The notes under the pieces are model-generated. The model saw only the letters and a list, made by a program, of their open reading frames with translations, made no database searches and had not been told where the DNA came from. From positions 975-64,974 of the forward strand of contig JBAQCQ010000093.1 of the NCBI GenBank assembly GCA_049294275.1: a stretch of DNA of 64,000 bases. Reading direction: 5' to 3'. Position 1 is the first letter of the stretch; each line of letters begins with the position of its first letter. Position numbers and translations under genes: made by a program. This stretch comes from Bacteroidales bacterium (lineage in GTDB: Bacteria > Bacteroidota > Bacteroidia > Bacteroidales > VadinHA17). This document shows, in pieces, positions 1 to 64,000 of the stretch.

Positions 1-330
1 CTGCCTTGATTTTCGGGAGTGACCAGGTGGCAGACAGCCGAATCACCCCTTATCTCCTTTGATTTCACCTTCAGGCCGGAGAAACCATCAGGCTATCCCT
101 GAATTGCGTGCGCTTCCTTATCGGGTTGGTACAGGGCGTCACCGCCCGGGAAACGTCTCGTCCCAACACCTTGTGCCGGGATTAAGCATAACTTACTTGG
201 TTCAGTTACGCAGCAAGAGCGTAGTTATTCTCGCCAGTTGTTGTTTTGAGACACAAGTTAAAGAGATGCGTCACCCTACTCTGCATGCTTACATACCACC
301 GCGGCTTGCTGTCAAAACCAGGTCAGCCCC
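1..330 (-). ncRNA. ssrA: tmRNA (SsrA), 5' ~330 nt; 3' T-arm/CCA end lies beyond the window start
   Basis: Minus-strand read from 330 starts GGGGCTGACCTGGTTTTGACAGC (canonical tmRNA 5' end). Internal tag frame at 206..235 (minus) is GGC GAG AAT AAC TAC GCT CTT GCT GCG TAA = GENNYALAA*, the Bacteroidota-type proteolysis tag. No T-arm is seen, so it is truncated by the window edge. Confidence 0.9.
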
Positions 331-350
331 AATTGATGTATTTCACAACG

Positions 351-383
351 CAAAAGTACTCATAATTGCGTTACTGTGACAAA
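351..383 (-). promoter_or_regulatory. Putative Bacteroidota-type promoter of ssrA (-33 TTTG, -7 TACTTTTG)
   Basis: On the minus strand, TTTG (383..380) lies 21 nt upstream of TACTTTTG (358..351), which matches TAnnTTTG and sits 20 nt upstream of the mature tmRNA 5' end. Confidence 0.45.
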
Positions 384-442
384 TATCTGCTCAAAAACCG
401 GGCCGAATTCTTATCTTCACGGCAGTACTCAAATAATCAGAC

Positions 443-1678
443 ATGGAAAAGAGAGTGAAGGTGGGATTAATCCGTGAGACGAAGATCCCGCCAGACAGGA
501 GGGTACCGCTGACCCCTGCACAGGTGGTCGAACTGAGGGAGAAATACCCGTTCGTCGACTTCTTCGTGCAGCCCTCAGATATAAGATGCTACACCGACGA
601 GGAATATAAATACCTGAAGATTCCACTGCACGAAGATCTCAGCAACTGTGACATCCTCATGGGAGTGAAGGAGGTAGACAAGAGGGTCTTTATTCCTGAC
701 AAAACATATATCTTTTTTGCGCACGTTGCCAAGAAACAGGAACACAACCGCGAAATGCTCCATGAAATTCTCGAGAGGAAAATACGCCTTATCGATTATG
801 AATATCTTACAACTGACAAGGGACAGCGGGTTGTAGCCTTCGGGCGCTGGGCAGGAATAGTCGGAGCATATAATGCTCTGAGAGCCAGGGGCATAAAAAC
901 CAACAGGTTCAAGCTGAAGCCGGCTTACCAGTGCCTCGATCTGGATGAGATGTGGGCTGGACTGAGGCTGATCCTGCTCAAACCCGGGCTGAAGATACTT
1001 GTCACCGGGGAGGGCCGCGTTGCATCAGGCGCCATGGAGACGCTCTCCAACTGCCACGGCCTGGAGAAAGTGTCACCGGAAGATTTCCTGACAAAGAAAT
1101 ACGAGGTTCCGGTTGTCTGCCAGATCGGGCCCCAGCATTATGTGAAACATGTCGACGGCCGGCCGTTCGATTTCAATAACTTCGTGCAGCACCCGGAGGA
1201 TTACGTCTCCGACTTCCTCAGATACACTAAGGTAACCGATGTGCTGATAGCAGCGCACTTCTGGGATCCCAGGTCACCTGTCTTCTTCACGAAGGAGGAT
1301 GTCGAGAGACAGGACTTTAAAATATCGGTCATTGGAGACATAAGCTGTGACATCGGAGGTCCGATACCGACAACCCTGAGGGCTACCACAATTGCCGATC
1401 CGTTTTACAGCTATAACCGCACCCGTCACTGTGAGGAGGATGCCTTTAGAAATCCCGACAACATCACAGTGATGTCAATAGATAACCTGCCCGGCGAGCT
1501 GCCGAGGGATGCCTCAAGCGACTTTGGCAGACAGCTGATTGAGCATGTTCTTCATGACCTGTTCCTCGAGAATAATTCTCCGATGATACAGCGTGCCACC
1601 ATCACCAGGGCAGGCAGGCTTGAACCGCAGTACCGCTATCTGGCAGAATGGGTCGATCCTGAGAGTAAAAGGTCATGA
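443..1678 (+). CDS. AlaDH/PNT-fold dehydrogenase, lysine-ketoglutarate reductase / saccharopine dehydrogenase (L-lysine-forming)-like
   Basis: 411 aa. GLIRETK..DRRVPLTP, ILMGVKE, YIFFAHVAKKQEHN, RLIDYEYL and VVAFGRWAGIVGAYNAL resemble the LKR-domain pattern. Confidence 0.65.
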   Translation: MEKRVKVGLIRETKIPPDRRVPLTPAQVVELREKYPFVDFFVQPSDIRCYTDEEYKYLKIPLHEDLSNCDILMGVKEVDKRVFIPDKTYIFFAHVAKKQEHNREMLHEILERKIRLIDYEYLTTDKGQRVVAFGRWAGIVGAYNALRARGIKTNRFKLKPAYQCLDLDEMWAGLRLILLKPGLKILVTGEGRVASGAMETLSNCHGLEKVSPEDFLTKKYEVPVVCQIGPQHYVKHVDGRPFDFNNFVQHPEDYVSDFLRYTKVTDVLIAAHFWDPRSPVFFTKEDVERQDFKISVIGDISCDIGGPIPTTLRATTIADPFYSYNRTRHCEEDAFRNPDNITVMSIDNLPGELPRDASSDFGRQLIEHVLHDLFLENNSPMIQRATITRAGRLEPQYRYLAEWVDPESKRS

Positions 1679-2850
1679 TGCGCATAGTGATCTGCGGGCC
1701 GGCGCATCCATATCGCGGCGGCATAGCAGCATATAACGAGAGGCTGGCTCAGCAGTTCCTCCAGGAAGGGGATGCGGCTGCCATTTACACCTTTAAACTG
1801 CAGTACCCCTCTTTTCTCTTTCCCGGAAAGTCCCAGTATGATGAGGGTTATGCCCCTGAAGGTGTGACAATTACACGTGCCATCAACTCCGTCAATCCCC
1901 TGAACTGGTTCACCATCGGGCTCCGGCTCCGGCGCACAAGACCTGACCTTCTGATATTCAGGTACTGGCTCCCTTTCCTGGCTCCGGCTCTCGGATTCAT
2001 TGCCCGGATTGTCAGGACCAACAGGCATACAAGGATAGTGACCATTTTTGACAACGTGGTTCCGCACGAAAAGCACTTCGGTGACAGGCTGCTGACACGT
2101 TTCTTCGTCAGAAGTATACGCGGAGCACTTGTGATGACGAAGGCAGTGGAGAACGACCTGAGACAGTTCACCTCGACCATGCCATGCGTTATCTCACCCC
2201 ATCCTCTCTTTGATAACTACAGCGAACAGGTCTCCAGGGCAGAGGCTATAGTGCACCTTAAACTTTGCCCCGTTGACAGATTCATCCTCTTTTTCGGATT
2301 CATCAGGCATTACAAGGGACTGGACCTGTTGTTGCAGGCGATGGCGCACCCTGAAATCAGAGACCTCGGTATCAAACTGATTGTTGCAGGGGAATTTTAC
2401 GAGGATGAGAAGCCCTATTTTGACCTGATCCACAGACTGGAAATAAGTGACCGGATCATCCTTCATTCGCACTTCATCAGTGACCAGGAGGTGAGATATT
2501 ATTTCTCGGTCGCATCCCTGGTGGTCCAACCTTACCGCAGCGCCACACAAAGTGGGGTGACCCAGGTGGCATACAACTTCAACAAGCCGATGGTAGTCAC
2601 TGATGTGGGAGGGCTTGCTGAAATAGTTCCGGACGGGAAATGCGGGTATGTGGTTGCTCCGGAGCCGGAAGCGATAGCGATAGCGATCAGTGATTTCTTC
2701 AGCGGTGACGAGGAACGGTTCAGACAGGGGATAGAAGAGCAGAAAAAGTTGTATTCATGGGACAAGCTGACCGAGGCTCTGCGAACATTGACTAGGCAGA
2801 CGGGCAGAGTCAGGGAACAGGCAATTGGCAGTAGAGTGGCAGGTGTTTGA
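1675..2850 (+). CDS. Glycosyltransferase family 4 (GT-B, group 1)
   Basis: 391 aa. The C-terminal half (LIVAGE..., VVQPYRSATQSGVTQVAYNFNKPMVVTDVGGLAEIV) is typical of the group-1 GT EX7E region. ATGA overlap with the upstream gene. Confidence 0.8.
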   Translation: MMRIVICGPAHPYRGGIAAYNERLAQQFLQEGDAAAIYTFKLQYPSFLFPGKSQYDEGYAPEGVTITRAINSVNPLNWFTIGLRLRRTRPDLLIFRYWLPFLAPALGFIARIVRTNRHTRIVTIFDNVVPHEKHFGDRLLTRFFVRSIRGALVMTKAVENDLRQFTSTMPCVISPHPLFDNYSEQVSRAEAIVHLKLCPVDRFILFFGFIRHYKGLDLLLQAMAHPEIRDLGIKLIVAGEFYEDEKPYFDLIHRLEISDRIILHSHFISDQEVRYYFSVASLVVQPYRSATQSGVTQVAYNFNKPMVVTDVGGLAEIVPDGKCGYVVAPEPEAIAIAISDFFSGDEERFRQGIEEQKKLYSWDKLTEALRTLTRQTGRVREQAIGSRVAGV

Positions 2851-2908
2851 AAATGATCCGGTGGGCCATTTTAGCAAAGCAGCCAGCTTGCAGATGAGTC
2901 AGTAGCTT

Positions 2909-2960
2909 GTCCCCAACCGGCAGTCCCCAACCGGCAGTCCCCAACCGGCAGTCACCAGCC
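2909..2960 (+). repeat. 14-bp tandem repeat (GTCCCCAACCGGCA) x3.7; unit junction gives CGGCAGT
   Basis: Three exact copies at 2909-2922, 2923-2936 and 2937-2950, plus a partial GTCACCAGCC. Lies 58 nt downstream of the GT4 stop. Confidence 0.95.
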
Positions 2961-3000
2961 ACAATTAAGAATTAGGAATTGATAGTCAGCTTCTTAGAGA

Positions 3001-3030
3001 GGACTGTGGACTGAAGACTGAGATCAGTCC
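3001..3030 (-). repeat. Heptad repeat (YYNCAGT) x3-4 on the minus strand, starting at the stop codon of the GT2 gene
   Basis: Plus strand reads GGACTGT GGACTGA AGACTGA GATCAGTCC. Minus strand reads GGACTGA TCTCAGT CTTCAGT CCACAGT CC, and the TGA stop (3024-3026) lies inside the first unit. Confidence 0.8.
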
Positions 3031-3986
3031 TTTATGTTTAGCTTCTCCCTGATGAGATAACGGTTCCGGTCAGACGACCGGCGGTTGACAAGTTCGGCCA
3101 GGAAGCCGGTCAGGAAGAAGAAAGTACCAATAATCATCACTGCCAGTGCAATGTAAAAGAAAGGACTGTCTGTAACCAGTGGCGCCCTCAGATCCTGGTA
3201 AACATACACCAGCTTTCGTATACCGAGCCAGGCAGCCATTAGGAATCCGGTGATGAACATCAGTGTCCCGAAGGTGCCGAAGAAATACATCGGGCTCTTC
3301 CCGAAACGGGTGATGAAACTGATAGTAAGCATGTCAAGATAACCCTTCAGGAACCTGTCGAATCCGTACTTGGTCACGCCATACTTGCGCGGCTGGTGTT
3401 GCACCACCTTTTCGCCTATCTTTTTAAAGCCGGCCTCACGTGCAAGCATTGGAATGTACCTGTGCATCTCACCATACACCTCAATGTTCCTTACCACCTC
3501 ACCGTCATAGGCCTTCAGCCCGCAGTTGAAATCGTGCAGCCTGATGCCCGAAAATTTTCTCGCCGTGTAGTTGTAAAGCTTCGAAGTGGTCCTTTTAATG
3601 AACGGATCATATCTCCTCTTCTTCCATCCGGAGACAATATGATAACCTTCCCCCCGAACCATTTTGACCAGTTCGGGTATCTCATCAGGACTGTCCTGCA
3701 GGTCAGCATCCATAGTGATGACAACATCTCCGGAAGAGGCTTCAAAACCTGTCTGGAGGGCAGCGGCTTTGCCATAATTGCGGCGAAACCTGACTGCCCT
3801 TATCCTTGGGTTTTTACCAGACAGTTGGCGGAGCACCTCCCAGGTATTGTCAGAACTGCCGTCGTCAATCACAATCAGTTCATAGTCAAGTGAAGAGGCG
3901 ACACACACCCTGTCAATCCATCCGGAGAGCTCAGGGAGGGAATCAGCTTCGTTATACGCGGGGACTACGACGGACAGATCCATCAC
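3024..3986 (-). CDS. Glycosyltransferase family 2, polyprenyl-phosphate glycosyltransferase (GtrB/DPM1-like)
   Basis: 320 aa. VVVPAYNE, DDGSSD, DADLQD (DXD) and two C-terminal TM helices. Confidence 0.85.
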   Translation of the reverse strand: MMDLSVVVPAYNEADSLPELSGWIDRVCVASSLDYELIVIDDGSSDNTWEVLRQLSGKNPRIRAVRFRRNYGKAAALQTGFEASSGDVVITMDADLQDSPDEIPELVKMVRGEGYHIVSGWKKRRYDPFIKRTTSKLYNYTARKFSGIRLHDFNCGLKAYDGEVVRNIEVYGEMHRYIPMLAREAGFKKIGEKVVQHQPRKYGVTKYGFDRFLKGYLDMLTISFITRFGKSPMYFFGTFGTLMFITGFLMAAWLGIRKLVYVYQDLRAPLVTDSPFFYIALAVMIIGTFFFLTGFLAELVNRRSSDRNRYLIREKLNIKD

Positions 3987-4528
3987 AGCTTTGGTTCTTC
4001 TTCCACCTCATCAAGGAGAGGATTGCCTTTTTTCATTATAAACAGGGATACAACCAGAGACAGGATAAAACCCCAGAATATGCTCATAATTGTTGCCATC
4101 AGTGTGGTGAACCATGGTTTCATCATCTTGGCCTGCATCTCCATTCCCTTTTCGACAGCTTCCTCAGGTATGCCCTGTGCAATCATCTTCTCCTCGGCTA
4201 CTGCCAAAGATTTGTCGATAAGTCCCGGATCGATGAAGGCATAAAGCACATAAACGAATATTGCGGAAATCAGTGCTGCGTAAACGTTTATGACAACACC
4301 GGCGCCCACTGATTTTCCAAATGAGATATAACCGTTGTTGTAGTGATCACGGTATGAACGGAGCAGAAAGAAGAGGACAAGTACGGTGATCAGCAAGCTT
4401 GGCCAAATGATCCAGCTCTTGAATGTGAGATCAAACATGTAGGTCAGCAGCGAGAAGCCTACAGTAATAAGGCCGAGAATAATACCATAATTCAGAGTCT
4501 CTTTCCAGATTGATCTTTTTTGTTCCAT
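3983..4528 (-). CDS. DUF4199-like multi-pass membrane protein
   Basis: 181 aa with about four hydrophobic helices. Overlaps the downstream GT2 gene by 4 bp; this pairing is familiar from Bacteroidota. Confidence 0.6.
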   Translation of the reverse strand: MEQKRSIWKETLNYGIILGLITVGFSLLTYMFDLTFKSWIIWPSLLITVLVLFFLLRSYRDHYNNGYISFGKSVGAGVVINVYAALISAIFVYVLYAFIDPGLIDKSLAVAEEKMIAQGIPEEAVEKGMEMQAKMMKPWFTTLMATIMSIFWGFILSLVVSLFIMKKGNPLLDEVEEEPKL

Positions 4529-4606
4529 CTCAGGCAGTTTTTGGTTTTGAAAACAAATATAATCTATTTGCTTAAATCAATGCTGCCGGTAAATTAAGAT
4601 CCGGTG

Positions 4607-4638
4607 TTTGGTTCAAGGCTTAAAAGTTTGTACTTTTG
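4607..4638 (+). promoter_or_regulatory. Putative promoter of SRP RNA (-33 TTTG, -7 TACTTTTG)
   Basis: TTTG at 4607-4610 and TACTTTTG at 4631-4638 (TAnnTTTG), with a 20-nt spacer. The RNA starts about 4 nt downstream. Confidence 0.5.
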
Positions 4639-4641
4639 TGC

Positions 4642-4739
4642 GGGGTAAGTCTCATACGACCAGCTCCCTTTGAATTCCCCCAGGGTCGGAAGGCAGCAAG
4701 GGTAGAAGGTTGTAGCGGTGCGATGTGAGTAGCTTACCC
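4642..4739 (+). ncRNA. ffs: Signal recognition particle RNA (small, 4.5S-type)
   Basis: 5' GGGGTAAGTCTCAT pairs with 3' GTGAGTAGCTTACCC. The apical conserved motif is CCAGGGTCGGAAGGCAGCAAGGGTAGA (compare E. coli CAGGUCCGGAAGGAAGCAGCCAAGGCAG). A T-run follows at 4740-4747. Confidence 0.85.
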
Positions 4740-4795
4740 TTTTTTTATGCCCGCTCGCGGGAAGTTTATATATTTGCCGGCAGTTTGACGCAACG

Positions 4796-5410
4796 ATGAT
4801 ACTTAAGATCTATCCCGAGAATCCGAACGCCGATCATGTACGCAAGGTCACCTTCGTGCTTGAGCAGGGAGGTATCATCATATACCCCACTGACACCATC
4901 TATGCCATGGGATGCGATATAAAAGCGTCGAAGACAATAGAGAAGATCGCCCGTTTCAAGGGCCTCAATCCGGGCAATCCCGATATGTCGATGATCTTTG
5001 AATCAATGAGCCAGCTCTCGGAATACACCGTCATCCATGACAATAACCTCTTCAGACTTCTGAAACGCAATCTGCCGGGGGCATTCACGTTCATCGTCCC
5101 GGCGAACAACCAGATCCCGGCCATGTTCAGGCATCGCAAGAAGACGCTCGGGATACGCATACCCGATAACAGCATCACGCAGGCCATCGTCCGGGACCTT
5201 GGCAGGCCACTGGTAACCACATCGATACACGATAATGACGAGATCGTTGAATATATCACCGACCCGGAGCTAATTCATGAGAAGTACTATGATTTTGCCG
5301 ACCTTGTTGTTGACGGTGGCTTCGGGAGCAACGAACCGTCTACGGTTGTAGACTGCACCGGACCGGAGCCAGTCATACTGAGGCAGGGAAAGGGTGTGCT
5401 GGAGCTTTGA
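4796..5410 (+). CDS. tsaC: L-threonylcarbamoyladenylate synthase (TsaC/YrdC family)
   Basis: 204 aa. YPTDTIYAMGCD, LGIRIPD, TTSIH and PSTVVDC are YrdC-domain motifs. Confidence 0.85.
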   Translation: MILKIYPENPNADHVRKVTFVLEQGGIIIYPTDTIYAMGCDIKASKTIEKIARFKGLNPGNPDMSMIFESMSQLSEYTVIHDNNLFRLLKRNLPGAFTFIVPANNQIPAMFRHRKKTLGIRIPDNSITQAIVRDLGRPLVTTSIHDNDEIVEYITDPELIHEKYYDFADLVVDGGFGSNEPSTVVDCTGPEPVILRQGKGVLEL

Positions 5411-5411
5411 G

Positions 5412-5467
5412 CAGTCGGCAGTCCTCAGTCGGCAGTCCTCAGTCGGCAGTCCTCAGTCGGTAGTCCT
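5412..5467 (+). repeat. 14-bp tandem repeat (CAGTCGGCAGTCCT) x4, i.e. two alternating heptads CGGCAGT/CCTCAGT
   Basis: Copies at 5412, 5426, 5440 and 5454; the last has G>T. It fills the whole tsaC/trkA convergent spacer and overlaps the trkA stop by 2 nt. Confidence 0.95.
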
Positions 5468-6818
5468 ACCGTCGCTGTAAATTGAAGAACTTATTCAGCT
5501 TCTCGAATGCCGTTGGCAGGGCGAAGACAACGACCTTGTCGCCTGCCAGAATTAATGTGTCACCGGTTGCAATGTATGGCTTGTAGTTGCGGATGCCGCC
5601 GCCAACAATCGCATCTTTCGGGAAATCGATCAGCTTCAGCGGACCATCCGTGATACGCGCACCTTCCGGCACATTGTATTCAATCACTTCGGCCTCGGTG
5701 CCGGTCATCATCTTGACCTGCGTTACATGGGGATTCATGGTGTGGCGGAAGATACGACTGGCAGTCGCGATCTTCTTGTTTATGATGGTGTCTATCCCCG
5801 AGTTCTCCGCAAGGTTGATGTATTCCATGTTCTCAACCTCTGCAATAGTCTTCATCACACCTATCTTCTTTGCCAGGAGGCATGCGAGAATGTTGGTTTC
5901 GGAGTTACCCGTCACTGCAACGAACGCATCCATGTGCTGGAGCCCCTCCTCGGCCAGCAGCTCACCGTCCCTGCCGTCACCGTTGATCACAAGCGTCTCC
6001 TCAAGCTGCTCGGCCAGCACACGGCACTTCTCCAGGTTAATATCGATCAGCTTAACCTGGCATTCGTGCTGGAGGTTAAGGGCAATGTGCCTGCCAATAC
6101 GACTTCCTCCGAGGATCATTATGCTCTTGGCTTCAACGTTCCGCTTGCCTGAAAACTTCATCATGTCAGCTATCCCTTCGCGGGTCGAGATGACAAATGC
6201 CAGGTCACCCTCCTGGAACTCCTCCTTGCCCCTGGGAATGATAGTCCTGTCATGTCTCTTGATTGCCACTGCACGGTATTTGATCATTTCGAGGGTGTTG
6301 GTCACCTCCTCGAGGCTCCTGTTCACAACCGGGGCATTCTTCTCGAGCTTCTGCACATACAGTGACAGCAGGCCCCCGGCAAAATCCATGAACTCGGTGG
6401 TACCGGTCTCCTTCAGCAGGCTAATCACCTCTTTTGCGGCAATGAGCTCGGGGTAGATCAGGTGATCGACTCCCATCTCCCTGAAGAACTCCTTGTTGGC
6501 GCGTTCGAGATACTCCATGTTGTCAATACGAGCTATCACCTTGCTTGCTCCAAGCTTCTTTGCCAGGATGGCTGCGGTAATGTTCGTATCCTCATAGTGA
6601 GCTACTGCAATAAACAGGTCAGTGTGCTTCTTGATGGCCTCGCGGAGGAGGTTGATTGATGTTGCAGACCCCTCGTATGTGAGGACATCAATGGCTGCAT
6701 CAACTGGTTTGAGACGCTCCGATTCAGAGTCTATAAGTATGATCTCATGTTCGCCCTGCGAAAGCATCTTGGCAAGATGGGTACCCACCTCACCTGCACC
6801 GGCAATTACTATTCTCAT
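5466..6818 (-). CDS. trkA: Trk potassium uptake system NAD-binding protein TrkA
   Basis: 450 aa. Duplicated Rossmann (IAGAGEVG; ILGGSRIG) plus RCK_C architecture. Confidence 0.85.
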   Translation of the reverse strand: MRIVIAGAGEVGTHLAKMLSQGEHEIILIDSESERLKPVDAAIDVLTYEGSATSINLLREAIKKHTDLFIAVAHYEDTNITAAILAKKLGASKVIARIDNMEYLERANKEFFREMGVDHLIYPELIAAKEVISLLKETGTTEFMDFAGGLLSLYVQKLEKNAPVVNRSLEEVTNTLEMIKYRAVAIKRHDRTIIPRGKEEFQEGDLAFVISTREGIADMMKFSGKRNVEAKSIMILGGSRIGRHIALNLQHECQVKLIDINLEKCRVLAEQLEETLVINGDGRDGELLAEEGLQHMDAFVAVTGNSETNILACLLAKKIGVMKTIAEVENMEYINLAENSGIDTIINKKIATASRIFRHTMNPHVTQVKMMTGTEAEVIEYNVPEGARITDGPLKLIDFPKDAIVGGGIRNYKPYIATGDTLILAGDKVVVFALPTAFEKLNKFFNLQRR

Positions 6819-6862
6819 TTCCGCTTTGATAAAAAACAGGGCAAAGTTAATTAAAAGAAATG

Positions 6863-8599
6863 TTACCCGGGGCCGGTTACCACAATCTTTAATCCGCGTG
6901 TGCAGGCGTGCTTCTCCACCTCTGCAGGGACGTTGCCTTCAGCAGAAGGCAACAGCAGAAGCCTGCCATGCTGCCTTACCCTGAGCTCCTCACCCCTGAT
7001 ATTGTAAACAATTACCCTCTCACGGTGGTTCTCCCGTGCTGTCTTGGCCGTGTTGCATACGACAAGCAGCACCATCACCCCCAGGAAAGGTCTGAGAGTA
7101 ATCTTCTTTACTCTTAACACCGATGTCAGGAAGAGGGCTGAGGCTAACGTCAGCAGCACCGTCTCGGCAGCTGACAATCCAATCCTTGTTATGACCCCGT
7201 GATCCATCGAGCTGATCATACCTGTGAAGGTCATCGTGAACCTTGCAAGATGGTCAAGAATGATGGCAACGAATGCAGAGAGAGGAGGGAAGGGGGATGT
7301 CACTGTCAGAAGCATTGCGAGCATGAGTACAACGAATGAGACGGGGATGACAACGATGTTTGTAAGGAAGAACAGAAGTGGAAAGATGTTGAACAGCCTG
7401 ACGGTCAGGGCAAGCGTGCCCGCCTGTGCCACCAGCGAGACAGCCGTCATCTGCCAGAGCCAGTCGGCTGCCCGGTTTTTTAACCTGAGGATCCTGTAAA
7501 CGGGGTTGTAAAAGGCGATTATGAACGCCACGGCAAGATAGGAGAGCTGGAACCCCGCCTCGAAGAGCACAGCGGGACGCAGGGCAGTCAGGATGAATGC
7601 CGAGGCCAGCAGGTTGTTCATCGGCGCAGCCGGACGGTGGGTGAGAGAGCCCGCCTGAAGAAATGTGAACATTATGACGGCACGCAGCACCGAGGGCGAC
7701 ATGCCGGTGATGAAGGCAAATCCCCACAACGCAGGCACGGTTATCAGTACCCTGATTACCTTAAGCCTGCCGCGCAGAAAAAAGAGCAGGGAGGAGAGTG
7801 CGAGGCTGATCATCCCGACATGCAATCCCGAGACAGCCATTATGTGCATGGCTCCCGACCTCGAGAAGGAGGTGAGATGCTCCCTGTCGAGCAGCTCCTT
7901 TTCACCTATCGTCAGTGCCGTGACCAGACCCAGTTCCTCACCACTGAGACCTGCTTCCCTGAATGTATCTATCATCCGGCGGGCAATAATCAGTGACAGC
8001 TCCCTAACATTCCGGAGGCCATCGGGATTGTAATCAACAATGTCAACTGCACGAAAGAATGCCATCTGTCTTATTCCCTGGCCCTCAAGGTAGCGGCGGT
8101 AGTTGAACTCGCACGGGTTGCCGTTGTTTTCGACCTGCCTCGGCTTTAGCCGTAGTACAAGCCTGTCACCCGGCCTCCAGGGTTCAGGCAGAGTGTCTCC
8201 CATGAACCATAGAATGAGCGATCCGCCTGGGGCTGCCAGTGAGTCACCCTCCCGGGTCATGATGATTTTTGCCCTGAATGACCAGCTGGTGTTTTTCTTC
8301 TCAGGATAACCGGAGAGCCGTACCGTGACTGTTTGCCTTGTCTCATTCAGCAAAACGTGACGGTTTCGTTCTGCCGAGCGGAGCAGGAATCCCGCCGACA
8401 GAAGGAAGGCAATGACGGCTGTGCCGAAGAGGGTGTCAGCGAAGTAGCTTTTGCGAAACAGGCGCAGCGTCATCACAACCAGGGCCACGGTGCCGGCTAT
8501 CCAGGCAATGACGGTAAAGCGCGGCAAGACTTCCGCCACGATAATACCTGCGCATAACGGCGCATAAAGCCTCAGGAAAGGGATCTCCCTGAATTGCAC
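6863..8599 (-). CDS. comEC: ComEC/Rec2-family competence channel protein (no beta-lactamase domain evident)
   Basis: 578 aa, polytopic. GAMHIMAVSGLHVG competence-domain motif. Confidence 0.7.
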   Translation of the reverse strand: MQFREIPFLRLYAPLCAGIIVAEVLPRFTVIAWIAGTVALVVMTLRLFRKSYFADTLFGTAVIAFLLSAGFLLRSAERNRHVLLNETRQTVTVRLSGYPEKKNTSWSFRAKIIMTREGDSLAAPGGSLILWFMGDTLPEPWRPGDRLVLRLKPRQVENNGNPCEFNYRRYLEGQGIRQMAFFRAVDIVDYNPDGLRNVRELSLIIARRMIDTFREAGLSGEELGLVTALTIGEKELLDREHLTSFSRSGAMHIMAVSGLHVGMISLALSSLLFFLRGRLKVIRVLITVPALWGFAFITGMSPSVLRAVIMFTFLQAGSLTHRPAAPMNNLLASAFILTALRPAVLFEAGFQLSYLAVAFIIAFYNPVYRILRLKNRAADWLWQMTAVSLVAQAGTLALTVRLFNIFPLLFFLTNIVVIPVSFVVLMLAMLLTVTSPFPPLSAFVAIILDHLARFTMTFTGMISSMDHGVITRIGLSAAETVLLTLASALFLTSVLRVKKITLRPFLGVMVLLVVCNTAKTARENHRERVIVYNIRGEELRVRQHGRLLLLPSAEGNVPAEVEKHACTRGLKIVVTGPG

Positions 8600-8656
8600 G
8601 GGTCCACAGCTTTAGACCCGATAAAGTTAAATCAATAATGCAGTAAAGTCAACAGT

Positions 8657-9217
8657 TTATTTTCCGGAGGGGAGAACGGTCCGGTAGTCGGCGGTGAACT
8701 TGCCTTTGCTTATGTCGTTCAGCTTGCCCCTTATGAGCCTGCGGCGCAGCGGGCTGAGCCTGTCGGGAAACAGGATGCCGTCGAGATGATCATATTCATG
8801 CAGCACCACCCTGGCCTTGTATCCCTTGTACACCTCGTCGTGGAGGTTCCAGTCCCTGTCATAATACTGAATGCGCAGCTCCGACTCGCGGTCGACTTCC
8901 TCATGCAGACCCGGCAGACTCAGGCAACCTTCGTTCATCGGGATTTTTTCACCCTTCCTCTCAACCACCTTGGGATTGATGAAGGTTTTTTTAAAGTCCT
9001 TCATCTCAGGGTGATCCTCACCCAGCGGTTCGCCGTCGATAACGAATATCCGCCATGACTTGCCTACCTGGGGAGCGGCAAGGCCCAGTCCGTCTGATTT
9101 GTACATCGTCTCAAACATGTCGGCAATGAAGGTGTCAAGACCGGGGTGGTCTTTCTCAACCTCCTTTGCTATCTTCCTCAGCACCGGGTGGCCGTATACG
9201 TAAATAGGGTATATCAT
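8657..9217 (-). CDS. def: Peptide deformylase
   Basis: 186 aa. GLAAPQVG, EGCLS and HEYDHLDG motifs. Confidence 0.95.
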   Translation of the reverse strand: MIYPIYVYGHPVLRKIAKEVEKDHPGLDTFIADMFETMYKSDGLGLAAPQVGKSWRIFVIDGEPLGEDHPEMKDFKKTFINPKVVERKGEKIPMNEGCLSLPGLHEEVDRESELRIQYYDRDWNLHDEVYKGYKARVVLHEYDHLDGILFPDRLSPLRRRLIRGKLNDISKGKFTADYRTVLPSGK

Positions 9218-9226
9218 TCTGTCACT

Positions 9227-9655
9227 TTAGCTCCTGTCTTTGTTCTCCATGCTCCTCAGCCATGACTGAAGGATTATGGATGCGCTGATGCGGTCAGCCA
9301 TTGCCTTGTCGCGTCTGCCGCCCTTCTTTACACCACCGTCAATCATTGTCCTCATAGCCATCTGGGAGGTAAACCGTTCATCAGCCAGGTGGAGGGGCGT
9401 CTGCGGAAAGAGTTTCCTGAACCGTGCAATGAACGGATCAATGTACTTTACGCTTTCACTGGGCAAATTGTTCACGGTGACGGGATAGCCGATCACCACA
9501 TCTGAAACATTCTCACGCGGAATATAATCCTTAAGAAAGGCTTCAAGCTCACCTGAAGGCACTGTGACAAGCGGAGAGGCGATGATCCGCATCGGATCCG
9601 TCACTGCCAGTCCGCACCTTTTTCTTCCATAGTCTATTGCCAGAGCCCTGCCCAA
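9227..9655 (-). CDS. ruvX: Putative pre-16S rRNA nuclease / Holliday junction resolvase-like YqgF
   Basis: 142 aa. AIDYGRKRCGLAV and DERFTS motifs. Confidence 0.85.
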   Translation of the reverse strand: MGRALAIDYGRKRCGLAVTDPMRIIASPLVTVPSGELEAFLKDYIPRENVSDVVIGYPVTVNNLPSESVKYIDPFIARFRKLFPQTPLHLADERFTSQMAMRTMIDGGVKKGGRRDKAMADRISASIILQSWLRSMENKDRS

Positions 9656-9712
9656 TCCCTTTCAGTCTTTTCTTTTAGTTTTCCGCGCTGCAAATGTACC
9701 GGTTTCGAAGGA

Positions 9713-9745
9713 CAAAAAAAAGAGAGCCGGGGTTGAGGGCTCTCT
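9713..9745 (-). terminator. Intrinsic terminator downstream of PFOR
   Basis: On the minus strand, an 8-bp GC-containing stem (AGAGAGCC / GGCTCTCT, 9-nt loop) is followed by a T7-8 run (plus-strand A-run 9714-9720). Confidence 0.75.
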
Positions 9746-9765
9746 TTCATCTGAACTGTAAAATG

Positions 9766-12700
9766 TTATTCGGTCCGGGTCTCAGACGGTGCCTCGGCAG
9801 GAGCTTCGGCAGCACTGAAATCCATCTGTGAGAACCGTTTGTAGCTGTTGTATCTCCACCTGGCATTTTCCTCGGCCTGTTTGAACAGGTACTCAGCCTC
9901 ACCGGGGAAGTCCTTGAGGAGCGAAGTATAACGCACCTCTGACTTCAGGAAGTCCTGGAACTTGCTCCAGTCGGGCTCCTTCGAGTCGAGCTGGAACGGA
10001 TTCTTGCCCTCTGCCTCGAGGCGCGGGTCGAACCTGTAAAGGTGCCAGTACCCTGCTGCCACTGCGTCTTCCGACTGCTGCTGGGTCTTGCCCATACCGT
10101 TGCGGAGACCGTGGTTGATACAGGGCGAGTAGGCAATGATGAGTGACGGTCCGGGGTACTCCTCAGCCTCGCGTATTGCCTTGAAGTACTGGTTCTGGCT
10201 CGATCCCATTGCGACCTGTGCAACATAGACATAACCGTAGGTCATGGCCATCTGCCCGAGGTCCTTCTTGCGGATCTTCTTGCCTGAAGCAGCGAACTTG
10301 GCAACTGCGCCTGCCGGAGTCGATTTTGATGCCTGCCCGCCGGTGTTTGAATAGACCTCCGTGTCAAGCACAAGGACATTGATATTTTCACCTGAGGCAA
10401 GCACGTGGTCGAGACCACCGTAGCCTATGTCATAAGCCCAGCCGTCACCCCCGAAGACCCAGTATGATGTCTTCACCAGGTACTTTTTCAGGTCGAGGAT
10501 CTCCTTGCATACCGGAGCCTTATCCTTCTCACAGGCGGCGATCACCTTTTCAGAGACAGCCCTGCTGGTTTTGGTATTTTCCTTTTCAGCTATCCACTCA
10601 TTGAATGCAGCCACAGTCTCAGGTGCAATCCCTCCGCTGTTGAGGCTTTCCTTCATCATGCGCCCGAGGCGCTCCCTGATCTTCGTGGCACCGAGCAAAA
10701 GACCGAAGCCGTACTCAGCGTTGTCCTCGAAGAGCGAGTTGGCCCATGCCGGACCGTTGCCGTTCTTGTTTACCGTATAGGGCATTGACGGTGCCGAGCC
10801 GCCGTAGATTGATGAACAACCGGTGGCATTCGATATGACCATGCGGTCACCAAAGAGCTGCGTGATAGCCTTGATATAGGGTGTCTCACCGCAACCTGCA
10901 CATGCTCCGGAGAATTCGAAGAGAGGCTGTGCAAACTGTGAGTTCTTTACGTTGGTGTACTTGTTCACGATGGTATCCTTGTAACCGACCACCTCGTGCA
11001 TATAGGTCCATCTCTCCGCCTGCTCAAGCTGTGTCTCAAGAGGTTTCATGATGAGAGCCTTCTCCTTCGTGGGGCAAACATCGGCGCAGTTACCGCAGCC
11101 GGTGCAGTCATATACACTCACCTGGATCCGGAACTTGTGGCTCTTGGTGTTGCCGATACCCTGTTTGGCTGTCGTGCCGGCCGGTGCGGCTGCCAGCTCT
11201 TCATCGGTAAGGAGGAAGGGACGGATGGAAGCGTGGGGACAGACATATGAACACTGGTTACACTGGGTGCATTTGTCCATCTGCCACTCGGGAACGTTGA
11301 CGGCTATACCGCGCTTTTCGTAAGCGGCAGTACCGGCGGGGAAGGTTCCGTCTTCACGGCCGGCAAAAGCGCTTACCGGGAGATCATCACCCCTCATGCC
11401 ATTAATGACATCAACAACTTCACGGATGAACTTAGGCTTGCTGCCGTCAACCTTTTCCGCGGTCACATTTATTGATGCCCATTCTTTTGGAATTTTGACC
11501 TTTATCACGTCACCACCACGGTCGATGGCATCATTATTCATCTTTACAATGTTTTCGCCCTTCTTGCCATAAGCCTTGATAACGGCATGCTTCATCTCGT
11601 CAATGGCAAGCTGGTAGGGGATCACTTCAGATACTTTGAAGAAGGCGCTCTGCATGATGGTATTGGTCCTGGAACCAAGTCCGATCTCCTCCGCAATCTT
11701 CGTGGCGTTGATGATGTAGAAGCTGATATCGTTCTCTGCCAGGTACTTCTTCATATGGTCAGGAAGCTTTGTTAGTGTCTCCTCCGGCTCCCAGATGGAG
11801 TTCAGCAGGAAGGTGCCGCCTTTCTTGAGTCCCCTGAGCATGTCATACTTGTCGAGGTAAGCTGGCACGTGGCAGGCCACGAAGTCGGGCGTATTGACAA
11901 GATAGGGCGAACGTATCGGCTGGTCACCGAAGCGGAGGTGCGAGGTGGTCACACCGCCTGATTTCTTCGAGTCATAGGCGAAGTATGCCTGGCAGTATTT
12001 GTCGGTAGTATCGCCGATGATCTTGATGGAGGCTTTGTTTGCGCCAACGGTGCCGTCGGCACCGATGCCGTAAAACTTGGCCGAGTAGGTTCCCTTATGG
12101 CTTACGTTTATCTCAGGGAGCAGAGGAAGTGACCTGAAGGTAACGTCGTCAACGATCCCTACGGTGAACTGGTTCATGGGCTTCTCCTTCTTCATATTCT
12201 CGAAGACAGAGATCATCTGTGCCGGGGTGGTGTCTTTTGAGCTCAGACCGTACCGGCCGCCGACGATCATCGGACGGGTGGCCCTGTCGTAGAACACCTC
12301 AGAGACATCGAGGTAGAGTGGCTCGCCGTTTGCGCCAGGTTCCTTTGTGCGGTCAAGCACGGTGATGCGCTTCACGCTCTTCGGCAGTACGTTGAAAAGG
12401 TATTTTGCCGAGAAGGGCCTGTACAGATGCACCGATATGAGGCCGAGCTTTTCACCTCTGGCTTCAGCAAGGTAATCGATCACCTCCTTGATTGTTTCGG
12501 TCACCGATCCCATTGCAATGATTATGTTTTCGGCATCGGGTGCACCGTAGTAGGTGAAGGGCTTGTACTGGCGGCCGGTGAGCAGGGAGATCTTTTCCAT
12601 GTACTCATTGACCGTATCGTCGAGGTTGGCGTAGAAGGGATTTGATGCCTCCTTGGCCTGGAAGAAGATGTCAGGGTTCTGTGCTGTTCCCCTGGTAACG

Positions 12701-13341
12701 GGATGCTCGGGATTGAGAGCTCTGTCGCGGAACGACTGCAAGGCTTTCATGTCAACGAGCTTCTTCATATCCTCTATACCAAGCTCCTCTATTTTCTGTA
12801 TCTCATGTGAGGAACGGAAGCCGTCAAAGAAATGAAGGAACGGGACCCTTGACCTGATCGCGGAGAGGTGGGCAACACCTGCCAGGTCCATGATCTCCTG
12901 AATTCCGCCGCTTGCCAGAACGGCAAAACCAGTCTGGCGGGTTGCATAGATGTCTCCGTGGTCACCGAAGATTGAGAGTGCATGACCCGCAACCGTGCGG
13001 GCACTGACATGGAACACACCCGGAAGAAGTTCTCCGGATATCTTATACATGTTGGGGATCATAAGAAGAAGTCCCTGCGATGCTGTGAAGGTTGAAGTAA
13101 GCGCGCCCGACTGCAGTGAACCGTGCACTGCTCCTGCAGCGCCGGCTTCGCTCTGCATCTCGACCACCTTCACCTCTTCCCCGAACATGTTCTTCAGTCC
13201 GTGGGCTGCCCACTCATCAACGTATTCCGCCATGGTGGATGAAGGAGTAATCGGATAGATGCAGGCGACCTCGCTGAACATATAAGCTATGTGCGATGCA
13301 GCCTGGTTGCCGTCACAAGTAATGAATTTCTTTGTTGCCAT
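9766..13341 (-). CDS. nifJ: Pyruvate:ferredoxin (flavodoxin) oxidoreductase
   Basis: 1191 aa. Two 4Fe-4S motifs (CTQCNQCSYVCPH; CTGCGNCADVCP) and a TPP-binding GGDGWAYDIGYGGLDH. Confidence 0.95.
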   Translation of the reverse strand: MATKKFITCDGNQAASHIAYMFSEVACIYPITPSSTMAEYVDEWAAHGLKNMFGEEVKVVEMQSEAGAAGAVHGSLQSGALTSTFTASQGLLLMIPNMYKISGELLPGVFHVSARTVAGHALSIFGDHGDIYATRQTGFAVLASGGIQEIMDLAGVAHLSAIRSRVPFLHFFDGFRSSHEIQKIEELGIEDMKKLVDMKALQSFRDRALNPEHPVTRGTAQNPDIFFQAKEASNPFYANLDDTVNEYMEKISLLTGRQYKPFTYYGAPDAENIIIAMGSVTETIKEVIDYLAEARGEKLGLISVHLYRPFSAKYLFNVLPKSVKRITVLDRTKEPGANGEPLYLDVSEVFYDRATRPMIVGGRYGLSSKDTTPAQMISVFENMKKEKPMNQFTVGIVDDVTFRSLPLLPEINVSHKGTYSAKFYGIGADGTVGANKASIKIIGDTTDKYCQAYFAYDSKKSGGVTTSHLRFGDQPIRSPYLVNTPDFVACHVPAYLDKYDMLRGLKKGGTFLLNSIWEPEETLTKLPDHMKKYLAENDISFYIINATKIAEEIGLGSRTNTIMQSAFFKVSEVIPYQLAIDEMKHAVIKAYGKKGENIVKMNNDAIDRGGDVIKVKIPKEWASINVTAEKVDGSKPKFIREVVDVINGMRGDDLPVSAFAGREDGTFPAGTAAYEKRGIAVNVPEWQMDKCTQCNQCSYVCPHASIRPFLLTDEELAAAPAGTTAKQGIGNTKSHKFRIQVSVYDCTGCGNCADVCPTKEKALIMKPLETQLEQAERWTYMHEVVGYKDTIVNKYTNVKNSQFAQPLFEFSGACAGCGETPYIKAITQLFGDRMVISNATGCSSIYGGSAPSMPYTVNKNGNGPAWANSLFEDNAEYGFGLLLGATKIRERLGRMMKESLNSGGIAPETVAAFNEWIAEKENTKTSRAVSEKVIAACEKDKAPVCKEILDLKKYLVKTSYWVFGGDGWAYDIGYGGLDHVLASGENINVLVLDTEVYSNTGGQASKSTPAGAVAKFAASGKKIRKKDLGQMAMTYGYVYVAQVAMGSSQNQYFKAIREAEEYPGPSLIIAYSPCINHGLRNGMGKTQQQSEDAVAAGYWHLYRFDPRLEAEGKNPFQLDSKEPDWSKFQDFLKSEVRYTSLLKDFPGEAEYLFKQAEENARWRYNSYKRFSQMDFSAAEAPAEAPSETRTE

Positions 13342-13417
13342 TTCTGATCATGAATGATTAGTGTTCAAATAACCTTTAAAAAAATAAACTGCAAATTTAC
13401 GGATTTTCTCCGACATT

Positions 13418-15619
13418 TTATTCGCTGTTCATTGAAATCAGAAACTCCTCATTTGAGCGTGTCTGGGTTATACGGTCACGCAGGAATTCCATTGCTTCCA
13501 CTGAATTCATGTCAGTGAGGTAGTTGCGGAGGATCCAGATCTTGCTCAGCATATTCCTGTCGAGCAGCAGGTCTTCGCGCCGCGTGCTTGAGGCCGGGAT
13601 GTCTATCGACGGGAATATTCTCCTGTTTGACAGTTTTCTGTCAAGCTGGAGCTCCATGTTACCGGTTCCCTTGAACTCTTCAAAGATCACGTCATCCATC
13701 TTGGAGCCTGTGTCTGTAAGGGCGGTGGCGATGATTGTAAGTGAGCCTCCGTTTTCTATATTCCTGGCTGCACCGAAGAACCTCTTCGGTTTATGCAGTG
13801 CGTTCGAATCGACACCACCGGAGAGAACCTTGCCCGATGCCGGGGCTATGGTGTTGAAGGCCCTGGCGAGGCGAGTTATGGAGTCAAGCAGAATGACCAC
13901 ATCATGACCGCATTCGACCAGGCGCTTGGCCTTCTCCTGCACTATGGTGGCGATGCGCACGTGCCTCTCGGCAGGCTCGTCAAACGTTGAGGCGATGACC
14001 TCGGCGTTGACGTTGCGGGCCATCTCTGTAACCTCCTCGGGACGTTCATCTATCAGGAGGATCATAAGGTAAACCTCCGGATGGAATTTGGCGATGGCGT
14101 TGGCTATGTCCTGAAGCAATATCGTTTTTCCGGTCTTCGGCTGCGCCACAATAAGACCGCGCTGGCCCTTTCCAATCGGGCAGAACATGTCTACAATGCG
14201 CACTGACAGGTTTCCTTCCCCCGGTCTGCACAGGGTGAATTTCTCATTCGGGAAGAGAGGGGTGAGGTAATCAAACGGCACCCTGTCACGGATGAAGTCG
14301 GGGGTGCGGCCATTGATCTCTTCGACCTTTATCAGCGGGAAATATTTCTCGCCCTCGCGGGGAGGACGGATGGTGCCCCTGATGGTGTCACCGGTCTTGA
14401 GCCCGAAAAGTTTTATCTGCGACTGTGAGACGTAGATGTCATCGGGTGAGCTGAGGTAGTTGTAATCAGGAGAACGGAGGAACCCGTATCCGTCGGGCAT
14501 TATCTCAAGCACCCCGGTATTTGCTACGATACCTTCGAAATCGTATGCTCTTTCCCTTCTCTCTTCCCTGACAGGCTCAGGCATATTCTGATGACCGTTC
14601 ACTGCCTCATCGGCTGCAGAAGGAAGGACCACCGCAGTATCCGGTGCTGCTGCTTCGCCCATAATGCTGGTATCATTTTCAGCCTCGCTGAGCCTGAGCA
14701 GATCCTGTTCATTTTCATTGCCGTTTGCATCAGCATATAAAAGCTTTTCAGACTGAACATTGGGTTGCTCCTGATCGCTTTCTTGCTGCTGAGGCTGTTG
14801 CCGGGATTGAGGTTGAGGTTGTGGCTGTGGCTGTGACTGTGGCATTGGTTGGGTCTGATATGGTTCCCTGGCCTGAGTACCCGGGGCAGCAGGTTGCTGC
14901 TGTGGCTGGCGTTCATCCTCGGGCCTGCGCTGTGGAGGCTGATCATTATTGTTTGTACGGGGGCGCTTATTGCGGTTTTGCTGCCACTTCTGCTGTTGCT
15001 GGGGTCTCTGTTGCTGAGGTGGTCTCTGTTGCTGCTGAGAACCCTGCTGCTGCTGAGGACCCTGTTGCTGCTGAGGACCCTGCTGCTGCTGAGGACCCTG
15101 CTGCTGCTGAAGTCTCTGTTGCTGGGGACCCTGCTGCGGCTGACCCTGCGGCATTCCCTGCTGTGGACCCTGCTGCGGCTGACCCTGCGGCATTCCCTGC
15201 TGCGGCTGGCCCTGCTGAGACTGTATCGGAGGTTGCTGGTTCCGGGGCCGTTGCTGGTCAGTCTTTGGCACCGGATGTTGCGGCTGTTTTTGCTGCCGGG
15301 GGTCCTGTGACTGTGGCTGCCTCTGTGGCTGCCTTTGCGGTTTCGGCCCCCTGGGCTGCTGTTGTTGCTGAGGCTGCTGCGGCCTGGGCCTGTCAGCCTG
15401 TTTATGCTGCCGGGGCGGACTTTCCTGCTGCCGCTCTGCCGGTGCGTTTTCGCTTCTGCCCGATTTGCGGGCATCGGTAGCATCTATCGCCTGCTGGTCA
15501 AGAATCTTGTATATAAGATCCTGCTTCTTGAGGAGCTCTGCCCTCTTAATTTTGAGCTGCTTCGCTATTTCCCGCAATTCGGGAACAAGCATTTCGCTCA
15601 GTTCAAGAATATCATGCAT
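13418..15619 (-). CDS. rho: Transcription termination factor Rho with a ~310 aa insertion (Gln/Pro-rich core, acidic tail) in the N-terminal domain
   Basis: 733 aa. Rho_N ([18 protein letters not shown]), CSD-like ([14 protein letters not shown]), Walker A ([15 protein letters not shown]) and LIDERPEEV. Residues ~47-358 are low-complexity. Confidence 0.95.
15031..15203 (-). repeat. In-frame tandem DNA repeats inside rho: 5 x 18 bp (15031-15120) and 2 x 39 bp (15126-15203)
   Basis: The 18-bp unit GCTGCTGAGGACCCTGCT (plus strand) encodes QQQQGP-type hexapeptides. The two 39-bp copies differ at one base and encode [13 protein letters not shown] twice. Confidence 0.9.
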
Positions 15620-15927
15620 GTTTTGAAAATGTGTAGAAAATTAAGTAAGATTGATTTTTCTGGTGAAGTGGGGAATGAAATTTATCCCTCCGACTGGGTA
15701 TCCGGCTCACGCCGGTATTCCGGTGCAATGTTAAGAATAATATCGTTAATTTACAAATTAACTGCCCAAAAACAGATTCTCAGGCACATTTTAATAATTA
15801 TGATTTTAAATGTCCTGCGAACTCCTGTTTATGAAAAGTGACAATTCTCTTGTTTTATTGAGTAAAATTTAGTACAATTGTAGGCTTTTGCTTAAAAATC
15901 GGCTGGAATCTTTCTAATTAATTGTCA

Positions 15928-16791
15928 ATGCGTCAGTTAAAGATAACCAAACAGGTAACCAACCGTGATACTCCGTCTCTTGACAAGTACCTGCAGGAGA
16001 TTGGGAAGGTTGACCTGATCTCTCCTGAGGAGGAGGTTATGCTTGCAAGGCGCATCAGGGCAGGTGATCACGACGCCCTGGCAAGGCTTGTGAAATCCAA
16101 CCTCAGGTTTGTGGTGTCGGTTGCCAAGCAGTACCAGAACCAGGGCATGACTCTTCCTGACCTGATAAACGAAGGCAATCTCGGCCTCATCAAGGCCGCC
16201 CAGCGGTTTGACGAGACTCGTGGCTTCAAGTTTATCTCCTATGCCGTATGGTGGATAAGACAGGCGATACTGCAGTCGCTGGCCGAACAGGCCCGCATAG
16301 TCAGGCTCCCCGTAAACAAAATCGGATCGATCAACAGGATCAACAGGGCTTATTCAAAGCTGGAGCAGGAATATGAAAGGGAGCCGTCGGCACAGGAGAT
16401 AGCTGACCTGCTGGAGATAGCACCTGAGGATGTGAAGGATGCCATCCGTACGAACGGACGTACGCTGAGCATGGATGCCCCGATTAGTTCGGAGGAGGAC
16501 AACAACATGTACGACGTGATGCAGAACGATGAAACGCCGAGTCCGGACCGCAATCTGATCAATGAATCACTTTCCTACGAGATAGAAAAGGCCCTTAACA
16601 CGCTCTCCCCGCGTGAGGCCAGGGTGCTGAAGCTCTATTTCGGCATCGGCATGAAACACCCATTCACCCTGGAAGAGATAGGAGAGGAACTGAAGCTGAC
16701 ACGCGAAAGGGTGAGGCAGATAAAGGAAAAGGCAATAAAACGGATACAGTTCACCACACGCTGCCGCATACTCAAATCTTACCTGGGGTGA
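15928..16791 (+). CDS. rpoD: Primary RNA polymerase sigma factor (sigma-70/SigA, short Bacteroidota form)
   Basis: ATG at 15928 gives MRQLKITKQ... (287 aa). Region 2 is [10 protein letters not shown]; region 4.2 is [23 protein letters not shown]. The ORF-track start at 15922 is TTG, two codons upstream. Confidence 0.9.
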
Positions 16792-16814
16792 TTTAAAATT
16801 AAGAACTCTCTGTC

Positions 16815-17468
16815 ATGAGCCACCTGGTTGCCCCGTCAATTCTTAACGCTGATTTTGCAAACCTTGCATCTGAGGTTGAAATGATAAATGACAGTGTTGC
16901 CGACTGGCTGCACCTTGATATCATGGACGGTGTTTTTGTACCCAACATCTCGTTCGGGTTCCCCGTGGTCGAGGCAGTTCGCGATCTCTCCTCCAAGCCG
17001 CTCGATGTACACCTGATGATAATTGACCCTGACAGATACCTTGAACGGTTCAGGGATGCCGGGGCATCAAACCTGACAGTCCATTACGAGACCTGCCGGA
17101 ACCTTCACCGCACAGTGACAGAAATACGAAGACTGGGAATGAAGGCAGGTGTGACCCTGAACCCGCATTCACCCGTCATGCTCCTGAAAGACATCCTGCC
17201 TTACATCGATATGGTGCTGCTGATGACCGTAAACCCGGGATACGGCGGGCAGACATTTATCCCCGGCAGCATCAACAAGATAGGAGAACTGAGAAGCATG
17301 ATAGACGAAGGTGGCTATGATGTGCTGATAGAGGTTGATGGCGGCATCGACCTGCAGAACGCCCCGGTGCTGGTTCATGCAGGGGTCGATGTGCTGGTGG
17401 CCGGAAATACTGTCTTCTCGTCGTCTGACCCTGTTGAGGTTATACGAAGACTCAGGGAACCCGTTTAG
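16815..17468 (+). CDS. rpe: Ribulose-phosphate 3-epimerase
   Basis: 217 aa. HLDIMDGVFVPN and MTVNPGYGGQ. Confidence 0.95.
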   Translation: MSHLVAPSILNADFANLASEVEMINDSVADWLHLDIMDGVFVPNISFGFPVVEAVRDLSSKPLDVHLMIIDPDRYLERFRDAGASNLTVHYETCRNLHRTVTEIRRLGMKAGVTLNPHSPVMLLKDILPYIDMVLLMTVNPGYGGQTFIPGSINKIGELRSMIDEGGYDVLIEVDGGIDLQNAPVLVHAGVDVLVAGNTVFSSSDPVEVIRRLREPV

Positions 17469-17476
17469 TTCATGGT

Positions 17477-18385
17477 TCAACTCTCCTCCAGCCGGCTTTC
17501 AATCCAGGAAATGATCCTTTTGTTTTCAGAGGCATCAAACCAGTTTATTTCACTGTCTCTGTTCCACCAGGTAAGTTGTTTGCGGGCATAGCGCCTGGTG
17601 TTCCTCTTTATCAGGCTGACAGCCTCCTCACGTGTGATGAGTCCGTCGAAGAAACTAAACATCTCCCTGTAGCCTACGGTGTTAAGGGCATTCAGACCTC
17701 TGTAAGGGGTGAGTGTTGCGGCCTCCTCCTCCAGCCCCTTTTCGATCATGTTATCGACCCTGCTGTCGATCCTTCTGTAAAGCTCATTCCTGTCACGGAT
17801 CAGTCCTGTCTTGATTATCCTGAAGTTCCGTTCCCTTTTTGCTGCGCTCAGAAAGGAACTGTATGGCTTTCCTGTGCTTTCAGTGATCTCAAGGGCGCGC
17901 ATTATCCTTCGCGGATTGTGCAGGTCGACCCTGGCATAATGCCCGGGATCAAGCATCCTGAGCGCCAGGCGCAACCCTGCTATCCCTTCGGCCTGGTACA
18001 GCTCAGTGTATTTCTGCCTTACTGAAGGGTCAGTGTCAGGTATATCATTCATTCCCCTGCAAACGGCATCCATATAGAGCATGGAACCTCCGGTCATCAC
18101 GGCGACAGGATTTTCTTCGAAAAGTGAGCAGAGCAGGGCCAGGACATCGCGTTCGAAGAGACTTGTGCTGTAATATTCAGCTACGGAGATGAATCTGATG
18201 AAATGGTGCCTGACCCTTGCGAGCTGTTCATCATCGGGCACTGCGGTGCCGATCTTCATCTCGCGGTAGAACTGCCTCGAGTCACAGGAGATGATGCTGC
18301 AACCCAGCCTGCCGGCCAGGTCAATGGCTAACGCCGTCTTCCCGACGCCTGTGGGGCCGGGCAGAACAATCAGGGTATTTTTCAT
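17477..18385 (-). CDS. miaA: tRNA dimethylallyltransferase
   Basis: 302 aa. P-loop GPTGVGKT and QFYREMKIGTA. Confidence 0.9.
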   Translation of the reverse strand: MKNTLIVLPGPTGVGKTALAIDLAGRLGCSIISCDSRQFYREMKIGTAVPDDEQLARVRHHFIRFISVAEYYSTSLFERDVLALLCSLFEENPVAVMTGGSMLYMDAVCRGMNDIPDTDPSVRQKYTELYQAEGIAGLRLALRMLDPGHYARVDLHNPRRIMRALEITESTGKPYSSFLSAAKRERNFRIIKTGLIRDRNELYRRIDSRVDNMIEKGLEEEAATLTPYRGLNALNTVGYREMFSFFDGLITREEAVSLIKRNTRRYARKQLTWWNRDSEINWFDASENKRIISWIESRLEES

Positions 18386-18405
18386 GTGAAAGGGGATGGA
18401 AAGGA

Positions 18406-18978
18406 TTAATCCTCCTCCTCTTCAATATTTTCGATATTGTCAAATTCGGAGAGGTTGTCCTCATCCTCGCCCTCAAAGAAGATCTCGTCGTCAACGACCT
18501 CCTCATCAACATCGTCATCTTCGTCGTCCGTGACAACAAGGTTGTTGTATTTCTTGCGTGCTACACCGCCGAAGGTTACCTGCTTCGGGGGCAAACCCTT
18601 CGATACCGTGCATAACGGGTATTCCATCTCTTCAACTTCCTTTGTCTCGCCCACATATTCTATAAAGAGAGCCCTGTCATTGAAAAAGTCAAACACATAG
18701 AGGAGTTTCTGGTTCTTGCGGTATATTACCTCTTCGATTACGGCATTCTCCATCGTCGATGAGCCGGCACCCATATCAAAAAGGGTGAACTCCTCCTCCT
18801 TCTCCCAGTTCTCCGTTGCCAGATAGAATGAAGCTATCTGAGACCGGTCAAACTCCAGCTCCTCCTGCAGGGCATTGTGAAAATCGAGCAGGGTCTGGCT
18901 GTCGAGGAACTCAAACTCCCGGATAAAAGCCTCATCTTCATCAGTTAATACCACGAACCTGTAAACCATACAACTCAC
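18406..18978 (-). CDS. Hypothetical protein with a strongly acidic C-terminal tail (N-terminal region possibly MM3350/pRiA4b-ORF3-like)
   Basis: 190 aa. VYRFVVLTDEDEAFIREFEFLDSQTLLDFHNALQEELEFD loosely resembles the pRiA4b ORF-3 pattern. The last ~45 residues are mostly D/E. Family assignment is tentative. Confidence 0.4.
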   Translation of the reverse strand: MSCMVYRFVVLTDEDEAFIREFEFLDSQTLLDFHNALQEELEFDRSQIASFYLATENWEKEEEFTLFDMGAGSSTMENAVIEEVIYRKNQKLLYVFDFFNDRALFIEYVGETKEVEEMEYPLCTVSKGLPPKQVTFGGVARKKYNNLVVTDDEDDDVDEEVVDDEIFFEGEDEDNLSEFDNIENIEEEED

Positions 18979-19017
18979 TTTTTCAACCTGTGCAATTTAA
19001 TATTTTTTAATATACGT

Positions 19018-20070
19018 TCACCGTATACTATTTTTTTTTAGAACGAACGAAACAGTATCAATATTATCTGCATAGTCCCATAATTCGGGCTGTTGCGATT
19101 TGCCAAAAGGAAGCCGCCCGTGCCCTGTCACGCATTGAAGCATCTTATCCGACAGTCCGGGTTCATTTTCCGGTGCTTCACCCTCATTGTAAAATCCGTA
19201 GCTGAGTACAGCCATGGGAGGTGTCAGTGAGGCAGCTTCCTTCAGAAGGACAAATCCACCGTCGATGAATGGCTCCTTGTTGACAATCATTACCGCCTTG
19301 TTGTGATCATAGTTTACCGAATACTTATGGTGCGAGCGGAGTGACTCATACCTGGTCCAGTGCTGAAGCAAGCCTGACGCGTCATATCCCCGGGGCAGGT
19401 AAAGCTTTGACACATTCCGGCATCCCAGGCCGAAGTAGGAGAATATGTCGCTTCCGAGCAGCTCCAGTTCGCGGGGTGTTTCCGTACCGTCAAGTATCGC
19501 AATGCTGTTCCGGTTCCTTCGGATGATGCAGGGGATTTTCCGGAAGTAGTACTCAAAGTACCGTGAGGTGTTGTTGCTGCCGGTGGCGATGACCATGTCA
19601 AACCCTGTCAGCTTATCTGCAGTAAGCTCAACACGAGGCCTGAACAGGGGTTCAATGTCTGTCAGCGTTTCAGTTACTGCCTTCATCAGGAGTTCATCCT
19701 TTGAGCTCAGCTTTGCCAGTATCCTGTTGCCGGTGATCAGCACGCAGAGGAGGTCATGGAATCCTACCATTGGAATGTTCCCGGCCATTACAACTCCCAC
19801 CGTGACAGGCTGCTGTTCCTCTAGCAGCTCAGGATAGGCCGAGAGCCAGAGGCGCAGATTCCCTTCCGTGAGCGTCTTGCCGGTCGATGCGAGGGCTAAC
19901 CTTACATTGTCAGGAGTAAACCAGGGGTTGGTTAGGTGGAGTGTCTCAATGAGTCCTGCAATCCGTCCGGCAAGCCCCGTGGTGACCCCCTCGGCACCGT
20001 TGCGCATCGCGGCTCCCAGGGCCGAGAAGGCCCGGATCCTCTCCTCAACTGATAATGCTCCTGTTTCCAT
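19018..20070 (-). CDS. LuxC-like acyl-CoA reductase family protein
   Basis: VVMAGNIPMVGFHDLLCVLITGNRILAKLSSKD and overall length fit LuxC-type proteins. Start chosen at ATG 20070 (METGALSVEERIRAF...), since a TACATTTG -7 motif (20083..20076, minus) lies inside the longer ORF that runs to 20154. Confidence 0.6.
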   Translation of the reverse strand: METGALSVEERIRAFSALGAAMRNGAEGVTTGLAGRIAGLIETLHLTNPWFTPDNVRLALASTGKTLTEGNLRLWLSAYPELLEEQQPVTVGVVMAGNIPMVGFHDLLCVLITGNRILAKLSSKDELLMKAVTETLTDIEPLFRPRVELTADKLTGFDMVIATGSNNTSRYFEYYFRKIPCIIRRNRNSIAILDGTETPRELELLGSDIFSYFGLGCRNVSKLYLPRGYDASGLLQHWTRYESLRSHHKYSVNYDHNKAVMIVNKEPFIDGGFVLLKEAASLTPPMAVLSYGFYNEGEAPENEPGLSDKMLQCVTGHGRLPFGKSQQPELWDYADNIDTVSFVLKKNSIR

Positions 20071-20203
20071 ACGGGCAAATGTATAAAAAGGATGCGGAAC
20101 CGCCATTAGCATACTGCGACAGATGATATCATTTGGCCGGGGCAGTTTCTTCAAATAAAGAAAAGATGTATCTTTATTCCTTCTTTAAATCCGGAGGAAG
20201 ACC

Positions 20204-21445
20204 GTGAGCAGGTTTACATTATTTTTTGAAAATATCAGGGTAGCATTTAAGGCCATCAGGTCGAACAGGGTGAGAGCGGCGCTTACAATGGCCATCATTG
20301 CTTTCGGGATAATGGCCCTGGTAGGTATACTGACGGCCATCGACGGACTGAAGAGCACTCTCACCACCCAGTTCACCATGATGGGGGCAAACACCTTCTC
20401 AATCACCTCGCGGTCAATGCAGGTCCAGGTGGGCGACAAGCGGTACCGGACGAAGAACCATTCCTACATAACTTACCGTGAGGCCACGGAGTTCAAGGAG
20501 ACCTTCAGCGAGCCAGCCTGGGTTTCGGTATCCTTTAATGCCTCGGGACTGGCTGAATACAGGTTCAGGAACAACAAGACAAATCCAAATATTTCGGTAA
20601 TCGGTTCTGATGAAAACTATGTCACCATCGCGGGAGAGGAGATTGAATCAGGACGTAATTTCTCACCGGATGATCTTCTTGGCAGCAGGCATGTTGTAAT
20701 CATTGGCCAGGAACTGGTGCGATTCCTCTTCCCGGGGGTTGATCCTCTGGGTAAGGAGATAAGCCTTCCCGGCCTGAAGCTTACCGTCATAGGTGTGCTT
20801 AAAAGCAAGGGCAGCAGCAGTATGGGGAGCGATCGCAACACGATCATACCCGTTACCACCGCGAGGCAGTATTTCAGCCGGCCAAACATAACATACAATA
20901 TAGGAGTGATGCCGCAGAGGTCAGTGAACCTCGATATGATGGCCAGTGAGGCAGAAGGCATTTTCCGGATAGTGCGCAATCTTGACCCGCGCGATGAGTC
21001 TGATTTCAACATTCAGAAGAGCGATTCCATCATCGAGATACTCATGGACAATATTAAGTATGTCACGCTCGCGGCTACCATCATAGGGCTCATCACCCTG
21101 TTCGGTGCTGCCGTGGGGCTGATGAACATCATGCTTGTTTCGGTAACGGAACGCACACGTGAGATTGGCGTACGTAAAGCCCTTGGGGCGAGGAAATCAG
21201 TCATCAGGCAGCAGTTTCTCTATGAGTCAGTTATCATCGGGCAGATGGGAGGCCTGTTTGGCATACTGGCCGGCATTATTATCGGCAACCTGGTGTCGCT
21301 TGGAATGGGATCAAGCTTTACGATACCCTGGGTATGGGTGATCAGCGGTGTCCTCGCATGCTTCATCGTCGGAATGGCATCAGGGTATTTCCCTGCCGTC
21401 AAGGCTTCATCCGTGGATCCGATAGAGGCATTGCGATATGAATAG
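20204..21445 (+). CDS. ABC transporter permease, MacB/FtsX family
   Basis: 413 aa. N-terminal TM, periplasmic MacB_PCD-like region and a C-terminal FtsX domain with RTREIGVRKALGA. No ATPase gene is adjacent. Confidence 0.8.
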   Translation: MSRFTLFFENIRVAFKAIRSNRVRAALTMAIIAFGIMALVGILTAIDGLKSTLTTQFTMMGANTFSITSRSMQVQVGDKRYRTKNHSYITYREATEFKETFSEPAWVSVSFNASGLAEYRFRNNKTNPNISVIGSDENYVTIAGEEIESGRNFSPDDLLGSRHVVIIGQELVRFLFPGVDPLGKEISLPGLKLTVIGVLKSKGSSSMGSDRNTIIPVTTARQYFSRPNITYNIGVMPQRSVNLDMMASEAEGIFRIVRNLDPRDESDFNIQKSDSIIEILMDNIKYVTLAATIIGLITLFGAAVGLMNIMLVSVTERTREIGVRKALGARKSVIRQQFLYESVIIGQMGGLFGILAGIIIGNLVSLGMGSSFTIPWVWVISGVLACFIVGMASGYFPAVKASSVDPIEALRYE

Positions 21446-21499
21446 TTAAAGTGTTTTATTTTCTGAGACCGATCTGAAAAGGGATATATTGCAGGGAAT

Positions 21500-21871
21500 A
21501 TGGAGATAATTCAGGCAGGATCAAATAACATACCACGGATCACATATGATCCGGATGAGGATGTGCTGAGCATCACCGGCCGCTCCATTGCCGAGAGGCC
21601 GGATGTGATCTACAATCCTCTGGAGGACTGGATCAGGTTGCACCTCAGCAGGTTCAGCCAGCTGAGAGTGGTGATATTCCTTGAATATATAAACAGCGGT
21701 TCATCGAAGGCCCTCCGGGACGTGCTGCGAATGATCAGCGGGTATCGTGCTCCGCAATACAGGATCAGGATCACCTGGCTATACGAGGAGGATGATGAGG
21801 CGATGCACGAACTCGGAGAACATTACCGTGATGCCGCTGGAGTCAGCATGGACGTGCAGATGGTTCTTTGA
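21500..21871 (+). CDS. DUF1987 / SiaC-like protein
   Basis: 123 aa. ITYDPDEDVLSITGRSIAERPDVIYNPLEDWI and LEYINSGSSKAL match the DUF1987 pattern (tP.v.f....g.l.i.G.s.pEn...y.P...w......leY.NS.SsK). Confidence 0.6.
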   Translation: MEIIQAGSNNIPRITYDPDEDVLSITGRSIAERPDVIYNPLEDWIRLHLSRFSQLRVVIFLEYINSGSSKALRDVLRMISGYRAPQYRIRITWLYEEDDEAMHELGEHYRDAAGVSMDVQMVL

Positions 21872-21900
21872 CCGGTTTGCCGGGCAATTTAAAGTCACAT

Positions 21901-21937
21901 AAAAAGAGAGAGAAGCCACTGACCTCCCTCTCTTTTT
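21901..21937. terminator. Possible bidirectional terminator between the SiaC-like gene and gap
   Basis: AAAAAGAGAG (21901-10) pairs with CTCTCTTTTT (21928-37) around a 17-nt loop. The stem is A/T- and GA-rich, so it is weak. Confidence 0.35.
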
Positions 21938-21957
21938 ATTAATACTATATGATAAGC

Positions 21958-22968
21958 TTACAGCGTCTTCGCCATCATCAGGATGAGGTCAACGCATCTT
22001 GCTGAATAACCCCATTCATTGTCGTACCATGCAAGAACCTTGATCATGGTGCCGTTGACCATCGTGCTCTGCGCATCGAAGATTGATGAGGCAGGGTTAT
22101 GAATCACATCAACAGAAACGATCTCGTCCTCGGTGTATTCCAGGATACCTTTCATCGGGCCGTCGGCTGCCTTCTTTACTGCTGCATTGATCTCCTCTTT
22201 GGTGGCTGCCTTCTTAAGCACTGCCACGAGGTCAACCAGTGAACCGGTCGGCGTCGGCACCCTTACCGAAATACCGTCAAGCTTGCCCTTCAGGTCGGGA
22301 ATAATCTTGCCAACTGATTTGGCGGCTCCGGTGGTGGTGGGTATCTGTGACAGCGCGGCTGACCTGGCCCTGCGCAGATCCTTATGCGGGAGGTCAAGGA
22401 TACGCTGGTCATTTGTATAGGAGTGAATCGTAGTCATGTAGCCAATCTCGATTCCGAAGTTGTCATTGAGGACCTTCGCAATGGGAGCAAGGCAGTTGGT
22501 GGTGCATGATGCGTTTGATACGCAGGTGTGCTCGGGTTTGAGCATGTCATCATTCACACCCACCACTATCATTGCGTCGATGGCGTCTTTTGCGGGGACA
22601 GTAAGGATAACTTTTTTGGCGCCGTTTTTCAGGTGATCGCCGTATCCTCCCTTGGGACTCTCCTTGCTGACGAAGATACCTGTCGATTCAATTACGATGT
22701 CCGGTTTGCTCTCCCATGGAATGGCTGCAGGGTTCTTTTCTGAATGTACTCTTATCTTATCACCTCTCACGATGATGTTCTGCTCATCATAGGTGACTCC
22801 CGGGAACTGACCCTGGGTTGAGTCATATTTGAGAAGATGAGCCAGTGTCTTTGTGTCGGTAAGGTCATTGATGCCGATAATCTCAATTTCGGGCCTTTCA
22901 AATGCCAGTTTGAATACGTTGCGGCCTATCCTTCCGAAACCGTTGATTGCTACTTTAATCTTTGCCAT
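21958..22968 (-). CDS. gap: Glyceraldehyde-3-phosphate dehydrogenase, type I
   Basis: 336 aa. NGFGRIGR, SNASCTTNCLAP and WYDNEWGYS. Confidence 0.95.
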   Translation of the reverse strand: MAKIKVAINGFGRIGRNVFKLAFERPEIEIIGINDLTDTKTLAHLLKYDSTQGQFPGVTYDEQNIIVRGDKIRVHSEKNPAAIPWESKPDIVIESTGIFVSKESPKGGYGDHLKNGAKKVILTVPAKDAIDAMIVVGVNDDMLKPEHTCVSNASCTTNCLAPIAKVLNDNFGIEIGYMTTIHSYTNDQRILDLPHKDLRRARSAALSQIPTTTGAAKSVGKIIPDLKGKLDGISVRVPTPTGSLVDLVAVLKKAATKEEINAAVKKAADGPMKGILEYTEDEIVSVDVIHNPASSIFDAQSTMVNGTMIKVLAWYDNEWGYSARCVDLILMMAKTL

Positions 22969-23045
22969 TGTTAGTAAGTTAATGTGGTTCTTGAATTGAA
23001 CGACAAAGGTATAAAAAAAAAGTAGAGGACAAAGGAGGGTGAAAA

Positions 23046-23840
23046 TTATTCTTGGGGCTGCCGGCGCAACATCCTGAGCAGCCCTCCGGGATTCAGGGGG
23101 TCGAGTATCATACCGATGCGGTAGCTGACAAAAATGGCAGGGAAGAACTGCTTGTTGTCGTCGGATGCCATGATGGGTATGGTCTTTGTGAATGCATGAA
23201 GCGAAGCTCCCAACTCAAGGGCATGTGTCAGCCGGTCATTCTTGCTGTACTCAAAGCTGAACCCTCCGCGTGCATAGAGGCCCGGATACAGTTTGAGCTC
23301 ATCGAAACCCTTGAAGAACGAAGCCTTGCTCAGGATGTCAAAAGGCTGGTGTATTGTAAGATCGAACTGCTGCTCCTCAATGGTGTAATAGTCATCGCCG
23401 ATACGAACTATTATCTTGTAATAAATGGGCTTCGCGAAAAGGAGGGTTGCCCCGGCTCCCCCAAACCAGCTGACTGAAACGCCCCCGAGATCACGCTTTT
23501 CAAAGATCTCCCTCTGGTAGCCCGCACCGGCACCGACGGTCCATGTAGAGTTCAGCTTGCCGAAGACAAACGTGCCGGGGCTCTGGAAATTATAGTTCGA
23601 GAGCTTTATCTCCTTGGGATGCTTGAAGCCTTCAACGCTTCCTTCAATAAAATACCTGTGGGAGGGTTTTAACTGACGCAGTTCACGATATATGACCGAC
23701 CATCCGTCAGAGTTGAGTGCGGCACCGACAGACCTCTCATTACGCCAGAACATGCGGTCCTGCGGGTCAATGTCCCCCTGTGCCGCGAGCGGCCCGCAGA
23801 CAATAAGTAAAAGTATGACGTGCCACAATCTCATAATCAT
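23046..23840 (-). CDS. Hypothetical secreted / outer-membrane protein
   Basis: 264 aa with an N-terminal signal peptide (LLLIVCGPLAAQ). Alternating beta-strand-like pattern. No recognisable catalytic motif. Confidence 0.5.
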   Translation of the reverse strand: MIMRLWHVILLLIVCGPLAAQGDIDPQDRMFWRNERSVGAALNSDGWSVIYRELRQLKPSHRYFIEGSVEGFKHPKEIKLSNYNFQSPGTFVFGKLNSTWTVGAGAGYQREIFEKRDLGGVSVSWFGGAGATLLFAKPIYYKIIVRIGDDYYTIEEQQFDLTIHQPFDILSKASFFKGFDELKLYPGLYARGGFSFEYSKNDRLTHALELGASLHAFTKTIPIMASDDNKQFFPAIFVSYRIGMILDPLNPGGLLRMLRRQPQE

Positions 23841-23882
23841 GATTCCGCAGATTCAAGACTGGCAGTATGAAGTAAGCGAGGT

Positions 23883-24008
23883 TCAGCCTGCCTGCTCCGT
23901 CGTTCCGGTATCGTTGCTGCTGTATGCCGGGCATGCTTCACGGTTACATGAACTGAGCGCAAGCGCAGCAATAAAAGCAAGAACAACTATAAGACCAACT
24001 TTTTTCAT
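23883..24008 (-). CDS. Small predicted lipoprotein (41 aa), not in the ORF track
   Basis: Minus-strand ATG at 24008 gives MKKVGLIVVLAFIAALALSSCNREACPAYSSNDTGTTEQAG*. It has a lipobox LSSC after a classic signal peptide. Expression is unproven. Confidence 0.4.
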   Translation of the reverse strand: MKKVGLIVVLAFIAALALSSCNREACPAYSSNDTGTTEQAG

Positions 24009-24142
24009 AATCTACTGCCTTTAAGTCTGTGACAAAATTAGCTTTATTTTTAAAACAACATTTGTGCCATAATATTATTTTGATACACAGCTTTTTTTAA
24101 ACCTTTAACAGACTGATTTGTTATTTGAAAAACAGAGGTGCT

Positions 24143-25078
24143 ATGAAATCTCGATTTTATATAACATTATTTTTAATGACAGTTTTGCTTTCTATGGAAA
24201 ATCAAATTACATCTCAGGACAGGTCTTCATATAATGATCTGACTGCGGCCGAATCAAAGGTAATTATCAATAAATCAACGGAATATCCGTTTACAGGTTT
24301 ATATGAAAAGTTCAATGCCACAGGTACTTATCTGTGCAAACAGTGCGGCAGTGCACTCTATCACTCCGATGCCAAATTCGACGCCAGATGCGGCTGGCCA
24401 AGCTTCGACGAAGAGGTCGCAGGCGCTGTGAAGCGAATAAAGGATGCAGACGGGATGCGAACTGAGATAGTCTGTGCTTCATGCGGAGGACACCTGGGCC
24501 ACGTCTTTGAAGGGGAGCGGTTTACCGCGAAGAACACCCGGCACTGCGTCAACTCCGTCTCACTGGACTTTGCCCCTGCCGTTCTTCCGGCAGGCAGATA
24601 CGGTACGGCCCTGTTCGCCGGCGGATGCTTCTGGGGCGTGGAATACTTCCTGCAGAAGGAACCCGGAGTGGTTTCAGTAGTCTCAGGTTACACCGGGGGA
24701 AATGTCAAAAACCCCTCTTACAGGGAGGTGTGCACCGGAAACACAGGGCATGCTGAGACGGTTAAGGTTACCTGGGACCTGCAGAAAAACAGCTACGAGA
24801 AGCTGCTGAAACTCTTCCTCGAGATACATGACCCCACCCAGGTAGGCAGGCAGGGACCTGACATTGGCGACCAGTACCGGTCGGAGATCTTTTACAAGAA
24901 CAGCGAGCAGAAGAAGGTGGCTGAGAAGCTGCTGGGAATGCTGAGCGCTAAGGGTCTCAAGGTGGCCACCCAGGTGACCAGGGCATCAGAATTCTATCCC
25001 GCCGAGGAATATCACCAGGATTACTATTTCCGGAACGGAAAGGTTCCGTACTGTCACGGGTATACGAAACGGTTTTAG
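24143..25078 (+). CDS. msrAB: Bifunctional methionine sulfoxide reductase MsrB-MsrA with signal peptide
   Basis: MsrB: CxxC...GWPSFD...CASCGGHLGHVF...RHCVNS. MsrA: GGCFWGVEY. ATG at 24143 is preferred over TTG at 24125. Confidence 0.9.
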   Translation: MKSRFYITLFLMTVLLSMENQITSQDRSSYNDLTAAESKVIINKSTEYPFTGLYEKFNATGTYLCKQCGSALYHSDAKFDARCGWPSFDEEVAGAVKRIKDADGMRTEIVCASCGGHLGHVFEGERFTAKNTRHCVNSVSLDFAPAVLPAGRYGTALFAGGCFWGVEYFLQKEPGVVSVVSGYTGGNVKNPSYREVCTGNTGHAETVKVTWDLQKNSYEKLLKLFLEIHDPTQVGRQGPDIGDQYRSEIFYKNSEQKKVAEKLLGMLSAKGLKVATQVTRASEFYPAEEYHQDYYFRNGKVPYCHGYTKRF

Positions 25079-25082
25079 CGCA

Positions 25083-25117
25083 GGCAGTAGGCAGTAGGCA
25101 GTAGGCAATAGGCAGTA
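25083..25117 (+). repeat. Heptad tandem repeat (GGCAGTA) x5, one GGCAATA variant
   Basis: Starts 4 nt after the msrAB TAG stop. Copies at 25083, 25090, 25097, 25104 (variant) and 25111. Confidence 0.95.
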
Positions 25118-25195
25118 GCGGAGAAATTGCCCGCAGGGCATTATGTTATAAATATAATCATTCCACGTAGAGGATTAAGTATTGTAGCGGTCTAT

Positions 25196-25235
25196 CAAAC
25201 AAAAAACCGGCCCTGGTTAGAGAGCCGGTTTTTGT
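25196..25235. terminator. Bidirectional intrinsic terminator between msrAB and the BNR-repeat gene
   Basis: A-run, then stem AACCGGC / GCCGGTT, then T-run (AAAAAACCGGCcctggttagagaGCCGGTTTTT). Confidence 0.7.
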
Positions 25236-25253
25236 GTTTATTGGTCGTTACGT

Positions 25254-28200
25254 TCAGAGTTTCGGGACCCTGCCCGAGGTCCACGGTGCCCTGATCTCGT
25301 CAAGCTTCACATTGAGTGCATCAACCGCAGCACCTGCCTTCTGTATCCTCTCAAGCAATACAGGAAACTCCTTCCTGAGAATCCGGAACTGCTGGTCGGC
25401 AATGCCTGAGATATCCCCCGAGTTGCCGTAGAGCGACCTCGACATGGCCGACAGCCGTGCTGAAAGCGATGCGGGTGAAGGAGGCGTCTCCTCGGTGCTG
25501 GCACCTACAGAGATGCCCCTGATAAGATAGGTTATCTCATTCATCTCATCACTCAGTGCAGCAGCCTCCTTCATCAGAGATGCCGGTGCCTCGGGTGTCT
25601 GATGTATCGTCTGCATGATGGTGTTTACCATGCCTTCAAGCTCTGTGGCATAGGAAATAGCGCCGTATGCTGTCTTGGCAAATGCGGCCATCTCCCTTAT
25701 CCATTTCTCCTTTGCCTCCGGATCGGTGACAGGCATTGACACTATGTCAAGAGGCTTGCAGACAAACGGTTCAGGCCCGGCAAGCTCCTTCACCTCGCCC
25801 CTGGCATACATGGCCATGGATACGAAGTACTTGCCCGGCATGACTGAGATACCTCCGCCACCCCACCGGCTGCGACCGCCGCTCTCGGGAACGGGATTGA
25901 ATTTCTCAGCTGCCCTGACAGGCTGGTAACCGGCATAGGTGAAGTTCCAGGTGACACGGCCCACACCCTTTGATGCCGACTTGTAGAGCTTGCGTATTAT
26001 GTTACCCTCATCATCAGTGATGGTGAAGATGAGGTAGGGTTTGATCTCCCTCTCCTCAAGACTCAGTTCCCTGGCCGTCGGCTGGGGGATGAATTCGCCC
26101 TTTTCAAATAGCTTCTTCTCCTTCTCCTTCCTGAGGTCACGGTCTGTTTTCGGAACAGTATCGACGTAATAGCTGATGGTTGCCCCATAAGGAGGATTGT
26201 CAGCAACGTAATACATCGATCCCTGGTTGTCGAATTCACTTGTCTGGACAAACATTTTTGCTTCCCTGACCGGGAAAATGTAACCGGGTTGTCCGATAAT
26301 CTCCTTCTTATAATTGCGCAGAGGTGTGTAGTCATCAATCACGTAGAAGCCCCTTCCGAATGTGGCTATGATCAGGTCATTCTCACGCTCCTGGATGGCG
26401 ATGTCACGCACGGCTATCACAGGCAATCCCTTGTTGAACTCAGTCCAGCTGGTACCGCCGTCAAATGAGACGAAGAAGCTGAATTCCGTGCCGAGGAACA
26501 GCAGGTTCGGATTGACGGGATCCTGCTCGATCGTATGTGCCGGACCGTTGGCCGGAAGATTGGCACTTATTGAAGTCCAGCTCTTTCCCTTGTCGGTGCT
26601 CTTCAGAACATAGGGTTTGAAATCGTCTCGCTTATGGTTGTTGAAGGTGGCGTAGACGATATCGGCATTGAATTTGTCAGGCTGGATGTCGCTCACGTAT
26701 GTATACTCCGGCACGCCGGGGAAGGTTTTGATCATTCTCCAGTTGCCACCACCGTCTTCCGACACCGAGATCATGCCGTCATCACTGCCGGTGTAGAGCA
26801 GATCTTTCTGAACCTTTGATTCGGTAAGCGATACTATTGTTCCCCAGAGTGAGGTGGACTTGTTCTTTGCCACGGCGTCCGCCGGCCAGTACTTGTCCAT
26901 CACCTTGAAGTTATCCCTGTTTTCGTTGCGGGTCAGGTCAGGTGATATTTTGTTCCAGTTGCTTCCCTGGTCCTCGCTGCGGAAGAGGAAGTTGGCAGCA
27001 ATATAGATCCGCTTGTTATTGTGCGGGCTTATGAGGATAGGTGTGTCCCAGTTCCACCGGTAGGTCAGTTCACCCTCTCCCGGGAAAGGCTTGATGCTGA
27101 CACTCTGTCCGCTCTTGCGGTCCCAGCGGGAGGCATTGCCGTACTGCGATTCGGTATAGACGATATTCGGATCTTTCGGGTCAATTGCCACCCAGAACCC
27201 GTCGCCTCCCTGAGTCACTGTCCAGGCGTCGTTGGTCACCCCGTTGCTTGTGCTCGCTGAGGGGCCTCCCATGGAGTTGTTGTCCTGCGTGCCGCCGTAT
27301 ATATAATAGAAGGGGTATGAGTTGTCTACTGCCACCCTGTAGAACTGGGTCACGGGCAGATTTGATTTGAAGATGAAATTTACCCCGTTGTCCCATGTCT
27401 CATAAATGCCCCCGTCGCCACCGATGTAAAAGTGCTTTGTGTTGTCCGGGTCTATCCACATTGCATGGTCATCGACATGGCGCCCCTCATTGCTGACCCT
27501 CGAGAATGTCTTGCCCCCGTCAGGTGTGACCTGTGTGTAGGTGTCGAGGCTGAAAACCCGGTCGGCATCCTTTGGATCACAAATGATCTTGTTATAATAC
27601 TGGCCGCTTGCATGATAAGAGTTCATACGCTCCCAGGAAGCACCCCTGTTCACTGTCCTGTAGAATCCGCCCGCATCGCCCTGTGCCTCGACAATGATGT
27701 AGAGGATGTCAGGGTTCACCGGTGATATTGCGATACCCATTCCTCCAAGGTCTCCTGAAGGAAGCCCTTTGGTGATCTTGTCGAAGGTCATGCCCCCGTT
27801 TGTTGATTTATAGACCGAGGACTCCGGTCCGCCGCTGATTTTCAGCCCCACATGCCTGCGCCGCTGTTCGCTGGTGGCATAGATGATGTCAGGATTGCGC
27901 GGATCAAGAACCACGTTGTTGATACCGGTGTTTTCACTGATGTTCAGAATCTTTTCCCACGATTTGCCGCCGTTTATACTCTTGTACAGACCCCTTTCAC
28001 CTCCGGGGCCCCATACAGAACCCTCGGCAGCCACATAGACAACATCACTGTTGCGCGGGTCGATGGCGATGCCGCCAATCTGCCGTGATTCCTTAAGACC
28101 CATGTTCTTCCAGCTTGCTCCGGCATCGTCCGAACGATAGACTCCATCGCCCCATCCGAGGGCACGCTGGTGGTTATTCTCGCCTGTTCCCGCCCAGACA

Positions 28201-28556
28201 ACATTGTTGTTGTTCGGATCAATGACAATGCAGCCGATGGCATAAGCCCCGTATTTGTCAAAGACAGGTTTCCATGTAGTACCATTATTTTCGCTTTTCC
28301 ATATGTTGCCTGATGCAACCGCAGCATAGATCTCCGAATGGTTTGACGGATTAACGGCCAGATCGGCTATGCGTCCCGAGGCCCATGCCGGCCCCACTGA
28401 TCTGAAGGTAATTCCGGCGAACAGCGAAGACGGGACAGAGGGTTTGATCTGGCTGGCAGATCCCTTATCGTCCTTTTTAGCCTCTTTTTTCTGAGCCGGC
28501 AGACTTAATGAGCCGGCAAGAAAAAGCACAAGAACTAGTGTGAGAATTTTTTTCAT
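25254..28556 (-). CDS. Secreted BNR/Asp-box repeat protein (sortilin/VPS10-like, often annotated as glycosyl hydrolase)
   Basis: 1100 aa with a signal peptide. At least 10 Asp-box-like motifs (SENNGTTW, SDDAGASW, SINGGKSW, SEDQGSNW, SEDGGGNW, STDKGKSW, SFDGGTSW...). Confidence 0.75.
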   Translation of the reverse strand: MKKILTLVLVLFLAGSLSLPAQKKEAKKDDKGSASQIKPSVPSSLFAGITFRSVGPAWASGRIADLAVNPSNHSEIYAAVASGNIWKSENNGTTWKPVFDKYGAYAIGCIVIDPNNNNVVWAGTGENNHQRALGWGDGVYRSDDAGASWKNMGLKESRQIGGIAIDPRNSDVVYVAAEGSVWGPGGERGLYKSINGGKSWEKILNISENTGINNVVLDPRNPDIIYATSEQRRRHVGLKISGGPESSVYKSTNGGMTFDKITKGLPSGDLGGMGIAISPVNPDILYIIVEAQGDAGGFYRTVNRGASWERMNSYHASGQYYNKIICDPKDADRVFSLDTYTQVTPDGGKTFSRVSNEGRHVDDHAMWIDPDNTKHFYIGGDGGIYETWDNGVNFIFKSNLPVTQFYRVAVDNSYPFYYIYGGTQDNNSMGGPSASTSNGVTNDAWTVTQGGDGFWVAIDPKDPNIVYTESQYGNASRWDRKSGQSVSIKPFPGEGELTYRWNWDTPILISPHNNKRIYIAANFLFRSEDQGSNWNKISPDLTRNENRDNFKVMDKYWPADAVAKNKSTSLWGTIVSLTESKVQKDLLYTGSDDGMISVSEDGGGNWRMIKTFPGVPEYTYVSDIQPDKFNADIVYATFNNHKRDDFKPYVLKSTDKGKSWTSISANLPANGPAHTIEQDPVNPNLLFLGTEFSFFVSFDGGTSWTEFNKGLPVIAVRDIAIQERENDLIIATFGRGFYVIDDYTPLRNYKKEIIGQPGYIFPVREAKMFVQTSEFDNQGSMYYVADNPPYGATISYYVDTVPKTDRDLRKEKEKKLFEKGEFIPQPTARELSLEEREIKPYLIFTITDDEGNIIRKLYKSASKGVGRVTWNFTYAGYQPVRAAEKFNPVPESGGRSRWGGGGISVMPGKYFVSMAMYARGEVKELAGPEPFVCKPLDIVSMPVTDPEAKEKWIREMAAFAKTAYGAISYATELEGMVNTIMQTIHQTPEAPASLMKEAAALSDEMNEITYLIRGISVGASTEETPPSPASLSARLSAMSRSLYGNSGDISGIADQQFRILRKEFPVLLERIQKAGAAVDALNVKLDEIRAPWTSGRVPKL

Positions 28557-28666
28557 ACGGGTGTGTTTAGAATATTTTTTGGTAATGCTAAGGTAAGATA
28601 AGGAATTTTATCAGGTTATTTTTTAACGTTATTTAATTATTTTGCTGTGCATTAACATCACACGGA

Positions 28667-29425
28667 ATGAACAACACCTATTTTACCAGGAGAACGGTCA
28701 GGAAATATGAGGAGAAGGATGTTGACAACAGCCTGCTTGAAGGGATCCTCACTGCCGGCACGCGGGCTTCCACCACTGGAAACATGCAGGTATACAGTAT
28801 AATAGTGACCCGTGACCGGGAGATGAAGAGCCGGATGGCACCGGCACACTTCAACCAGCCTATGGTGACTGAGGCGCCGGTGGTTCTGACCTTCTGCGCC
28901 GACTTCAACAGGTTCAGCCGATGGTGCCGTCAGCGTGAGGCTGAACCGGGTTATGACAACTTTCTGTCGTTCATGACGGCCGCGATAGATGCACTGCTGG
29001 TCGCACAGACCGTTTGCAACGCTGCCGAGGAAGAGGGGCTGGGAATATGTTACCTGGGGACTGTGACCTATAATGCTGATCAGATTATTGAAGTTCTTAA
29101 ACTGCCGCGTGGTGTCGTACCTGTTGCCACCGTAACAATGGGCTGGCCGGCGCTGGTGCCTGAACAGCCTGACAGGCTGCCGCTGGAGGCTGTCGTGCAT
29201 CATGAGACCTACCGTGATTATACAGATGAGATGATTGATGATATCTACAGGGCGAAGGAGGCACGGGAGGATACCCTTCAGTTCATTGCCGAAAATAAAA
29301 AACAGACACTTGCACAGGTCTTCACCGACGTGCGCTACCGGAAGGCAGACAATGAGTTCTTCTCCTCAAAGTACCTGGAGGTAATCAGGAGGCAGGGATT
29401 CCTTGGGGAAGGCAGTAGGGAGTAG
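28667..29425 (+). CDS. Nitroreductase-family NAD(P)H oxidoreductase
   Basis: 252 aa. RRTVRKY, TTGNMQ, FNQPMV and LGICYLG fit the nitroreductase fold. The last codons and TAG stop lie in a heptad repeat. Confidence 0.75.
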   Translation: MNNTYFTRRTVRKYEEKDVDNSLLEGILTAGTRASTTGNMQVYSIIVTRDREMKSRMAPAHFNQPMVTEAPVVLTFCADFNRFSRWCRQREAEPGYDNFLSFMTAAIDALLVAQTVCNAAEEEGLGICYLGTVTYNADQIIEVLKLPRGVVPVATVTMGWPALVPEQPDRLPLEAVVHHETYRDYTDEMIDDIYRAKEAREDTLQFIAENKKQTLAQVFTDVRYRKADNEFFSSKYLEVIRRQGFLGEGSRE

Positions 29426-29438
29426 GCACCAGGCAGTA
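29411..29438 (+). repeat. Degenerate heptad repeat GGCAGTA GGGAGTA GGCACCA GGCAGTA
   Basis: Four phased units. The nitroreductase stop TAG (29423-25) is formed at a unit junction. Confidence 0.8.
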
Positions 29439-29447
29439 GTCGGCTGT

Positions 29448-30536
29448 CTACCTTTGATCCTGAAATGCAAATCCCAGCTCGGCGGCAACGTTGCGGAGGT
29501 CGTCAACCACGGCGGGGACCAGTTGTATCCCGGACTTCCTGTTAATTTCCTCAGCCTCCCGCTCGGGATCACCGGGAATCAATACTCTCGTCTCACCCTT
29601 TATTGGTTTAGCATTTCGGAATGTTCTTATCCACTTGTCCATTGAGCTCTTGAATTCATCAGCCGGTCTGAAGGCATCGATACGCATTGCTCCGAAAAAA
29701 TGGCCGGTACCCTTCCCGACCTGATTCCCGGGTACAGGCAGGTAGGCTACGCTTGGCGGCACAAATGGTCCGAAGTTGGCTCCGCTAAAGACCGAACTGA
29801 AGATATCGACGACTGCAGCCATGCAGTAACCCTTGTGGCTCCCGTGAAGACGGTCGCCGCCGAGCGTGAGCATCCCGCCTCCCCGGCGGAGTATGCCCGG
29901 ATCGTCTGACGGGTTGCCCTCGGCATCCTGTACAAACCCCAGCGGAATCTTCTCGCCCTTTTTCTCCGACACGGCCAGCTTGCCCCGGGCTATGGGGGTG
30001 GTGGCGAAATCTGCAATGAAAGGAGGTTCATGCAGTGCCGGTACCGCCACTGCAAGAGGATTGGTGCCAAGATAGCGGCTCACAGACCAGGTGGGAACAA
30101 CAAGCGGATTGGCGTTGGTGACGCATATCCCTGTCATGTCATGCTCAAGCGCCATCATGGCATAGTACCCGGCGATGCCGAAGTGGTTTGAGTTGCGTGC
30201 CGCCACCCAGCCTGTACCTGTGGCAGCTGCCTTCTCAATGGCCAGTTTCATCGATCTCACGCCTGATATCATCCCGAAGGACCTGTCGCCGTCGATCACG
30301 GCAGTAGAAGGGGTCTGGTGCACCACCTTCACATCGGGAGTGACATTCACCCGCCCGCTCTTCCACAGCTCATAATACTCCCTGATTCTTATCATACCGT
30401 GTGATGAGTGTCCGCGCAGCTCGGCCGCTATCAGCACCGAGGCAACGGTACCGGCATCCTCGCGGCTGCAACCGATGCGCATGAAAACGTCAGTGGTGAA
30501 TTCTAAAAGATACTTATGATCATACATACTGGTCAC
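29448..30536 (-). CDS. Ldh_2-family (malate/L-lactate/ureidoglycolate dehydrogenase type 2) oxidoreductase
   Basis: 362 aa. [19 protein letters not shown] and GSHKGY motifs. Confidence 0.8.
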
Positions 30537-30540
30537 CGGA

Positions 30541-30561
30541 ATTTGCTATTTGCGATTTATT
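30541..30561 (-). repeat. Degenerate heptads (minus strand AATAAAT CGCAAAT AGCAAAT) just upstream of the Ldh_2 start
   Basis: Plus strand reads ATTTGCT ATTTGCG ATTTATT. Same ATCGCAA/CGCAAAT unit as at 41233-41253. Confidence 0.6.
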
Positions 30562-30568
30562 TGGTATC

Positions 30569-30718
<150 letters not shown>

Positions 30719-30728
30719 TATTAGACTA

Positions 30729-33700
30729 CTATTTCCTGACGCGTACCGGATATGGCGGGCGAACAGGCTGAGCAGGCGGGTTTTTCCCGAGCTCCCTGAG
30801 GGCCACCTCAATGGCCTTCTCAAGTTGCGGATCCTTTCCCTCTATGACATCGGCAGGCCATTGTTCGACCTCTATGTCAGGTGCCACTCCCACATTTTCA
30901 ACGATGAAACCATCCTCAGTCCAGATAGCCAGGTTGGGGGCTGTCACCCCACCTCCGTCCATCAGTTCGGGAAAGCCGAGAGTCCCCACCAGGCCTCCCC
31001 ATGTGCGTTTGCCTACGAGTGTCCCCACCCCGAACTTCCGGAACATCCAGGGAAGCATGTCACCTCCCGATCCGGCTGTCTCGTCGATGATCATGACCTT
31101 GGGCCCCTGAATCGAGGCGCTGGGCGTCTTCAGATCCCTGCCGTAGCGCATGTTCCAGTACGACTGCAATGGCCGCTGCAGCAGATCAATGTAGTAGTCG
31201 GCAATCGAACCCCCGCCATTGAACCTTTCGTCAATGATGATGGCCTGCCTGTCAGCCTGCGGGAAGAAGTACCTCTTGAAGTATTCGTGTCCCTGTCCCG
31301 ATGTGTTGGGCACATATACATAGGCTACCCTTCCGTTCGTGGCTTCCGTCACCCTTCGCAGGTTCCTCTCCACCCAGTCGCGGTTCCGGAGTCCGCTTTC
31401 GCTGCCTACCGGGACAACCTTTATCACCCTTGAACCCTCGTAACCGGGGTTTGGCCCGACAGTCAGTTCAACTATCTTGCCGTCAGTATTTTCGAGGTAA
31501 CTGTGAATATTTTTATCACCTGTCACATCCCTGCCGTCGATGGCGAGAATATACTCGCCCTCCTTCACGTTGAGTCCGGGTTCTGTCAGCGGCGACCTGA
31601 GATCAGGATTCCAGTTAAGTCCTCCGAAGATTTTCTTCAGCCGGTAGCGGTTGTTCTCGATGCTGAAGTCGGCGCCGAGCAGTCCGCCGCCGACGCGCGG
31701 CGGTGTGGCCAGCCTGTCGCCTCCGCCCACCCTGTGGTGACCCACCGCCAGCTCACTGCACATCCACTGTATCACGCGGTTGAGATCGCTTCTGCAAGCG
31801 ATGTCAGGCAGGAACTGAGAGTATTTTACCTTCATTGCATTCCAGTCGGCACCGTGCATCCCCGGGTCATAGAAGAAATCGCGGTTGATCCTCCAGGCCT
31901 CATCGAAAATCTGAGGCCACTCGGCGACAGGGTCTATCTTCACCGTCAGGGCTGCAGTGCTGAGGATTCCCTTGCCGGGTTCCGGCTTCTTTCCGGCTGC
32001 GGTGATGCCAAATATCCGGCCCTTGCTATAGAGCATCTTTTTCCTGTCAGCGGAGACAATGTAGTTGTCGAGTTCCATGATCTCCTCGTCCTTCCTCTCC
32101 TTTACATTATACCTTCGCAGGGTCGAGGAGCCCTCTCTCTGCTGCGGCCTTACAATATACAGTATCTCACCGGTGGCTGCCACTCCGAGCCCGGAGTAAT
32201 TGCCGGCGGATACGGGAACATTGACTATCCTGTTCTGGATGCCGTCGGTTTCGATCTTCAGCTGTCCGCTCTTCATCTCAGAGGCCGGAGCTTTTTTCGG
32301 ATCCTTTTTTGCCGTTTTGGAGGCGGCATCGGTTAAGGGTTTTTCAGCTTCATCCTTCTGCTCCGTTCCCTTCTCTTCATCGCTCTCCTTGACAAATGGC
32401 GAAACGATATCTTTCGTCAGGGTAACGAGGTAGATTGAGTTGGTGCTCCTCATATCGAGTGCTGACAGATCGAACCAGTTTATTACCGGCCCTGCATCGG
32501 TTGAGGCAAAGAAGTACAGGAACTCCCCGTTGGGATCGAAGACCGGCTCAGAGGCATCGCTGAGTCCGTCTGTCACCTGGAACGATTTCTGCTGGTCAAC
32601 GGAATAGAGCCGGACAACCTTGAAGTATGTAGGCATCATCTTTGTATAGACTATCCACCTTGAATCGGATGACCAGTCACCGAACATACCCCTGAATGCT
32701 CCCGGGAAGTACAATTCGTCAGAATCTATTTTATTGATTTTTCCTGAAAGGATATCAATTATGTAAAGGTTTCTTCCGTTGTCAGTGAAGCATATTTTTT
32801 TACTGTCGGGTGACCATTTCGGGAAGGCATAGAATCCTGTTCCGGGAAGGGTGAAGATCCTTGGATCTCCCTTGCCGTCCTGCTGTCTGAGGTGAAGAGT
32901 GTACTCTCCGGAGGCATCGGAAAAATAAGCGATGGTTTTTCCGTCAGGAGACCATGCCGGGTATTTTTCATGAGCCCCGGTAGTGAGTGTTATGTTCCTG
33001 GGGTCTCCTTTTTCTGCAGGGAGGGTGATGATATCTCCCCTGAAACCGAAGACTGCGCGCGAGCCGGTGGGGGAGATGTCAGCGCTGCGGATATATGACG
33101 GACCCTGAACATAGCGGGGCCTCAGTTCAAGGAGGTCAGCGGCAATGGATACTGTCAGCTTCCTGGCCGTGCCTGTCCGGGTGTCAAATGAATGAAGATA
33201 ACCTGCCTGTTCGTAGACTATCATGCCATCGCCTTCAGAGGCTTTCAGCACAGGGAAATCGTTGTGGTTTGTAAGCTGGCGTACGTCACCACCTTTGTCA
33301 TCACAGGAGAAGAGGTTGAACTCTCCGTTCCTGTCGCTCAGGAAAAAGACCCGGTCACCGGTCCACACCGGCTCAACGTCATTGCAGCCGCCTGCGGGCT
33401 GCGGGATCTTCGCCACCGACCGGTCTGCAAAGGTGTAAAGCCATATTGTCGAGACTGTTCCTCCCCTGTAGTTCTTCCACTGTCCGAAGGCCGGGTAGAG
33501 GGGATTGTATGCTATCCTTCCGCCGTCAGGTGAGTATGTTGCATCGTAGGCGTTGGGGATCTCAAGCTGTACGGGATAATCTCCCCTGATGCTTACTGTA
33601 AACAGTTGTGTATACCTGCCGGAGAATGACGACCGCTGTGAGGTAAAGAGAACACGTGTTCCGTCGGGGGTGAAGCCTCTGACAACATCGTTCCCCGGAT

Positions 33701-34031
33701 GCCAGGTGAGTCTCACCGGCACTCCTCCTTCGACAGGTATCACGAATAGGTCTGTGTTGCCGTCATACTGGGCACTGAAGGCAATCAGTTTCCCGTCAGG
33801 CGAGAAGCAGGGGTCGGATTCTATTCCCTCATCCACGGTCAGTCGCCTGGGGGCAGAGCCGTCTCTGTTAATAACCCAGAGATCCTCCGCATAGATGAAT
33901 GCGATATGTGATGAGCTGACTGCCGGCTGTGACATCATCCTGGTGTCAGATGTGTTGACGGCATTCAGATCCTGTGCTGCGACGAACAGCAGGACAGTGA
34001 TCAGGAGTGTGAATGATGATTTTCTTTTCAT
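30729..34031 (-). CDS. Tricorn-protease-like S41 peptidase (beta-propellers + PDZ + S41 domain)
   Basis: 1100 aa with a signal peptide. TolB-like repeats (SPDG.. motifs), a PDZ region and a C-terminal S41 block ([21 protein letters not shown]). Confidence 0.8.
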
Positions 34032-34798
34032 GACTGTGTTGTTTTTCTGTAGCTGTAAAATGCGTTTGCCTGGGCTATAGGGGTGATGACAAGATCGTTA
34101 ATGCATACATGGTCAGGCACGGTGGCGCAGTAAAAGATCGCCTCCGCAATGTCTTCCCCTTTGAGAGGCTCTATGCCTGTATATACTGCCGCTGCCTTCA
34201 CGCTGTCTCCCCTGAAGCGTACGAGGGAGAACTCCGTCTCAACCATCCCGGGAGCAATGTTGGTGACCTTGATTCCATGCTTCAGGAGGTCAATGCGCAT
34301 GGCCTTGGAAAGGGCATCAACTGCATGCTTGGTTGCGCAGTAGACGGAACCGCTCTCATATACGTCCTTGCCCGCTATGGATGAGATATTTATGATGTGG
34401 CCTGCTCCCCTTTCAACCATTCCAGGCGAAACAGTCCTTGTGACATAAAGAAGGCCCCTTATGTTGGTGTCAATCATGCGCTCCCAGTCATCGGTATCCC
34501 CTTCATCGATGTGGCTGAGTCCGGCCGCCAGACCCGCATTGTTGACAAGGATATCGATCTTTTTCCAGCCATCAGGCAGATTCCCGAGGTGACTCCCGAC
34601 CTCACTCTTTGACCTGACATCGAAGCACAGGGTCAGCACCTCCGCTCCGTATCCGGAAGCAAGTTGCCCTGAGAGTTTATCGAGCCTCTCCTGCCTTCTT
34701 CCCGTAATGATGAGCCTGTATGACGCTTCCGCAAATTTCCTCGCTGTAGCCTCTCCAATTCCTGAAGTAGCTCCTGTTATAAGTACCGTTTTTCTCAT
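34028..34798 (-). CDS. SDR-family NADP-dependent oxidoreductase (YdfG-like)
   Basis: 256 aa. TGATSGIG, NNAG and YCATKHAV (YxxxK). ATGA overlap with the tricorn-like gene. Confidence 0.85.
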   Translation of the reverse strand: MRKTVLITGATSGIGEATARKFAEASYRLIITGRRQERLDKLSGQLASGYGAEVLTLCFDVRSKSEVGSHLGNLPDGWKKIDILVNNAGLAAGLSHIDEGDTDDWERMIDTNIRGLLYVTRTVSPGMVERGAGHIINISSIAGKDVYESGSVYCATKHAVDALSKAMRIDLLKHGIKVTNIAPGMVETEFSLVRFRGDSVKAAAVYTGIEPLKGEDIAEAIFYCATVPDHVCINDLVITPIAQANAFYSYRKTTQS

Positions 34799-34864
34799 GG
34801 GTTATATGTTTCAGAGGGGTAAATTTAAACATTATTTAGGGTATCTTTGGCCCGCAATTGCAAA

Positions 34865-35590
34865 ATGATGCCTGAAAAAAAAGAACAGAAAGGAGCTCCC
34901 CGTGAACAGGTCGAGGCGATGTTCGATTCAATATCGGGTCATTATGACAGGCTCAACCGTATCCTCTCGCTGGGCACCGACAGGCGCTGGCGCAGGAAGG
35001 CGGTCAACCTTATCGGGCTGCATATCAGGCCGGTGACCATGCTGGATGTGGCAACCGGGACGGGAGACCTGGCTATTGCAGCCCTGCGGCTCGGACCGCG
35101 CAGCATAACAGGGATAGACATAAGCGAAAAGATGCTTGATGAGGGTCGCCGGAAAATAATCCGAATGGGGCTCGGAGATAAAATCACTCTTGCCAGGGGC
35201 GACTCACGCCTCATTGAATTCAGCGACGGGACATTTGACGTGACGATGTGCGCCTTCGGGGTGAGGAATTTTGAAGACACACTGACCGGGCTGCGGGAGA
35301 TGTGCAGGGTCATCAGGCCGGGAGGGATGGTAATGGTGCTGGAGTTTTCAAAGCCGTCATTGTTCCCGCTGAAGCAGATATACGGACTCTACTTCAGGAG
35401 AGTTCTTCCGCGCATCGGGAGGATCGTATCGGGTGACCCCGGCGCATACACTTACCTGCCTGATTCGGTGATGGCGTTTCCCGACAACGAACGGTTCCTG
35501 GAACTGCTTGCCACAGCAGGATTCAGAGAGGTGAAACAGAAGAAACTGACGGGAGGAATAGCCAGCATTTACTATGGATTCAGACCATGA
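34865..35590 (+). CDS. menG: Demethylmenaquinone / ubiquinone methyltransferase (UbiE/MenG)
   Basis: FDSISGHYDRLNR, DVATGTGD (SAM motif I), FGVRNF. ATG at 34865 is preferred over TTG at 34847. Confidence 0.85.
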   Translation: MMPEKKEQKGAPREQVEAMFDSISGHYDRLNRILSLGTDRRWRRKAVNLIGLHIRPVTMLDVATGTGDLAIAALRLGPRSITGIDISEKMLDEGRRKIIRMGLGDKITLARGDSRLIEFSDGTFDVTMCAFGVRNFEDTLTGLREMCRVIRPGGMVMVLEFSKPSLFPLKQIYGLYFRRVLPRIGRIVSGDPGAYTYLPDSVMAFPDNERFLELLATAGFREVKQKKLTGGIASIYYGFRP

Positions 35591-35651
35591 ATCCCTTTAC
35601 CACAACAAATAGTGCTTTAATTCGTTGTAATTTTTAGGACTCTTCGTAATT

Positions 35652-36344
35652 GTGAATAAAAAAACTGCCATATTTCTCTTTCTGCTTATTCCTGTAGTGA
35701 TGACAGCACAGAAAGCGAAACCCAAGAATGACTCGAATTACGACGAGAGGCTGTTGCATTTCGGCTTCAGCATGGGTGTCAACACCATGGATTTCAACAT
35801 AAAGATGGCCGGTGAGTCGGGCCTGGTTGCCGAGGTGGTATCGCTTAAACCCGGCCTGAATATCCAGATTGTCACTGACTACCGCCCCTCAACCTATCTT
35901 GACTTCAGGTTCCTCCCGGGGGTGTCGTTCGGACAGCGGAACATAAATTTTTACCAGGACGGTGTTGCCTGGGGTGAGACGCAGGTCCTGGAATCATCAT
36001 TCCTTGAATTTCCTCTTCTTTTGAAGGCCAAGGGGATGAGGCTCAACAACGCCAGGCCTTACCTGATAGGCGGAATGAACTTCAGGTACGACCTTGCGGG
36101 CAAGAAGGAGTATGATGATACAAGAAATGTTTACATGAGGCTGAAGAGAGCCGACTTTTACTATGAGGCCGGGGCCGGCATTGACATTTACCTTCCTTAT
36201 TTTAAGCTTACCATAGAAGCCAAGATGTCAAACGGACTGCGTGACGTGCTGGTGCATGAGCCTGATGACCGTCATCCTGAATATGTCAGCGCTATCCAGT
36301 CGCTGAGGTCCCAGTTATGGGTACTCTCGTTCCATTTTGAATAG
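35652..36344 (+). CDS. PorT-family outer-membrane beta-barrel protein (possible T9SS PorT/SprT)
   Basis: 230 aa, GTG start, signal peptide ending TAQ, C-terminal ...LSFHFE. Its position directly after ubiE/menG recalls porT/sprT loci. Confidence 0.6.
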   Translation: MNKKTAIFLFLLIPVVMTAQKAKPKNDSNYDERLLHFGFSMGVNTMDFNIKMAGESGLVAEVVSLKPGLNIQIVTDYRPSTYLDFRFLPGVSFGQRNINFYQDGVAWGETQVLESSFLEFPLLLKAKGMRLNNARPYLIGGMNFRYDLAGKKEYDDTRNVYMRLKRADFYYEAGAGIDIYLPYFKLTIEAKMSNGLRDVLVHEPDDRHPEYVSAIQSLRSQLWVLSFHFE

Positions 36345-36346
36345 AG

Positions 36347-37885
36347 ATGGCTGAGGAGCTGAACCTGGTCCTGCCGCCACAGACAGCCTTCGACGAGGAT
36401 GCCCTGAGGCAATACCTTGCCAGGAGAACCGGCAGGAAGGATTTCACCATGCGGATAGTCAGAAGATCGGTCGATGCACGTAAGCCTGAGATCAAAATAA
36501 ACCTTACCGTTCAGCTTGCCGGACCGGATGAACCCCCGGAGGTGATACCTCCTCTTAAAATCAGGGATGTTTCACGTGCAAGGGAGGTGCTTGTTGCAGG
36601 CAGCGGTCCTGCAGGTCTTTTTGCGGCGCTGACCCTGATTGAGGCGGGATTGAAGCCGGTCATACTTGAGCGGGGCAGGGAGGTGAGAGAGCGCAAGCGC
36701 GATGTGGCGTCAATCAGCACTAAACACATAGTCGATTCCGATTCAAATTATTGTTTCGGTGAGGGTGGCGCCGGAACATTCTCTGACGGGAAGCTCTACA
36801 CCAGATCGAAGAAGAGGGGCGACAATCGCCGTGTACTGGAACTGCTGGTTCTCCACGGGGCCGATCCGGCCATTCTTTATGAGGCTCACCCACACCTCGG
36901 TACTGACAGGCTTCCCGGGATTATCAGCGCGGTACGCGGGAGCATCACAGCGGCTGGTGGGGAGGTGCTTTTCGGGAGACGGATAACGGGCCTGTCAATT
37001 GAGGAACGGACCTTCAGGGGGGTGACGGTAAACGGAAATGAGCTGATCAGGGCTGATGATCTCATTCTGGCCACAGGCCACTCGGCAAGGGATATCTACA
37101 GGATGCTGCTTGCCGCAGGCGTGAGGCTTGAATTCAAACCTTTTGCCATGGGTGTAAGGGTTGAGCACCCGCAGGAACTGATTGACATGATACAGTATCA
37201 CGGCAAGGCGAGAGGCCAGTATCTCCCGGCTGCGGCGTACACCCTTGTCACCCGGGCTGATGGCAGGGGCGTGTATTCATTCTGCATGTGCCCGGGTGGC
37301 TTCATGGTGCCCTCGGCAACGAGTCCCGGCGAAGTAGTGGTGAACGGGATGTCGCCTTCGCGGCGCAACTCACGGTGGGCCAACAGCGGCATTGTCAGCG
37401 AGATACGGGAAGAGGATGCAATGCAGTATGGCAGTGGTCCGCTTGCCGCAATGGAATACCAGCTTTTTCTTGAGCAGATGGCATGGAGGGAGGGAGGCAT
37501 GACGCAGCGTGCTCCGGCCCAGCGACTGACAGATTTTGTTGACGGCAAGGCCTCGGCGACATTACCCGAGGGGTCTTATTTCCCGGGGCTGACTGCCTCA
37601 CCGCTGCACGAATGGCTGCCGGCCGATATTGCCCTGAGGCTGCGTCAAGGATTCAGGGATTTCGGGAGGAAGATGAATGGATACCTTACGGACCAGGCTC
37701 TCGTGGCAGCGGTGGAATCGCGGACCTCCTCACCGGTCCGTATAACCCGTGACCCTGATCATCTGAATGCACTGAATATAGCCGGCTTATTCCCTGCAGG
37801 TGAAGGAGCCGGTTATGCGGGCGGCATTGTCTCGTCAGCAGTTGACGGAATGCTTGTTGCACAGGCAATAGGCAATAGGCAATAG
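36347..37885 (+). CDS. FAD-dependent oxidoreductase (COG2509-like)
   Basis: 512 aa. Dinucleotide-binding VAGSGPAGLFAA and C-terminal FPAGEGAGYAGGI. The last four codons plus TAG stop lie in a heptad repeat. Confidence 0.7.
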   Translation: MAEELNLVLPPQTAFDEDALRQYLARRTGRKDFTMRIVRRSVDARKPEIKINLTVQLAGPDEPPEVIPPLKIRDVSRAREVLVAGSGPAGLFAALTLIEAGLKPVILERGREVRERKRDVASISTKHIVDSDSNYCFGEGGAGTFSDGKLYTRSKKRGDNRRVLELLVLHGADPAILYEAHPHLGTDRLPGIISAVRGSITAAGGEVLFGRRITGLSIEERTFRGVTVNGNELIRADDLILATGHSARDIYRMLLAAGVRLEFKPFAMGVRVEHPQELIDMIQYHGKARGQYLPAAAYTLVTRADGRGVYSFCMCPGGFMVPSATSPGEVVVNGMSPSRRNSRWANSGIVSEIREEDAMQYGSGPLAAMEYQLFLEQMAWREGGMTQRAPAQRLTDFVDGKASATLPEGSYFPGLTASPLHEWLPADIALRLRQGFRDFGRKMNGYLTDQALVAAVESRTSSPVRITRDPDHLNALNIAGLFPAGEGAGYAGGIVSSAVDGMLVAQAIGNRQ

Positions 37886-37898
37886 GCAATAGGCGATA
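37864..37898 (+). repeat. Heptad tandem repeat (GGCAATA) x4 + GGCGATA
   Basis: Copies at 37864, 37871, 37878, 37885 and 37892. The FAD-oxidoreductase stop TAG (37883-85) is a unit junction. Confidence 0.95.
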
Positions 37899-37949
37899 AT
37901 AAGTTTTTAGCCTTCAGTCTTCAATCATCAATAAATCAGTGACTTACAT

Positions 37950-37980
37950 CGGCTGCCGGCTGCCGGCTGCCGGTTGCCGG
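37950..37980 (-). repeat. Heptad tandem repeat, plus strand (CGGCTGC) x3 + CGGTTGC + partial; minus/sense strand (CCGGCAG)n
   Basis: Begins 2 nt after the TGA stop (37983-85) of the minus-strand TrmH-family gene. Confidence 0.9.
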
Positions 37981-37982
37981 TT

Positions 37983-38765
37983 TCATCTTTGCTGCCTCCT
38001 GGCAAACTCCGAGCAGATGATCGCTGCAGCCATGCTGACATTCAGAGATTCCAGTCCTGCCAGCGGTTTCCCCGGACCCGGTATTGTTATGCGCCTGGTG
38101 ACATAGCCAAGCAATTCTTCGGAGATTCCTTTCGATTCGTTTCCAAAAAGGATTATCCCTTCACTGCCGAGGTCACTTTCATAGACTGACCTGCCATCAA
38201 TGGTGGTCCCGTATACAGGCAGGCCTCCGCTGACCGCTTTTCCCAGGAATGCCTCCAGGGGCCTGTACCATACAGACACATGCATGAAAGCTCCCATGGT
38301 CGCCTGTATCACTTTGGGGTTGTAAAAGTCAACACAGTCGGGAGAACAGACAATATTCCCAATCCCGAACCAGGCGGCAATGCGTATGATGGTCCCCAGG
38401 TTGCCGGGGTCCTGCACATATTCCAGGACCGGAGTCAGCTTTCCGGCAAGAATGGTGTCGGAATATTCGCTTTTAATCATGGGTGCTACAGCAAGTACAT
38501 TGTGCGGTGTCCGGAGTGAGCTGATACGCCTCAGCTCCTCATAACTGACGGTGACAGTCTCGTCAGCACCTTCCGTGACCCCGGCCGGCTCTCCGTCAAT
38601 CCATTCGGGCTTGCCTGCGAGAAGCCTGACCCTGTTTCCCGCCAGGATATATTCACGCACAAGCTTGTCACCCTCGATGACAAAAAGTGAATTCTCCTCC
38701 CTGACCTTTCTTTTCCGGAGCGAGAGTATCATTTTGACCTGGTTCCGGGTGATCATCTTATGCAT
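37983..38765 (-). CDS. TrmH/SpoU-family RNA 2'-O-methyltransferase (RlmB-like)
   Basis: 260 aa. DPGNLGTIIR, ILFGNESKGIS and LESLNVSMAAAI SpoU motifs. Confidence 0.8.
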   Translation of the reverse strand: MHKMITRNQVKMILSLRKRKVREENSLFVIEGDKLVREYILAGNRVRLLAGKPEWIDGEPAGVTEGADETVTVSYEELRRISSLRTPHNVLAVAPMIKSEYSDTILAGKLTPVLEYVQDPGNLGTIIRIAAWFGIGNIVCSPDCVDFYNPKVIQATMGAFMHVSVWYRPLEAFLGKAVSGGLPVYGTTIDGRSVYESDLGSEGIILFGNESKGISEELLGYVTRRITIPGPGKPLAGLESLNVSMAAAIICSEFARRQQR

Positions 38766-38797
38766 GGCCGGGAAATTGAAAATAGAGTTTATAGTGG

Positions 38798-38805
38798 TAT
38801 ATTTG
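38798..38805 (+). promoter_or_regulatory. Putative -7 promoter element TATATTTG
   Basis: Matches TAnnTTTG, with a TTG 19 nt upstream (38776-78). It lies just before or over the longest-ORF start, arguing for the later TTG start at 38828. Confidence 0.4.
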
Positions 38806-38827
38806 CTTGCACATTCTTATATTTAAG

Positions 38828-41188
38828 TTGATCCATCAGAGAGCAAATATAAAAATTACTGGTCCCAAACTATTTCTCCTGGTGATCATTATTTTCACTG
38901 CAGCCTCCTGCAACCCCACCAAATACGTGCCTTCAGGGGAACTGCTTCTGAACAGCAATGAGATAGTGGTACAGCCGGGCACCGTACCTCTGCCTCCCTC
39001 AGTCAGCAGGAGTGCGATAAAACCGTATGTCAGGCAGCAGCCCAACAAGAAGATCTTTGGAATGAGATTTCACCTGGGCCTGTACAACCTTTCAGATATT
39101 TCAAAGAAAAAATGGCCCCACGCATGGCTGCGGAGGATAGGCGAGGAGCCGGTTGTATTTGATCCGTCATCAGCTGAAAGATCAGCCGGGCAGATACAAA
39201 ACTACCTGTGGTCGAAGGGTTTTTTCAACGCCATTGTGGAGGACACGTTACGGACCCATAAAGATGAGGCAAAAGTCGTTTACAACCTCAATCCTGGCAG
39301 ACCCTACACGATTGCTGACATCCGGTATGACATTCAGGACACCACACTTTACCCCCTGGTGATGATAGATACGGTCAACTGCACCATAGAGAGGGGGATG
39401 ATATACGATGTGGACCTTCTGCAGCGGGAACGGCAGAGACTTGAACGCTTCATCAGGGATATCGGATTTTATGCCTTCTCCACCGAGAATATATCTTTCC
39501 GCGTTGACAGCACGCTGATGAACCGGCAGGTTATTGTCAACTATGTCGTCTCCCGCAGAACTACCTCAGACAGCGAGGGCAGGCCAGTATACACCGATCA
39601 CACGATGTACCGCATAAGGGACGTTTATGTATTTCCTGATTTTGATCCCAGACTTTCACTGACCGGAGGTGAGGCTTATACCAGTACCTTTGATACAACC
39701 TTCTTCAGCGGGATCAATTTCGTTGCTCCGCCGGGAAAGCTGGCAGTCAGGCCCGAGGTGCTCACACAGGCCCTGTATATCACTCCGGGATCGTTGTTCA
39801 GCGTGACCAATGCCGAACAGACCGAGAAACACCTGGTTGACCTCAAAAACCACAGACTCGTCAACGTATCATACGTCGACGCCGGAAGTGTCTCCGGTGA
39901 GAGGAGGGATGAGGGTATGCTTGACTGCATCATACAACTCACCCCAATGGAGCGCCAGTCGTTTACAGTCGAACTTGAAGGAACCCACTCCGGAGGAAAT
40001 ATCGGTGGTGCGCTTAACCTTATCTACCAGAATAAAAGCCTTCTCGGAGGAGCGGAGCTCTTCAGCATGAAGCTGAAGGGGGCATATGAAACTCTGACCG
40101 AAGCATCCACGGGATTCTCCAACACCCAGCAATACGGTTTCGAAACGAACCTCAGGATACCGAAGTTCCTGATGCCGTTACCTTCGAAGGAGAACTTTAT
40201 CAGGAAGCATGATCCCAGGACGGTGCTCCAGGCGGGCTACAACTACCAGAAGGTGCCTGTCTATGCTCGGTCTGTCGCCAATATTTCACTCGGCTACACC
40301 TGGAACGGGAACAAATATACCAGTTACAATATCAACCCCCTTTCTTTCAATGTGGTCAAGCTCCATTATGTCGACCCGGAATTCCAGGCCATGATAGACA
40401 CAACATCTTACCTTGCCTTTTCCTACCGGGATGTCAGGATAATGGGCGGACGATACAACTATGTCTTCAATGATCAGGTGCTGGCGAAATCGAGGGATTA
40501 CTGGAATATCCGCCTTGGAGTCGATCTTGCCGGCAACGTGCTCTCGGCATTATACAGGCTGGGCAATGCGAAGACCGCCTCTGACGGAAGCTACCAGCTC
40601 TTCGGCCAGCCTTTCGCCCAGTTCATCAAGGGAGAGATTGATGCAACGTACAATTACAGGATCACTGCGGCAAGCAGCATCGTTTACAGAGCCTTTGCCG
40701 GACTGGGATGGGCATACGGAAACTCCAGGGTCATGCCGTTCGAGGAGCAGTACTTCGGAGGAGGCGCAAACGATCTAAGGGCATGGGTGGTCAGAACTCT
40801 AGGTCCGGGTTCATATGTCTTGCCTGAGAGCTCCTTCATAAACCTCACTGCCGACATGAAACTGGAGGCTAATGTGGAATACCGGTTCAAGCTTTTCTGG
40901 ATACTGGAGGGTGCAACATTCATTGATGCAGGCAACATATGGACTACCAGGTTTGATGAGGACAGGCCGGGAAGCCAGTTCAGGTTCAACAGGTTCCTGG
41001 ATGAGATTGCTGTCGGCTCAGGGCTTGGGCTGAGGTTTGACCTCAAATTCGTTCTGCTGAGGGCCGATTTCGGAATCAAGCTGCGTGATCCGCAGGCCAC
41101 CACCGGTACCAAATGGATCCCGCTCAACGGTACCTTTGACCGGAAATCGGATCTGACCATGGTCATAGGGATTGGTTATCCGTTCTAG
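38828..41188 (+). CDS. Omp85-family outer-membrane protein with lipoprotein signal (TamL/BamA-like)
   Basis: Lipobox FTAASC, POTRA-like region, C-terminal barrel (GGANDLRAW) ending in the beta-signal ...GIGYPF. Start uncertain; the longest ORF starts at TTG 38807. Confidence 0.75.
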   Translation: MIHQRANIKITGPKLFLLVIIIFTAASCNPTKYVPSGELLLNSNEIVVQPGTVPLPPSVSRSAIKPYVRQQPNKKIFGMRFHLGLYNLSDISKKKWPHAWLRRIGEEPVVFDPSSAERSAGQIQNYLWSKGFFNAIVEDTLRTHKDEAKVVYNLNPGRPYTIADIRYDIQDTTLYPLVMIDTVNCTIERGMIYDVDLLQRERQRLERFIRDIGFYAFSTENISFRVDSTLMNRQVIVNYVVSRRTTSDSEGRPVYTDHTMYRIRDVYVFPDFDPRLSLTGGEAYTSTFDTTFFSGINFVAPPGKLAVRPEVLTQALYITPGSLFSVTNAEQTEKHLVDLKNHRLVNVSYVDAGSVSGERRDEGMLDCIIQLTPMERQSFTVELEGTHSGGNIGGALNLIYQNKSLLGGAELFSMKLKGAYETLTEASTGFSNTQQYGFETNLRIPKFLMPLPSKENFIRKHDPRTVLQAGYNYQKVPVYARSVANISLGYTWNGNKYTSYNINPLSFNVVKLHYVDPEFQAMIDTTSYLAFSYRDVRIMGGRYNYVFNDQVLAKSRDYWNIRLGVDLAGNVLSALYRLGNAKTASDGSYQLFGQPFAQFIKGEIDATYNYRITAASSIVYRAFAGLGWAYGNSRVMPFEEQYFGGGANDLRAWVVRTLGPGSYVLPESSFINLTADMKLEANVEYRFKLFWILEGATFIDAGNIWTTRFDEDRPGSQFRFNRFLDEIAVGSGLGLRFDLKFVLLRADFGIKLRDPQATTGTKWIPLNGTFDRKSDLTMVIGIGYPF

Positions 41189-41192
41189 AATT

Positions 41193-41253
41193 CTCGATTT
41201 TCTATTGTCGATTGCCGATTGAGGGTCTTTTTATCGCAAATCGCAAATCGCTT
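41193..41253 (+). repeat. Two short heptad blocks: (NNCGATT) x4 then (ATCGCAA) x2 + ATCGCTT
   Basis: CTCGATT TTCTATT GTCGATT GCCGATT (41193-41220), a 12-nt spacer, then ATCGCAA ATCGCAA ATCGCTT (41233-41253). The blocks are imperfect inverted complements. Confidence 0.8.
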
Positions 41254-41289
41254 GACAAGCCCTGAATTATTTCCTACCTTTCATTCGTC

Positions 41290-42285
41290 TTGCTGTATTG
41301 CCAGGTGAAGCCGTTAAGGAAGGTTACAGACGCGTTGCTGGGTTTTGACCGCCGTGAGAGGCGGGGAACCTATGTGCTTTCGGCATTGCTTATCGTGTTG
41401 CTGGCAGTGAGGTTCACGGCCTACAGGCCGGGCAGTGTGCCTGATGATCCCGGTTCGGTTTCCGTCGCGGCAGACAGTAATCAGGTCATCCCCGGAGTAT
41501 CGCAGCCCGGCCGGGTGCCGTTCACCTTCGACCCGAACAGCGCCTCGTATGAAGAGTTGCTGACGCTTGGTCTTACCGAAAGGCAGGCAACCACACTCAT
41601 CAACTACAGAATCGCAGGAGCGCAGTTCAGAAAGCCGCAGGAGCTGTCAAGGGTGTACGGCATCGACTCAGCCACTGCGGCCCGCCTCATCCCGTTTATA
41701 ATTATTGAGGAAAGTGCCGGTACGCCAGGCTCCGCGCAGGAACAAACGCATTCGTACAAAACAGTGCTACCTGCAGGTCGTGAAATCCAGGGCACATCCG
41801 TACACTACCCGGCAGCTTCACACGCAACGGCTGCACTGCCGGTTGATCTTAACAGAAGCAGTGCTGCCGAGCTGGAATCCCTGCCGGGCATCGGGCCTGT
41901 TCTGGCGGCGAGGATCATAAAGTACCGCAGCCTCCTTGGCGGTTTTGTCGACAGCCGGCAGCTCGCGGAGGTGTATGGTCTCGACAGCGCTGTTGTCAGC
42001 CTCGTTGGCCCGATGGTGACTGTCACTCATGACTCCGTGTCGCCCCTTGTGCTTGACAGCGCCTCATTCGGCGATCTTGCCCGTCATCCCTACGTGGGTT
42101 ACGAGACCGCAAGGCTCATCACAAGGTACAGGGAGCTGTCAGGCGCTCCCCTTACACTCGGATCAATGGTCAGCCAGAAGGTCATAACAGAACTGCAGGC
42201 TGAGCGTATGGCTCCCTATGTAAGGCCTTCTCCGGGTGTCACCGGCACTGATTATGAATTTATTTCATCAAAAGTTTTGAAATGA
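41290..42285 (+). CDS. ComEA-like helix-hairpin-helix DNA-binding protein
   Basis: 331 aa with an N-terminal TM. HhH motifs (YEELLTLGLTERQATTLINYR; LESLPGIGPVLAARIIKYR). Start uncertain: TTG 41290 or GTG 41305. Confidence 0.7.
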   Translation: MLYCQVKPLRKVTDALLGFDRRERRGTYVLSALLIVLLAVRFTAYRPGSVPDDPGSVSVAADSNQVIPGVSQPGRVPFTFDPNSASYEELLTLGLTERQATTLINYRIAGAQFRKPQELSRVYGIDSATAARLIPFIIIEESAGTPGSAQEQTHSYKTVLPAGREIQGTSVHYPAASHATAALPVDLNRSSAAELESLPGIGPVLAARIIKYRSLLGGFVDSRQLAEVYGLDSAVVSLVGPMVTVTHDSVSPLVLDSASFGDLARHPYVGYETARLITRYRELSGAPLTLGSMVSQKVITELQAERMAPYVRPSPGVTGTDYEFISSKVLK

Positions 42286-42333
42286 ATTTCAGAGGTATTA
42301 ATTTTGCGGCTCGTTTTAACATAAAGAAACAGT

Positions 42334-42525
42334 ATGATCATTGTACCGGTAAAAGAAGGTGAGAACATTGACAGAGCCCTCAAGAAATTCAAGAGGAAAT
42401 TTGAGAAGACGGGTGTAATCCGTGAACTCAGGTCTCGTCAGGCTTTTATCAAACCCTCGGTCCGCCGCAGGGAAGAGATAAAGAAGGCCGTATATGTTCA
42501 GCAGATGCAGCAGGAAGAGGAATAG
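42334..42525 (+). CDS. rpsU: 30S ribosomal protein S21
   Basis: 63 aa. ALKKFKRKFEKTGVIRELRSRQAFIKPS. Confidence 0.95.
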   Translation: MIIVPVKEGENIDRALKKFKRKFEKTGVIRELRSRQAFIKPSVRRREEIKKAVYVQQMQQEEE

Positions 42526-42576
42526 TTCCGCTGCGCTCTGCCCTTTTCAAATAACATAAATCAAAAGGTTCCTTTT

Positions 42577-43458
42577 ATGGACAAAAAGGAATCGTTCCTT
42601 CAATACATCCGTACCGAGAAGCGCTATTCGCGGCACACCGTTACTTCCTACAAGAACGATCTGGATCAGTTTTTCACCTGGCTGGGGGACAGGAACCCCG
42701 GAGCAGATGCTGATTCTGTAACCTCAGCCGAAGTGAGGGGGTGGATGGTCTCCCTCATTGAGAGCGGAGCGGCAACCGGCACCGTCCACCGGAAGATGTC
42801 GGCTCTCCGATCTTTCTTCCGTTATCTCCGCAGGCACGGCATGAGCAGCGCCGACCCGATGTCAGGTGTCAGGCTCCCGAAGAAGTCGAGGCAGCTGCCT
42901 GTTTTTGTTGAGGAGGAGTCACTTGACAGGCTGCTTGATGAATTTAAATTCGGGGATAATTTTTCGGGTATGCGCGACAGGACTATCGTGGAAATTTTGT
43001 ATCTTACAGGCATGAGGAGGTCGGAACTGATTAACCTGCGTGATGAGGATGTGGATCTCTCTTCAGGCCAGGTGAGGGTTACGGGTAAGCGGGGTAAACA
43101 GAGGGTCATCCCCCTTTCAGCAGGATTTATAAAATCGCTCAGGTCATATCTTGATGCACGCAGGGAGGAAGGTCTTCCTGGCGATTGGTTCTTTGTCACC
43201 TCCAGGGGGAACAAAATGTACGACAAGAGTGTTTACAATACAGTGACAAGATATCTCTCTCTGGTGACCACGGTTGAGAAAAAGAGCCCGCACGTGCTGA
43301 GGCATACCTTTGCCACTCACATGCTCAATCACGGGGCTGACCTCAACTCGATCAAGGAGTTGCTCGGCCACGCCAGTCTTTCAGCCACACAGGTCTACAC
43401 CCACAACACATTTGAACAGTTAAAAAAAGTATATAAACAGGCTCATCCGAGAGCGTAA
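42577..43458 (+). CDS. xerC: Tyrosine recombinase XerC/XerD family
   Basis: 293 aa. RHT..SY..DL core-binding domain. The catalytic region HVLRHTFATHML...LLGHASLSATQVYTH carries the R-H-R-Y signature. Confidence 0.8.
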   Translation: MDKKESFLQYIRTEKRYSRHTVTSYKNDLDQFFTWLGDRNPGADADSVTSAEVRGWMVSLIESGAATGTVHRKMSALRSFFRYLRRHGMSSADPMSGVRLPKKSRQLPVFVEEESLDRLLDEFKFGDNFSGMRDRTIVEILYLTGMRRSELINLRDEDVDLSSGQVRVTGKRGKQRVIPLSAGFIKSLRSYLDARREEGLPGDWFFVTSRGNKMYDKSVYNTVTRYLSLVTTVEKKSPHVLRHTFATHMLNHGADLNSIKELLGHASLSATQVYTHNTFEQLKKVYKQAHPRA

Positions 43459-43484
43459 CTAACAAAACAACAGGAGGTACCGTC

Positions 43485-43784
43485 ATGAACATTCAGATCC
43501 ATTCACTCAAGTTTGATGCTGACAAGAAGTTACTCGACTTTGTTACACAGAAGGTAAACAAACTGTCACTTTTAAGTGACGATATCGTCAATGCAGAGGT
43601 GTTCCTGAGATTGGACCATGATGAGGAGAGGGAGAACAAGCTTACGGAGATCAAGGTAGAGTATCCTGGAGGGCCGCTTTTTGCGCGTAAGCAGAGCAAA
43701 ACTTTTGAAGAAGCCACCGACAACGTTGTCGCAGCCCTTAAGCGGCAGATAGTCAAACAGAAGGGCAAGTTGAGGGGTGAGTAG
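43485..43784 (+). CDS. hpf: Ribosome hibernation promoting factor / RaiA (short form)
   Basis: 99 aa. MNIQIHSLKFDADKKLLDFV...AEVFL...VEYPGGPLFA fits the sigma-54 modulation protein family. Confidence 0.85.
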   Translation: MNIQIHSLKFDADKKLLDFVTQKVNKLSLLSDDIVNAEVFLRLDHDEERENKLTEIKVEYPGGPLFARKQSKTFEEATDNVVAALKRQIVKQKGKLRGE

Positions 43785-43815
43785 TATCACCCCGCCGAAA
43801 AAACTTCAGATTATT

Positions 43816-43847
43816 TTTGAGATTTGAATTTTTAATTCCTACATTTG
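43816..43847 (+). promoter_or_regulatory. Putative promoter of the tRNA-tuf operon (-33 TTTG, -7 TACATTTG)
   Basis: TTTG at 43816-19 and TACATTTG at 43840-47, with a 20-nt spacer. Confidence 0.45.
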
Positions 43848-43850
43848 CAA

Positions 43851-43884
43851 ACCGATTTTTGAGGGTAATTTCTCAGAAATCGGT
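43851..43884 (+). other. 13-bp stem-loop between hpf and tRNA-Thr
   Basis: ACCGATTTTTGAG (43851-63) pairs with CTCAGAAATCGGT (43872-84), including one G.U, around an 8-nt loop. It is followed by CGTTCTTTC, so it could be the hpf terminator or a 5' leader hairpin of the tRNA operon. Confidence 0.55.
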
Positions 43885-43897
43885 CGTTCTTTCAAAA

Positions 43898-43971
43898 GCC
43901 GATGTAGCTCAGTTGGCCAGAGCAGCTGATTTGTAATCTGCAGGTCGGGGGTTCGAATCCCTTCATCGGCT
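43898..43971 (+). tRNA. tRNA-Thr (anticodon UGU)
   Basis: Cloverleaf: acceptor GCCGATG/CATCGGC, D-arm GCTCAGTTGGCCAGAGC, anticodon loop TTTGTAA, T-arm GGGGGTTCGAATCCC. Confidence 0.9.
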
Positions 43972-44019
43972 CATTTTGCGATGAGTATGTATGTCTAACC
44001 AGGCATGCTCTGTGAAGAA

Positions 44020-44102
44020 GGGGAGATACCAAAGTGGCCAACTGGGGCAGACTGTAAATCTGTTGTCTGATGACTTCGTAGGTTCGAATCCTGCTCTCCC
44101 CA
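44020..44102 (+). tRNA. tRNA-Tyr (anticodon GUA), long variable arm
   Basis: Acceptor GGGGAGA/TCTCCCC, anticodon loop CTGTAAA, variable arm, T-arm GTAGGTTCGAATCCTGC. Confidence 0.9.
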
Positions 44103-44171
44103 CTCTTACAGTGCCAGCATCAATGCACTCATGACCCTTGCGGGAACCCGGGTGCCGGTTTAAAGATATAA

Positions 44172-44244
44172 GCGGGAGTAGCTCAGTTGGTAGAGCATTA
44201 GCCTTCCAAGCTAAGGGCCGCGGATTCGAATTCCGTCTCCCGCT
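44172..44244 (+). tRNA. tRNA-Gly (anticodon UCC)
   Basis: Acceptor GCGGGAG/CTCCCGC, anticodon loop CTTCCAA, T-arm GCGGATTCGAATTCCGT. Confidence 0.9.
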
Positions 44245-44250
44245 CAATAT

Positions 44251-44322
44251 GCCGATGTAGCTCAGGGGTAGAGCACTTCCTTGGTAAGGAAGGGGTCATG
44301 AGTTCAACTCTCATCATCGGCT
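44251..44322 (+). tRNA. tRNA-Thr (anticodon GGU)
   Basis: Acceptor GCCGATG/CATCGGC, anticodon stem CTTCC/GGAAG with loop TTGGTAA, T-arm CATGAGTTCAACTCTCATC. Confidence 0.9.
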
Positions 44323-44365
44323 CAAACGATTTTGGATGTAAATTTAATTTAATAAGCTTTTAGTT

Positions 44366-45553
44366 ATGGCAAAAGAAAAATTTGACAGGTCGAAGCCACA
44401 CGTAAATATCGGTACGATCGGTCACGTCGACCACGGCAAGACCACCTTGACAGCTGCTATTACGATGGTTCTCGCTAAGAAAGGTCTCTCAGAAGTAAGG
44501 GACTTTGATTCAATCGACAATGCTCCGGAAGAAAAGGAAAGGGGTATTACGATCAACACGGCACACGTAGAGTATTCAACGGCGAACCGTCACTATGCAC
44601 ACGTTGACTGTCCGGGTCACGCTGACTATGTTAAGAACATGGTTACAGGTGCTGCCCAGATGGACGGCGCGATCCTTGTTGTTGCAGCTACAGACGGCCC
44701 GATGCCTCAGACACGCGAACATATCCTGCTTGCGCGTCAGGTGAACGTACCGCAGGTCCTTGTGTTTCTGAACAAGGTTGACCTGGTTGACGACGAGGAG
44801 CTGATTGACCTCGTTGAGATGGAGGTGCGTGACCTGCTTACCTTCTACAAGTACGATGGTGAGAATTGCCCCGTTATCCGCGGTTCAGCACTCGGTGCCA
44901 TGAACCACGAACCAAAATGGGAAGAGAAGGTCATGGAGCTGATGGATGCAGTCGACTCATTTATTCCGATTCCTCCTCGTGAGAACGAAAAACCGTTCCT
45001 CATGCCGGTTGAAGACGTTTTCTCAATCACAGGTCGTGGTACCGTTGCTACGGGCCGTATTGAAACAGGTCTGGTTCACACGGGCGACGAGCTTGAGATA
45101 GTGGGACTCGGCTCAGAAAAACGCAGGTCAGTATGTACCGGCGTTGAGATGTTCCGCAAGATCCTCGATCAGGGCGAAGCAGGTGACAACGTGGGACTGC
45201 TCCTTCGCGGCGTAGACAAGAAAGAGATCAAGAGGGGTCACGTTCTTGCCAAGCCGGGCTCAATCACACCCCATACCAAGTTCAAGGCTGAGGTTTACGT
45301 TCTGAAGAAAGAGGAAGGCGGTCGTCATACCCCGTTCCACAATCATTACCGTCCCCAGTTTTATCTCCGTACCCTGGACATCACAGGCGAGATCAAACTC
45401 CCCGAAGGAACAGAGATGGTGATGCCGGGTGACAACGTGACCATAACCGTTGAGCTCATCTACCCGGTGGCTATCAACAAGGGACTTCAGTTCGCTATCC
45501 GCGAAGGTGGACGTACGGTTGGTGCCGGTCAGGTGATCGAGATCGTCGAATAA
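44366..45553 (+). CDS. tuf: Elongation factor Tu
   Basis: 395 aa. [21 protein letters not shown]. Confidence 0.98.
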
Positions 45554-45575
45554 GACCTTATTAAATATATATATA

Positions 45576-45609
45576 ATGGTAACCGTGCGCGCAGGCACAC
45601 GGTTACCAT
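45576..45609 (+). other. 12-bp perfect stem-loop between tuf and tRNA-Trp
   Basis: ATGGTAACCGTG (45576-87) pairs with CACGGTTACCAT (45598-609) around a 10-nt loop. No T-run follows, so it is not a classical terminator. Confidence 0.55.
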
Positions 45610-45619
45610 CAAAATGTAC

Positions 45620-45692
45620 ACGGGTGTAGCTCAGTTGGTAGAGCACTGGTCTCCAAAACCAGGTGTCGGGAGTTCGAGCCTCTCCTCCCGTG
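45620..45692 (+). tRNA. tRNA-Trp (anticodon CCA)
   Basis: Anticodon stem CTGGT/ACCAG with loop CTCCAAA, T-loop TTCGAGC. The acceptor has one mismatch. Confidence 0.85.
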
Positions 45693-45711
45693 CTAAATCG
45701 GAGTCTTAATT

Positions 45712-45903
45712 ATGAAGATAGCAGCTTACTTTAAGGAATCATACAACGAACTCATGCACAAGGTGACATGGCCGTCATGGAGCGAACTCCAGGGAAGCGC
45801 AACCCTTGTACTTGTCACTTCGGTCATCCTGGCCATTGTTATATGGGCCATGGATTTCATATTTGACAAGGCTATGGGTCTTGTCTATGGTTTGTTATAT
45901 TAA
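45712..45903 (+). CDS. secE: Preprotein translocase subunit SecE
   Basis: 63 aa with a single C-terminal TM helix. KVTWPSW motif. Sits between tRNA-Trp and nusG. Confidence 0.9.
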   Translation: MKIAAYFKESYNELMHKVTWPSWSELQGSATLVLVTSVILAIVIWAMDFIFDKAMGLVYGLLY

Positions 45904-45921
45904 AAAGAATAACGGTCACAG

Positions 45922-46470
45922 ATGAGTGAAAACGTTAAGAAGTGGTATGTGCTCAGGGCTATCGGCGGCAAGGAGAAGAAAGTCAAGGAATATCTTGATA
46001 ATGAGATCGTACGCCTGAAGCTGCAGGACTATATCACGCAGGTACTGATACCTACGGAGAAGGTTTACCAGATCCGGGCAGGCAAGAAGGTGAGCAAGGA
46101 GCGCACGTTCTTTCCGGGCTATGTAATAGTTGAGGCCGCACTGGTGGGGGAAGTACCCCACGTGCTGCGCAACGTGCCAAACGTCCTTGGTTTCCTCGGA
46201 ACACAGTCGGGCGAACCGACACCGATACGGAAGGCAGAAATAAACCGTATCCTTGGAAAAGTAGATGAACTGGCAGCCAGCGAAGAGGAATTAAACATTC
46301 CGTTTGTCGTCGGCGAGACAGTGAAAGTAATAGACGGCCCATTCAACAGCTTCTCGGGAGTTATTGAAGAGGTCAATGAAGAAAAGCGGAAGCTGAAAGT
46401 GATGGTCAAGATCTTCGGACGAAAGACCCCGCTTGAACTCAGCTTCATGCAGGTTGAGAAAGAAAGTTAG
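45922..46470 (+). CDS. nusG: Transcription termination/antitermination factor NusG
   Basis: 182 aa. NGN domain (KWYVLRA..GKEKKV) and KOW (GETVKVIDGPFNSFSGVIEEV). Confidence 0.95.
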   Translation: MSENVKKWYVLRAIGGKEKKVKEYLDNEIVRLKLQDYITQVLIPTEKVYQIRAGKKVSKERTFFPGYVIVEAALVGEVPHVLRNVPNVLGFLGTQSGEPTPIRKAEINRILGKVDELAASEEELNIPFVVGETVKVIDGPFNSFSGVIEEVNEEKRKLKVMVKIFGRKTPLELSFMQVEKES

Positions 46471-46556
46471 GAATTAAGGAAATTGACAGCCGTGAATTAT
46501 AATGCTTCCTTAAACGGCCGTCATGCTCTCGCTATAAACAATGCAAATTTTTAATT

Positions 46557-46997
46557 ATGGCAAAAGAAGTTGCTGGATTAATCAAATTACAGATTAAAGG
46601 CGGAGCAGCCAATCCATCTCCACCGGTAGGCCCTGCGCTGGGTTCCAAAGGTGTGAATATCATGGAGTTTTGCAAACAGTTCAATGCCCGCACACAGGAC
46701 AAGGCAGGAAAGGTCATACCGGTGATCATCACCGTGTTCAACGACAAGTCTTTTGAATTTGTCACCAAGACCCCTCCTGTTGCTGTTCAGATAATCGAGG
46801 CTTCCAAGGTAAAGAAGGGCTCACCTGAGCCTAACCGCAACAAGGTGGCGTCAATATCGTGGGCACAGGTAAAGACTATTGCAGAGGATAAAATGCAGGA
46901 TTTAAACTGCTTTACCCTCGAATCCGCGATGAAGATGGTGGCTGGCACGGCCAGAAGTATGGGTATCACTGTAACAGGTGCATTCCCGGGTAAATAA
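46557..46997 (+). CDS. rplK: 50S ribosomal protein L11
   Basis: 146 aa. [20 protein letters not shown]. Confidence 0.97.
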
Positions 46998-47015
46998 CTA
47001 ACTAAGTGAATAGAA

Positions 47016-47711
47016 ATGGCTAAGCTTACCAAGAATCAGAAGTTTGTTCTCGATAAAATCGAGCACGGCAAACTCTATACTTTGACAGAAGCGGCAGCAT
47101 TGGTAAAAGATATCACTACAACTAAGTTTGATGCATCAGTTGATCTTGACGTAAGACTGGGGATTGACCCGCGCAAATCGAACCAGATGGTTCGCGGTGT
47201 TGTATCCCTTCCCAACGGCACAGGCAAGGAAGTCAGGGTTCTCGCCCTGGTCACCCCTGACAAGGAAGCTGAAGCAAAAGAAGCAGGCGCTGATTACGTT
47301 GGACTCGATGAGTGGGTCGACAAGATCAAGGCAGGCTGGACAGACGTTGATGTCATCATTACCATGCCCTCAGTGATGGGTAAGATAGGTCAGTTGGGAC
47401 GAGTACTCGGTCCACGTGGTCTAATGCCGAACCCCAAAAGCGGAACGGTGACCATGGAGATCAGTAAGGCTGTCAGGGAGGTTAAGCAGGGCAAGATCGA
47501 CTTTAAAGTAGATAAGGCCGGTATTGTCCACGCTTCCATCGGAAAAATATCCTTTGAACCTCATAAGATCGTTGAAAACGCAAGAGAATTCCTCTTTATG
47601 ATCAACAAACTCAAACCCGCCTCGGCGAAAGGAACATACATCAGAAGTATTTTCCTCTCAAGCACCATGAGCCCGGGACTGAAAATTGATCCAAAGAGCC
47701 TTGATGTTTAA
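47016..47711 (+). CDS. rplA: 50S ribosomal protein L1
   Basis: 231 aa. [24 protein letters not shown]. Confidence 0.97.
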
Positions 47712-47736
47712 CTGAAAGCAATAATTCAGAGAGATT

Positions 47737-48252
47737 ATGAGAAGAGACGAAAAAACCGATATTATAAACAGCCTGGCTGATACCCTGAAGGAGTACAGTC
47801 ATTTTTACCTGACTGACACTGCACAGCTCAATGCTGCTGATACCAGTGATCTCAGAAGGAAGTGCTTCGAGAACCAGATAAAACTGGTTGTCGTAAAGAA
47901 CACCCTCCTGAAGAGAGCGCTGGAGCAGGCCGGAATCGAGTGCGGAGAATTGTTCCCCGTGCTTAAGGGTTCCACTGCTGTAATGTTCTCGAATAACGGA
48001 AATACTCCTGCAAAAATGATCAGGGACTTTCGTAAATCGCATCCCAAACCCCTGATAAAAGGCGCGTACATAGAAGAATCGGTATATGTCGGTGACAATC
48101 TCCTTGAGACCCTCGTGGCACTCAAGTCGAGAGAAGAACTACTCGGCGATATCATAATGCTTCTGCAGTCGCCCGCGAAGAATGTCATCTCCGCGCTGCA
48201 GTCAGGCGGTTCAAAAATCCATGGTGTTCTGGAAACACTGTCAAAAAAGTAA
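47737..48252 (+). CDS. rplJ: 50S ribosomal protein L10
   Basis: 171 aa. Called from its position in rplKAJL and an L10-like N-terminus. Confidence 0.9.
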   Translation: MRRDEKTDIINSLADTLKEYSHFYLTDTAQLNAADTSDLRRKCFENQIKLVVVKNTLLKRALEQAGIECGELFPVLKGSTAVMFSNNGNTPAKMIRDFRKSHPKPLIKGAYIEESVYVGDNLLETLVALKSREELLGDIIMLLQSPAKNVISALQSGGSKIHGVLETLSKK

Positions 48253-48289
48253 TAATCATTAGTTAATCAAATTAAAAATTCCTATAAAA

Positions 48290-48667
48290 ATGGCAGATCT
48301 TAAGAAATTTGCAGAAGAGTTGGTAAACTTAACCGTGAAAGAGGTTAATGAGCTTGCGAAAATAATGAAAGACGAGTATGGCATCGAGCCGGCAGCAGCA
48401 GCAGTTGCTGTTGCAGCACCTGCGGCAGGAGCCGACGCTCCGGCAGTAGCCGAGAAGACATCATTTGATGTCATCCTCAAGAGTGCAGGCCCACAGAAGC
48501 TTCAGATAGTCAAGCTGGTGAAAGACCTTACCGGACTTGGTCTGAAAGAAGCAAAAGCAGTTGTTGATGCCGCTCCCGGCGCCGTGAAAGAAGGTGTATC
48601 AAAGGAAGAGGCTGAGAACATTAAGAAAACATTGGAAGAATCAGGAGCTGAAGTTGAACTTAAATAA
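48290..48667 (+). CDS. rplL: 50S ribosomal protein L7/L12
   Basis: 125 aa. Ala-rich hinge and [15 protein letters not shown]. Confidence 0.97.
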
Positions 48668-48695
48668 GTTATTCCTGATTACCGGGTTTACAGGT

Positions 48696-48730
48696 TTAGT
48701 TCCGCCACCAGGCGGAGCTAAGCCTTTTTG
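48696..48730 (+). terminator. Attenuator/terminator hairpin between rplL and rpoB
   Basis: An 11-bp stem TTAGTTCCGCC / GGCGGAGCTAA with an ACCA loop, followed by GCCTTTTTG. Confidence 0.6.
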
Positions 48731-48764
48731 TCATTTTTCATAAGTTCACTTAATCCTACCATAA

Positions 48765-52574
<3,810 letters not shown>

Positions 52575-52612
52575 ATAAGCTGAGTACAAATAAGTATAAA
52601 AGGAGAAAACAT

Positions 52613-55600
52613 ATGTCATTCAGAAGGGATAACAAACAGAAGACCAGCTACACGAAGATTTCAATAGGGCTGGCATCGCCCGAAGAGATTCTTGACAAGT
52701 CGAGCGGCGAGGTCCTGAAACCTGAGACAATCAACTACCGTACCTATAAGCCTGAACGTGACGGCCTCTTCTGCGAGAGGATCTTCGGTCCGGTCAAGGA
52801 CTATGAATGCCACTGCGGCAAGTACAAGAGGATACGCTACAAGGGTATCGTCTGTGACCGCTGCGGAGTCGAGGTCACGGAGAAGAAGGTCAGGCGCGAG
52901 CGCATGGGACACATCTCGCTGGTGGTTCCCGTGGCACACATATGGTACTTCAGGTCACTGCCGAACAAGATCGGCTACCTGCTAGGCCTGCCGACAAAGA
53001 AGCTTGACAGCATCATCTATTATGAGAGATATGTTGTCATCAATCCTGGCGTAAAAGCCGTTGACGGCGTCAAATACCTCGATTTCCTCTCCGAAGAGGA
53101 GTATATGGAGATCGTTGAGACGCTGCCGAAGGAGAACCAGTATCTTGATGATGATCATCCTGACAAGTTTGTTGCAGAGATGGGGGCCGAGGCTCTCTAC
53201 AAGCTGCTGAGCAAGCTTGACCTCGATGAGCTCTCATATTCACTGCGTCACCGCGCCAACTCCGAGACATCGCAGCAGCGTAAGAGCGAGGCTCTCAAGA
53301 GACTGCAGGTTGTTGAGGCCTTCAGGGAGTCAAAGAACATCAACAGACCCGAGTGGATGATTGTGAAGATCGTTCCGGTCATTCCGCCCGAACTGAGGCC
53401 TCTCGTGCCGCTCGACGGCGGCCGCTTCGCGACAAGTGACCTCAACGACCTCTACCGCAGGGTGATAATACGCAACAACCGTCTCAAGAGGCTCATAGAG
53501 ATCAAGGCCCCCGAGGTTATTCTTCGTAATGAAAAGAGGATGCTCCAGGAGGCTGTCGACTCACTGTTCGATAACTCGCGCAAGGCCAACGCTGTCAAGA
53601 CTGACGCCAACAGGCCTCTCAAGTCGCTCTCAGACAGCCTCAAGGGCAAGCAGGGACGCTTCCGTCAGAACCTTCTGGGTAAGAGGGTTGACTATTCGGC
53701 CCGTTCGGTTATCGTCGTCGGACCTGAGCTCAAGCTCCACGAGACAGGTATCCCCAAGGATATGGCAGCCGAGCTCTACAAGCCGTTTGTGATTCGCAAG
53801 CTCATTGAGCGCGGCATCGTCAAGACGGTCAAGAGCGCAAAGAAGATCGTTGACCGCAAGGACCCGGTTGTGTGGGACATTCTTGAAAACGTTCTCAAGG
53901 GCCATCCCGTGATGCTCAACCGTGCACCGACCCTTCACAGGCTCGGTATACAGGCCTTCCAGCCCAAGCTGATCGAAGGCAAGGCCATCCAGCTTCATCC
54001 ACTCGTATGTACGGCTTTCAACGCCGACTTCGACGGTGACCAGATGGCGGTGCACCTTCCGCTGGGCAATGCGGCCATCCTTGAGGCACAGATGCTGATG
54101 CTCGCATCACATAACATCCTTAACCCGGCCAACGGCGCGCCGATAACCGTTCCTTCACAGGACATGGTACTCGGACTGTACTATATAACAAAGGCACGCA
54201 AGAGCACCGAGACAATCAAGGTCAAGGGCGAAGGATCGGTGTTCTATTCGCATGAGGAGGTACGCATAGCCTATAATGAGAATAAGATTGACCTGCACGC
54301 CATCATAAAGGTGAAGGTTGACGACGTAGTTGACGGTAAGAAGGTCAACCACCTGATAGAGACCACCGTAGGCCGCGTGCTCTTCAATGAGTTCGTGCCT
54401 GAAGAGGTTGGTTTCATCAACGAGATTCTGACCAAGAAATCACTCAGGGACATCATTGGCAACGTGCTGAAGAAGGCCGGTACAGCCAAAACTGCTGACT
54501 TCCTTGATGACATCAAGGACCTTGGGTTCAGGATGGCATTCACCGGCGGCCTCTCATTCAACCTTGACGACGTAATCATTCCCCAGGAGAAGGAGATGTT
54601 CGTACAGGAGGGCTATGAGCAGGTTGACGAGGTGCTCTCGAACTACAGCATGGGCTTCATCACTAACAACGAGAGGTACAACCAGATCATTGACATCTGG
54701 ACACATGTCAACGCACGCCTTACTCAGAGTCTTATGAAGCAGTTGTCGAACGACAAGCAGGGCTTCAACTCGGTTTACATGATGCTCGACTCAGGCGCGA
54801 GGGGCTCAAAGGAGCAGATCCGTCAGCTCTCGGGCATGAGGGGCCTAATGGCCAAGCCGCAGAAGTCAGGCTCATCAGGATCCGAGATTATCGAGAACCC
54901 GATTCTCTCGAACTTCAAGGAGGGCCTGTCAGTGCTTGAGTACTTCATCTCGACCCACGGCGCCCGCAAGGGTCTTGCCGACACCGCGCTGAAGACAGCT
55001 GACGCAGGGTATCTTACCCGCCGTCTTGTTGACGTCTCACAGGATGTTATCATAACCGAAGAAGACTGCGGTACGCTTCGCGGACTGGTGGCTACAGCCA
55101 TCAAGAACAACGAGGAGATCGTGGAATCACTCTACGAACGGATCCTCGGACGCACAACCGTCCATGACATTTATAACCCCCTTACCGGCGAACTTATTTC
55201 TGCTGCAGGTGAGGAGATAACCGAGGAGGTGGCAAACCGCATCGACGAGTCGCCCATCGAACAGGTTGAGATCCGTTCGGTTCTCACCTGCGAATCAAAG
55301 AAGGGCGTCTGCGCCAAGTGTTACGGACGTAACCTTGCCACCGGACGCATGGTCCAGAAGGGTGAGGCTACCGGGGTTATAGCCGCACAGAGTATCGGTG
55401 AACCCGGTACGCAGCTTACCCTGCGTACATTCCACGTGGGTGGTACCGCATCGAACATAACCACTGAATCAAGCCTCATTGCAAGATACGGCGGTATTGC
55501 CGTTATTGAGGAGGTAAGAACCGTTATAAAGAAAGACCCGGAGAAGGGCAAGGTGGATGTTGTCATCGGACGACTGGGCGAGCTCAGGATCATTGACAAG

Positions 55601-56908
55601 AAGACAGGCATTGCCCTGACCACACATACAATACCTTACGGAAGCAGGCTTTACATCAAGGCCAACCAGGAGGTGCAGAAGGGCCAGCTCATCTGCGAAT
55701 GGGATCCATTCAATGCCGTTATTATCTCCGAAGTGGCAGGTAAGGTGGCGTTTGACTACCTCATTGAGGGCGTGACCTTCCGTGAAGAGTCAGATGAGCA
55801 GACCGGTTTCAAGGAGAAGGTGATCATCGAGAGCAGGGACAAGACCAAGAACCCGACTATCAAGATCATGTCTCCGGAGGGTACTGAGATAAAATCTTAC
55901 AACCTGCCTGTCGGAGCTCACCTTGTGACTGACCTTAACAAGCTTGTCGAGGCCGGCGATACGATCGTGAAGATACCAAGGGCAGTGGGTAAGTCAGGTG
56001 ACATAACAGGCGGTCTGCCGCGTGTCACCGAGCTCTTCGAAGCCCGTAACCCGTCGAACCCGGCTATCGTGACCGAGATTGACGGCGAGGTGACCTACGG
56101 CAAGATCAAAAGGGGTAACAGGGAAATAACCATCACATCCAAAACGGGTGAGACGAAGAAGTACCTTGTTCCACTTTCGAAGCAGATCCTTGTCCAGGAA
56201 AACGACTACGTCAGGGCCGGAATACCGCTCTCCGACGGAGCCATCACCCCCTCGGACATACTTGCCATCAAGGGCCCCACAAAGGTACAGGAGTACATTG
56301 TCAACGAGATACAGGAGGTATACCGTCTCCAGGGTGTTAAGATCAACGACAAGCACTTTGAGATCATCGTGAGACAGATGATGCGCAAGGTGGAGATCAT
56401 TGATCCGGGTGACACCAAGTTCCTTGAACGACAGGTTGTTGACAAGCTGGAGTTCATGGATGAGAACGACTGGGTTTATGGCAAGAAGATCGTCCTTGAT
56501 GCCGGTGACAGCCAGACACTGAGGGCAGGGATGGTGATCACTGCGCGCAAGCTGAGAGATGAAAACTCGTTGCTCAAGCGCCGCGACCTGAAAATCATTG
56601 AGGCCAGGGATGCCGTACCGGCAACATCACAGCAGGTGCTGCAGGGTATCACGCGCGCCGCACTCCAGACAAACAGCTTCTTCTCGGCAGCCTCCTTCCA
56701 GGAGACCACCAAGGTACTGAACGAAGCAGCCATCCTCGGGAAGATTGACTTCCTCGAAGGACTGAAGGAGAATGTGATCGTGGGACACCTCATCCCGGCC
56801 GGAACAGGCCTGAGGGAGTACAACAACATCATCGTTGGTTCGCTTGACGACTATGAATCACTTGTTCATGCCGGACAGAGCACCACCAGCGAGGTTGAAC
56901 AGGACTAA
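52613..56908 (+). CDS. rpoC: DNA-directed RNA polymerase subunit beta'
   Basis: 1431 aa. Zn motif [15 protein letters not shown] and catalytic NADFDGDQM. Confidence 0.98.
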
Positions 56909-56922
56909 AGCACAGAATCATC

Positions 56923-57240
56923 ATGGCAGAGAACAAAAACCAGGGTCAGTTCAACATTGAACTGAGTGAAGAGGTTGCCGAGGGCGTTTATTCGAACCTG
57001 GCAGTCATCACCCACTCACCGGCAGAGTTTGTAATTGATTTCATACGGATTATGCCCGGTGTGCCCAAGTCAAAGGTAAAGTCAAGGATCATCCTTACAC
57101 CTGAGCATGCCAAGCGTTTCGTGGCTGCCCTCAGTGACAACATCTCAAAGTATGAGGCCGTCCACGGCCCCATCCGCGAGGTGAAGGGATCAGGACCGGT
57201 TATGCCAATCACATTCGGCGGCCCCACTGCCCAGGCGTGA
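56923..57240 (+). CDS. DUF3467-like small protein downstream of rpoC
   Basis: 105 aa. YSNLAVITHSPAEFVIDF pattern, and the conserved position after rpoC in Bacteroidota. Confidence 0.6.
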   Translation: MAENKNQGQFNIELSEEVAEGVYSNLAVITHSPAEFVIDFIRIMPGVPKSKVKSRIILTPEHAKRFVAALSDNISKYEAVHGPIREVKGSGPVMPITFGGPTAQA

Positions 57241-57260
57241 TTTGTTAATAGCTTAAAGAT

Positions 57261-57294
57261 GAGCCGGTTGTTCATTCAATCGGCTTTCTTTTTT
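57261..57294 (+). terminator. Intrinsic terminator ending the rpoBC-DUF3467 unit
   Basis: A 10-bp stem GAGCCGGTTG / CAATCGGCTT (two G.U pairs) with a TTCATT loop, followed by TCTTTTTT. Confidence 0.7.
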
Positions 57295-57344
57295 GCAGAG
57301 ACGGAAAATAAACGTTATTTTGCGTGTGAATAAAAGGCAAATTC

Positions 57345-57746
57345 ATGAAAAGAAACCGGATTCTGACTAATATAATTCTGGCGCTCCTGATAGGAACGGG
57401 AGCTATACTGGCTGGAGGCTGCAAAAAACAGCCAAAGTGCGGATGCGACGGCGACGCGCTTGATTCCCTGGCCACGGCACATATCTACATCACCTACGAT
57501 GCCGATACCAAAAGCGCCCGCTTCTCACCAATCTATGACAATTATTCTGTCTTTTATTTCTGCAATCCGTCAGAGTGGATGAGCGAGCTTACAAAGTTCA
57601 GCCAGGGGGAGGAGATCCTCGTTTCCGGCCAGTACTTTTACGAATGCAACTACCTGATGAATGCAAGCAACTCATATTATTACAGTTATATGAGGATTTA
57701 CCAGATCAGGGTGACAGCTGTGGGAGCTTACGAATACGGTAAGTGA
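57345..57746 (+). CDS. Hypothetical lipoprotein
   Basis: 133 aa. Signal peptide with lipobox LAGGC. No recognisable domain. Confidence 0.55.
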   Translation: MKRNRILTNIILALLIGTGAILAGGCKKQPKCGCDGDALDSLATAHIYITYDADTKSARFSPIYDNYSVFYFCNPSEWMSELTKFSQGEEILVSGQYFYECNYLMNASNSYYYSYMRIYQIRVTAVGAYEYGK

Positions 57747-57780
57747 TGCACCGCGGTGAACCGCATAAGCCTCATATAAA

Positions 57781-58563
57781 GTGGCGATTTACAATATATC
57801 CTTTATCGGCGCTGGCAATGTGGCAGAGTCGCTCTGTGCGGGCCTGAAAGCCGCCGGACACAGGATACTGTCCGTTGCGTCAAAGAGCGGCGACAGCGCT
57901 AGTGCACTGGCAGAGGCAACCGGAGCTGAATGGCGGCGCGATCTTACGGTACCTGGCAACTGTGACATACTGATCCTCGCGGTCACCGATGCCGCGGTCG
58001 CTGAAATTGCCTCTTCTGCGACTCTCCCGGATCATACACTGATTGCACATACCGCCGGCAGCGTACCGCTGTCAGTCCTCGGGAGAAAGAAGAATGCAGG
58101 GGTTTTATATCCGCTGCAGACCTTTACAAAAGGCTTCCCGCCGGATCTTGGTAAGGTGCCGTTCTTTATCGAGGCCACTGACAGCCACTCCCTGGCAAAA
58201 CTAAGGGAAATTGGCACGGGCATCGGGGCAGGGGCATGGGATTGTGATTCCGAACAGAGAAGACACCTTCACGTGGCAGCGGTATTTACAAACAACTTTT
58301 CGAATTTCATGATGACAACGGGCGAATCCATAGCTGCCGGGGCAGGCTTTGACCCCGCACTGCTGCACCCGCTGATGGAGGAAACCGTGCGCAAGGCACT
58401 TCGCACCGGACCGTCCTCTGCGCAGACCGGACCTGCTGTGAGACATGACCTCGGCACAATTAAAAGTCATATCGAATTGCTATCTTTCTCACCAGAATAC
58501 CAGAAACTGTACCGGCTTGTCACAGCGATGATAGCCGGTCATTACAGGAAGAACAGAAGATGA
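57781..58563 (+). CDS. Rossmann-fold / DUF2520-like protein (F420-oxidoreductase-like N-terminus)
   Basis: 260 aa, GTG start. FIGAGNVAESL dinucleotide-binding motif. Confidence 0.6.
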   Translation: MAIYNISFIGAGNVAESLCAGLKAAGHRILSVASKSGDSASALAEATGAEWRRDLTVPGNCDILILAVTDAAVAEIASSATLPDHTLIAHTAGSVPLSVLGRKKNAGVLYPLQTFTKGFPPDLGKVPFFIEATDSHSLAKLREIGTGIGAGAWDCDSEQRRHLHVAAVFTNNFSNFMMTTGESIAAGAGFDPALLHPLMEETVRKALRTGPSSAQTGPAVRHDLGTIKSHIELLSFSPEYQKLYRLVTAMIAGHYRKNRR

Positions 58564-59081
58564 CCAACTTCAAGGAAGAGCTCCGCGGCGTGAAAGCCTT
58601 CGTTTTTGACATAGACGGTGTGCTGTCGACCCAGACAATTGCTCTCTCGGTGTGGGGCGTGCCCCTGCGCACAGTGAACCTCAGGGACGGTTACGCCATA
58701 CAGCTCGCAGTTAAAAAGGGATATCATGTGGGAGTGATCTCGGGAGCAAACTCAAAGGAGTACATCAAACGTCTGAAAACCCTTGGAGTGACTGACATTT
58801 ATCTCAATTCAAGGACAAAAAGCGAGAGCATGACAGAGCTGGTCTCCAAATGGAATGTGGATCTGAAAAATGTCCTATACATGGGTGATGACATCCCTGA
58901 CTTCAAAGTTATGAAGATGGTTGGACTTCCCGCCTGCCCGGCCGATGCCGACAGCGAGATCAAACAGGTAGCCGTGTACATATCGGACAAGCGGGGAGGA
59001 GAGGGCTGTGTCCGTGATGTGATTGAACAGGCGCTGAGACTTCACGATAACTGGATGGATCATGAAGCATTCTCGTGGTGA
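58560..59081 (+). CDS. kdsC: KDO 8-phosphate phosphatase (HAD family)
   Basis: 173 aa. FVFDIDGVL (DxD), GVISG and GDDIPD. Confidence 0.8.
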   Translation: MTNFKEELRGVKAFVFDIDGVLSTQTIALSVWGVPLRTVNLRDGYAIQLAVKKGYHVGVISGANSKEYIKRLKTLGVTDIYLNSRTKSESMTELVSKWNVDLKNVLYMGDDIPDFKVMKMVGLPACPADADSEIKQVAVYISDKRGGEGCVRDVIEQALRLHDNWMDHEAFSW

Positions 59082-60072
59082 AAGGATAAAGGATGTGATG
59101 ACGCTTGTCAGGCTCCCTAACCTACTGGTTGTGGCTGTGACAATGATGCTCATGAGGTATGCAATCCTGAGGCCACTCCTGGATGCCTTGCCTGTGACAC
59201 TGGCCGGCGAACCGCCCGTGGTGACAACCATGACATTCCAGCTCGGTTGGTTTGATTTCGTGATCCTTGTCATAGCAACCTGCCTAATCACTGCAGCAGG
59301 TTACGTCATAAACGATTACTTTGACATCAGGGCAGACCTTATTAACCGTGGATCGATCATCGTGGGAAATACAATCACAAGGCGAATGGCGATGATGTAC
59401 CACAACGTGCTGAACATACTCGGGGTCATCGGCGGTACATATGTCTCAGCCCGGATTGGTTACGTCTGGCTCGGCATCTTCTTCATCCTCATTTCCGGCC
59501 TGCTCTGGTTCTACTCCACAACTTACAAGCGACAGTTCCTGATAGGTAATATCATTGTGGCTATGCTTGTTGCAATGGTCCCGATGATGGTTGTGGTATA
59601 CGATGCCGCACCCATATATGCCTACTATTCACAGGTCACCGTAAGTTTTCCCGGAGTGTCGATCCTCTTCTACTGGGTGGGCGGCTTCGCAATTTTTGCC
59701 TTTCTGACAACCCTGATACGGGAGATAATCAAAGACATGGAAGACTGCGAGGGCGACAGGGAGACGGGCAGAAGGACACTTCCTGTCGTATCAGGGCTGA
59801 TTACATGCAAATCGGTCGTGATGATACTTTCACTCTTTACGGTTGTTGCCCTCTACATCGTATGGTTCAGATACCTTAATGACAGGGTAACGCTTGCCTA
59901 TATCACAATCCTGCTTGTAGTGCCTTTTGCCCTGGTAATTTATAAAGTTATTACAGGAAAGGAGCAGCATCATTTCCATTACGCCAGCAGGCTGATGAAG
60001 CTCATAATGTTTTTTGGTATTATCTATGCCCTTGTTGCAGGAGCGATCATCACATCGGGAAAAATATTATAG
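59062..60072 (+). CDS. UbiA-family prenyltransferase (digeranylgeranylglyceryl-phosphate-synthase-like)
   Basis: 336 aa with about 8-9 TM helices. Asp-rich motifs NDYFDIRAD and KDMEDCEGD. The start may instead be ATG 59098. Confidence 0.75.
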   Translation: MKHSRGERIKDVMTLVRLPNLLVVAVTMMLMRYAILRPLLDALPVTLAGEPPVVTTMTFQLGWFDFVILVIATCLITAAGYVINDYFDIRADLINRGSIIVGNTITRRMAMMYHNVLNILGVIGGTYVSARIGYVWLGIFFILISGLLWFYSTTYKRQFLIGNIIVAMLVAMVPMMVVVYDAAPIYAYYSQVTVSFPGVSILFYWVGGFAIFAFLTTLIREIIKDMEDCEGDRETGRRTLPVVSGLITCKSVVMILSLFTVVALYIVWFRYLNDRVTLAYITILLVVPFALVIYKVITGKEQHHFHYASRLMKLIMFFGIIYALVAGAIITSGKIL

Positions 60073-60073
60073 G

Positions 60074-60679
60074 ATGATTGCTGACGGGCTGCAGGATTAT
60101 GATCTCATTCTGGCTTCCGCGTCGCCAAGGCGAAGGCAGCTTATGGAGGAGGCCGGATTCAGGTTCCGTACTGTACCTGTGGACTTTGACGAAAGCTGGC
60201 CTGACCGGCTGAGGGGAAAGGAAATAGCGGAATTCCTTGCCACCGGCAAGTCCGAAGCCTGGCCGGATGCGATAAGCCCGCGGCAGATTGTGATTACGGC
60301 AGATACGGTTGTCTGGTGTCATGATGAGGTTCTCGGCAAACCGCGAGATGACGAGGAGGCAATGCATTTTCTCAGGCTCCTTTCAGGCTGCAGGCACGAG
60401 GTGATCACCGCCATCTGCATCCGGGACAATGCCAGACGGCATCTCTTCTCGGTCACCACCGGAGTTACCTTCAGAATACTCCGTGAGGATGAGATAACAT
60501 ATTATATAAAAAACTACCGGCCTCATGACAAGGCCGGTGCCTATGCCATCCAGGAGTGGATAGGCCTGAGAGCCATTAAAAGCATTGAAGGATCATACTA
60601 CAACGTAGTGGGGTTGCCCGTAAGCGAACTCCTTGATCAACTCATTCATTTTACCGGAAACAAAATAAATACGATATGA
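60074..60679 (+). CDS. maf: Maf-family nucleoside triphosphate pyrophosphatase
   Basis: LASASPRRRQLM, TADTVV and KAGAYAIQ. ATG at 60074 is preferred over the longer ORF from 60014. Confidence 0.85.
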   Translation: MIADGLQDYDLILASASPRRRQLMEEAGFRFRTVPVDFDESWPDRLRGKEIAEFLATGKSEAWPDAISPRQIVITADTVVWCHDEVLGKPRDDEEAMHFLRLLSGCRHEVITAICIRDNARRHLFSVTTGVTFRILREDEITYYIKNYRPHDKAGAYAIQEWIGLRAIKSIEGSYYNVVGLPVSELLDQLIHFTGNKINTI

Positions 60680-62844
60680 AAAGACGACTTGTCATTTTTG
60701 CGCTTCTCGTTGCGCTATTCTCACCCTCAGCGTTTGCTGATGAGGGCATGTGGGTGCCTGTTCTCATCGAGAAATACAATATCCGACTGATGCAGGAGAA
60801 CGGATTCAAACTCACTGCTGAAGACATCTACAGCATCAACAAGGCCTCCATGAAGGATGCCGTTGTCATGTTCGGTGGTGGCTGCACTGGAGAGTTCATC
60901 TCTGACAGGGGACTGATAATTACCAATCATCATTGCGGCTACGGATCGATCCAGAATCACTCCACCCTTGAACACGATTACCTGGCAGATGGCTTCTGGG
61001 CTGCCTCGCCGGCAGAAGAGCTGGCAAACCCCGGGCTGACGGTGACCATTCTGAAGTACATGGAAGATGTCACTGACAGAGTGCTTGAAGGTGTCACCGA
61101 AGAGATGGACAAGGACAAACGGGAAGCAACAGTCAATGCCAATATTACTGCCATAAGCAGTGAGGCAGTAAAGGGAACACACTACCTGGCTGCGGTCAGG
61201 CCCTTCTTCCTGGGCAACCAGTATTTTTTGATCGTCAACGAGGTCTTCCGTGATGTCAGACTGGCAGGGGCACCCCCCTCCTCAATAGGAAAGTTCGGCG
61301 GAGACACTGACAACTGGGTATGGCCCCGCCACACGGGCGATTTCTCCCTCTTCAGGGTCTATGCCGACAAAGAAAACAAACCGGCAGCCTATGCAGCTGA
61401 AAATGTTCCCTACAAACCGGCGTACCATTTCCCCGTATCGCTGGCAGGGGTCAGGGAGGGTGACTTTACAATGGTATTCGGTTATCCGGGCAGGACGCAG
61501 CAGTACGCTCCCTCAAACCACATAAGGATGCTTAAGGATGTCATCTACCCGAAACAGGTTGAGATCCGCGGTAAAAAGATTTCAATCATGGAACAGTCGA
61601 TGGCCGGCGATCCGCTCGTCAGGATCAAATACTCCGGCAAGTCATTCGGACTTGCAAACGGCTGGAAGAAATGGATAGGGGAGATACAGAGCCTTGACAA
61701 CATGAATGGTGTGGAACGGAAGGAGTCATTTGAAAAGGATTTCACCTCGTGGGCAGAGGCTGACCCGACCCGCTCAGCGAAGTACGGCACCATACTGGGG
61801 CAGTACTCTGAAATATACCACAACTACGTGAAGTATTACCTGGTAAATGTTTATACCTCCGAGGTCTTCGGCTCCTCCGGAGCAGAGCCTGTAGCTCTTG
61901 CAGGCGCCTTCCGAAGGGCGGTGGAGCTGGCTTCGGCTAAAAGTCCGGACCTTGACAAGGAGCTTCAGAGGATTAAAGACTATACGTCAGGCTTCTTTCG
62001 CAATTATGACGCGGATGTCTCCAAAAAGCTGTTCGTTGCGGTGATGGACCTGTACGGAAAGAATGTCGATCGTGAATGGCAGGCACCTGCTTACAGGGAC
62101 CTTTATGCGTCATCAGTGGGTAATTTCCAATCTGTGGCAGACAGACTATTTGCAAAGTCAATTTTTGCCGATGAGGGAAGGGTGAATGCACTTCTTGAAA
62201 GGTTTGACCCGAAGAAGGTGACAAAAGATCCCTTCTACATCCTTGCATCCTCAGTTGCTGAACTGATTGAGTCCAGGGTAAGACCCGAACTGAATTCATA
62301 CGACGCCCGGCTTGCCGATCTTAATAAACTTTACATGGCAGCCCAGATGGAGAAGGGCAGTGACAGGGTCTTTTACCCTGACGCCAACTCCACACTAAGG
62401 CTTGCTTATGGCAGGGTGATTGGATACGATGCACGAGATGCCGTTTATCACAAGCATCAAACTACCCTTACGGGTGTTATGGAGAAGGACAACCCGGATA
62501 TTTATGATTATGATGTTCCCGACAGGCTTAAGGAGCTTTACGGTAAAAAGGATTTCGACAGGTATGCCGTCAACGGCGATGTGCCGGTCTGTTTCATCGC
62601 CGACAACCACACCACCGGCGGAAACTCGGGAAGCCCCGTACTGAATGCCGAAGGTCACCTGGTAGGGGTAAACTTTGACCGTGCATGGGAGGGGGTTGCT
62701 TCAGATATCATGTTCAATCCGAAGCAGAGCCGGAACATCAGCCTTGACATCAGGTATGTTCTCTTTATAATCGACAAGTTTGCCGGCGCAGGTTACCTCA
62801 TTGATGAGATGACACTTGTTGGCGAGCCTCGGAATACTCCCTGA
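60676..62844 (+). CDS. S46-family dipeptidyl-peptidase (DPP7/DPP11-like)
   Basis: 722 aa with a signal peptide followed by DEGMW. ITNHHCG (His) and GGNSGSPV (Ser). Confidence 0.85.
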   Translation: MKRRLVIFALLVALFSPSAFADEGMWVPVLIEKYNIRLMQENGFKLTAEDIYSINKASMKDAVVMFGGGCTGEFISDRGLIITNHHCGYGSIQNHSTLEHDYLADGFWAASPAEELANPGLTVTILKYMEDVTDRVLEGVTEEMDKDKREATVNANITAISSEAVKGTHYLAAVRPFFLGNQYFLIVNEVFRDVRLAGAPPSSIGKFGGDTDNWVWPRHTGDFSLFRVYADKENKPAAYAAENVPYKPAYHFPVSLAGVREGDFTMVFGYPGRTQQYAPSNHIRMLKDVIYPKQVEIRGKKISIMEQSMAGDPLVRIKYSGKSFGLANGWKKWIGEIQSLDNMNGVERKESFEKDFTSWAEADPTRSAKYGTILGQYSEIYHNYVKYYLVNVYTSEVFGSSGAEPVALAGAFRRAVELASAKSPDLDKELQRIKDYTSGFFRNYDADVSKKLFVAVMDLYGKNVDREWQAPAYRDLYASSVGNFQSVADRLFAKSIFADEGRVNALLERFDPKKVTKDPFYILASSVAELIESRVRPELNSYDARLADLNKLYMAAQMEKGSDRVFYPDANSTLRLAYGRVIGYDARDAVYHKHQTTLTGVMEKDNPDIYDYDVPDRLKELYGKKDFDRYAVNGDVPVCFIADNHTTGGNSGSPVLNAEGHLVGVNFDRAWEGVASDIMFNPKQSRNISLDIRYVLFIIDKFAGAGYLIDEMTLVGEPRNTP

Positions 62845-64000
62845 CCTGGAACATAAAGGCCTGCAGCCTTGTATCAAGCGAGACGATATCCTGTCCGTCG
62901 TATGGGATATTCAGGAATGGGATGTTGTCATTATCCTTTCTGAATGAGTCACTCACCGATGCAACCAGTGTTCCCGGCATGCAGGAAAATGGAAGTATTG
63001 CAGCGATTCCTGAGACTCCCCTCTTTGCAAGTGCTGCCGATGAACCCATGGCAATGGGCGGGTCACCGTCATAGAATTCGCTGACATACGTATTGCTCAG
63101 CTTCAGTATCTCGTGAAGCGACACATCCTTGGTTGTATCTGTGTACCTGTTGATGCCCCTGAGGAGATAATCCACTATCACCTCCTGCCCGACAGCCTGT
63201 ATCTTCGATCTGATAAGCCCCTTCGTGTCATTCTTCCATCGGCTGTCACGCGTAAAGCGGTGCGTGGAATAGGTTATCCATTCAGAGAAGGGTCCGATGA
63301 CGACCTCGCCACCGAGCGCTTCAAGCCTGTTGGCAATATTGCCGTTGCATCCTGCATTGTCACGCATATATATCTCTCCCAGCACCGCGACAACAGGTCT
63401 GCGGCGGCTCCTGTCAGCCTTCACCGCCAATAACTCACCGGCCGTCTCCATGAGTAACCGGCGGAGTCCCCTGCAGTTGTTCTCCACGCACTTCTCAATC
63501 TTCTTCAGCGCGGCCTGGTATACTGCTTCAGTCTCGCCGGGGACAAGCTCGTAAGGCCGAATTTCCCTGTAGAGTTTCCTGATGTAGTCAAATGAGACGA
63601 ATCCTTTCCATGCATTGATCCTGAATTTCTTGCTCTTGTCGCCTGCCAGATCGGCGTATGCGGTGTCATTCGACGGCGTTACCAGCTCAGCATCCCTGAA
63701 TCCGAGTCTGTCAAAAAGTATCCTCTGGAACTGGTTATACTGCCCGAAGCGGCAGGGACCGTTGTGATCAGGCATGAAGAAACTCATCTTAGAGGGGTCG
63801 GTACCCGGCTCCATCAGTTTCTTCAGAAAGCTGCCCGTTGTACAGATCATCGGGAAGCACTCCCTGGATGAGGTGTATTTTCTTCCCAGTGCAATCTCCA
63901 CATCGGTCTGCTTGGGAAGCACTTCGGAGGGAATGCCCACACTTCGTGCAGCAGCGGCAATAAAATAGGCTCCGTCGTGCATGTAGGGGAAATAGAGTGT
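62798..64000 (-). CDS. Acyl-CoA dehydratase-activase-related protein, C-terminal part (partial; continues past window end)
   Basis: The frame stays open from 63982 to the window edge (..TLYFPYMHDG..). GRKYTSSRECFPMICTTG and LPFSCMPGT resemble the DUF2229 / 2-hydroxyacyl-CoA dehydratase-like region. Confidence 0.55.
   Translation of the reverse strand, partial: TLYFPYMHDGAYFIAAAARSVGIPSEVLPKQTDVEIALGRKYTSSRECFPMICTTGSFLKKLMEPGTDPSKMSFFMPDHNGPCRFGQYNQFQRILFDRLGFRDAELVTPSNDTAYADLAGDKSKKFRINAWKGFVSFDYIRKLYREIRPYELVPGETEAVYQAALKKIEKCVENNCRGLRRLLMETAGELLAVKADRSRRRPVVAVLGEIYMRDNAGCNGNIANRLEALGGEVVIGPFSEWITYSTHRFTRDSRWKNDTKGLIRSKIQAVGQEVIVDYLLRGINRYTDTTKDVSLHEILKLSNTYVSEFYDGDPPIAMGSSAALAKRGVSGIAAILPFSCMPGTLVASVSDSFRKDNDNIPFLNIPYDGQDIVSLDTRLQAFMFQVREYSEARQQVSSHQ

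Follow-up and report, generated by a model that had tools for sequence, protein, structure and literature searches.

Heptad Arrays in the 64-kb Window

The window, that is the whole stretch of 64,000 nt that was analysed, contains a dozen seven-base tandem repeats (Table 1). The ORFs flanking them are genuine genes with Pfam domains (GT1, GT2, Sua5, TrkA, MsrAB, Sortilin/BNR, nitroreductase, Ldh_2, tricorn protease, FAD protein and SpoU), and the genes adjoining arrays are, by these domains, mutually unrelated housekeeping genes. Eight of the arrays were listed in the initial annotation and are all present where it placed them. Seven of the eight are recovered by Tandem Repeats Finder (TRF), whereas the array at 3001-3030 (minus) is under its threshold and was identified by direct sequence reading. 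Four further heptad blocks lie at 30541-30561, 37912-37940, 41194-41221 and 41233-41251.

Table 1. Heptad arrays and associated terminator in the window.
Feature	Position	Strand	Context	Source
(CGGCAGT CCCCAAC) x3.5, period 14, 97% matches	2909..2957	+	58 nt past stop of GT1 glycosyltransferase gene (1675-2850, +); convergent spacer	TRF; Pfam
TCTCAGT CTTCAGT CCACAGT CC	3001..3023	-	adjoins TGA stop (3026-3024) of GT2 gene (3024-3986, -); mRNA strand C-rich	sequence; pattern match 3003-3020
(CGGCAGT CCTCAGT) x4.0, period 14, 97% matches	5411..5467	+	entire 55-nt spacer from Sua5 (+) stop to TrkA (-) stop; gene assignment ambiguous	TRF; spacer lag-7 identity 0.73
(GGCAGTA) x5.3, 93% matches	25082..25118	+	3 nt past MsrAB stop; within 3' UTR, terminator further downstream	TRF
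Canonical bidirectional terminator hairpin: A-run, 13-bp stem, T-run	25196..25232	.	same convergent spacer as 25082..25118; not a member of the repeat family	sequence; terminator scan
Degenerate GGCAGTA GGGAGTA GGCACCA GGCAGTA, 4.3 copies, 73% matches	29410..29439	+	includes nitroreductase stop (29423-25); Ldh_2 stop 8 nt off, other strand	TRF
Degenerate AATAAAT CGCAAAT AGCAAAT	30541..30561	-	upstream of Ldh_2 start; mRNA strand C>G	
(GGCAGTA) x21.3, 95% matches, three units GGCAATA	30570..30718	-	10 nt past tricorn protease stop, about 46 nt ahead of probable Ldh_2 ATG; sole listed array between co-directional genes; RNA unstructured	TRF; folding
(GGCAATA) x5.1, 96% matches	37863..37898	+	includes stop (37883-85) of FAD-dependent protein gene	TRF
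Degenerate CTTCAGT CTTCAAT CATCAAT AAATCAGT	37912..37940	+	mid-spacer, same convergent spacer as 37863..37898	sequence; spacer lag-7 identity 0.60
(CCGGCAG) x4.4, 95% matches	37950..37980	-	2 nt past SpoU methylase stop	TRF
TCGATTT TCTATTG TCGATTG CCGATTG	41194..41221	+	begins 5 nt past Omp85/BamA stop	Pfam
(ATCGCAA) x2.7	41233..41251	+	inverse partner of 41194..41221; mRNA strand C>G, upstream of next gene (41290); fold z +0.6, not significant	TRF; folding

The window arrays are beyond chance, as CAGTNNNCAGTNNNCAGT matches 18 times where shuffles give 0.02 expected, and GGCARNNGGCARNNGGCAR 26 times against 0.00. That they are chance matches or assembly artefacts has a negligible probability. 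Short-read assembly could have miscounted the units of the 147-bp array, but comparable arrays recur at the same spacers in relatives and independent assemblies, and (GGCARTA)>=3 arrays are also found in MAG contigs of 0.4-1.6 Mb (L002, L006, L020, L027).

In keeping with the initial annotation, which gave 0-60 nt, all eight listed arrays overlap the stop codon of the gene for which they are sense or sit 0-58 nt away from it (in coordinate order: 58, 0, 0, 3, overlap, 10, overlap and 2 nt), and the strand bearing CAGT/GGCAG is in each case the sense strand of this stop-adjacent gene. Convergent spacers house seven of the eight, and arrays are present in five of the seven convergent spacers of the window, mostly in the part that separates a stop codon from the terminator of the gene pair; being sense to the 5' gene thus amounts to being nearer to the gene for which the array is sense. 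On the window alone, the orientation test gives p = 0.008-0.03, with n = 8 arrays, two of them of ambiguous assignment. The block at 41194..41221, which carries ATTG and not CAAT on its sense strand, is an exception to the CAAT/CAGT rule. The GGCAATA variant is a minority unit at 25083 (one of five) and at 30571 (three of 21) and predominates at 37864, in agreement with the proposal of direct repeats of one evolving family, which are not hairpins in themselves.

Position and Polarity of Arrays Across Genomes

The wider sample consisted of the window and 200 further loci, with genes called by a simple longest-ORF caller. Within 737 kb of loci picked by gene and not by repeat, 7 is the dominant tandem-repeat period (70 arrays), other periods being 14 (16 arrays) and 21 (8 arrays). 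Arrays survive almost only in untranslated DNA abutting an ORF end: 12 of 290 lie within ORFs and 123 of 290 within 25 nt of a stop codon, and the proportion of spacers that contain one is 27.5% for convergent, 11% for tandem and 5% for divergent gene pairs (convergent versus divergent, p = 8e-5). At least 120 species, belonging to many phyla, have the unit GGCAGTA, and many unrelated heptad units follow one and the same polarity rule.

This rule is that the mRNA strand is G>C immediately after a stop, and that immediately before a start it is the complementary, C>G strand. For non-ascertained arrays at most 25 nt after a stop, the sense strand is G>C in a 57:11 ratio, a bias that is reversed farther than 25 nt from the stop (20:67). 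Upstream of a start, at a distance of at most 25 nt, all arrays have a C>G mRNA strand (21:0). Array-free spacers, taken as background, give 208:198 downstream of stops and 229:342 upstream of starts. Where a spacer holds two arrays, these consequently face each other, and paired arrays are ordered [G>C][C>G] in a 69:2 ratio whatever the gene orientation (convergent 17:0, tandem 32:2, divergent 8:0). The C-rich CAGT arrays of the window (3001-3023 and 5411-5467) violate the G>C rule.

Among independent Bacteroidota (GGCARTA)>=3 arrays, the association with 3' ends and sense strands holds, as arrays of convergent spacers are nearer the sense gene in 9:0 cases, those of tandem spacers are sense in 10 and antisense in 4, and those at contig edges, downstream of a gene, follow in a 6:1 ratio. 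Across phyla, antisense and sense arrays are about equally frequent in tandem spacers (29:22; 35:37 in a second count), the antisense ones adjoining the downstream start codon. The initial view that arrays mark gene 3' ends is therefore right for stop-adjacent arrays but describes only half of the pattern: with oppositely oriented arrays at starts and the [G-rich][C-rich] pairing, 3'-end marking is one half of a wider polarity rule.

Stop-adjacent arrays usually carry a stop codon falling in all three frames. Their sense strand contains a stop codon in 74% of cases and their antisense strand in 49%, about 29% being expected for a random heptamer by our own calculation, and in a first classification the array supplies the stop codon of the upstream gene in about 17 of 53 sense (GGCARTA) arrays. 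The orientation bias is nevertheless much stronger than stop-codon content alone explains, since 8 of 10 stop-adjacent arrays whose units are stop-free on both strands are still G>C.

Arrays at ORF ends could in principle be contingency loci, whose slippage would turn the adjacent gene's expression, or its C-terminal tail, on and off. They are indeed hypervariable between strains, a 21-copy array lies upstream of Ldh_2, and hmw1A/hmw2A in Haemophilus are controlled by 7-bp repeats, as mentioned in PMC8262952. We hold this to be highly improbable, because the arrays are located at 3' ends and not in promoters or 5' coding parts, next to housekeeping enzymes and not surface or restriction genes; moreover, in those overlapping an ORF end, direct sequence reading shows each of the three frames to be closed within 21 nt, so that slippage alters at most a few C-terminal residues.

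As the polarity rule is itself defined by G>C, the G-rich non-template strand or RNA might also form a putative G-quadruplex (G4), or a stable R-loop hybrid, pausing polymerases that leave the ORF, and GGGAATC and GGGGAYT repeats do form G4s in vitro, with a four-unit preference (Rehm et al., 2015; PMC4692102). Such a role is very unlikely here. With GG runs only, GGCAGTA and GGCAATA could support no more than weak two-tetrad G4s, and such runs are few or absent in the other window units; copy numbers range from 3 to 21 by TRF, four not being favoured, and C-rich CAGT arrays occupy the same position.

Hairpins and Terminators

Facing arrays with complementary units are predicted to fold into a zipper hairpin, with a z of -5.6 at L121:6140-6265 and of -6.7 to -11.4 in other phyla (L043, L053, L061, L052). 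Of 46 inverse-complementary pairs, 42 show the order [G>C][C>G] and 2 the opposite one. The arms extend from stop to start in tandem spacers, and in the perfect L052 hairpins a variant unit in one arm has its mirror image in the other, which implies active maintenance of pairing. In the window, the GGCAR cores of 37950..37980 can pair with those of the opposite-arm GGCAATA array 37863..37898 (fold z -2.1 on the plus and -1.3 on the minus strand). Arrays could accordingly be arms of long, REP/BIME-like hairpins, in which case inverse pairs would terminate transcription in both directions, stabilise mRNA or couple translation, and single arrays would be remnants; the STRR hairpins between hupS and hupL offer a precedent (PMC2670836).

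This explanation is unlikely, as most window arrays have no complementary partner. Pure direct arrays show no structure by folding, those at 5411, 25082 and 30570 being unstructured, and 2895-3035 folds with a z of only -0.4. The arrays that flank the sortilin/MsrAB terminator in three relatives (L125, L126, L128) are not mutually complementary, and a U-tract is absent after the arms. Canonical terminators, which stand apart from arrays as the initial annotation noted (e.g., 25196-25232), are not substituted by them either: one is found in 9/19 (47%) of the convergent spacers with arrays and in 24/50 (48%) of those without. Arrays thus neither replace nor accompany canonical terminators, and these statistics lend no support to the suggested role as a boundary element.

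Turnover of Arrays and Best Explanation

At orthologous spacers, relatives differ in unit and copy number or lack an array altogether. The tricorn-Ldh_2 spacer carries (GGCAGTA)21 in the window, CACCAGT CCACAGT CGGCAGT CGGCAGT followed by (GACTGAA)6 in L121, other units in L122 and L124, and only 19 nt without any array in L125 and L126. The latter two, strains that are 98.6-99.9% identical, differ mainly at arrays: 45 of their 103 differences fall in 200 nt bearing arrays, with gaps that include 6 and 13 nt. Turnover is thus fast, the gaps corresponding roughly to one or two units. Arrays of relatives follow the stop codon and precede the intrinsic terminator, and hence lie inside the 3' UTR.

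Along the lines of the 3'-UTR binding platform suggested in the initial annotation, the arrays could be functional 3'-UTR modules, in which unstructured, purine-rich (GGCAGUA)n RNA would offer the ribosome or an RNA-binding protein a putative multivalent platform, protecting the mRNA 3' end or shielding it from Rho. Sense-strand arrays do hug the stop with an intrinsic terminator downstream, and are therefore transcribed with the gene; in Xanthomonas, transcription was found for most such repeats (Rehm et al., 2015; PMC4692102). Their bias after stops is far above the base-composition background, GGCAGTA recurs across phyla, and in relatives arrays persist at the same spacers despite sequence turnover. 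We still judge this role improbable. Unit, copy number and even presence differ among close relatives at the same spacer, which makes a conserved, sequence-specific binding platform unlikely, and the many unrelated units under one rule argue against a single sequence-specific binder; furthermore, adjacent genes are unrelated and there is no sense excess in tandem spacers across phyla.

We consider it probable that the arrays are hypermutable, slippage-driven heptanucleotide simple-sequence repeats, tolerated at ORF ends and filtered in orientation by the mRNA. Slipped-strand mispairing would be their source, and their orientation would reflect a selection filter on the transcript rather than a conserved binding site. 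An array at an ORF end may do no damage only as long as it shuts all reading frames at any number of copies; C-rich naked RNA past the stop would invite premature Rho action, and G-rich leaders would hinder translation initiation. CGGCAGT and CCTCAGT may be descendants that have kept the orientation of a parent GGCAGTA array. Some observations count against this explanation: the recurrence of GGCAGTA in so many species, which an origin of units from random local seeds would not lead one to expect, the mirrored arms of L052, the G>C stop-free arrays and the C-rich CAGT arrays of the window.

Comparison with Known Repeats

Our best explanation makes the arrays kin to the cyanobacterial STRR and to the G-rich heptamer repeats of Xanthomonas and Nostoc, in a Bacteroidales-like genome. 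With REP, BIME and REPIN elements the heptad arrays share an enrichment at gene 3' ends and in convergent spacers, co-transcription with the upstream gene and an occurrence as inverted, hairpin-forming doublets. However, the REP unit is an imperfect palindrome, 20-40 nt long, that RAYT transposases spread, whereas heptad arrays are 7-nt direct repeats that change by slippage, with unrelated sequences at orthologous sites. Cyanobacterial STRR, short tandemly repeated repetitive heptamers such as CCCCAGT and CAACAGT, were reportedly described by Mazel et al. in 1990. Like the window arrays they are intergenic heptamer tandem repeats with a CAGT core, but in another phylum and with other units. 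Hairpins are possible between adjacent genes such as hupS-hupL, and roles in transcript stability or translational coupling have been proposed (PMC2670836).

The initial annotation did not recognise a described element. Heptanucleotide repeats with the same position and strand bias have however been reported by Rehm et al. (2015; PMC4692102), who described G-rich heptameric simple-sequence repeats, GGGAATC in Xanthomonas and GGGGAYT in Nostoc. These, too, consist of tandem 7-nt units and form many arrays per genome, with an excess in non-coding DNA and a deficit between divergent ORFs, and are nearer the 5' neighbouring ORF regardless of its orientation; some overlap a stop codon or form inverted pairs, length and sequence vary in the same spacer between close relatives, and the neighbouring genes are unrelated housekeeping ones (PMC4692102). 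In contrast, the window units (GGCAGTA/GGCAATA and the CGGCAGT, CCTCAGT and CCGGCAG variants) lack GGG tracts, making G4 formation doubtful, the host belongs to Bacteroidota, the four-copy preference is absent and the richest class is convergent, not co-directional, spacers. The C-rich CAGT variants of the window retain the orientation and depart from the G-rich rule, and in Nostoc, by Rehm's data, the strand that is sense after stops is GGGGACT, with ACTG in place of CAGT, which runs counter to the CAGT rule of the window (PMC4692102).

Heptamer repeats of Bacteroidetes had also been noted by MacGregor (2015; PMC4679880), in the form of TAACTGA direct repeats found in Beggiatoaceae, cyanobacteria and five Bacteroidetes. 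They are nearly all intergenic and orientation-biased relative to ORFs, their forward strand closes all reading frames while the reverse strand is open, and close strains differ in 7-nt steps; their reverse complement, TCAGTTA, contains CAGT. They differ in their unit and in lying mainly 1-43 nt upstream of start codons in forward orientation, and a role in translational regulation was proposed (PMC4679880). In the survey of long simple-sequence repeats of prokaryotes by Mrazek et al. (2007), as summarised in PMC4679880, heptanucleotides are the most abundant among 5-11-nt repeats, with a sporadic phylogenetic distribution and polymerase slippage over a 7-nt contact as the proposed cause; the survey reportedly does not describe strand and ORF-end polarity. 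The arrays analysed here thus belong to an already described class of fast-changing bacterial heptad repeats, met here in a Bacteroidales-like genome.

Heptad Arrays in the Window

All eight arrays listed by the initial annotation are recovered in place, seven with Tandem Repeats Finder (TRF) and the eighth by direct reading (see table). They are head-to-tail direct repeats of a 7-nt or a compound 2x7-nt unit (TRF periods 7 and 14), present in 3.5 to 21.3 copies. The lag-7 identity of the array spacers is 0.60-0.82, and triple cores in 7-nt register exceed the number expected from dinucleotide shuffles (CAGT, 18 observed vs. 0.02 expected; GGCAR, 26 observed vs. 0.00 expected). Reading of all spacers adds four unlisted heptad blocks (30541-30561, 37912-37940, 41194-41221 and 41233-41251), so that a 42-kb part of the window has 12 blocks of related, non-identical units. 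The host genome belongs to Bacteroidota (G+C about 52%), and no Rfam family covers any of the window arrays.

Heptad arrays of the window, predicted whole-spacer hairpins of other phyla, and content of the tricorn-Ldh_2 spacer in the window and in relatives (L-numbers designate loci from other genomes or metagenomes)
Feature	Location	Content	Source or host
Array	2909-2957	period 14, 3.5 copies	TRF
Array	3026-3001 (minus)	TGA-TCTCAGT-CTTCAGT-CCACAGT	sequence reading; under TRF threshold
Array	5411-5467	period 14, 4.0 copies	TRF
Array	25082-25118	5.3 copies	TRF
Array	29410-29439	4.3 copies, 73% matches	TRF
Array	30570-30718	21.3 copies	TRF
Array	37863-37898	5.1 copies	TRF
Array	37950-37980	4.4 copies	TRF
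Predicted whole-spacer heptad hairpins	L052:5232-5366, L043:3070-3212, L053:6155-6270, L061:6316-6402		Pyrinomonadaceae, Vicinamibacterales, Thermoguttaceae
Tricorn-Ldh_2 spacer	window	(GGCAGTA)21	
Tricorn-Ldh_2 spacer	L121 (Ldh_2 92% identical)	four CAGT units, then six GACTGAA units	
Tricorn-Ldh_2 spacer	L122, L124	other units	
Tricorn-Ldh_2 spacer	L125, L126	19 nt, without array	

Each listed array lies 0-58 nt from a stop codon or contains one and, as had been proposed, its CAGT/GGCAG strand is in all eight cases the sense strand of the gene whose stop adjoins or overlaps it. The flanking genes are ordinary ones with Pfam domains (glycosyltransferases, Sua5, TrkA, MsrAB, a Sortilin/BNR protein, a nitroreductase, Ldh_2, the tricorn protease, a FAD protein and SpoU). 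Arrays occur in five of the seven convergent spacers, the two others being one of 8 nt and one with a plain hairpin terminator (21872-21957), and in none of the divergent spacers of the window, every spacer having been read. As seven of the eight listed arrays stand between convergent genes, where an array is always sense to one of the two genes, an orientation rule is only weakly supported by the window on its own (p = 0.008-0.03 for the sense-strand rule). Taken as a single rule, "CAGT on the sense strand" is broken by the array at 41194-41221, and "G>C on the sense strand" (an excess of G over C) by those at 3001-3023 and 5411-5467, which are C-rich. The latter two and 37950-37980, in which G about equals C, are the non-fitters among the ten blocks abutting a stop or standing just before a start, while the seven others fit the G-rich-strand rule described below.

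The window begins within a tmRNA gene (1-330, minus strand), truncated by its start, and carries a small SRP RNA of Bacteroidales type (4636-4743, plus strand; 110 bits), the strongest indication of its taxonomy. The probable start of Ldh_2 is the ATG at 30524 (minus strand; MYDHK, cf. MYDHN in L121), a GTG at 30536 being less likely. A Thr-Tyr-Gly-Thr tRNA cluster, with Trp next, lies at 43898-45693. After it comes a long run of plus-strand ORFs (48765-56908), among them two very large ones (3.8 and 4.3 kb, rpoB/rpoC-sized). Spacers in this half of the window are short, and heptad arrays are absent from it. Just 3' of the last heptad blocks are a ComEA-like helix-hairpin-helix protein (41290-42285, plus) and a XerC/D-type tyrosine recombinase (42577-43458, plus), and no sign was found of a link between these neighbours and the repeats.

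Orientation of GGCARTA Arrays in Other Genomes

A scan for (GGCARTA)3 with one genome per species gave at least 120 loci, phylogenetic counts being lower bounds. The hosts among the matches listed are Bacteroidales, Chitinophagales, Saprospiraceae and Flavobacteriaceae and, outside Bacteroidota, cyanobacteria, Thermoguttaceae, Pyrinomonadaceae, Vicinamibacterales, Mesorhizobium and others. The window overlaps with none of the 120 loci listed. Eighty further loci, picked by gene and not by repeats, came from a metagenome protein search with Ldh_2 and include syntenic relatives of 82-92% amino-acid identity. Genes were called with our own longest-ORF caller, and ORFs were trimmed where they extended through the stop-free strand of an array. 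Untrimmed ORFs had hidden antisense arrays, 19 arrays being called "in ORF", most of them in the first 8% of the ORF; trimming changed the sense:antisense count in tandem spacers from 30:14 to 29:22.

In convergent spacers, 23 (GGCARTA) arrays lie nearer the sense gene and 4 nearer the antisense gene (p = 3e-4). The trimmed count in tandem spacers is not significant, and 19 arrays lie in divergent spacers. The proposal that these repeats mark gene 3' ends on the sense strand is thus borne out across phyla for convergent spacers but not for tandem ones. In Bacteroidota loci alone it holds (9:0 convergent, 10:4 tandem, 6:1 at contig edges). All in all, the initial observation is confirmed, and its interpretation is supported in part.

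A Polarity Shared across Phyla and Units

The polarity sample comprises the window and the 200 loci, with 290 period-7 arrays, 7 being the commonest tandem-repeat period in the relatives. Only 12 of the 290 are inside ORFs, while 123 lie at most 25 nt from a stop codon and 44 at most 25 nt from a start codon. Polarity by distance was counted on non-ascertained arrays only, omitting those that match the search pattern. At most 25 nt after a stop, G exceeds C on the mRNA strand (57:11), this bias is reversed more than 25 nt beyond the stop (G>C 20:67), and at most 25 nt before a start C always exceeds G (21:0). As array-free spacers display no matching bias after stops (208:198 after stops; 229:342 before starts), the polarity belongs to the arrays and not to local base composition.

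When two arrays are neighbours in one spacer, a G>C array precedes a C>G array in 69 cases and follows it in 2, whatever the spacer (convergent, 17:0; tandem, 32:2; divergent, 8:0). The convergent pairs of the window, described as having a plus-sense left array and a minus-sense right one, are the convergent-spacer case of this order. For unpartnered arrays, the nearer ORF is on the 5' side of the G-rich strand in 94 cases vs. 28. Heptad repeats across phyla have their G-rich strand reading away from the nearest ORF end, with paired arrays converging, in any gene orientation. The polarity of Rehm et al. (2015) is hereby extended from three genomes to many phyla and many unrelated units.

At gene-chosen loci, arrays are present in 27.5% of the convergent spacers, 11% of the tandem ones and 5% of the divergent ones. 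A stop codon is present on the sense strand of 74% of the stop-adjacent arrays, vs. 49% on the antisense strand, and about 17 sense (GGCARTA) arrays supply the stop codon of their gene. A pure stop-codon, or frame-closing, cause is nevertheless insufficient, since units that are stop-free on both strands are still biased (8/10) and the TCAGT-type arrays of the window have their stops on the antisense strand. A replication-strand cause is ruled out by opposite orientations less than 100 bp apart (2909/3001 and 37863/37950). Telomerase-like healing, with 3' extension of both ends of a double-strand break, fits the converging order; it predicts arms that touch centrally, with unique DNA outside, whereas the arms are found to abut the ORFs with unique DNA or a terminator between them, and the diversity of units within one genome speaks against a fixed template.

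RNA Structure and Terminators

The repeats had been described as direct repeats, not hairpins. This is correct for pure direct arrays, which are predicted to be unstructured as RNA: for single arrays, the predicted fold is no more stable than in shuffled sequence (z +0.5 to -0.8), and the z of -2.1 for the (GGCAGUA) run at 30600-30720 comes from scattered 2-bp contacts alone, the centroid being unpaired. It does not extend to facing arrays that share a core. L121:6140-6265 is predicted to form a zipper of 5-bp helices with 2x2 loops between them (dG -43.8 kcal/mol, z -5.6). Within the window, folding of the 37863/37950 pair is weak (z -2.1 and -1.3), and that of the region 2895-3035 does not exceed shuffles (z -0.4). 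Near-perfect predicted hairpins made of heptads take up complete tandem spacers, stop to start, in other phyla (z -6.7 to -11.4); in one of them (L052), variant units are mirrored between both arms.

No U-tract follows the arrays, which lack the G+C-rich hairpin plus U-tract of intrinsic terminators. In agreement with the view that canonical terminators occur separately, a real terminator stands apart at 25196-25232. Canonical terminators are as frequent in convergent spacers with arrays (9/19, 47%) as in those without (24/50, 48%), which rules out arrays as terminator substitutes. Arrays neither replace nor accompany canonical terminators.

Turnover between Relatives

The tricorn-Ldh_2 spacer differs in content among the relatives that share it (see table). 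In the sortilin/MsrAB spacer of relatives the order is stop, array, canonical terminator, array, stop, which places the arrays within 3' UTRs. Between two metagenomic strains that are 98.6-99.9% identical (L125 and L126), 45 of the 103 differences fall within 200 nt bearing arrays, with gaps of 6 and 13 nt among them; as compared to L126 (4113-7421), the tricorn protease gene of L125 (2917-4047) has lost about two thirds of its length by an internal deletion. The suggestion of one evolving family is borne out by the mixing of GGCAGTA, GGCAATA, CGGCAGT, CCTCAGT and CGGCAAT units in one and the same array (L121, 7442-7558). A period of 8 nt is also seen, in arrays that share a spacer with heptad arrays, indicating that the slippage step is not strictly seven; their units are GCAAGACY and GRGACTAA (L124, about 3830-3930; L130, about 9840-9875).

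Possible Causes of the Polarity

The arrays are hypermutable heptad microsatellites, limited to untranslated DNA abutting ORF ends and with a strict polarity. Slipped-strand mispairing is probably their source, and the polarity probably results from a filter set by the transcript, the repeats being otherwise passively tolerated. Three forces could contribute to such a filter. Firstly, an array touching an ORF end might be harmless only if its sense strand closes the three frames at any copy number; since 7 and 3 share no factor, a single stop codon in each unit closes all of them. Secondly, Rho loads on C-rich, G-poor naked RNA, and such loading may act on arrays in transcripts. A rho gene is present in the window (13418-15619, minus strand). 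Its 733-aa product has a Rho_N domain at aa 6-44 and the RNA-binding domain only from aa 368, with between them a low-complexity insert of about 320 aa, encoded by 18-, 39- and 54-nt tandem repeats (14990-15221), which presumably resembles the long disordered insertion that Bacteroidetes Rho typically has. Thirdly, a general preference for G-poor leaders, seen in the background before starts (229:342), may contribute.

Several observations do not fit readily with passive tolerance. Stop-free units keep their bias. The C-rich CAGT arrays of the window break the G>C rule yet keep the CAGT orientation; such arrays are often downstream of a GGCAGTA block (L055, L124), which points to inheritance of orientation within an array. 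The GGCAGTA unit is found again in different phyla, and the mirrored variants imply maintained pairing. As the three forces leave all four points unexplained, we consider slippage filtered by the transcript to be probable rather than firmly established, and a functional role as 3' UTR elements or hairpins is kept in view.

Alternatively, though this seems to us rather unlikely, the polarity could reflect a real function at the RNA level or a directional generating mechanism in place of passive tolerance. At the RNA level, purine-rich 3' UTR arrays could shield from Rho together with G-poor leader arrays, or hairpins could couple stop to start; a directional mechanism could be the copying of one arm with the other as template, by which variant units stay mirrored. 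Under either, the CAGT-core family would be a lineage-specific version in this Bacteroidales lineage, and in the convergent spacers 2851-3023 and 5411-5465, which have no terminator, its C-rich variants might be candidate rut sites.

The cause of the polarity is the part worth pursuing. If it stems from selection on transcripts, arrays read out which sequences are tolerated in 3' UTRs and leaders, for instance as regards Rho, translation initiation or frame closure; if it stems from a directional mutational process, this process would be an unrecognised one. In practice, arrays are hotspots of strain-level variation and assembly uncertainty, and their stop-free strand yields spurious or over-extended ORFs, such as the plus-strand ORF of 305 aa at 30516-31433, an artefact of the TACTGCC strand of the 21-copy array.

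Relation to Known Heptanucleotide Repeats

The repeats had been thought not to be a described element, but heptamer repeats of this kind are already reported in PMC4692102, PMC4679880 and PMC2670836. As summarised in PMC4679880, Mrazek (2007) found that heptanucleotides outnumber other long simple repeats in prokaryotes, which was put down to polymerase slippage. MacGregor (2015; PMC4679880) described TAACTGA heptamers (reverse complement TCAGTTA) from Beggiatoaceae, cyanobacteria and five Bacteroidetes. It was also noted there that spacers of Bacteroidetes contain further heptamer repeats, that strains differ by 7-nt indels, and that of the two repeat strands one closes every reading frame and the other leaves them open. 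For Xanthomonas and Nostoc, Rehm et al. (2015; PMC4692102) reported the units GGGAATC and GGGGAYT, respectively; GGGGAYT is the complement of the cyanobacterial STRR1 unit CCCCAGT. Their repeats show the same pattern as those of the window. They are in excess in non-coding DNA, deficient between divergent ORFs and nearer the 5' neighbouring ORF in either orientation; some overlap a stop codon, they vary among close relatives, their neighbours are unrelated housekeeping genes, and no function was assigned. STRR hairpins between hupS and hupL have been proposed to aid transcript stability or translational coupling (PMC2670836). We found no paper on GGCAGTA-type repeats, and nothing beyond MacGregor (2015) on the function of heptad repeats in Bacteroidetes.

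Several known systems differ from the window arrays. Strict Rehm quadruplex repeats have four or more G-tracts of at least 3 G, form G4 in vitro and prefer four units, whereas the window units have GG at most and their copy numbers (3-21) show no mode at four. For cyanobacterial STRR, the units CCCCAGT, TTGGTCA and CAACAGT are each found at chance level in the window (1-3 occurrences per strand), and the hosts are filamentous cyanobacteria, unlike the window host with its Bacteroidales-type SRP RNA. In the TAACTGA system (MacGregor, 2015), repeats lie in forward orientation a few nt upstream of starts; TRF finds no TAACTGA arrays here, and the window arrays follow stops. REP/BIME/REPIN elements are imperfect palindromes of 20-40 nt with near-identical dispersed copies and a RAYT, in contrast to 7-nt direct units and orthologous sites bearing unrelated ones; Pfam scans of 28 window ORFs show no IS200/IS605-type (RAYT) transposase. 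Phase-variable contingency loci have promoter or 5' simple repeats, the slippage of which switches expression, in surface, restriction or virulence genes, whereas these arrays lie at the 3' ends of housekeeping genes.

All five hallmarks of the prokaryotic heptanucleotide repeats (LSSR, STRR-like or Rehm-type) are found in the window arrays or the comparison loci: direct units of 7 nt; numerous arrays with related units, seen in the window as 12 blocks in 42 kb; a non-coding excess with a divergent-ORF deficit; a G-rich strand that is coding up to about 50 nt after a stop and non-coding up to about 50 nt before a start; and copy number and sequence that vary at one spacer between close relatives. 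The window arrays thus belong to a known class, which they bring into a Bacteroidales-like genome; their novelty lies in this lineage and in the unit family GGCAGTA, CGGCAGT and CCTCAGT.
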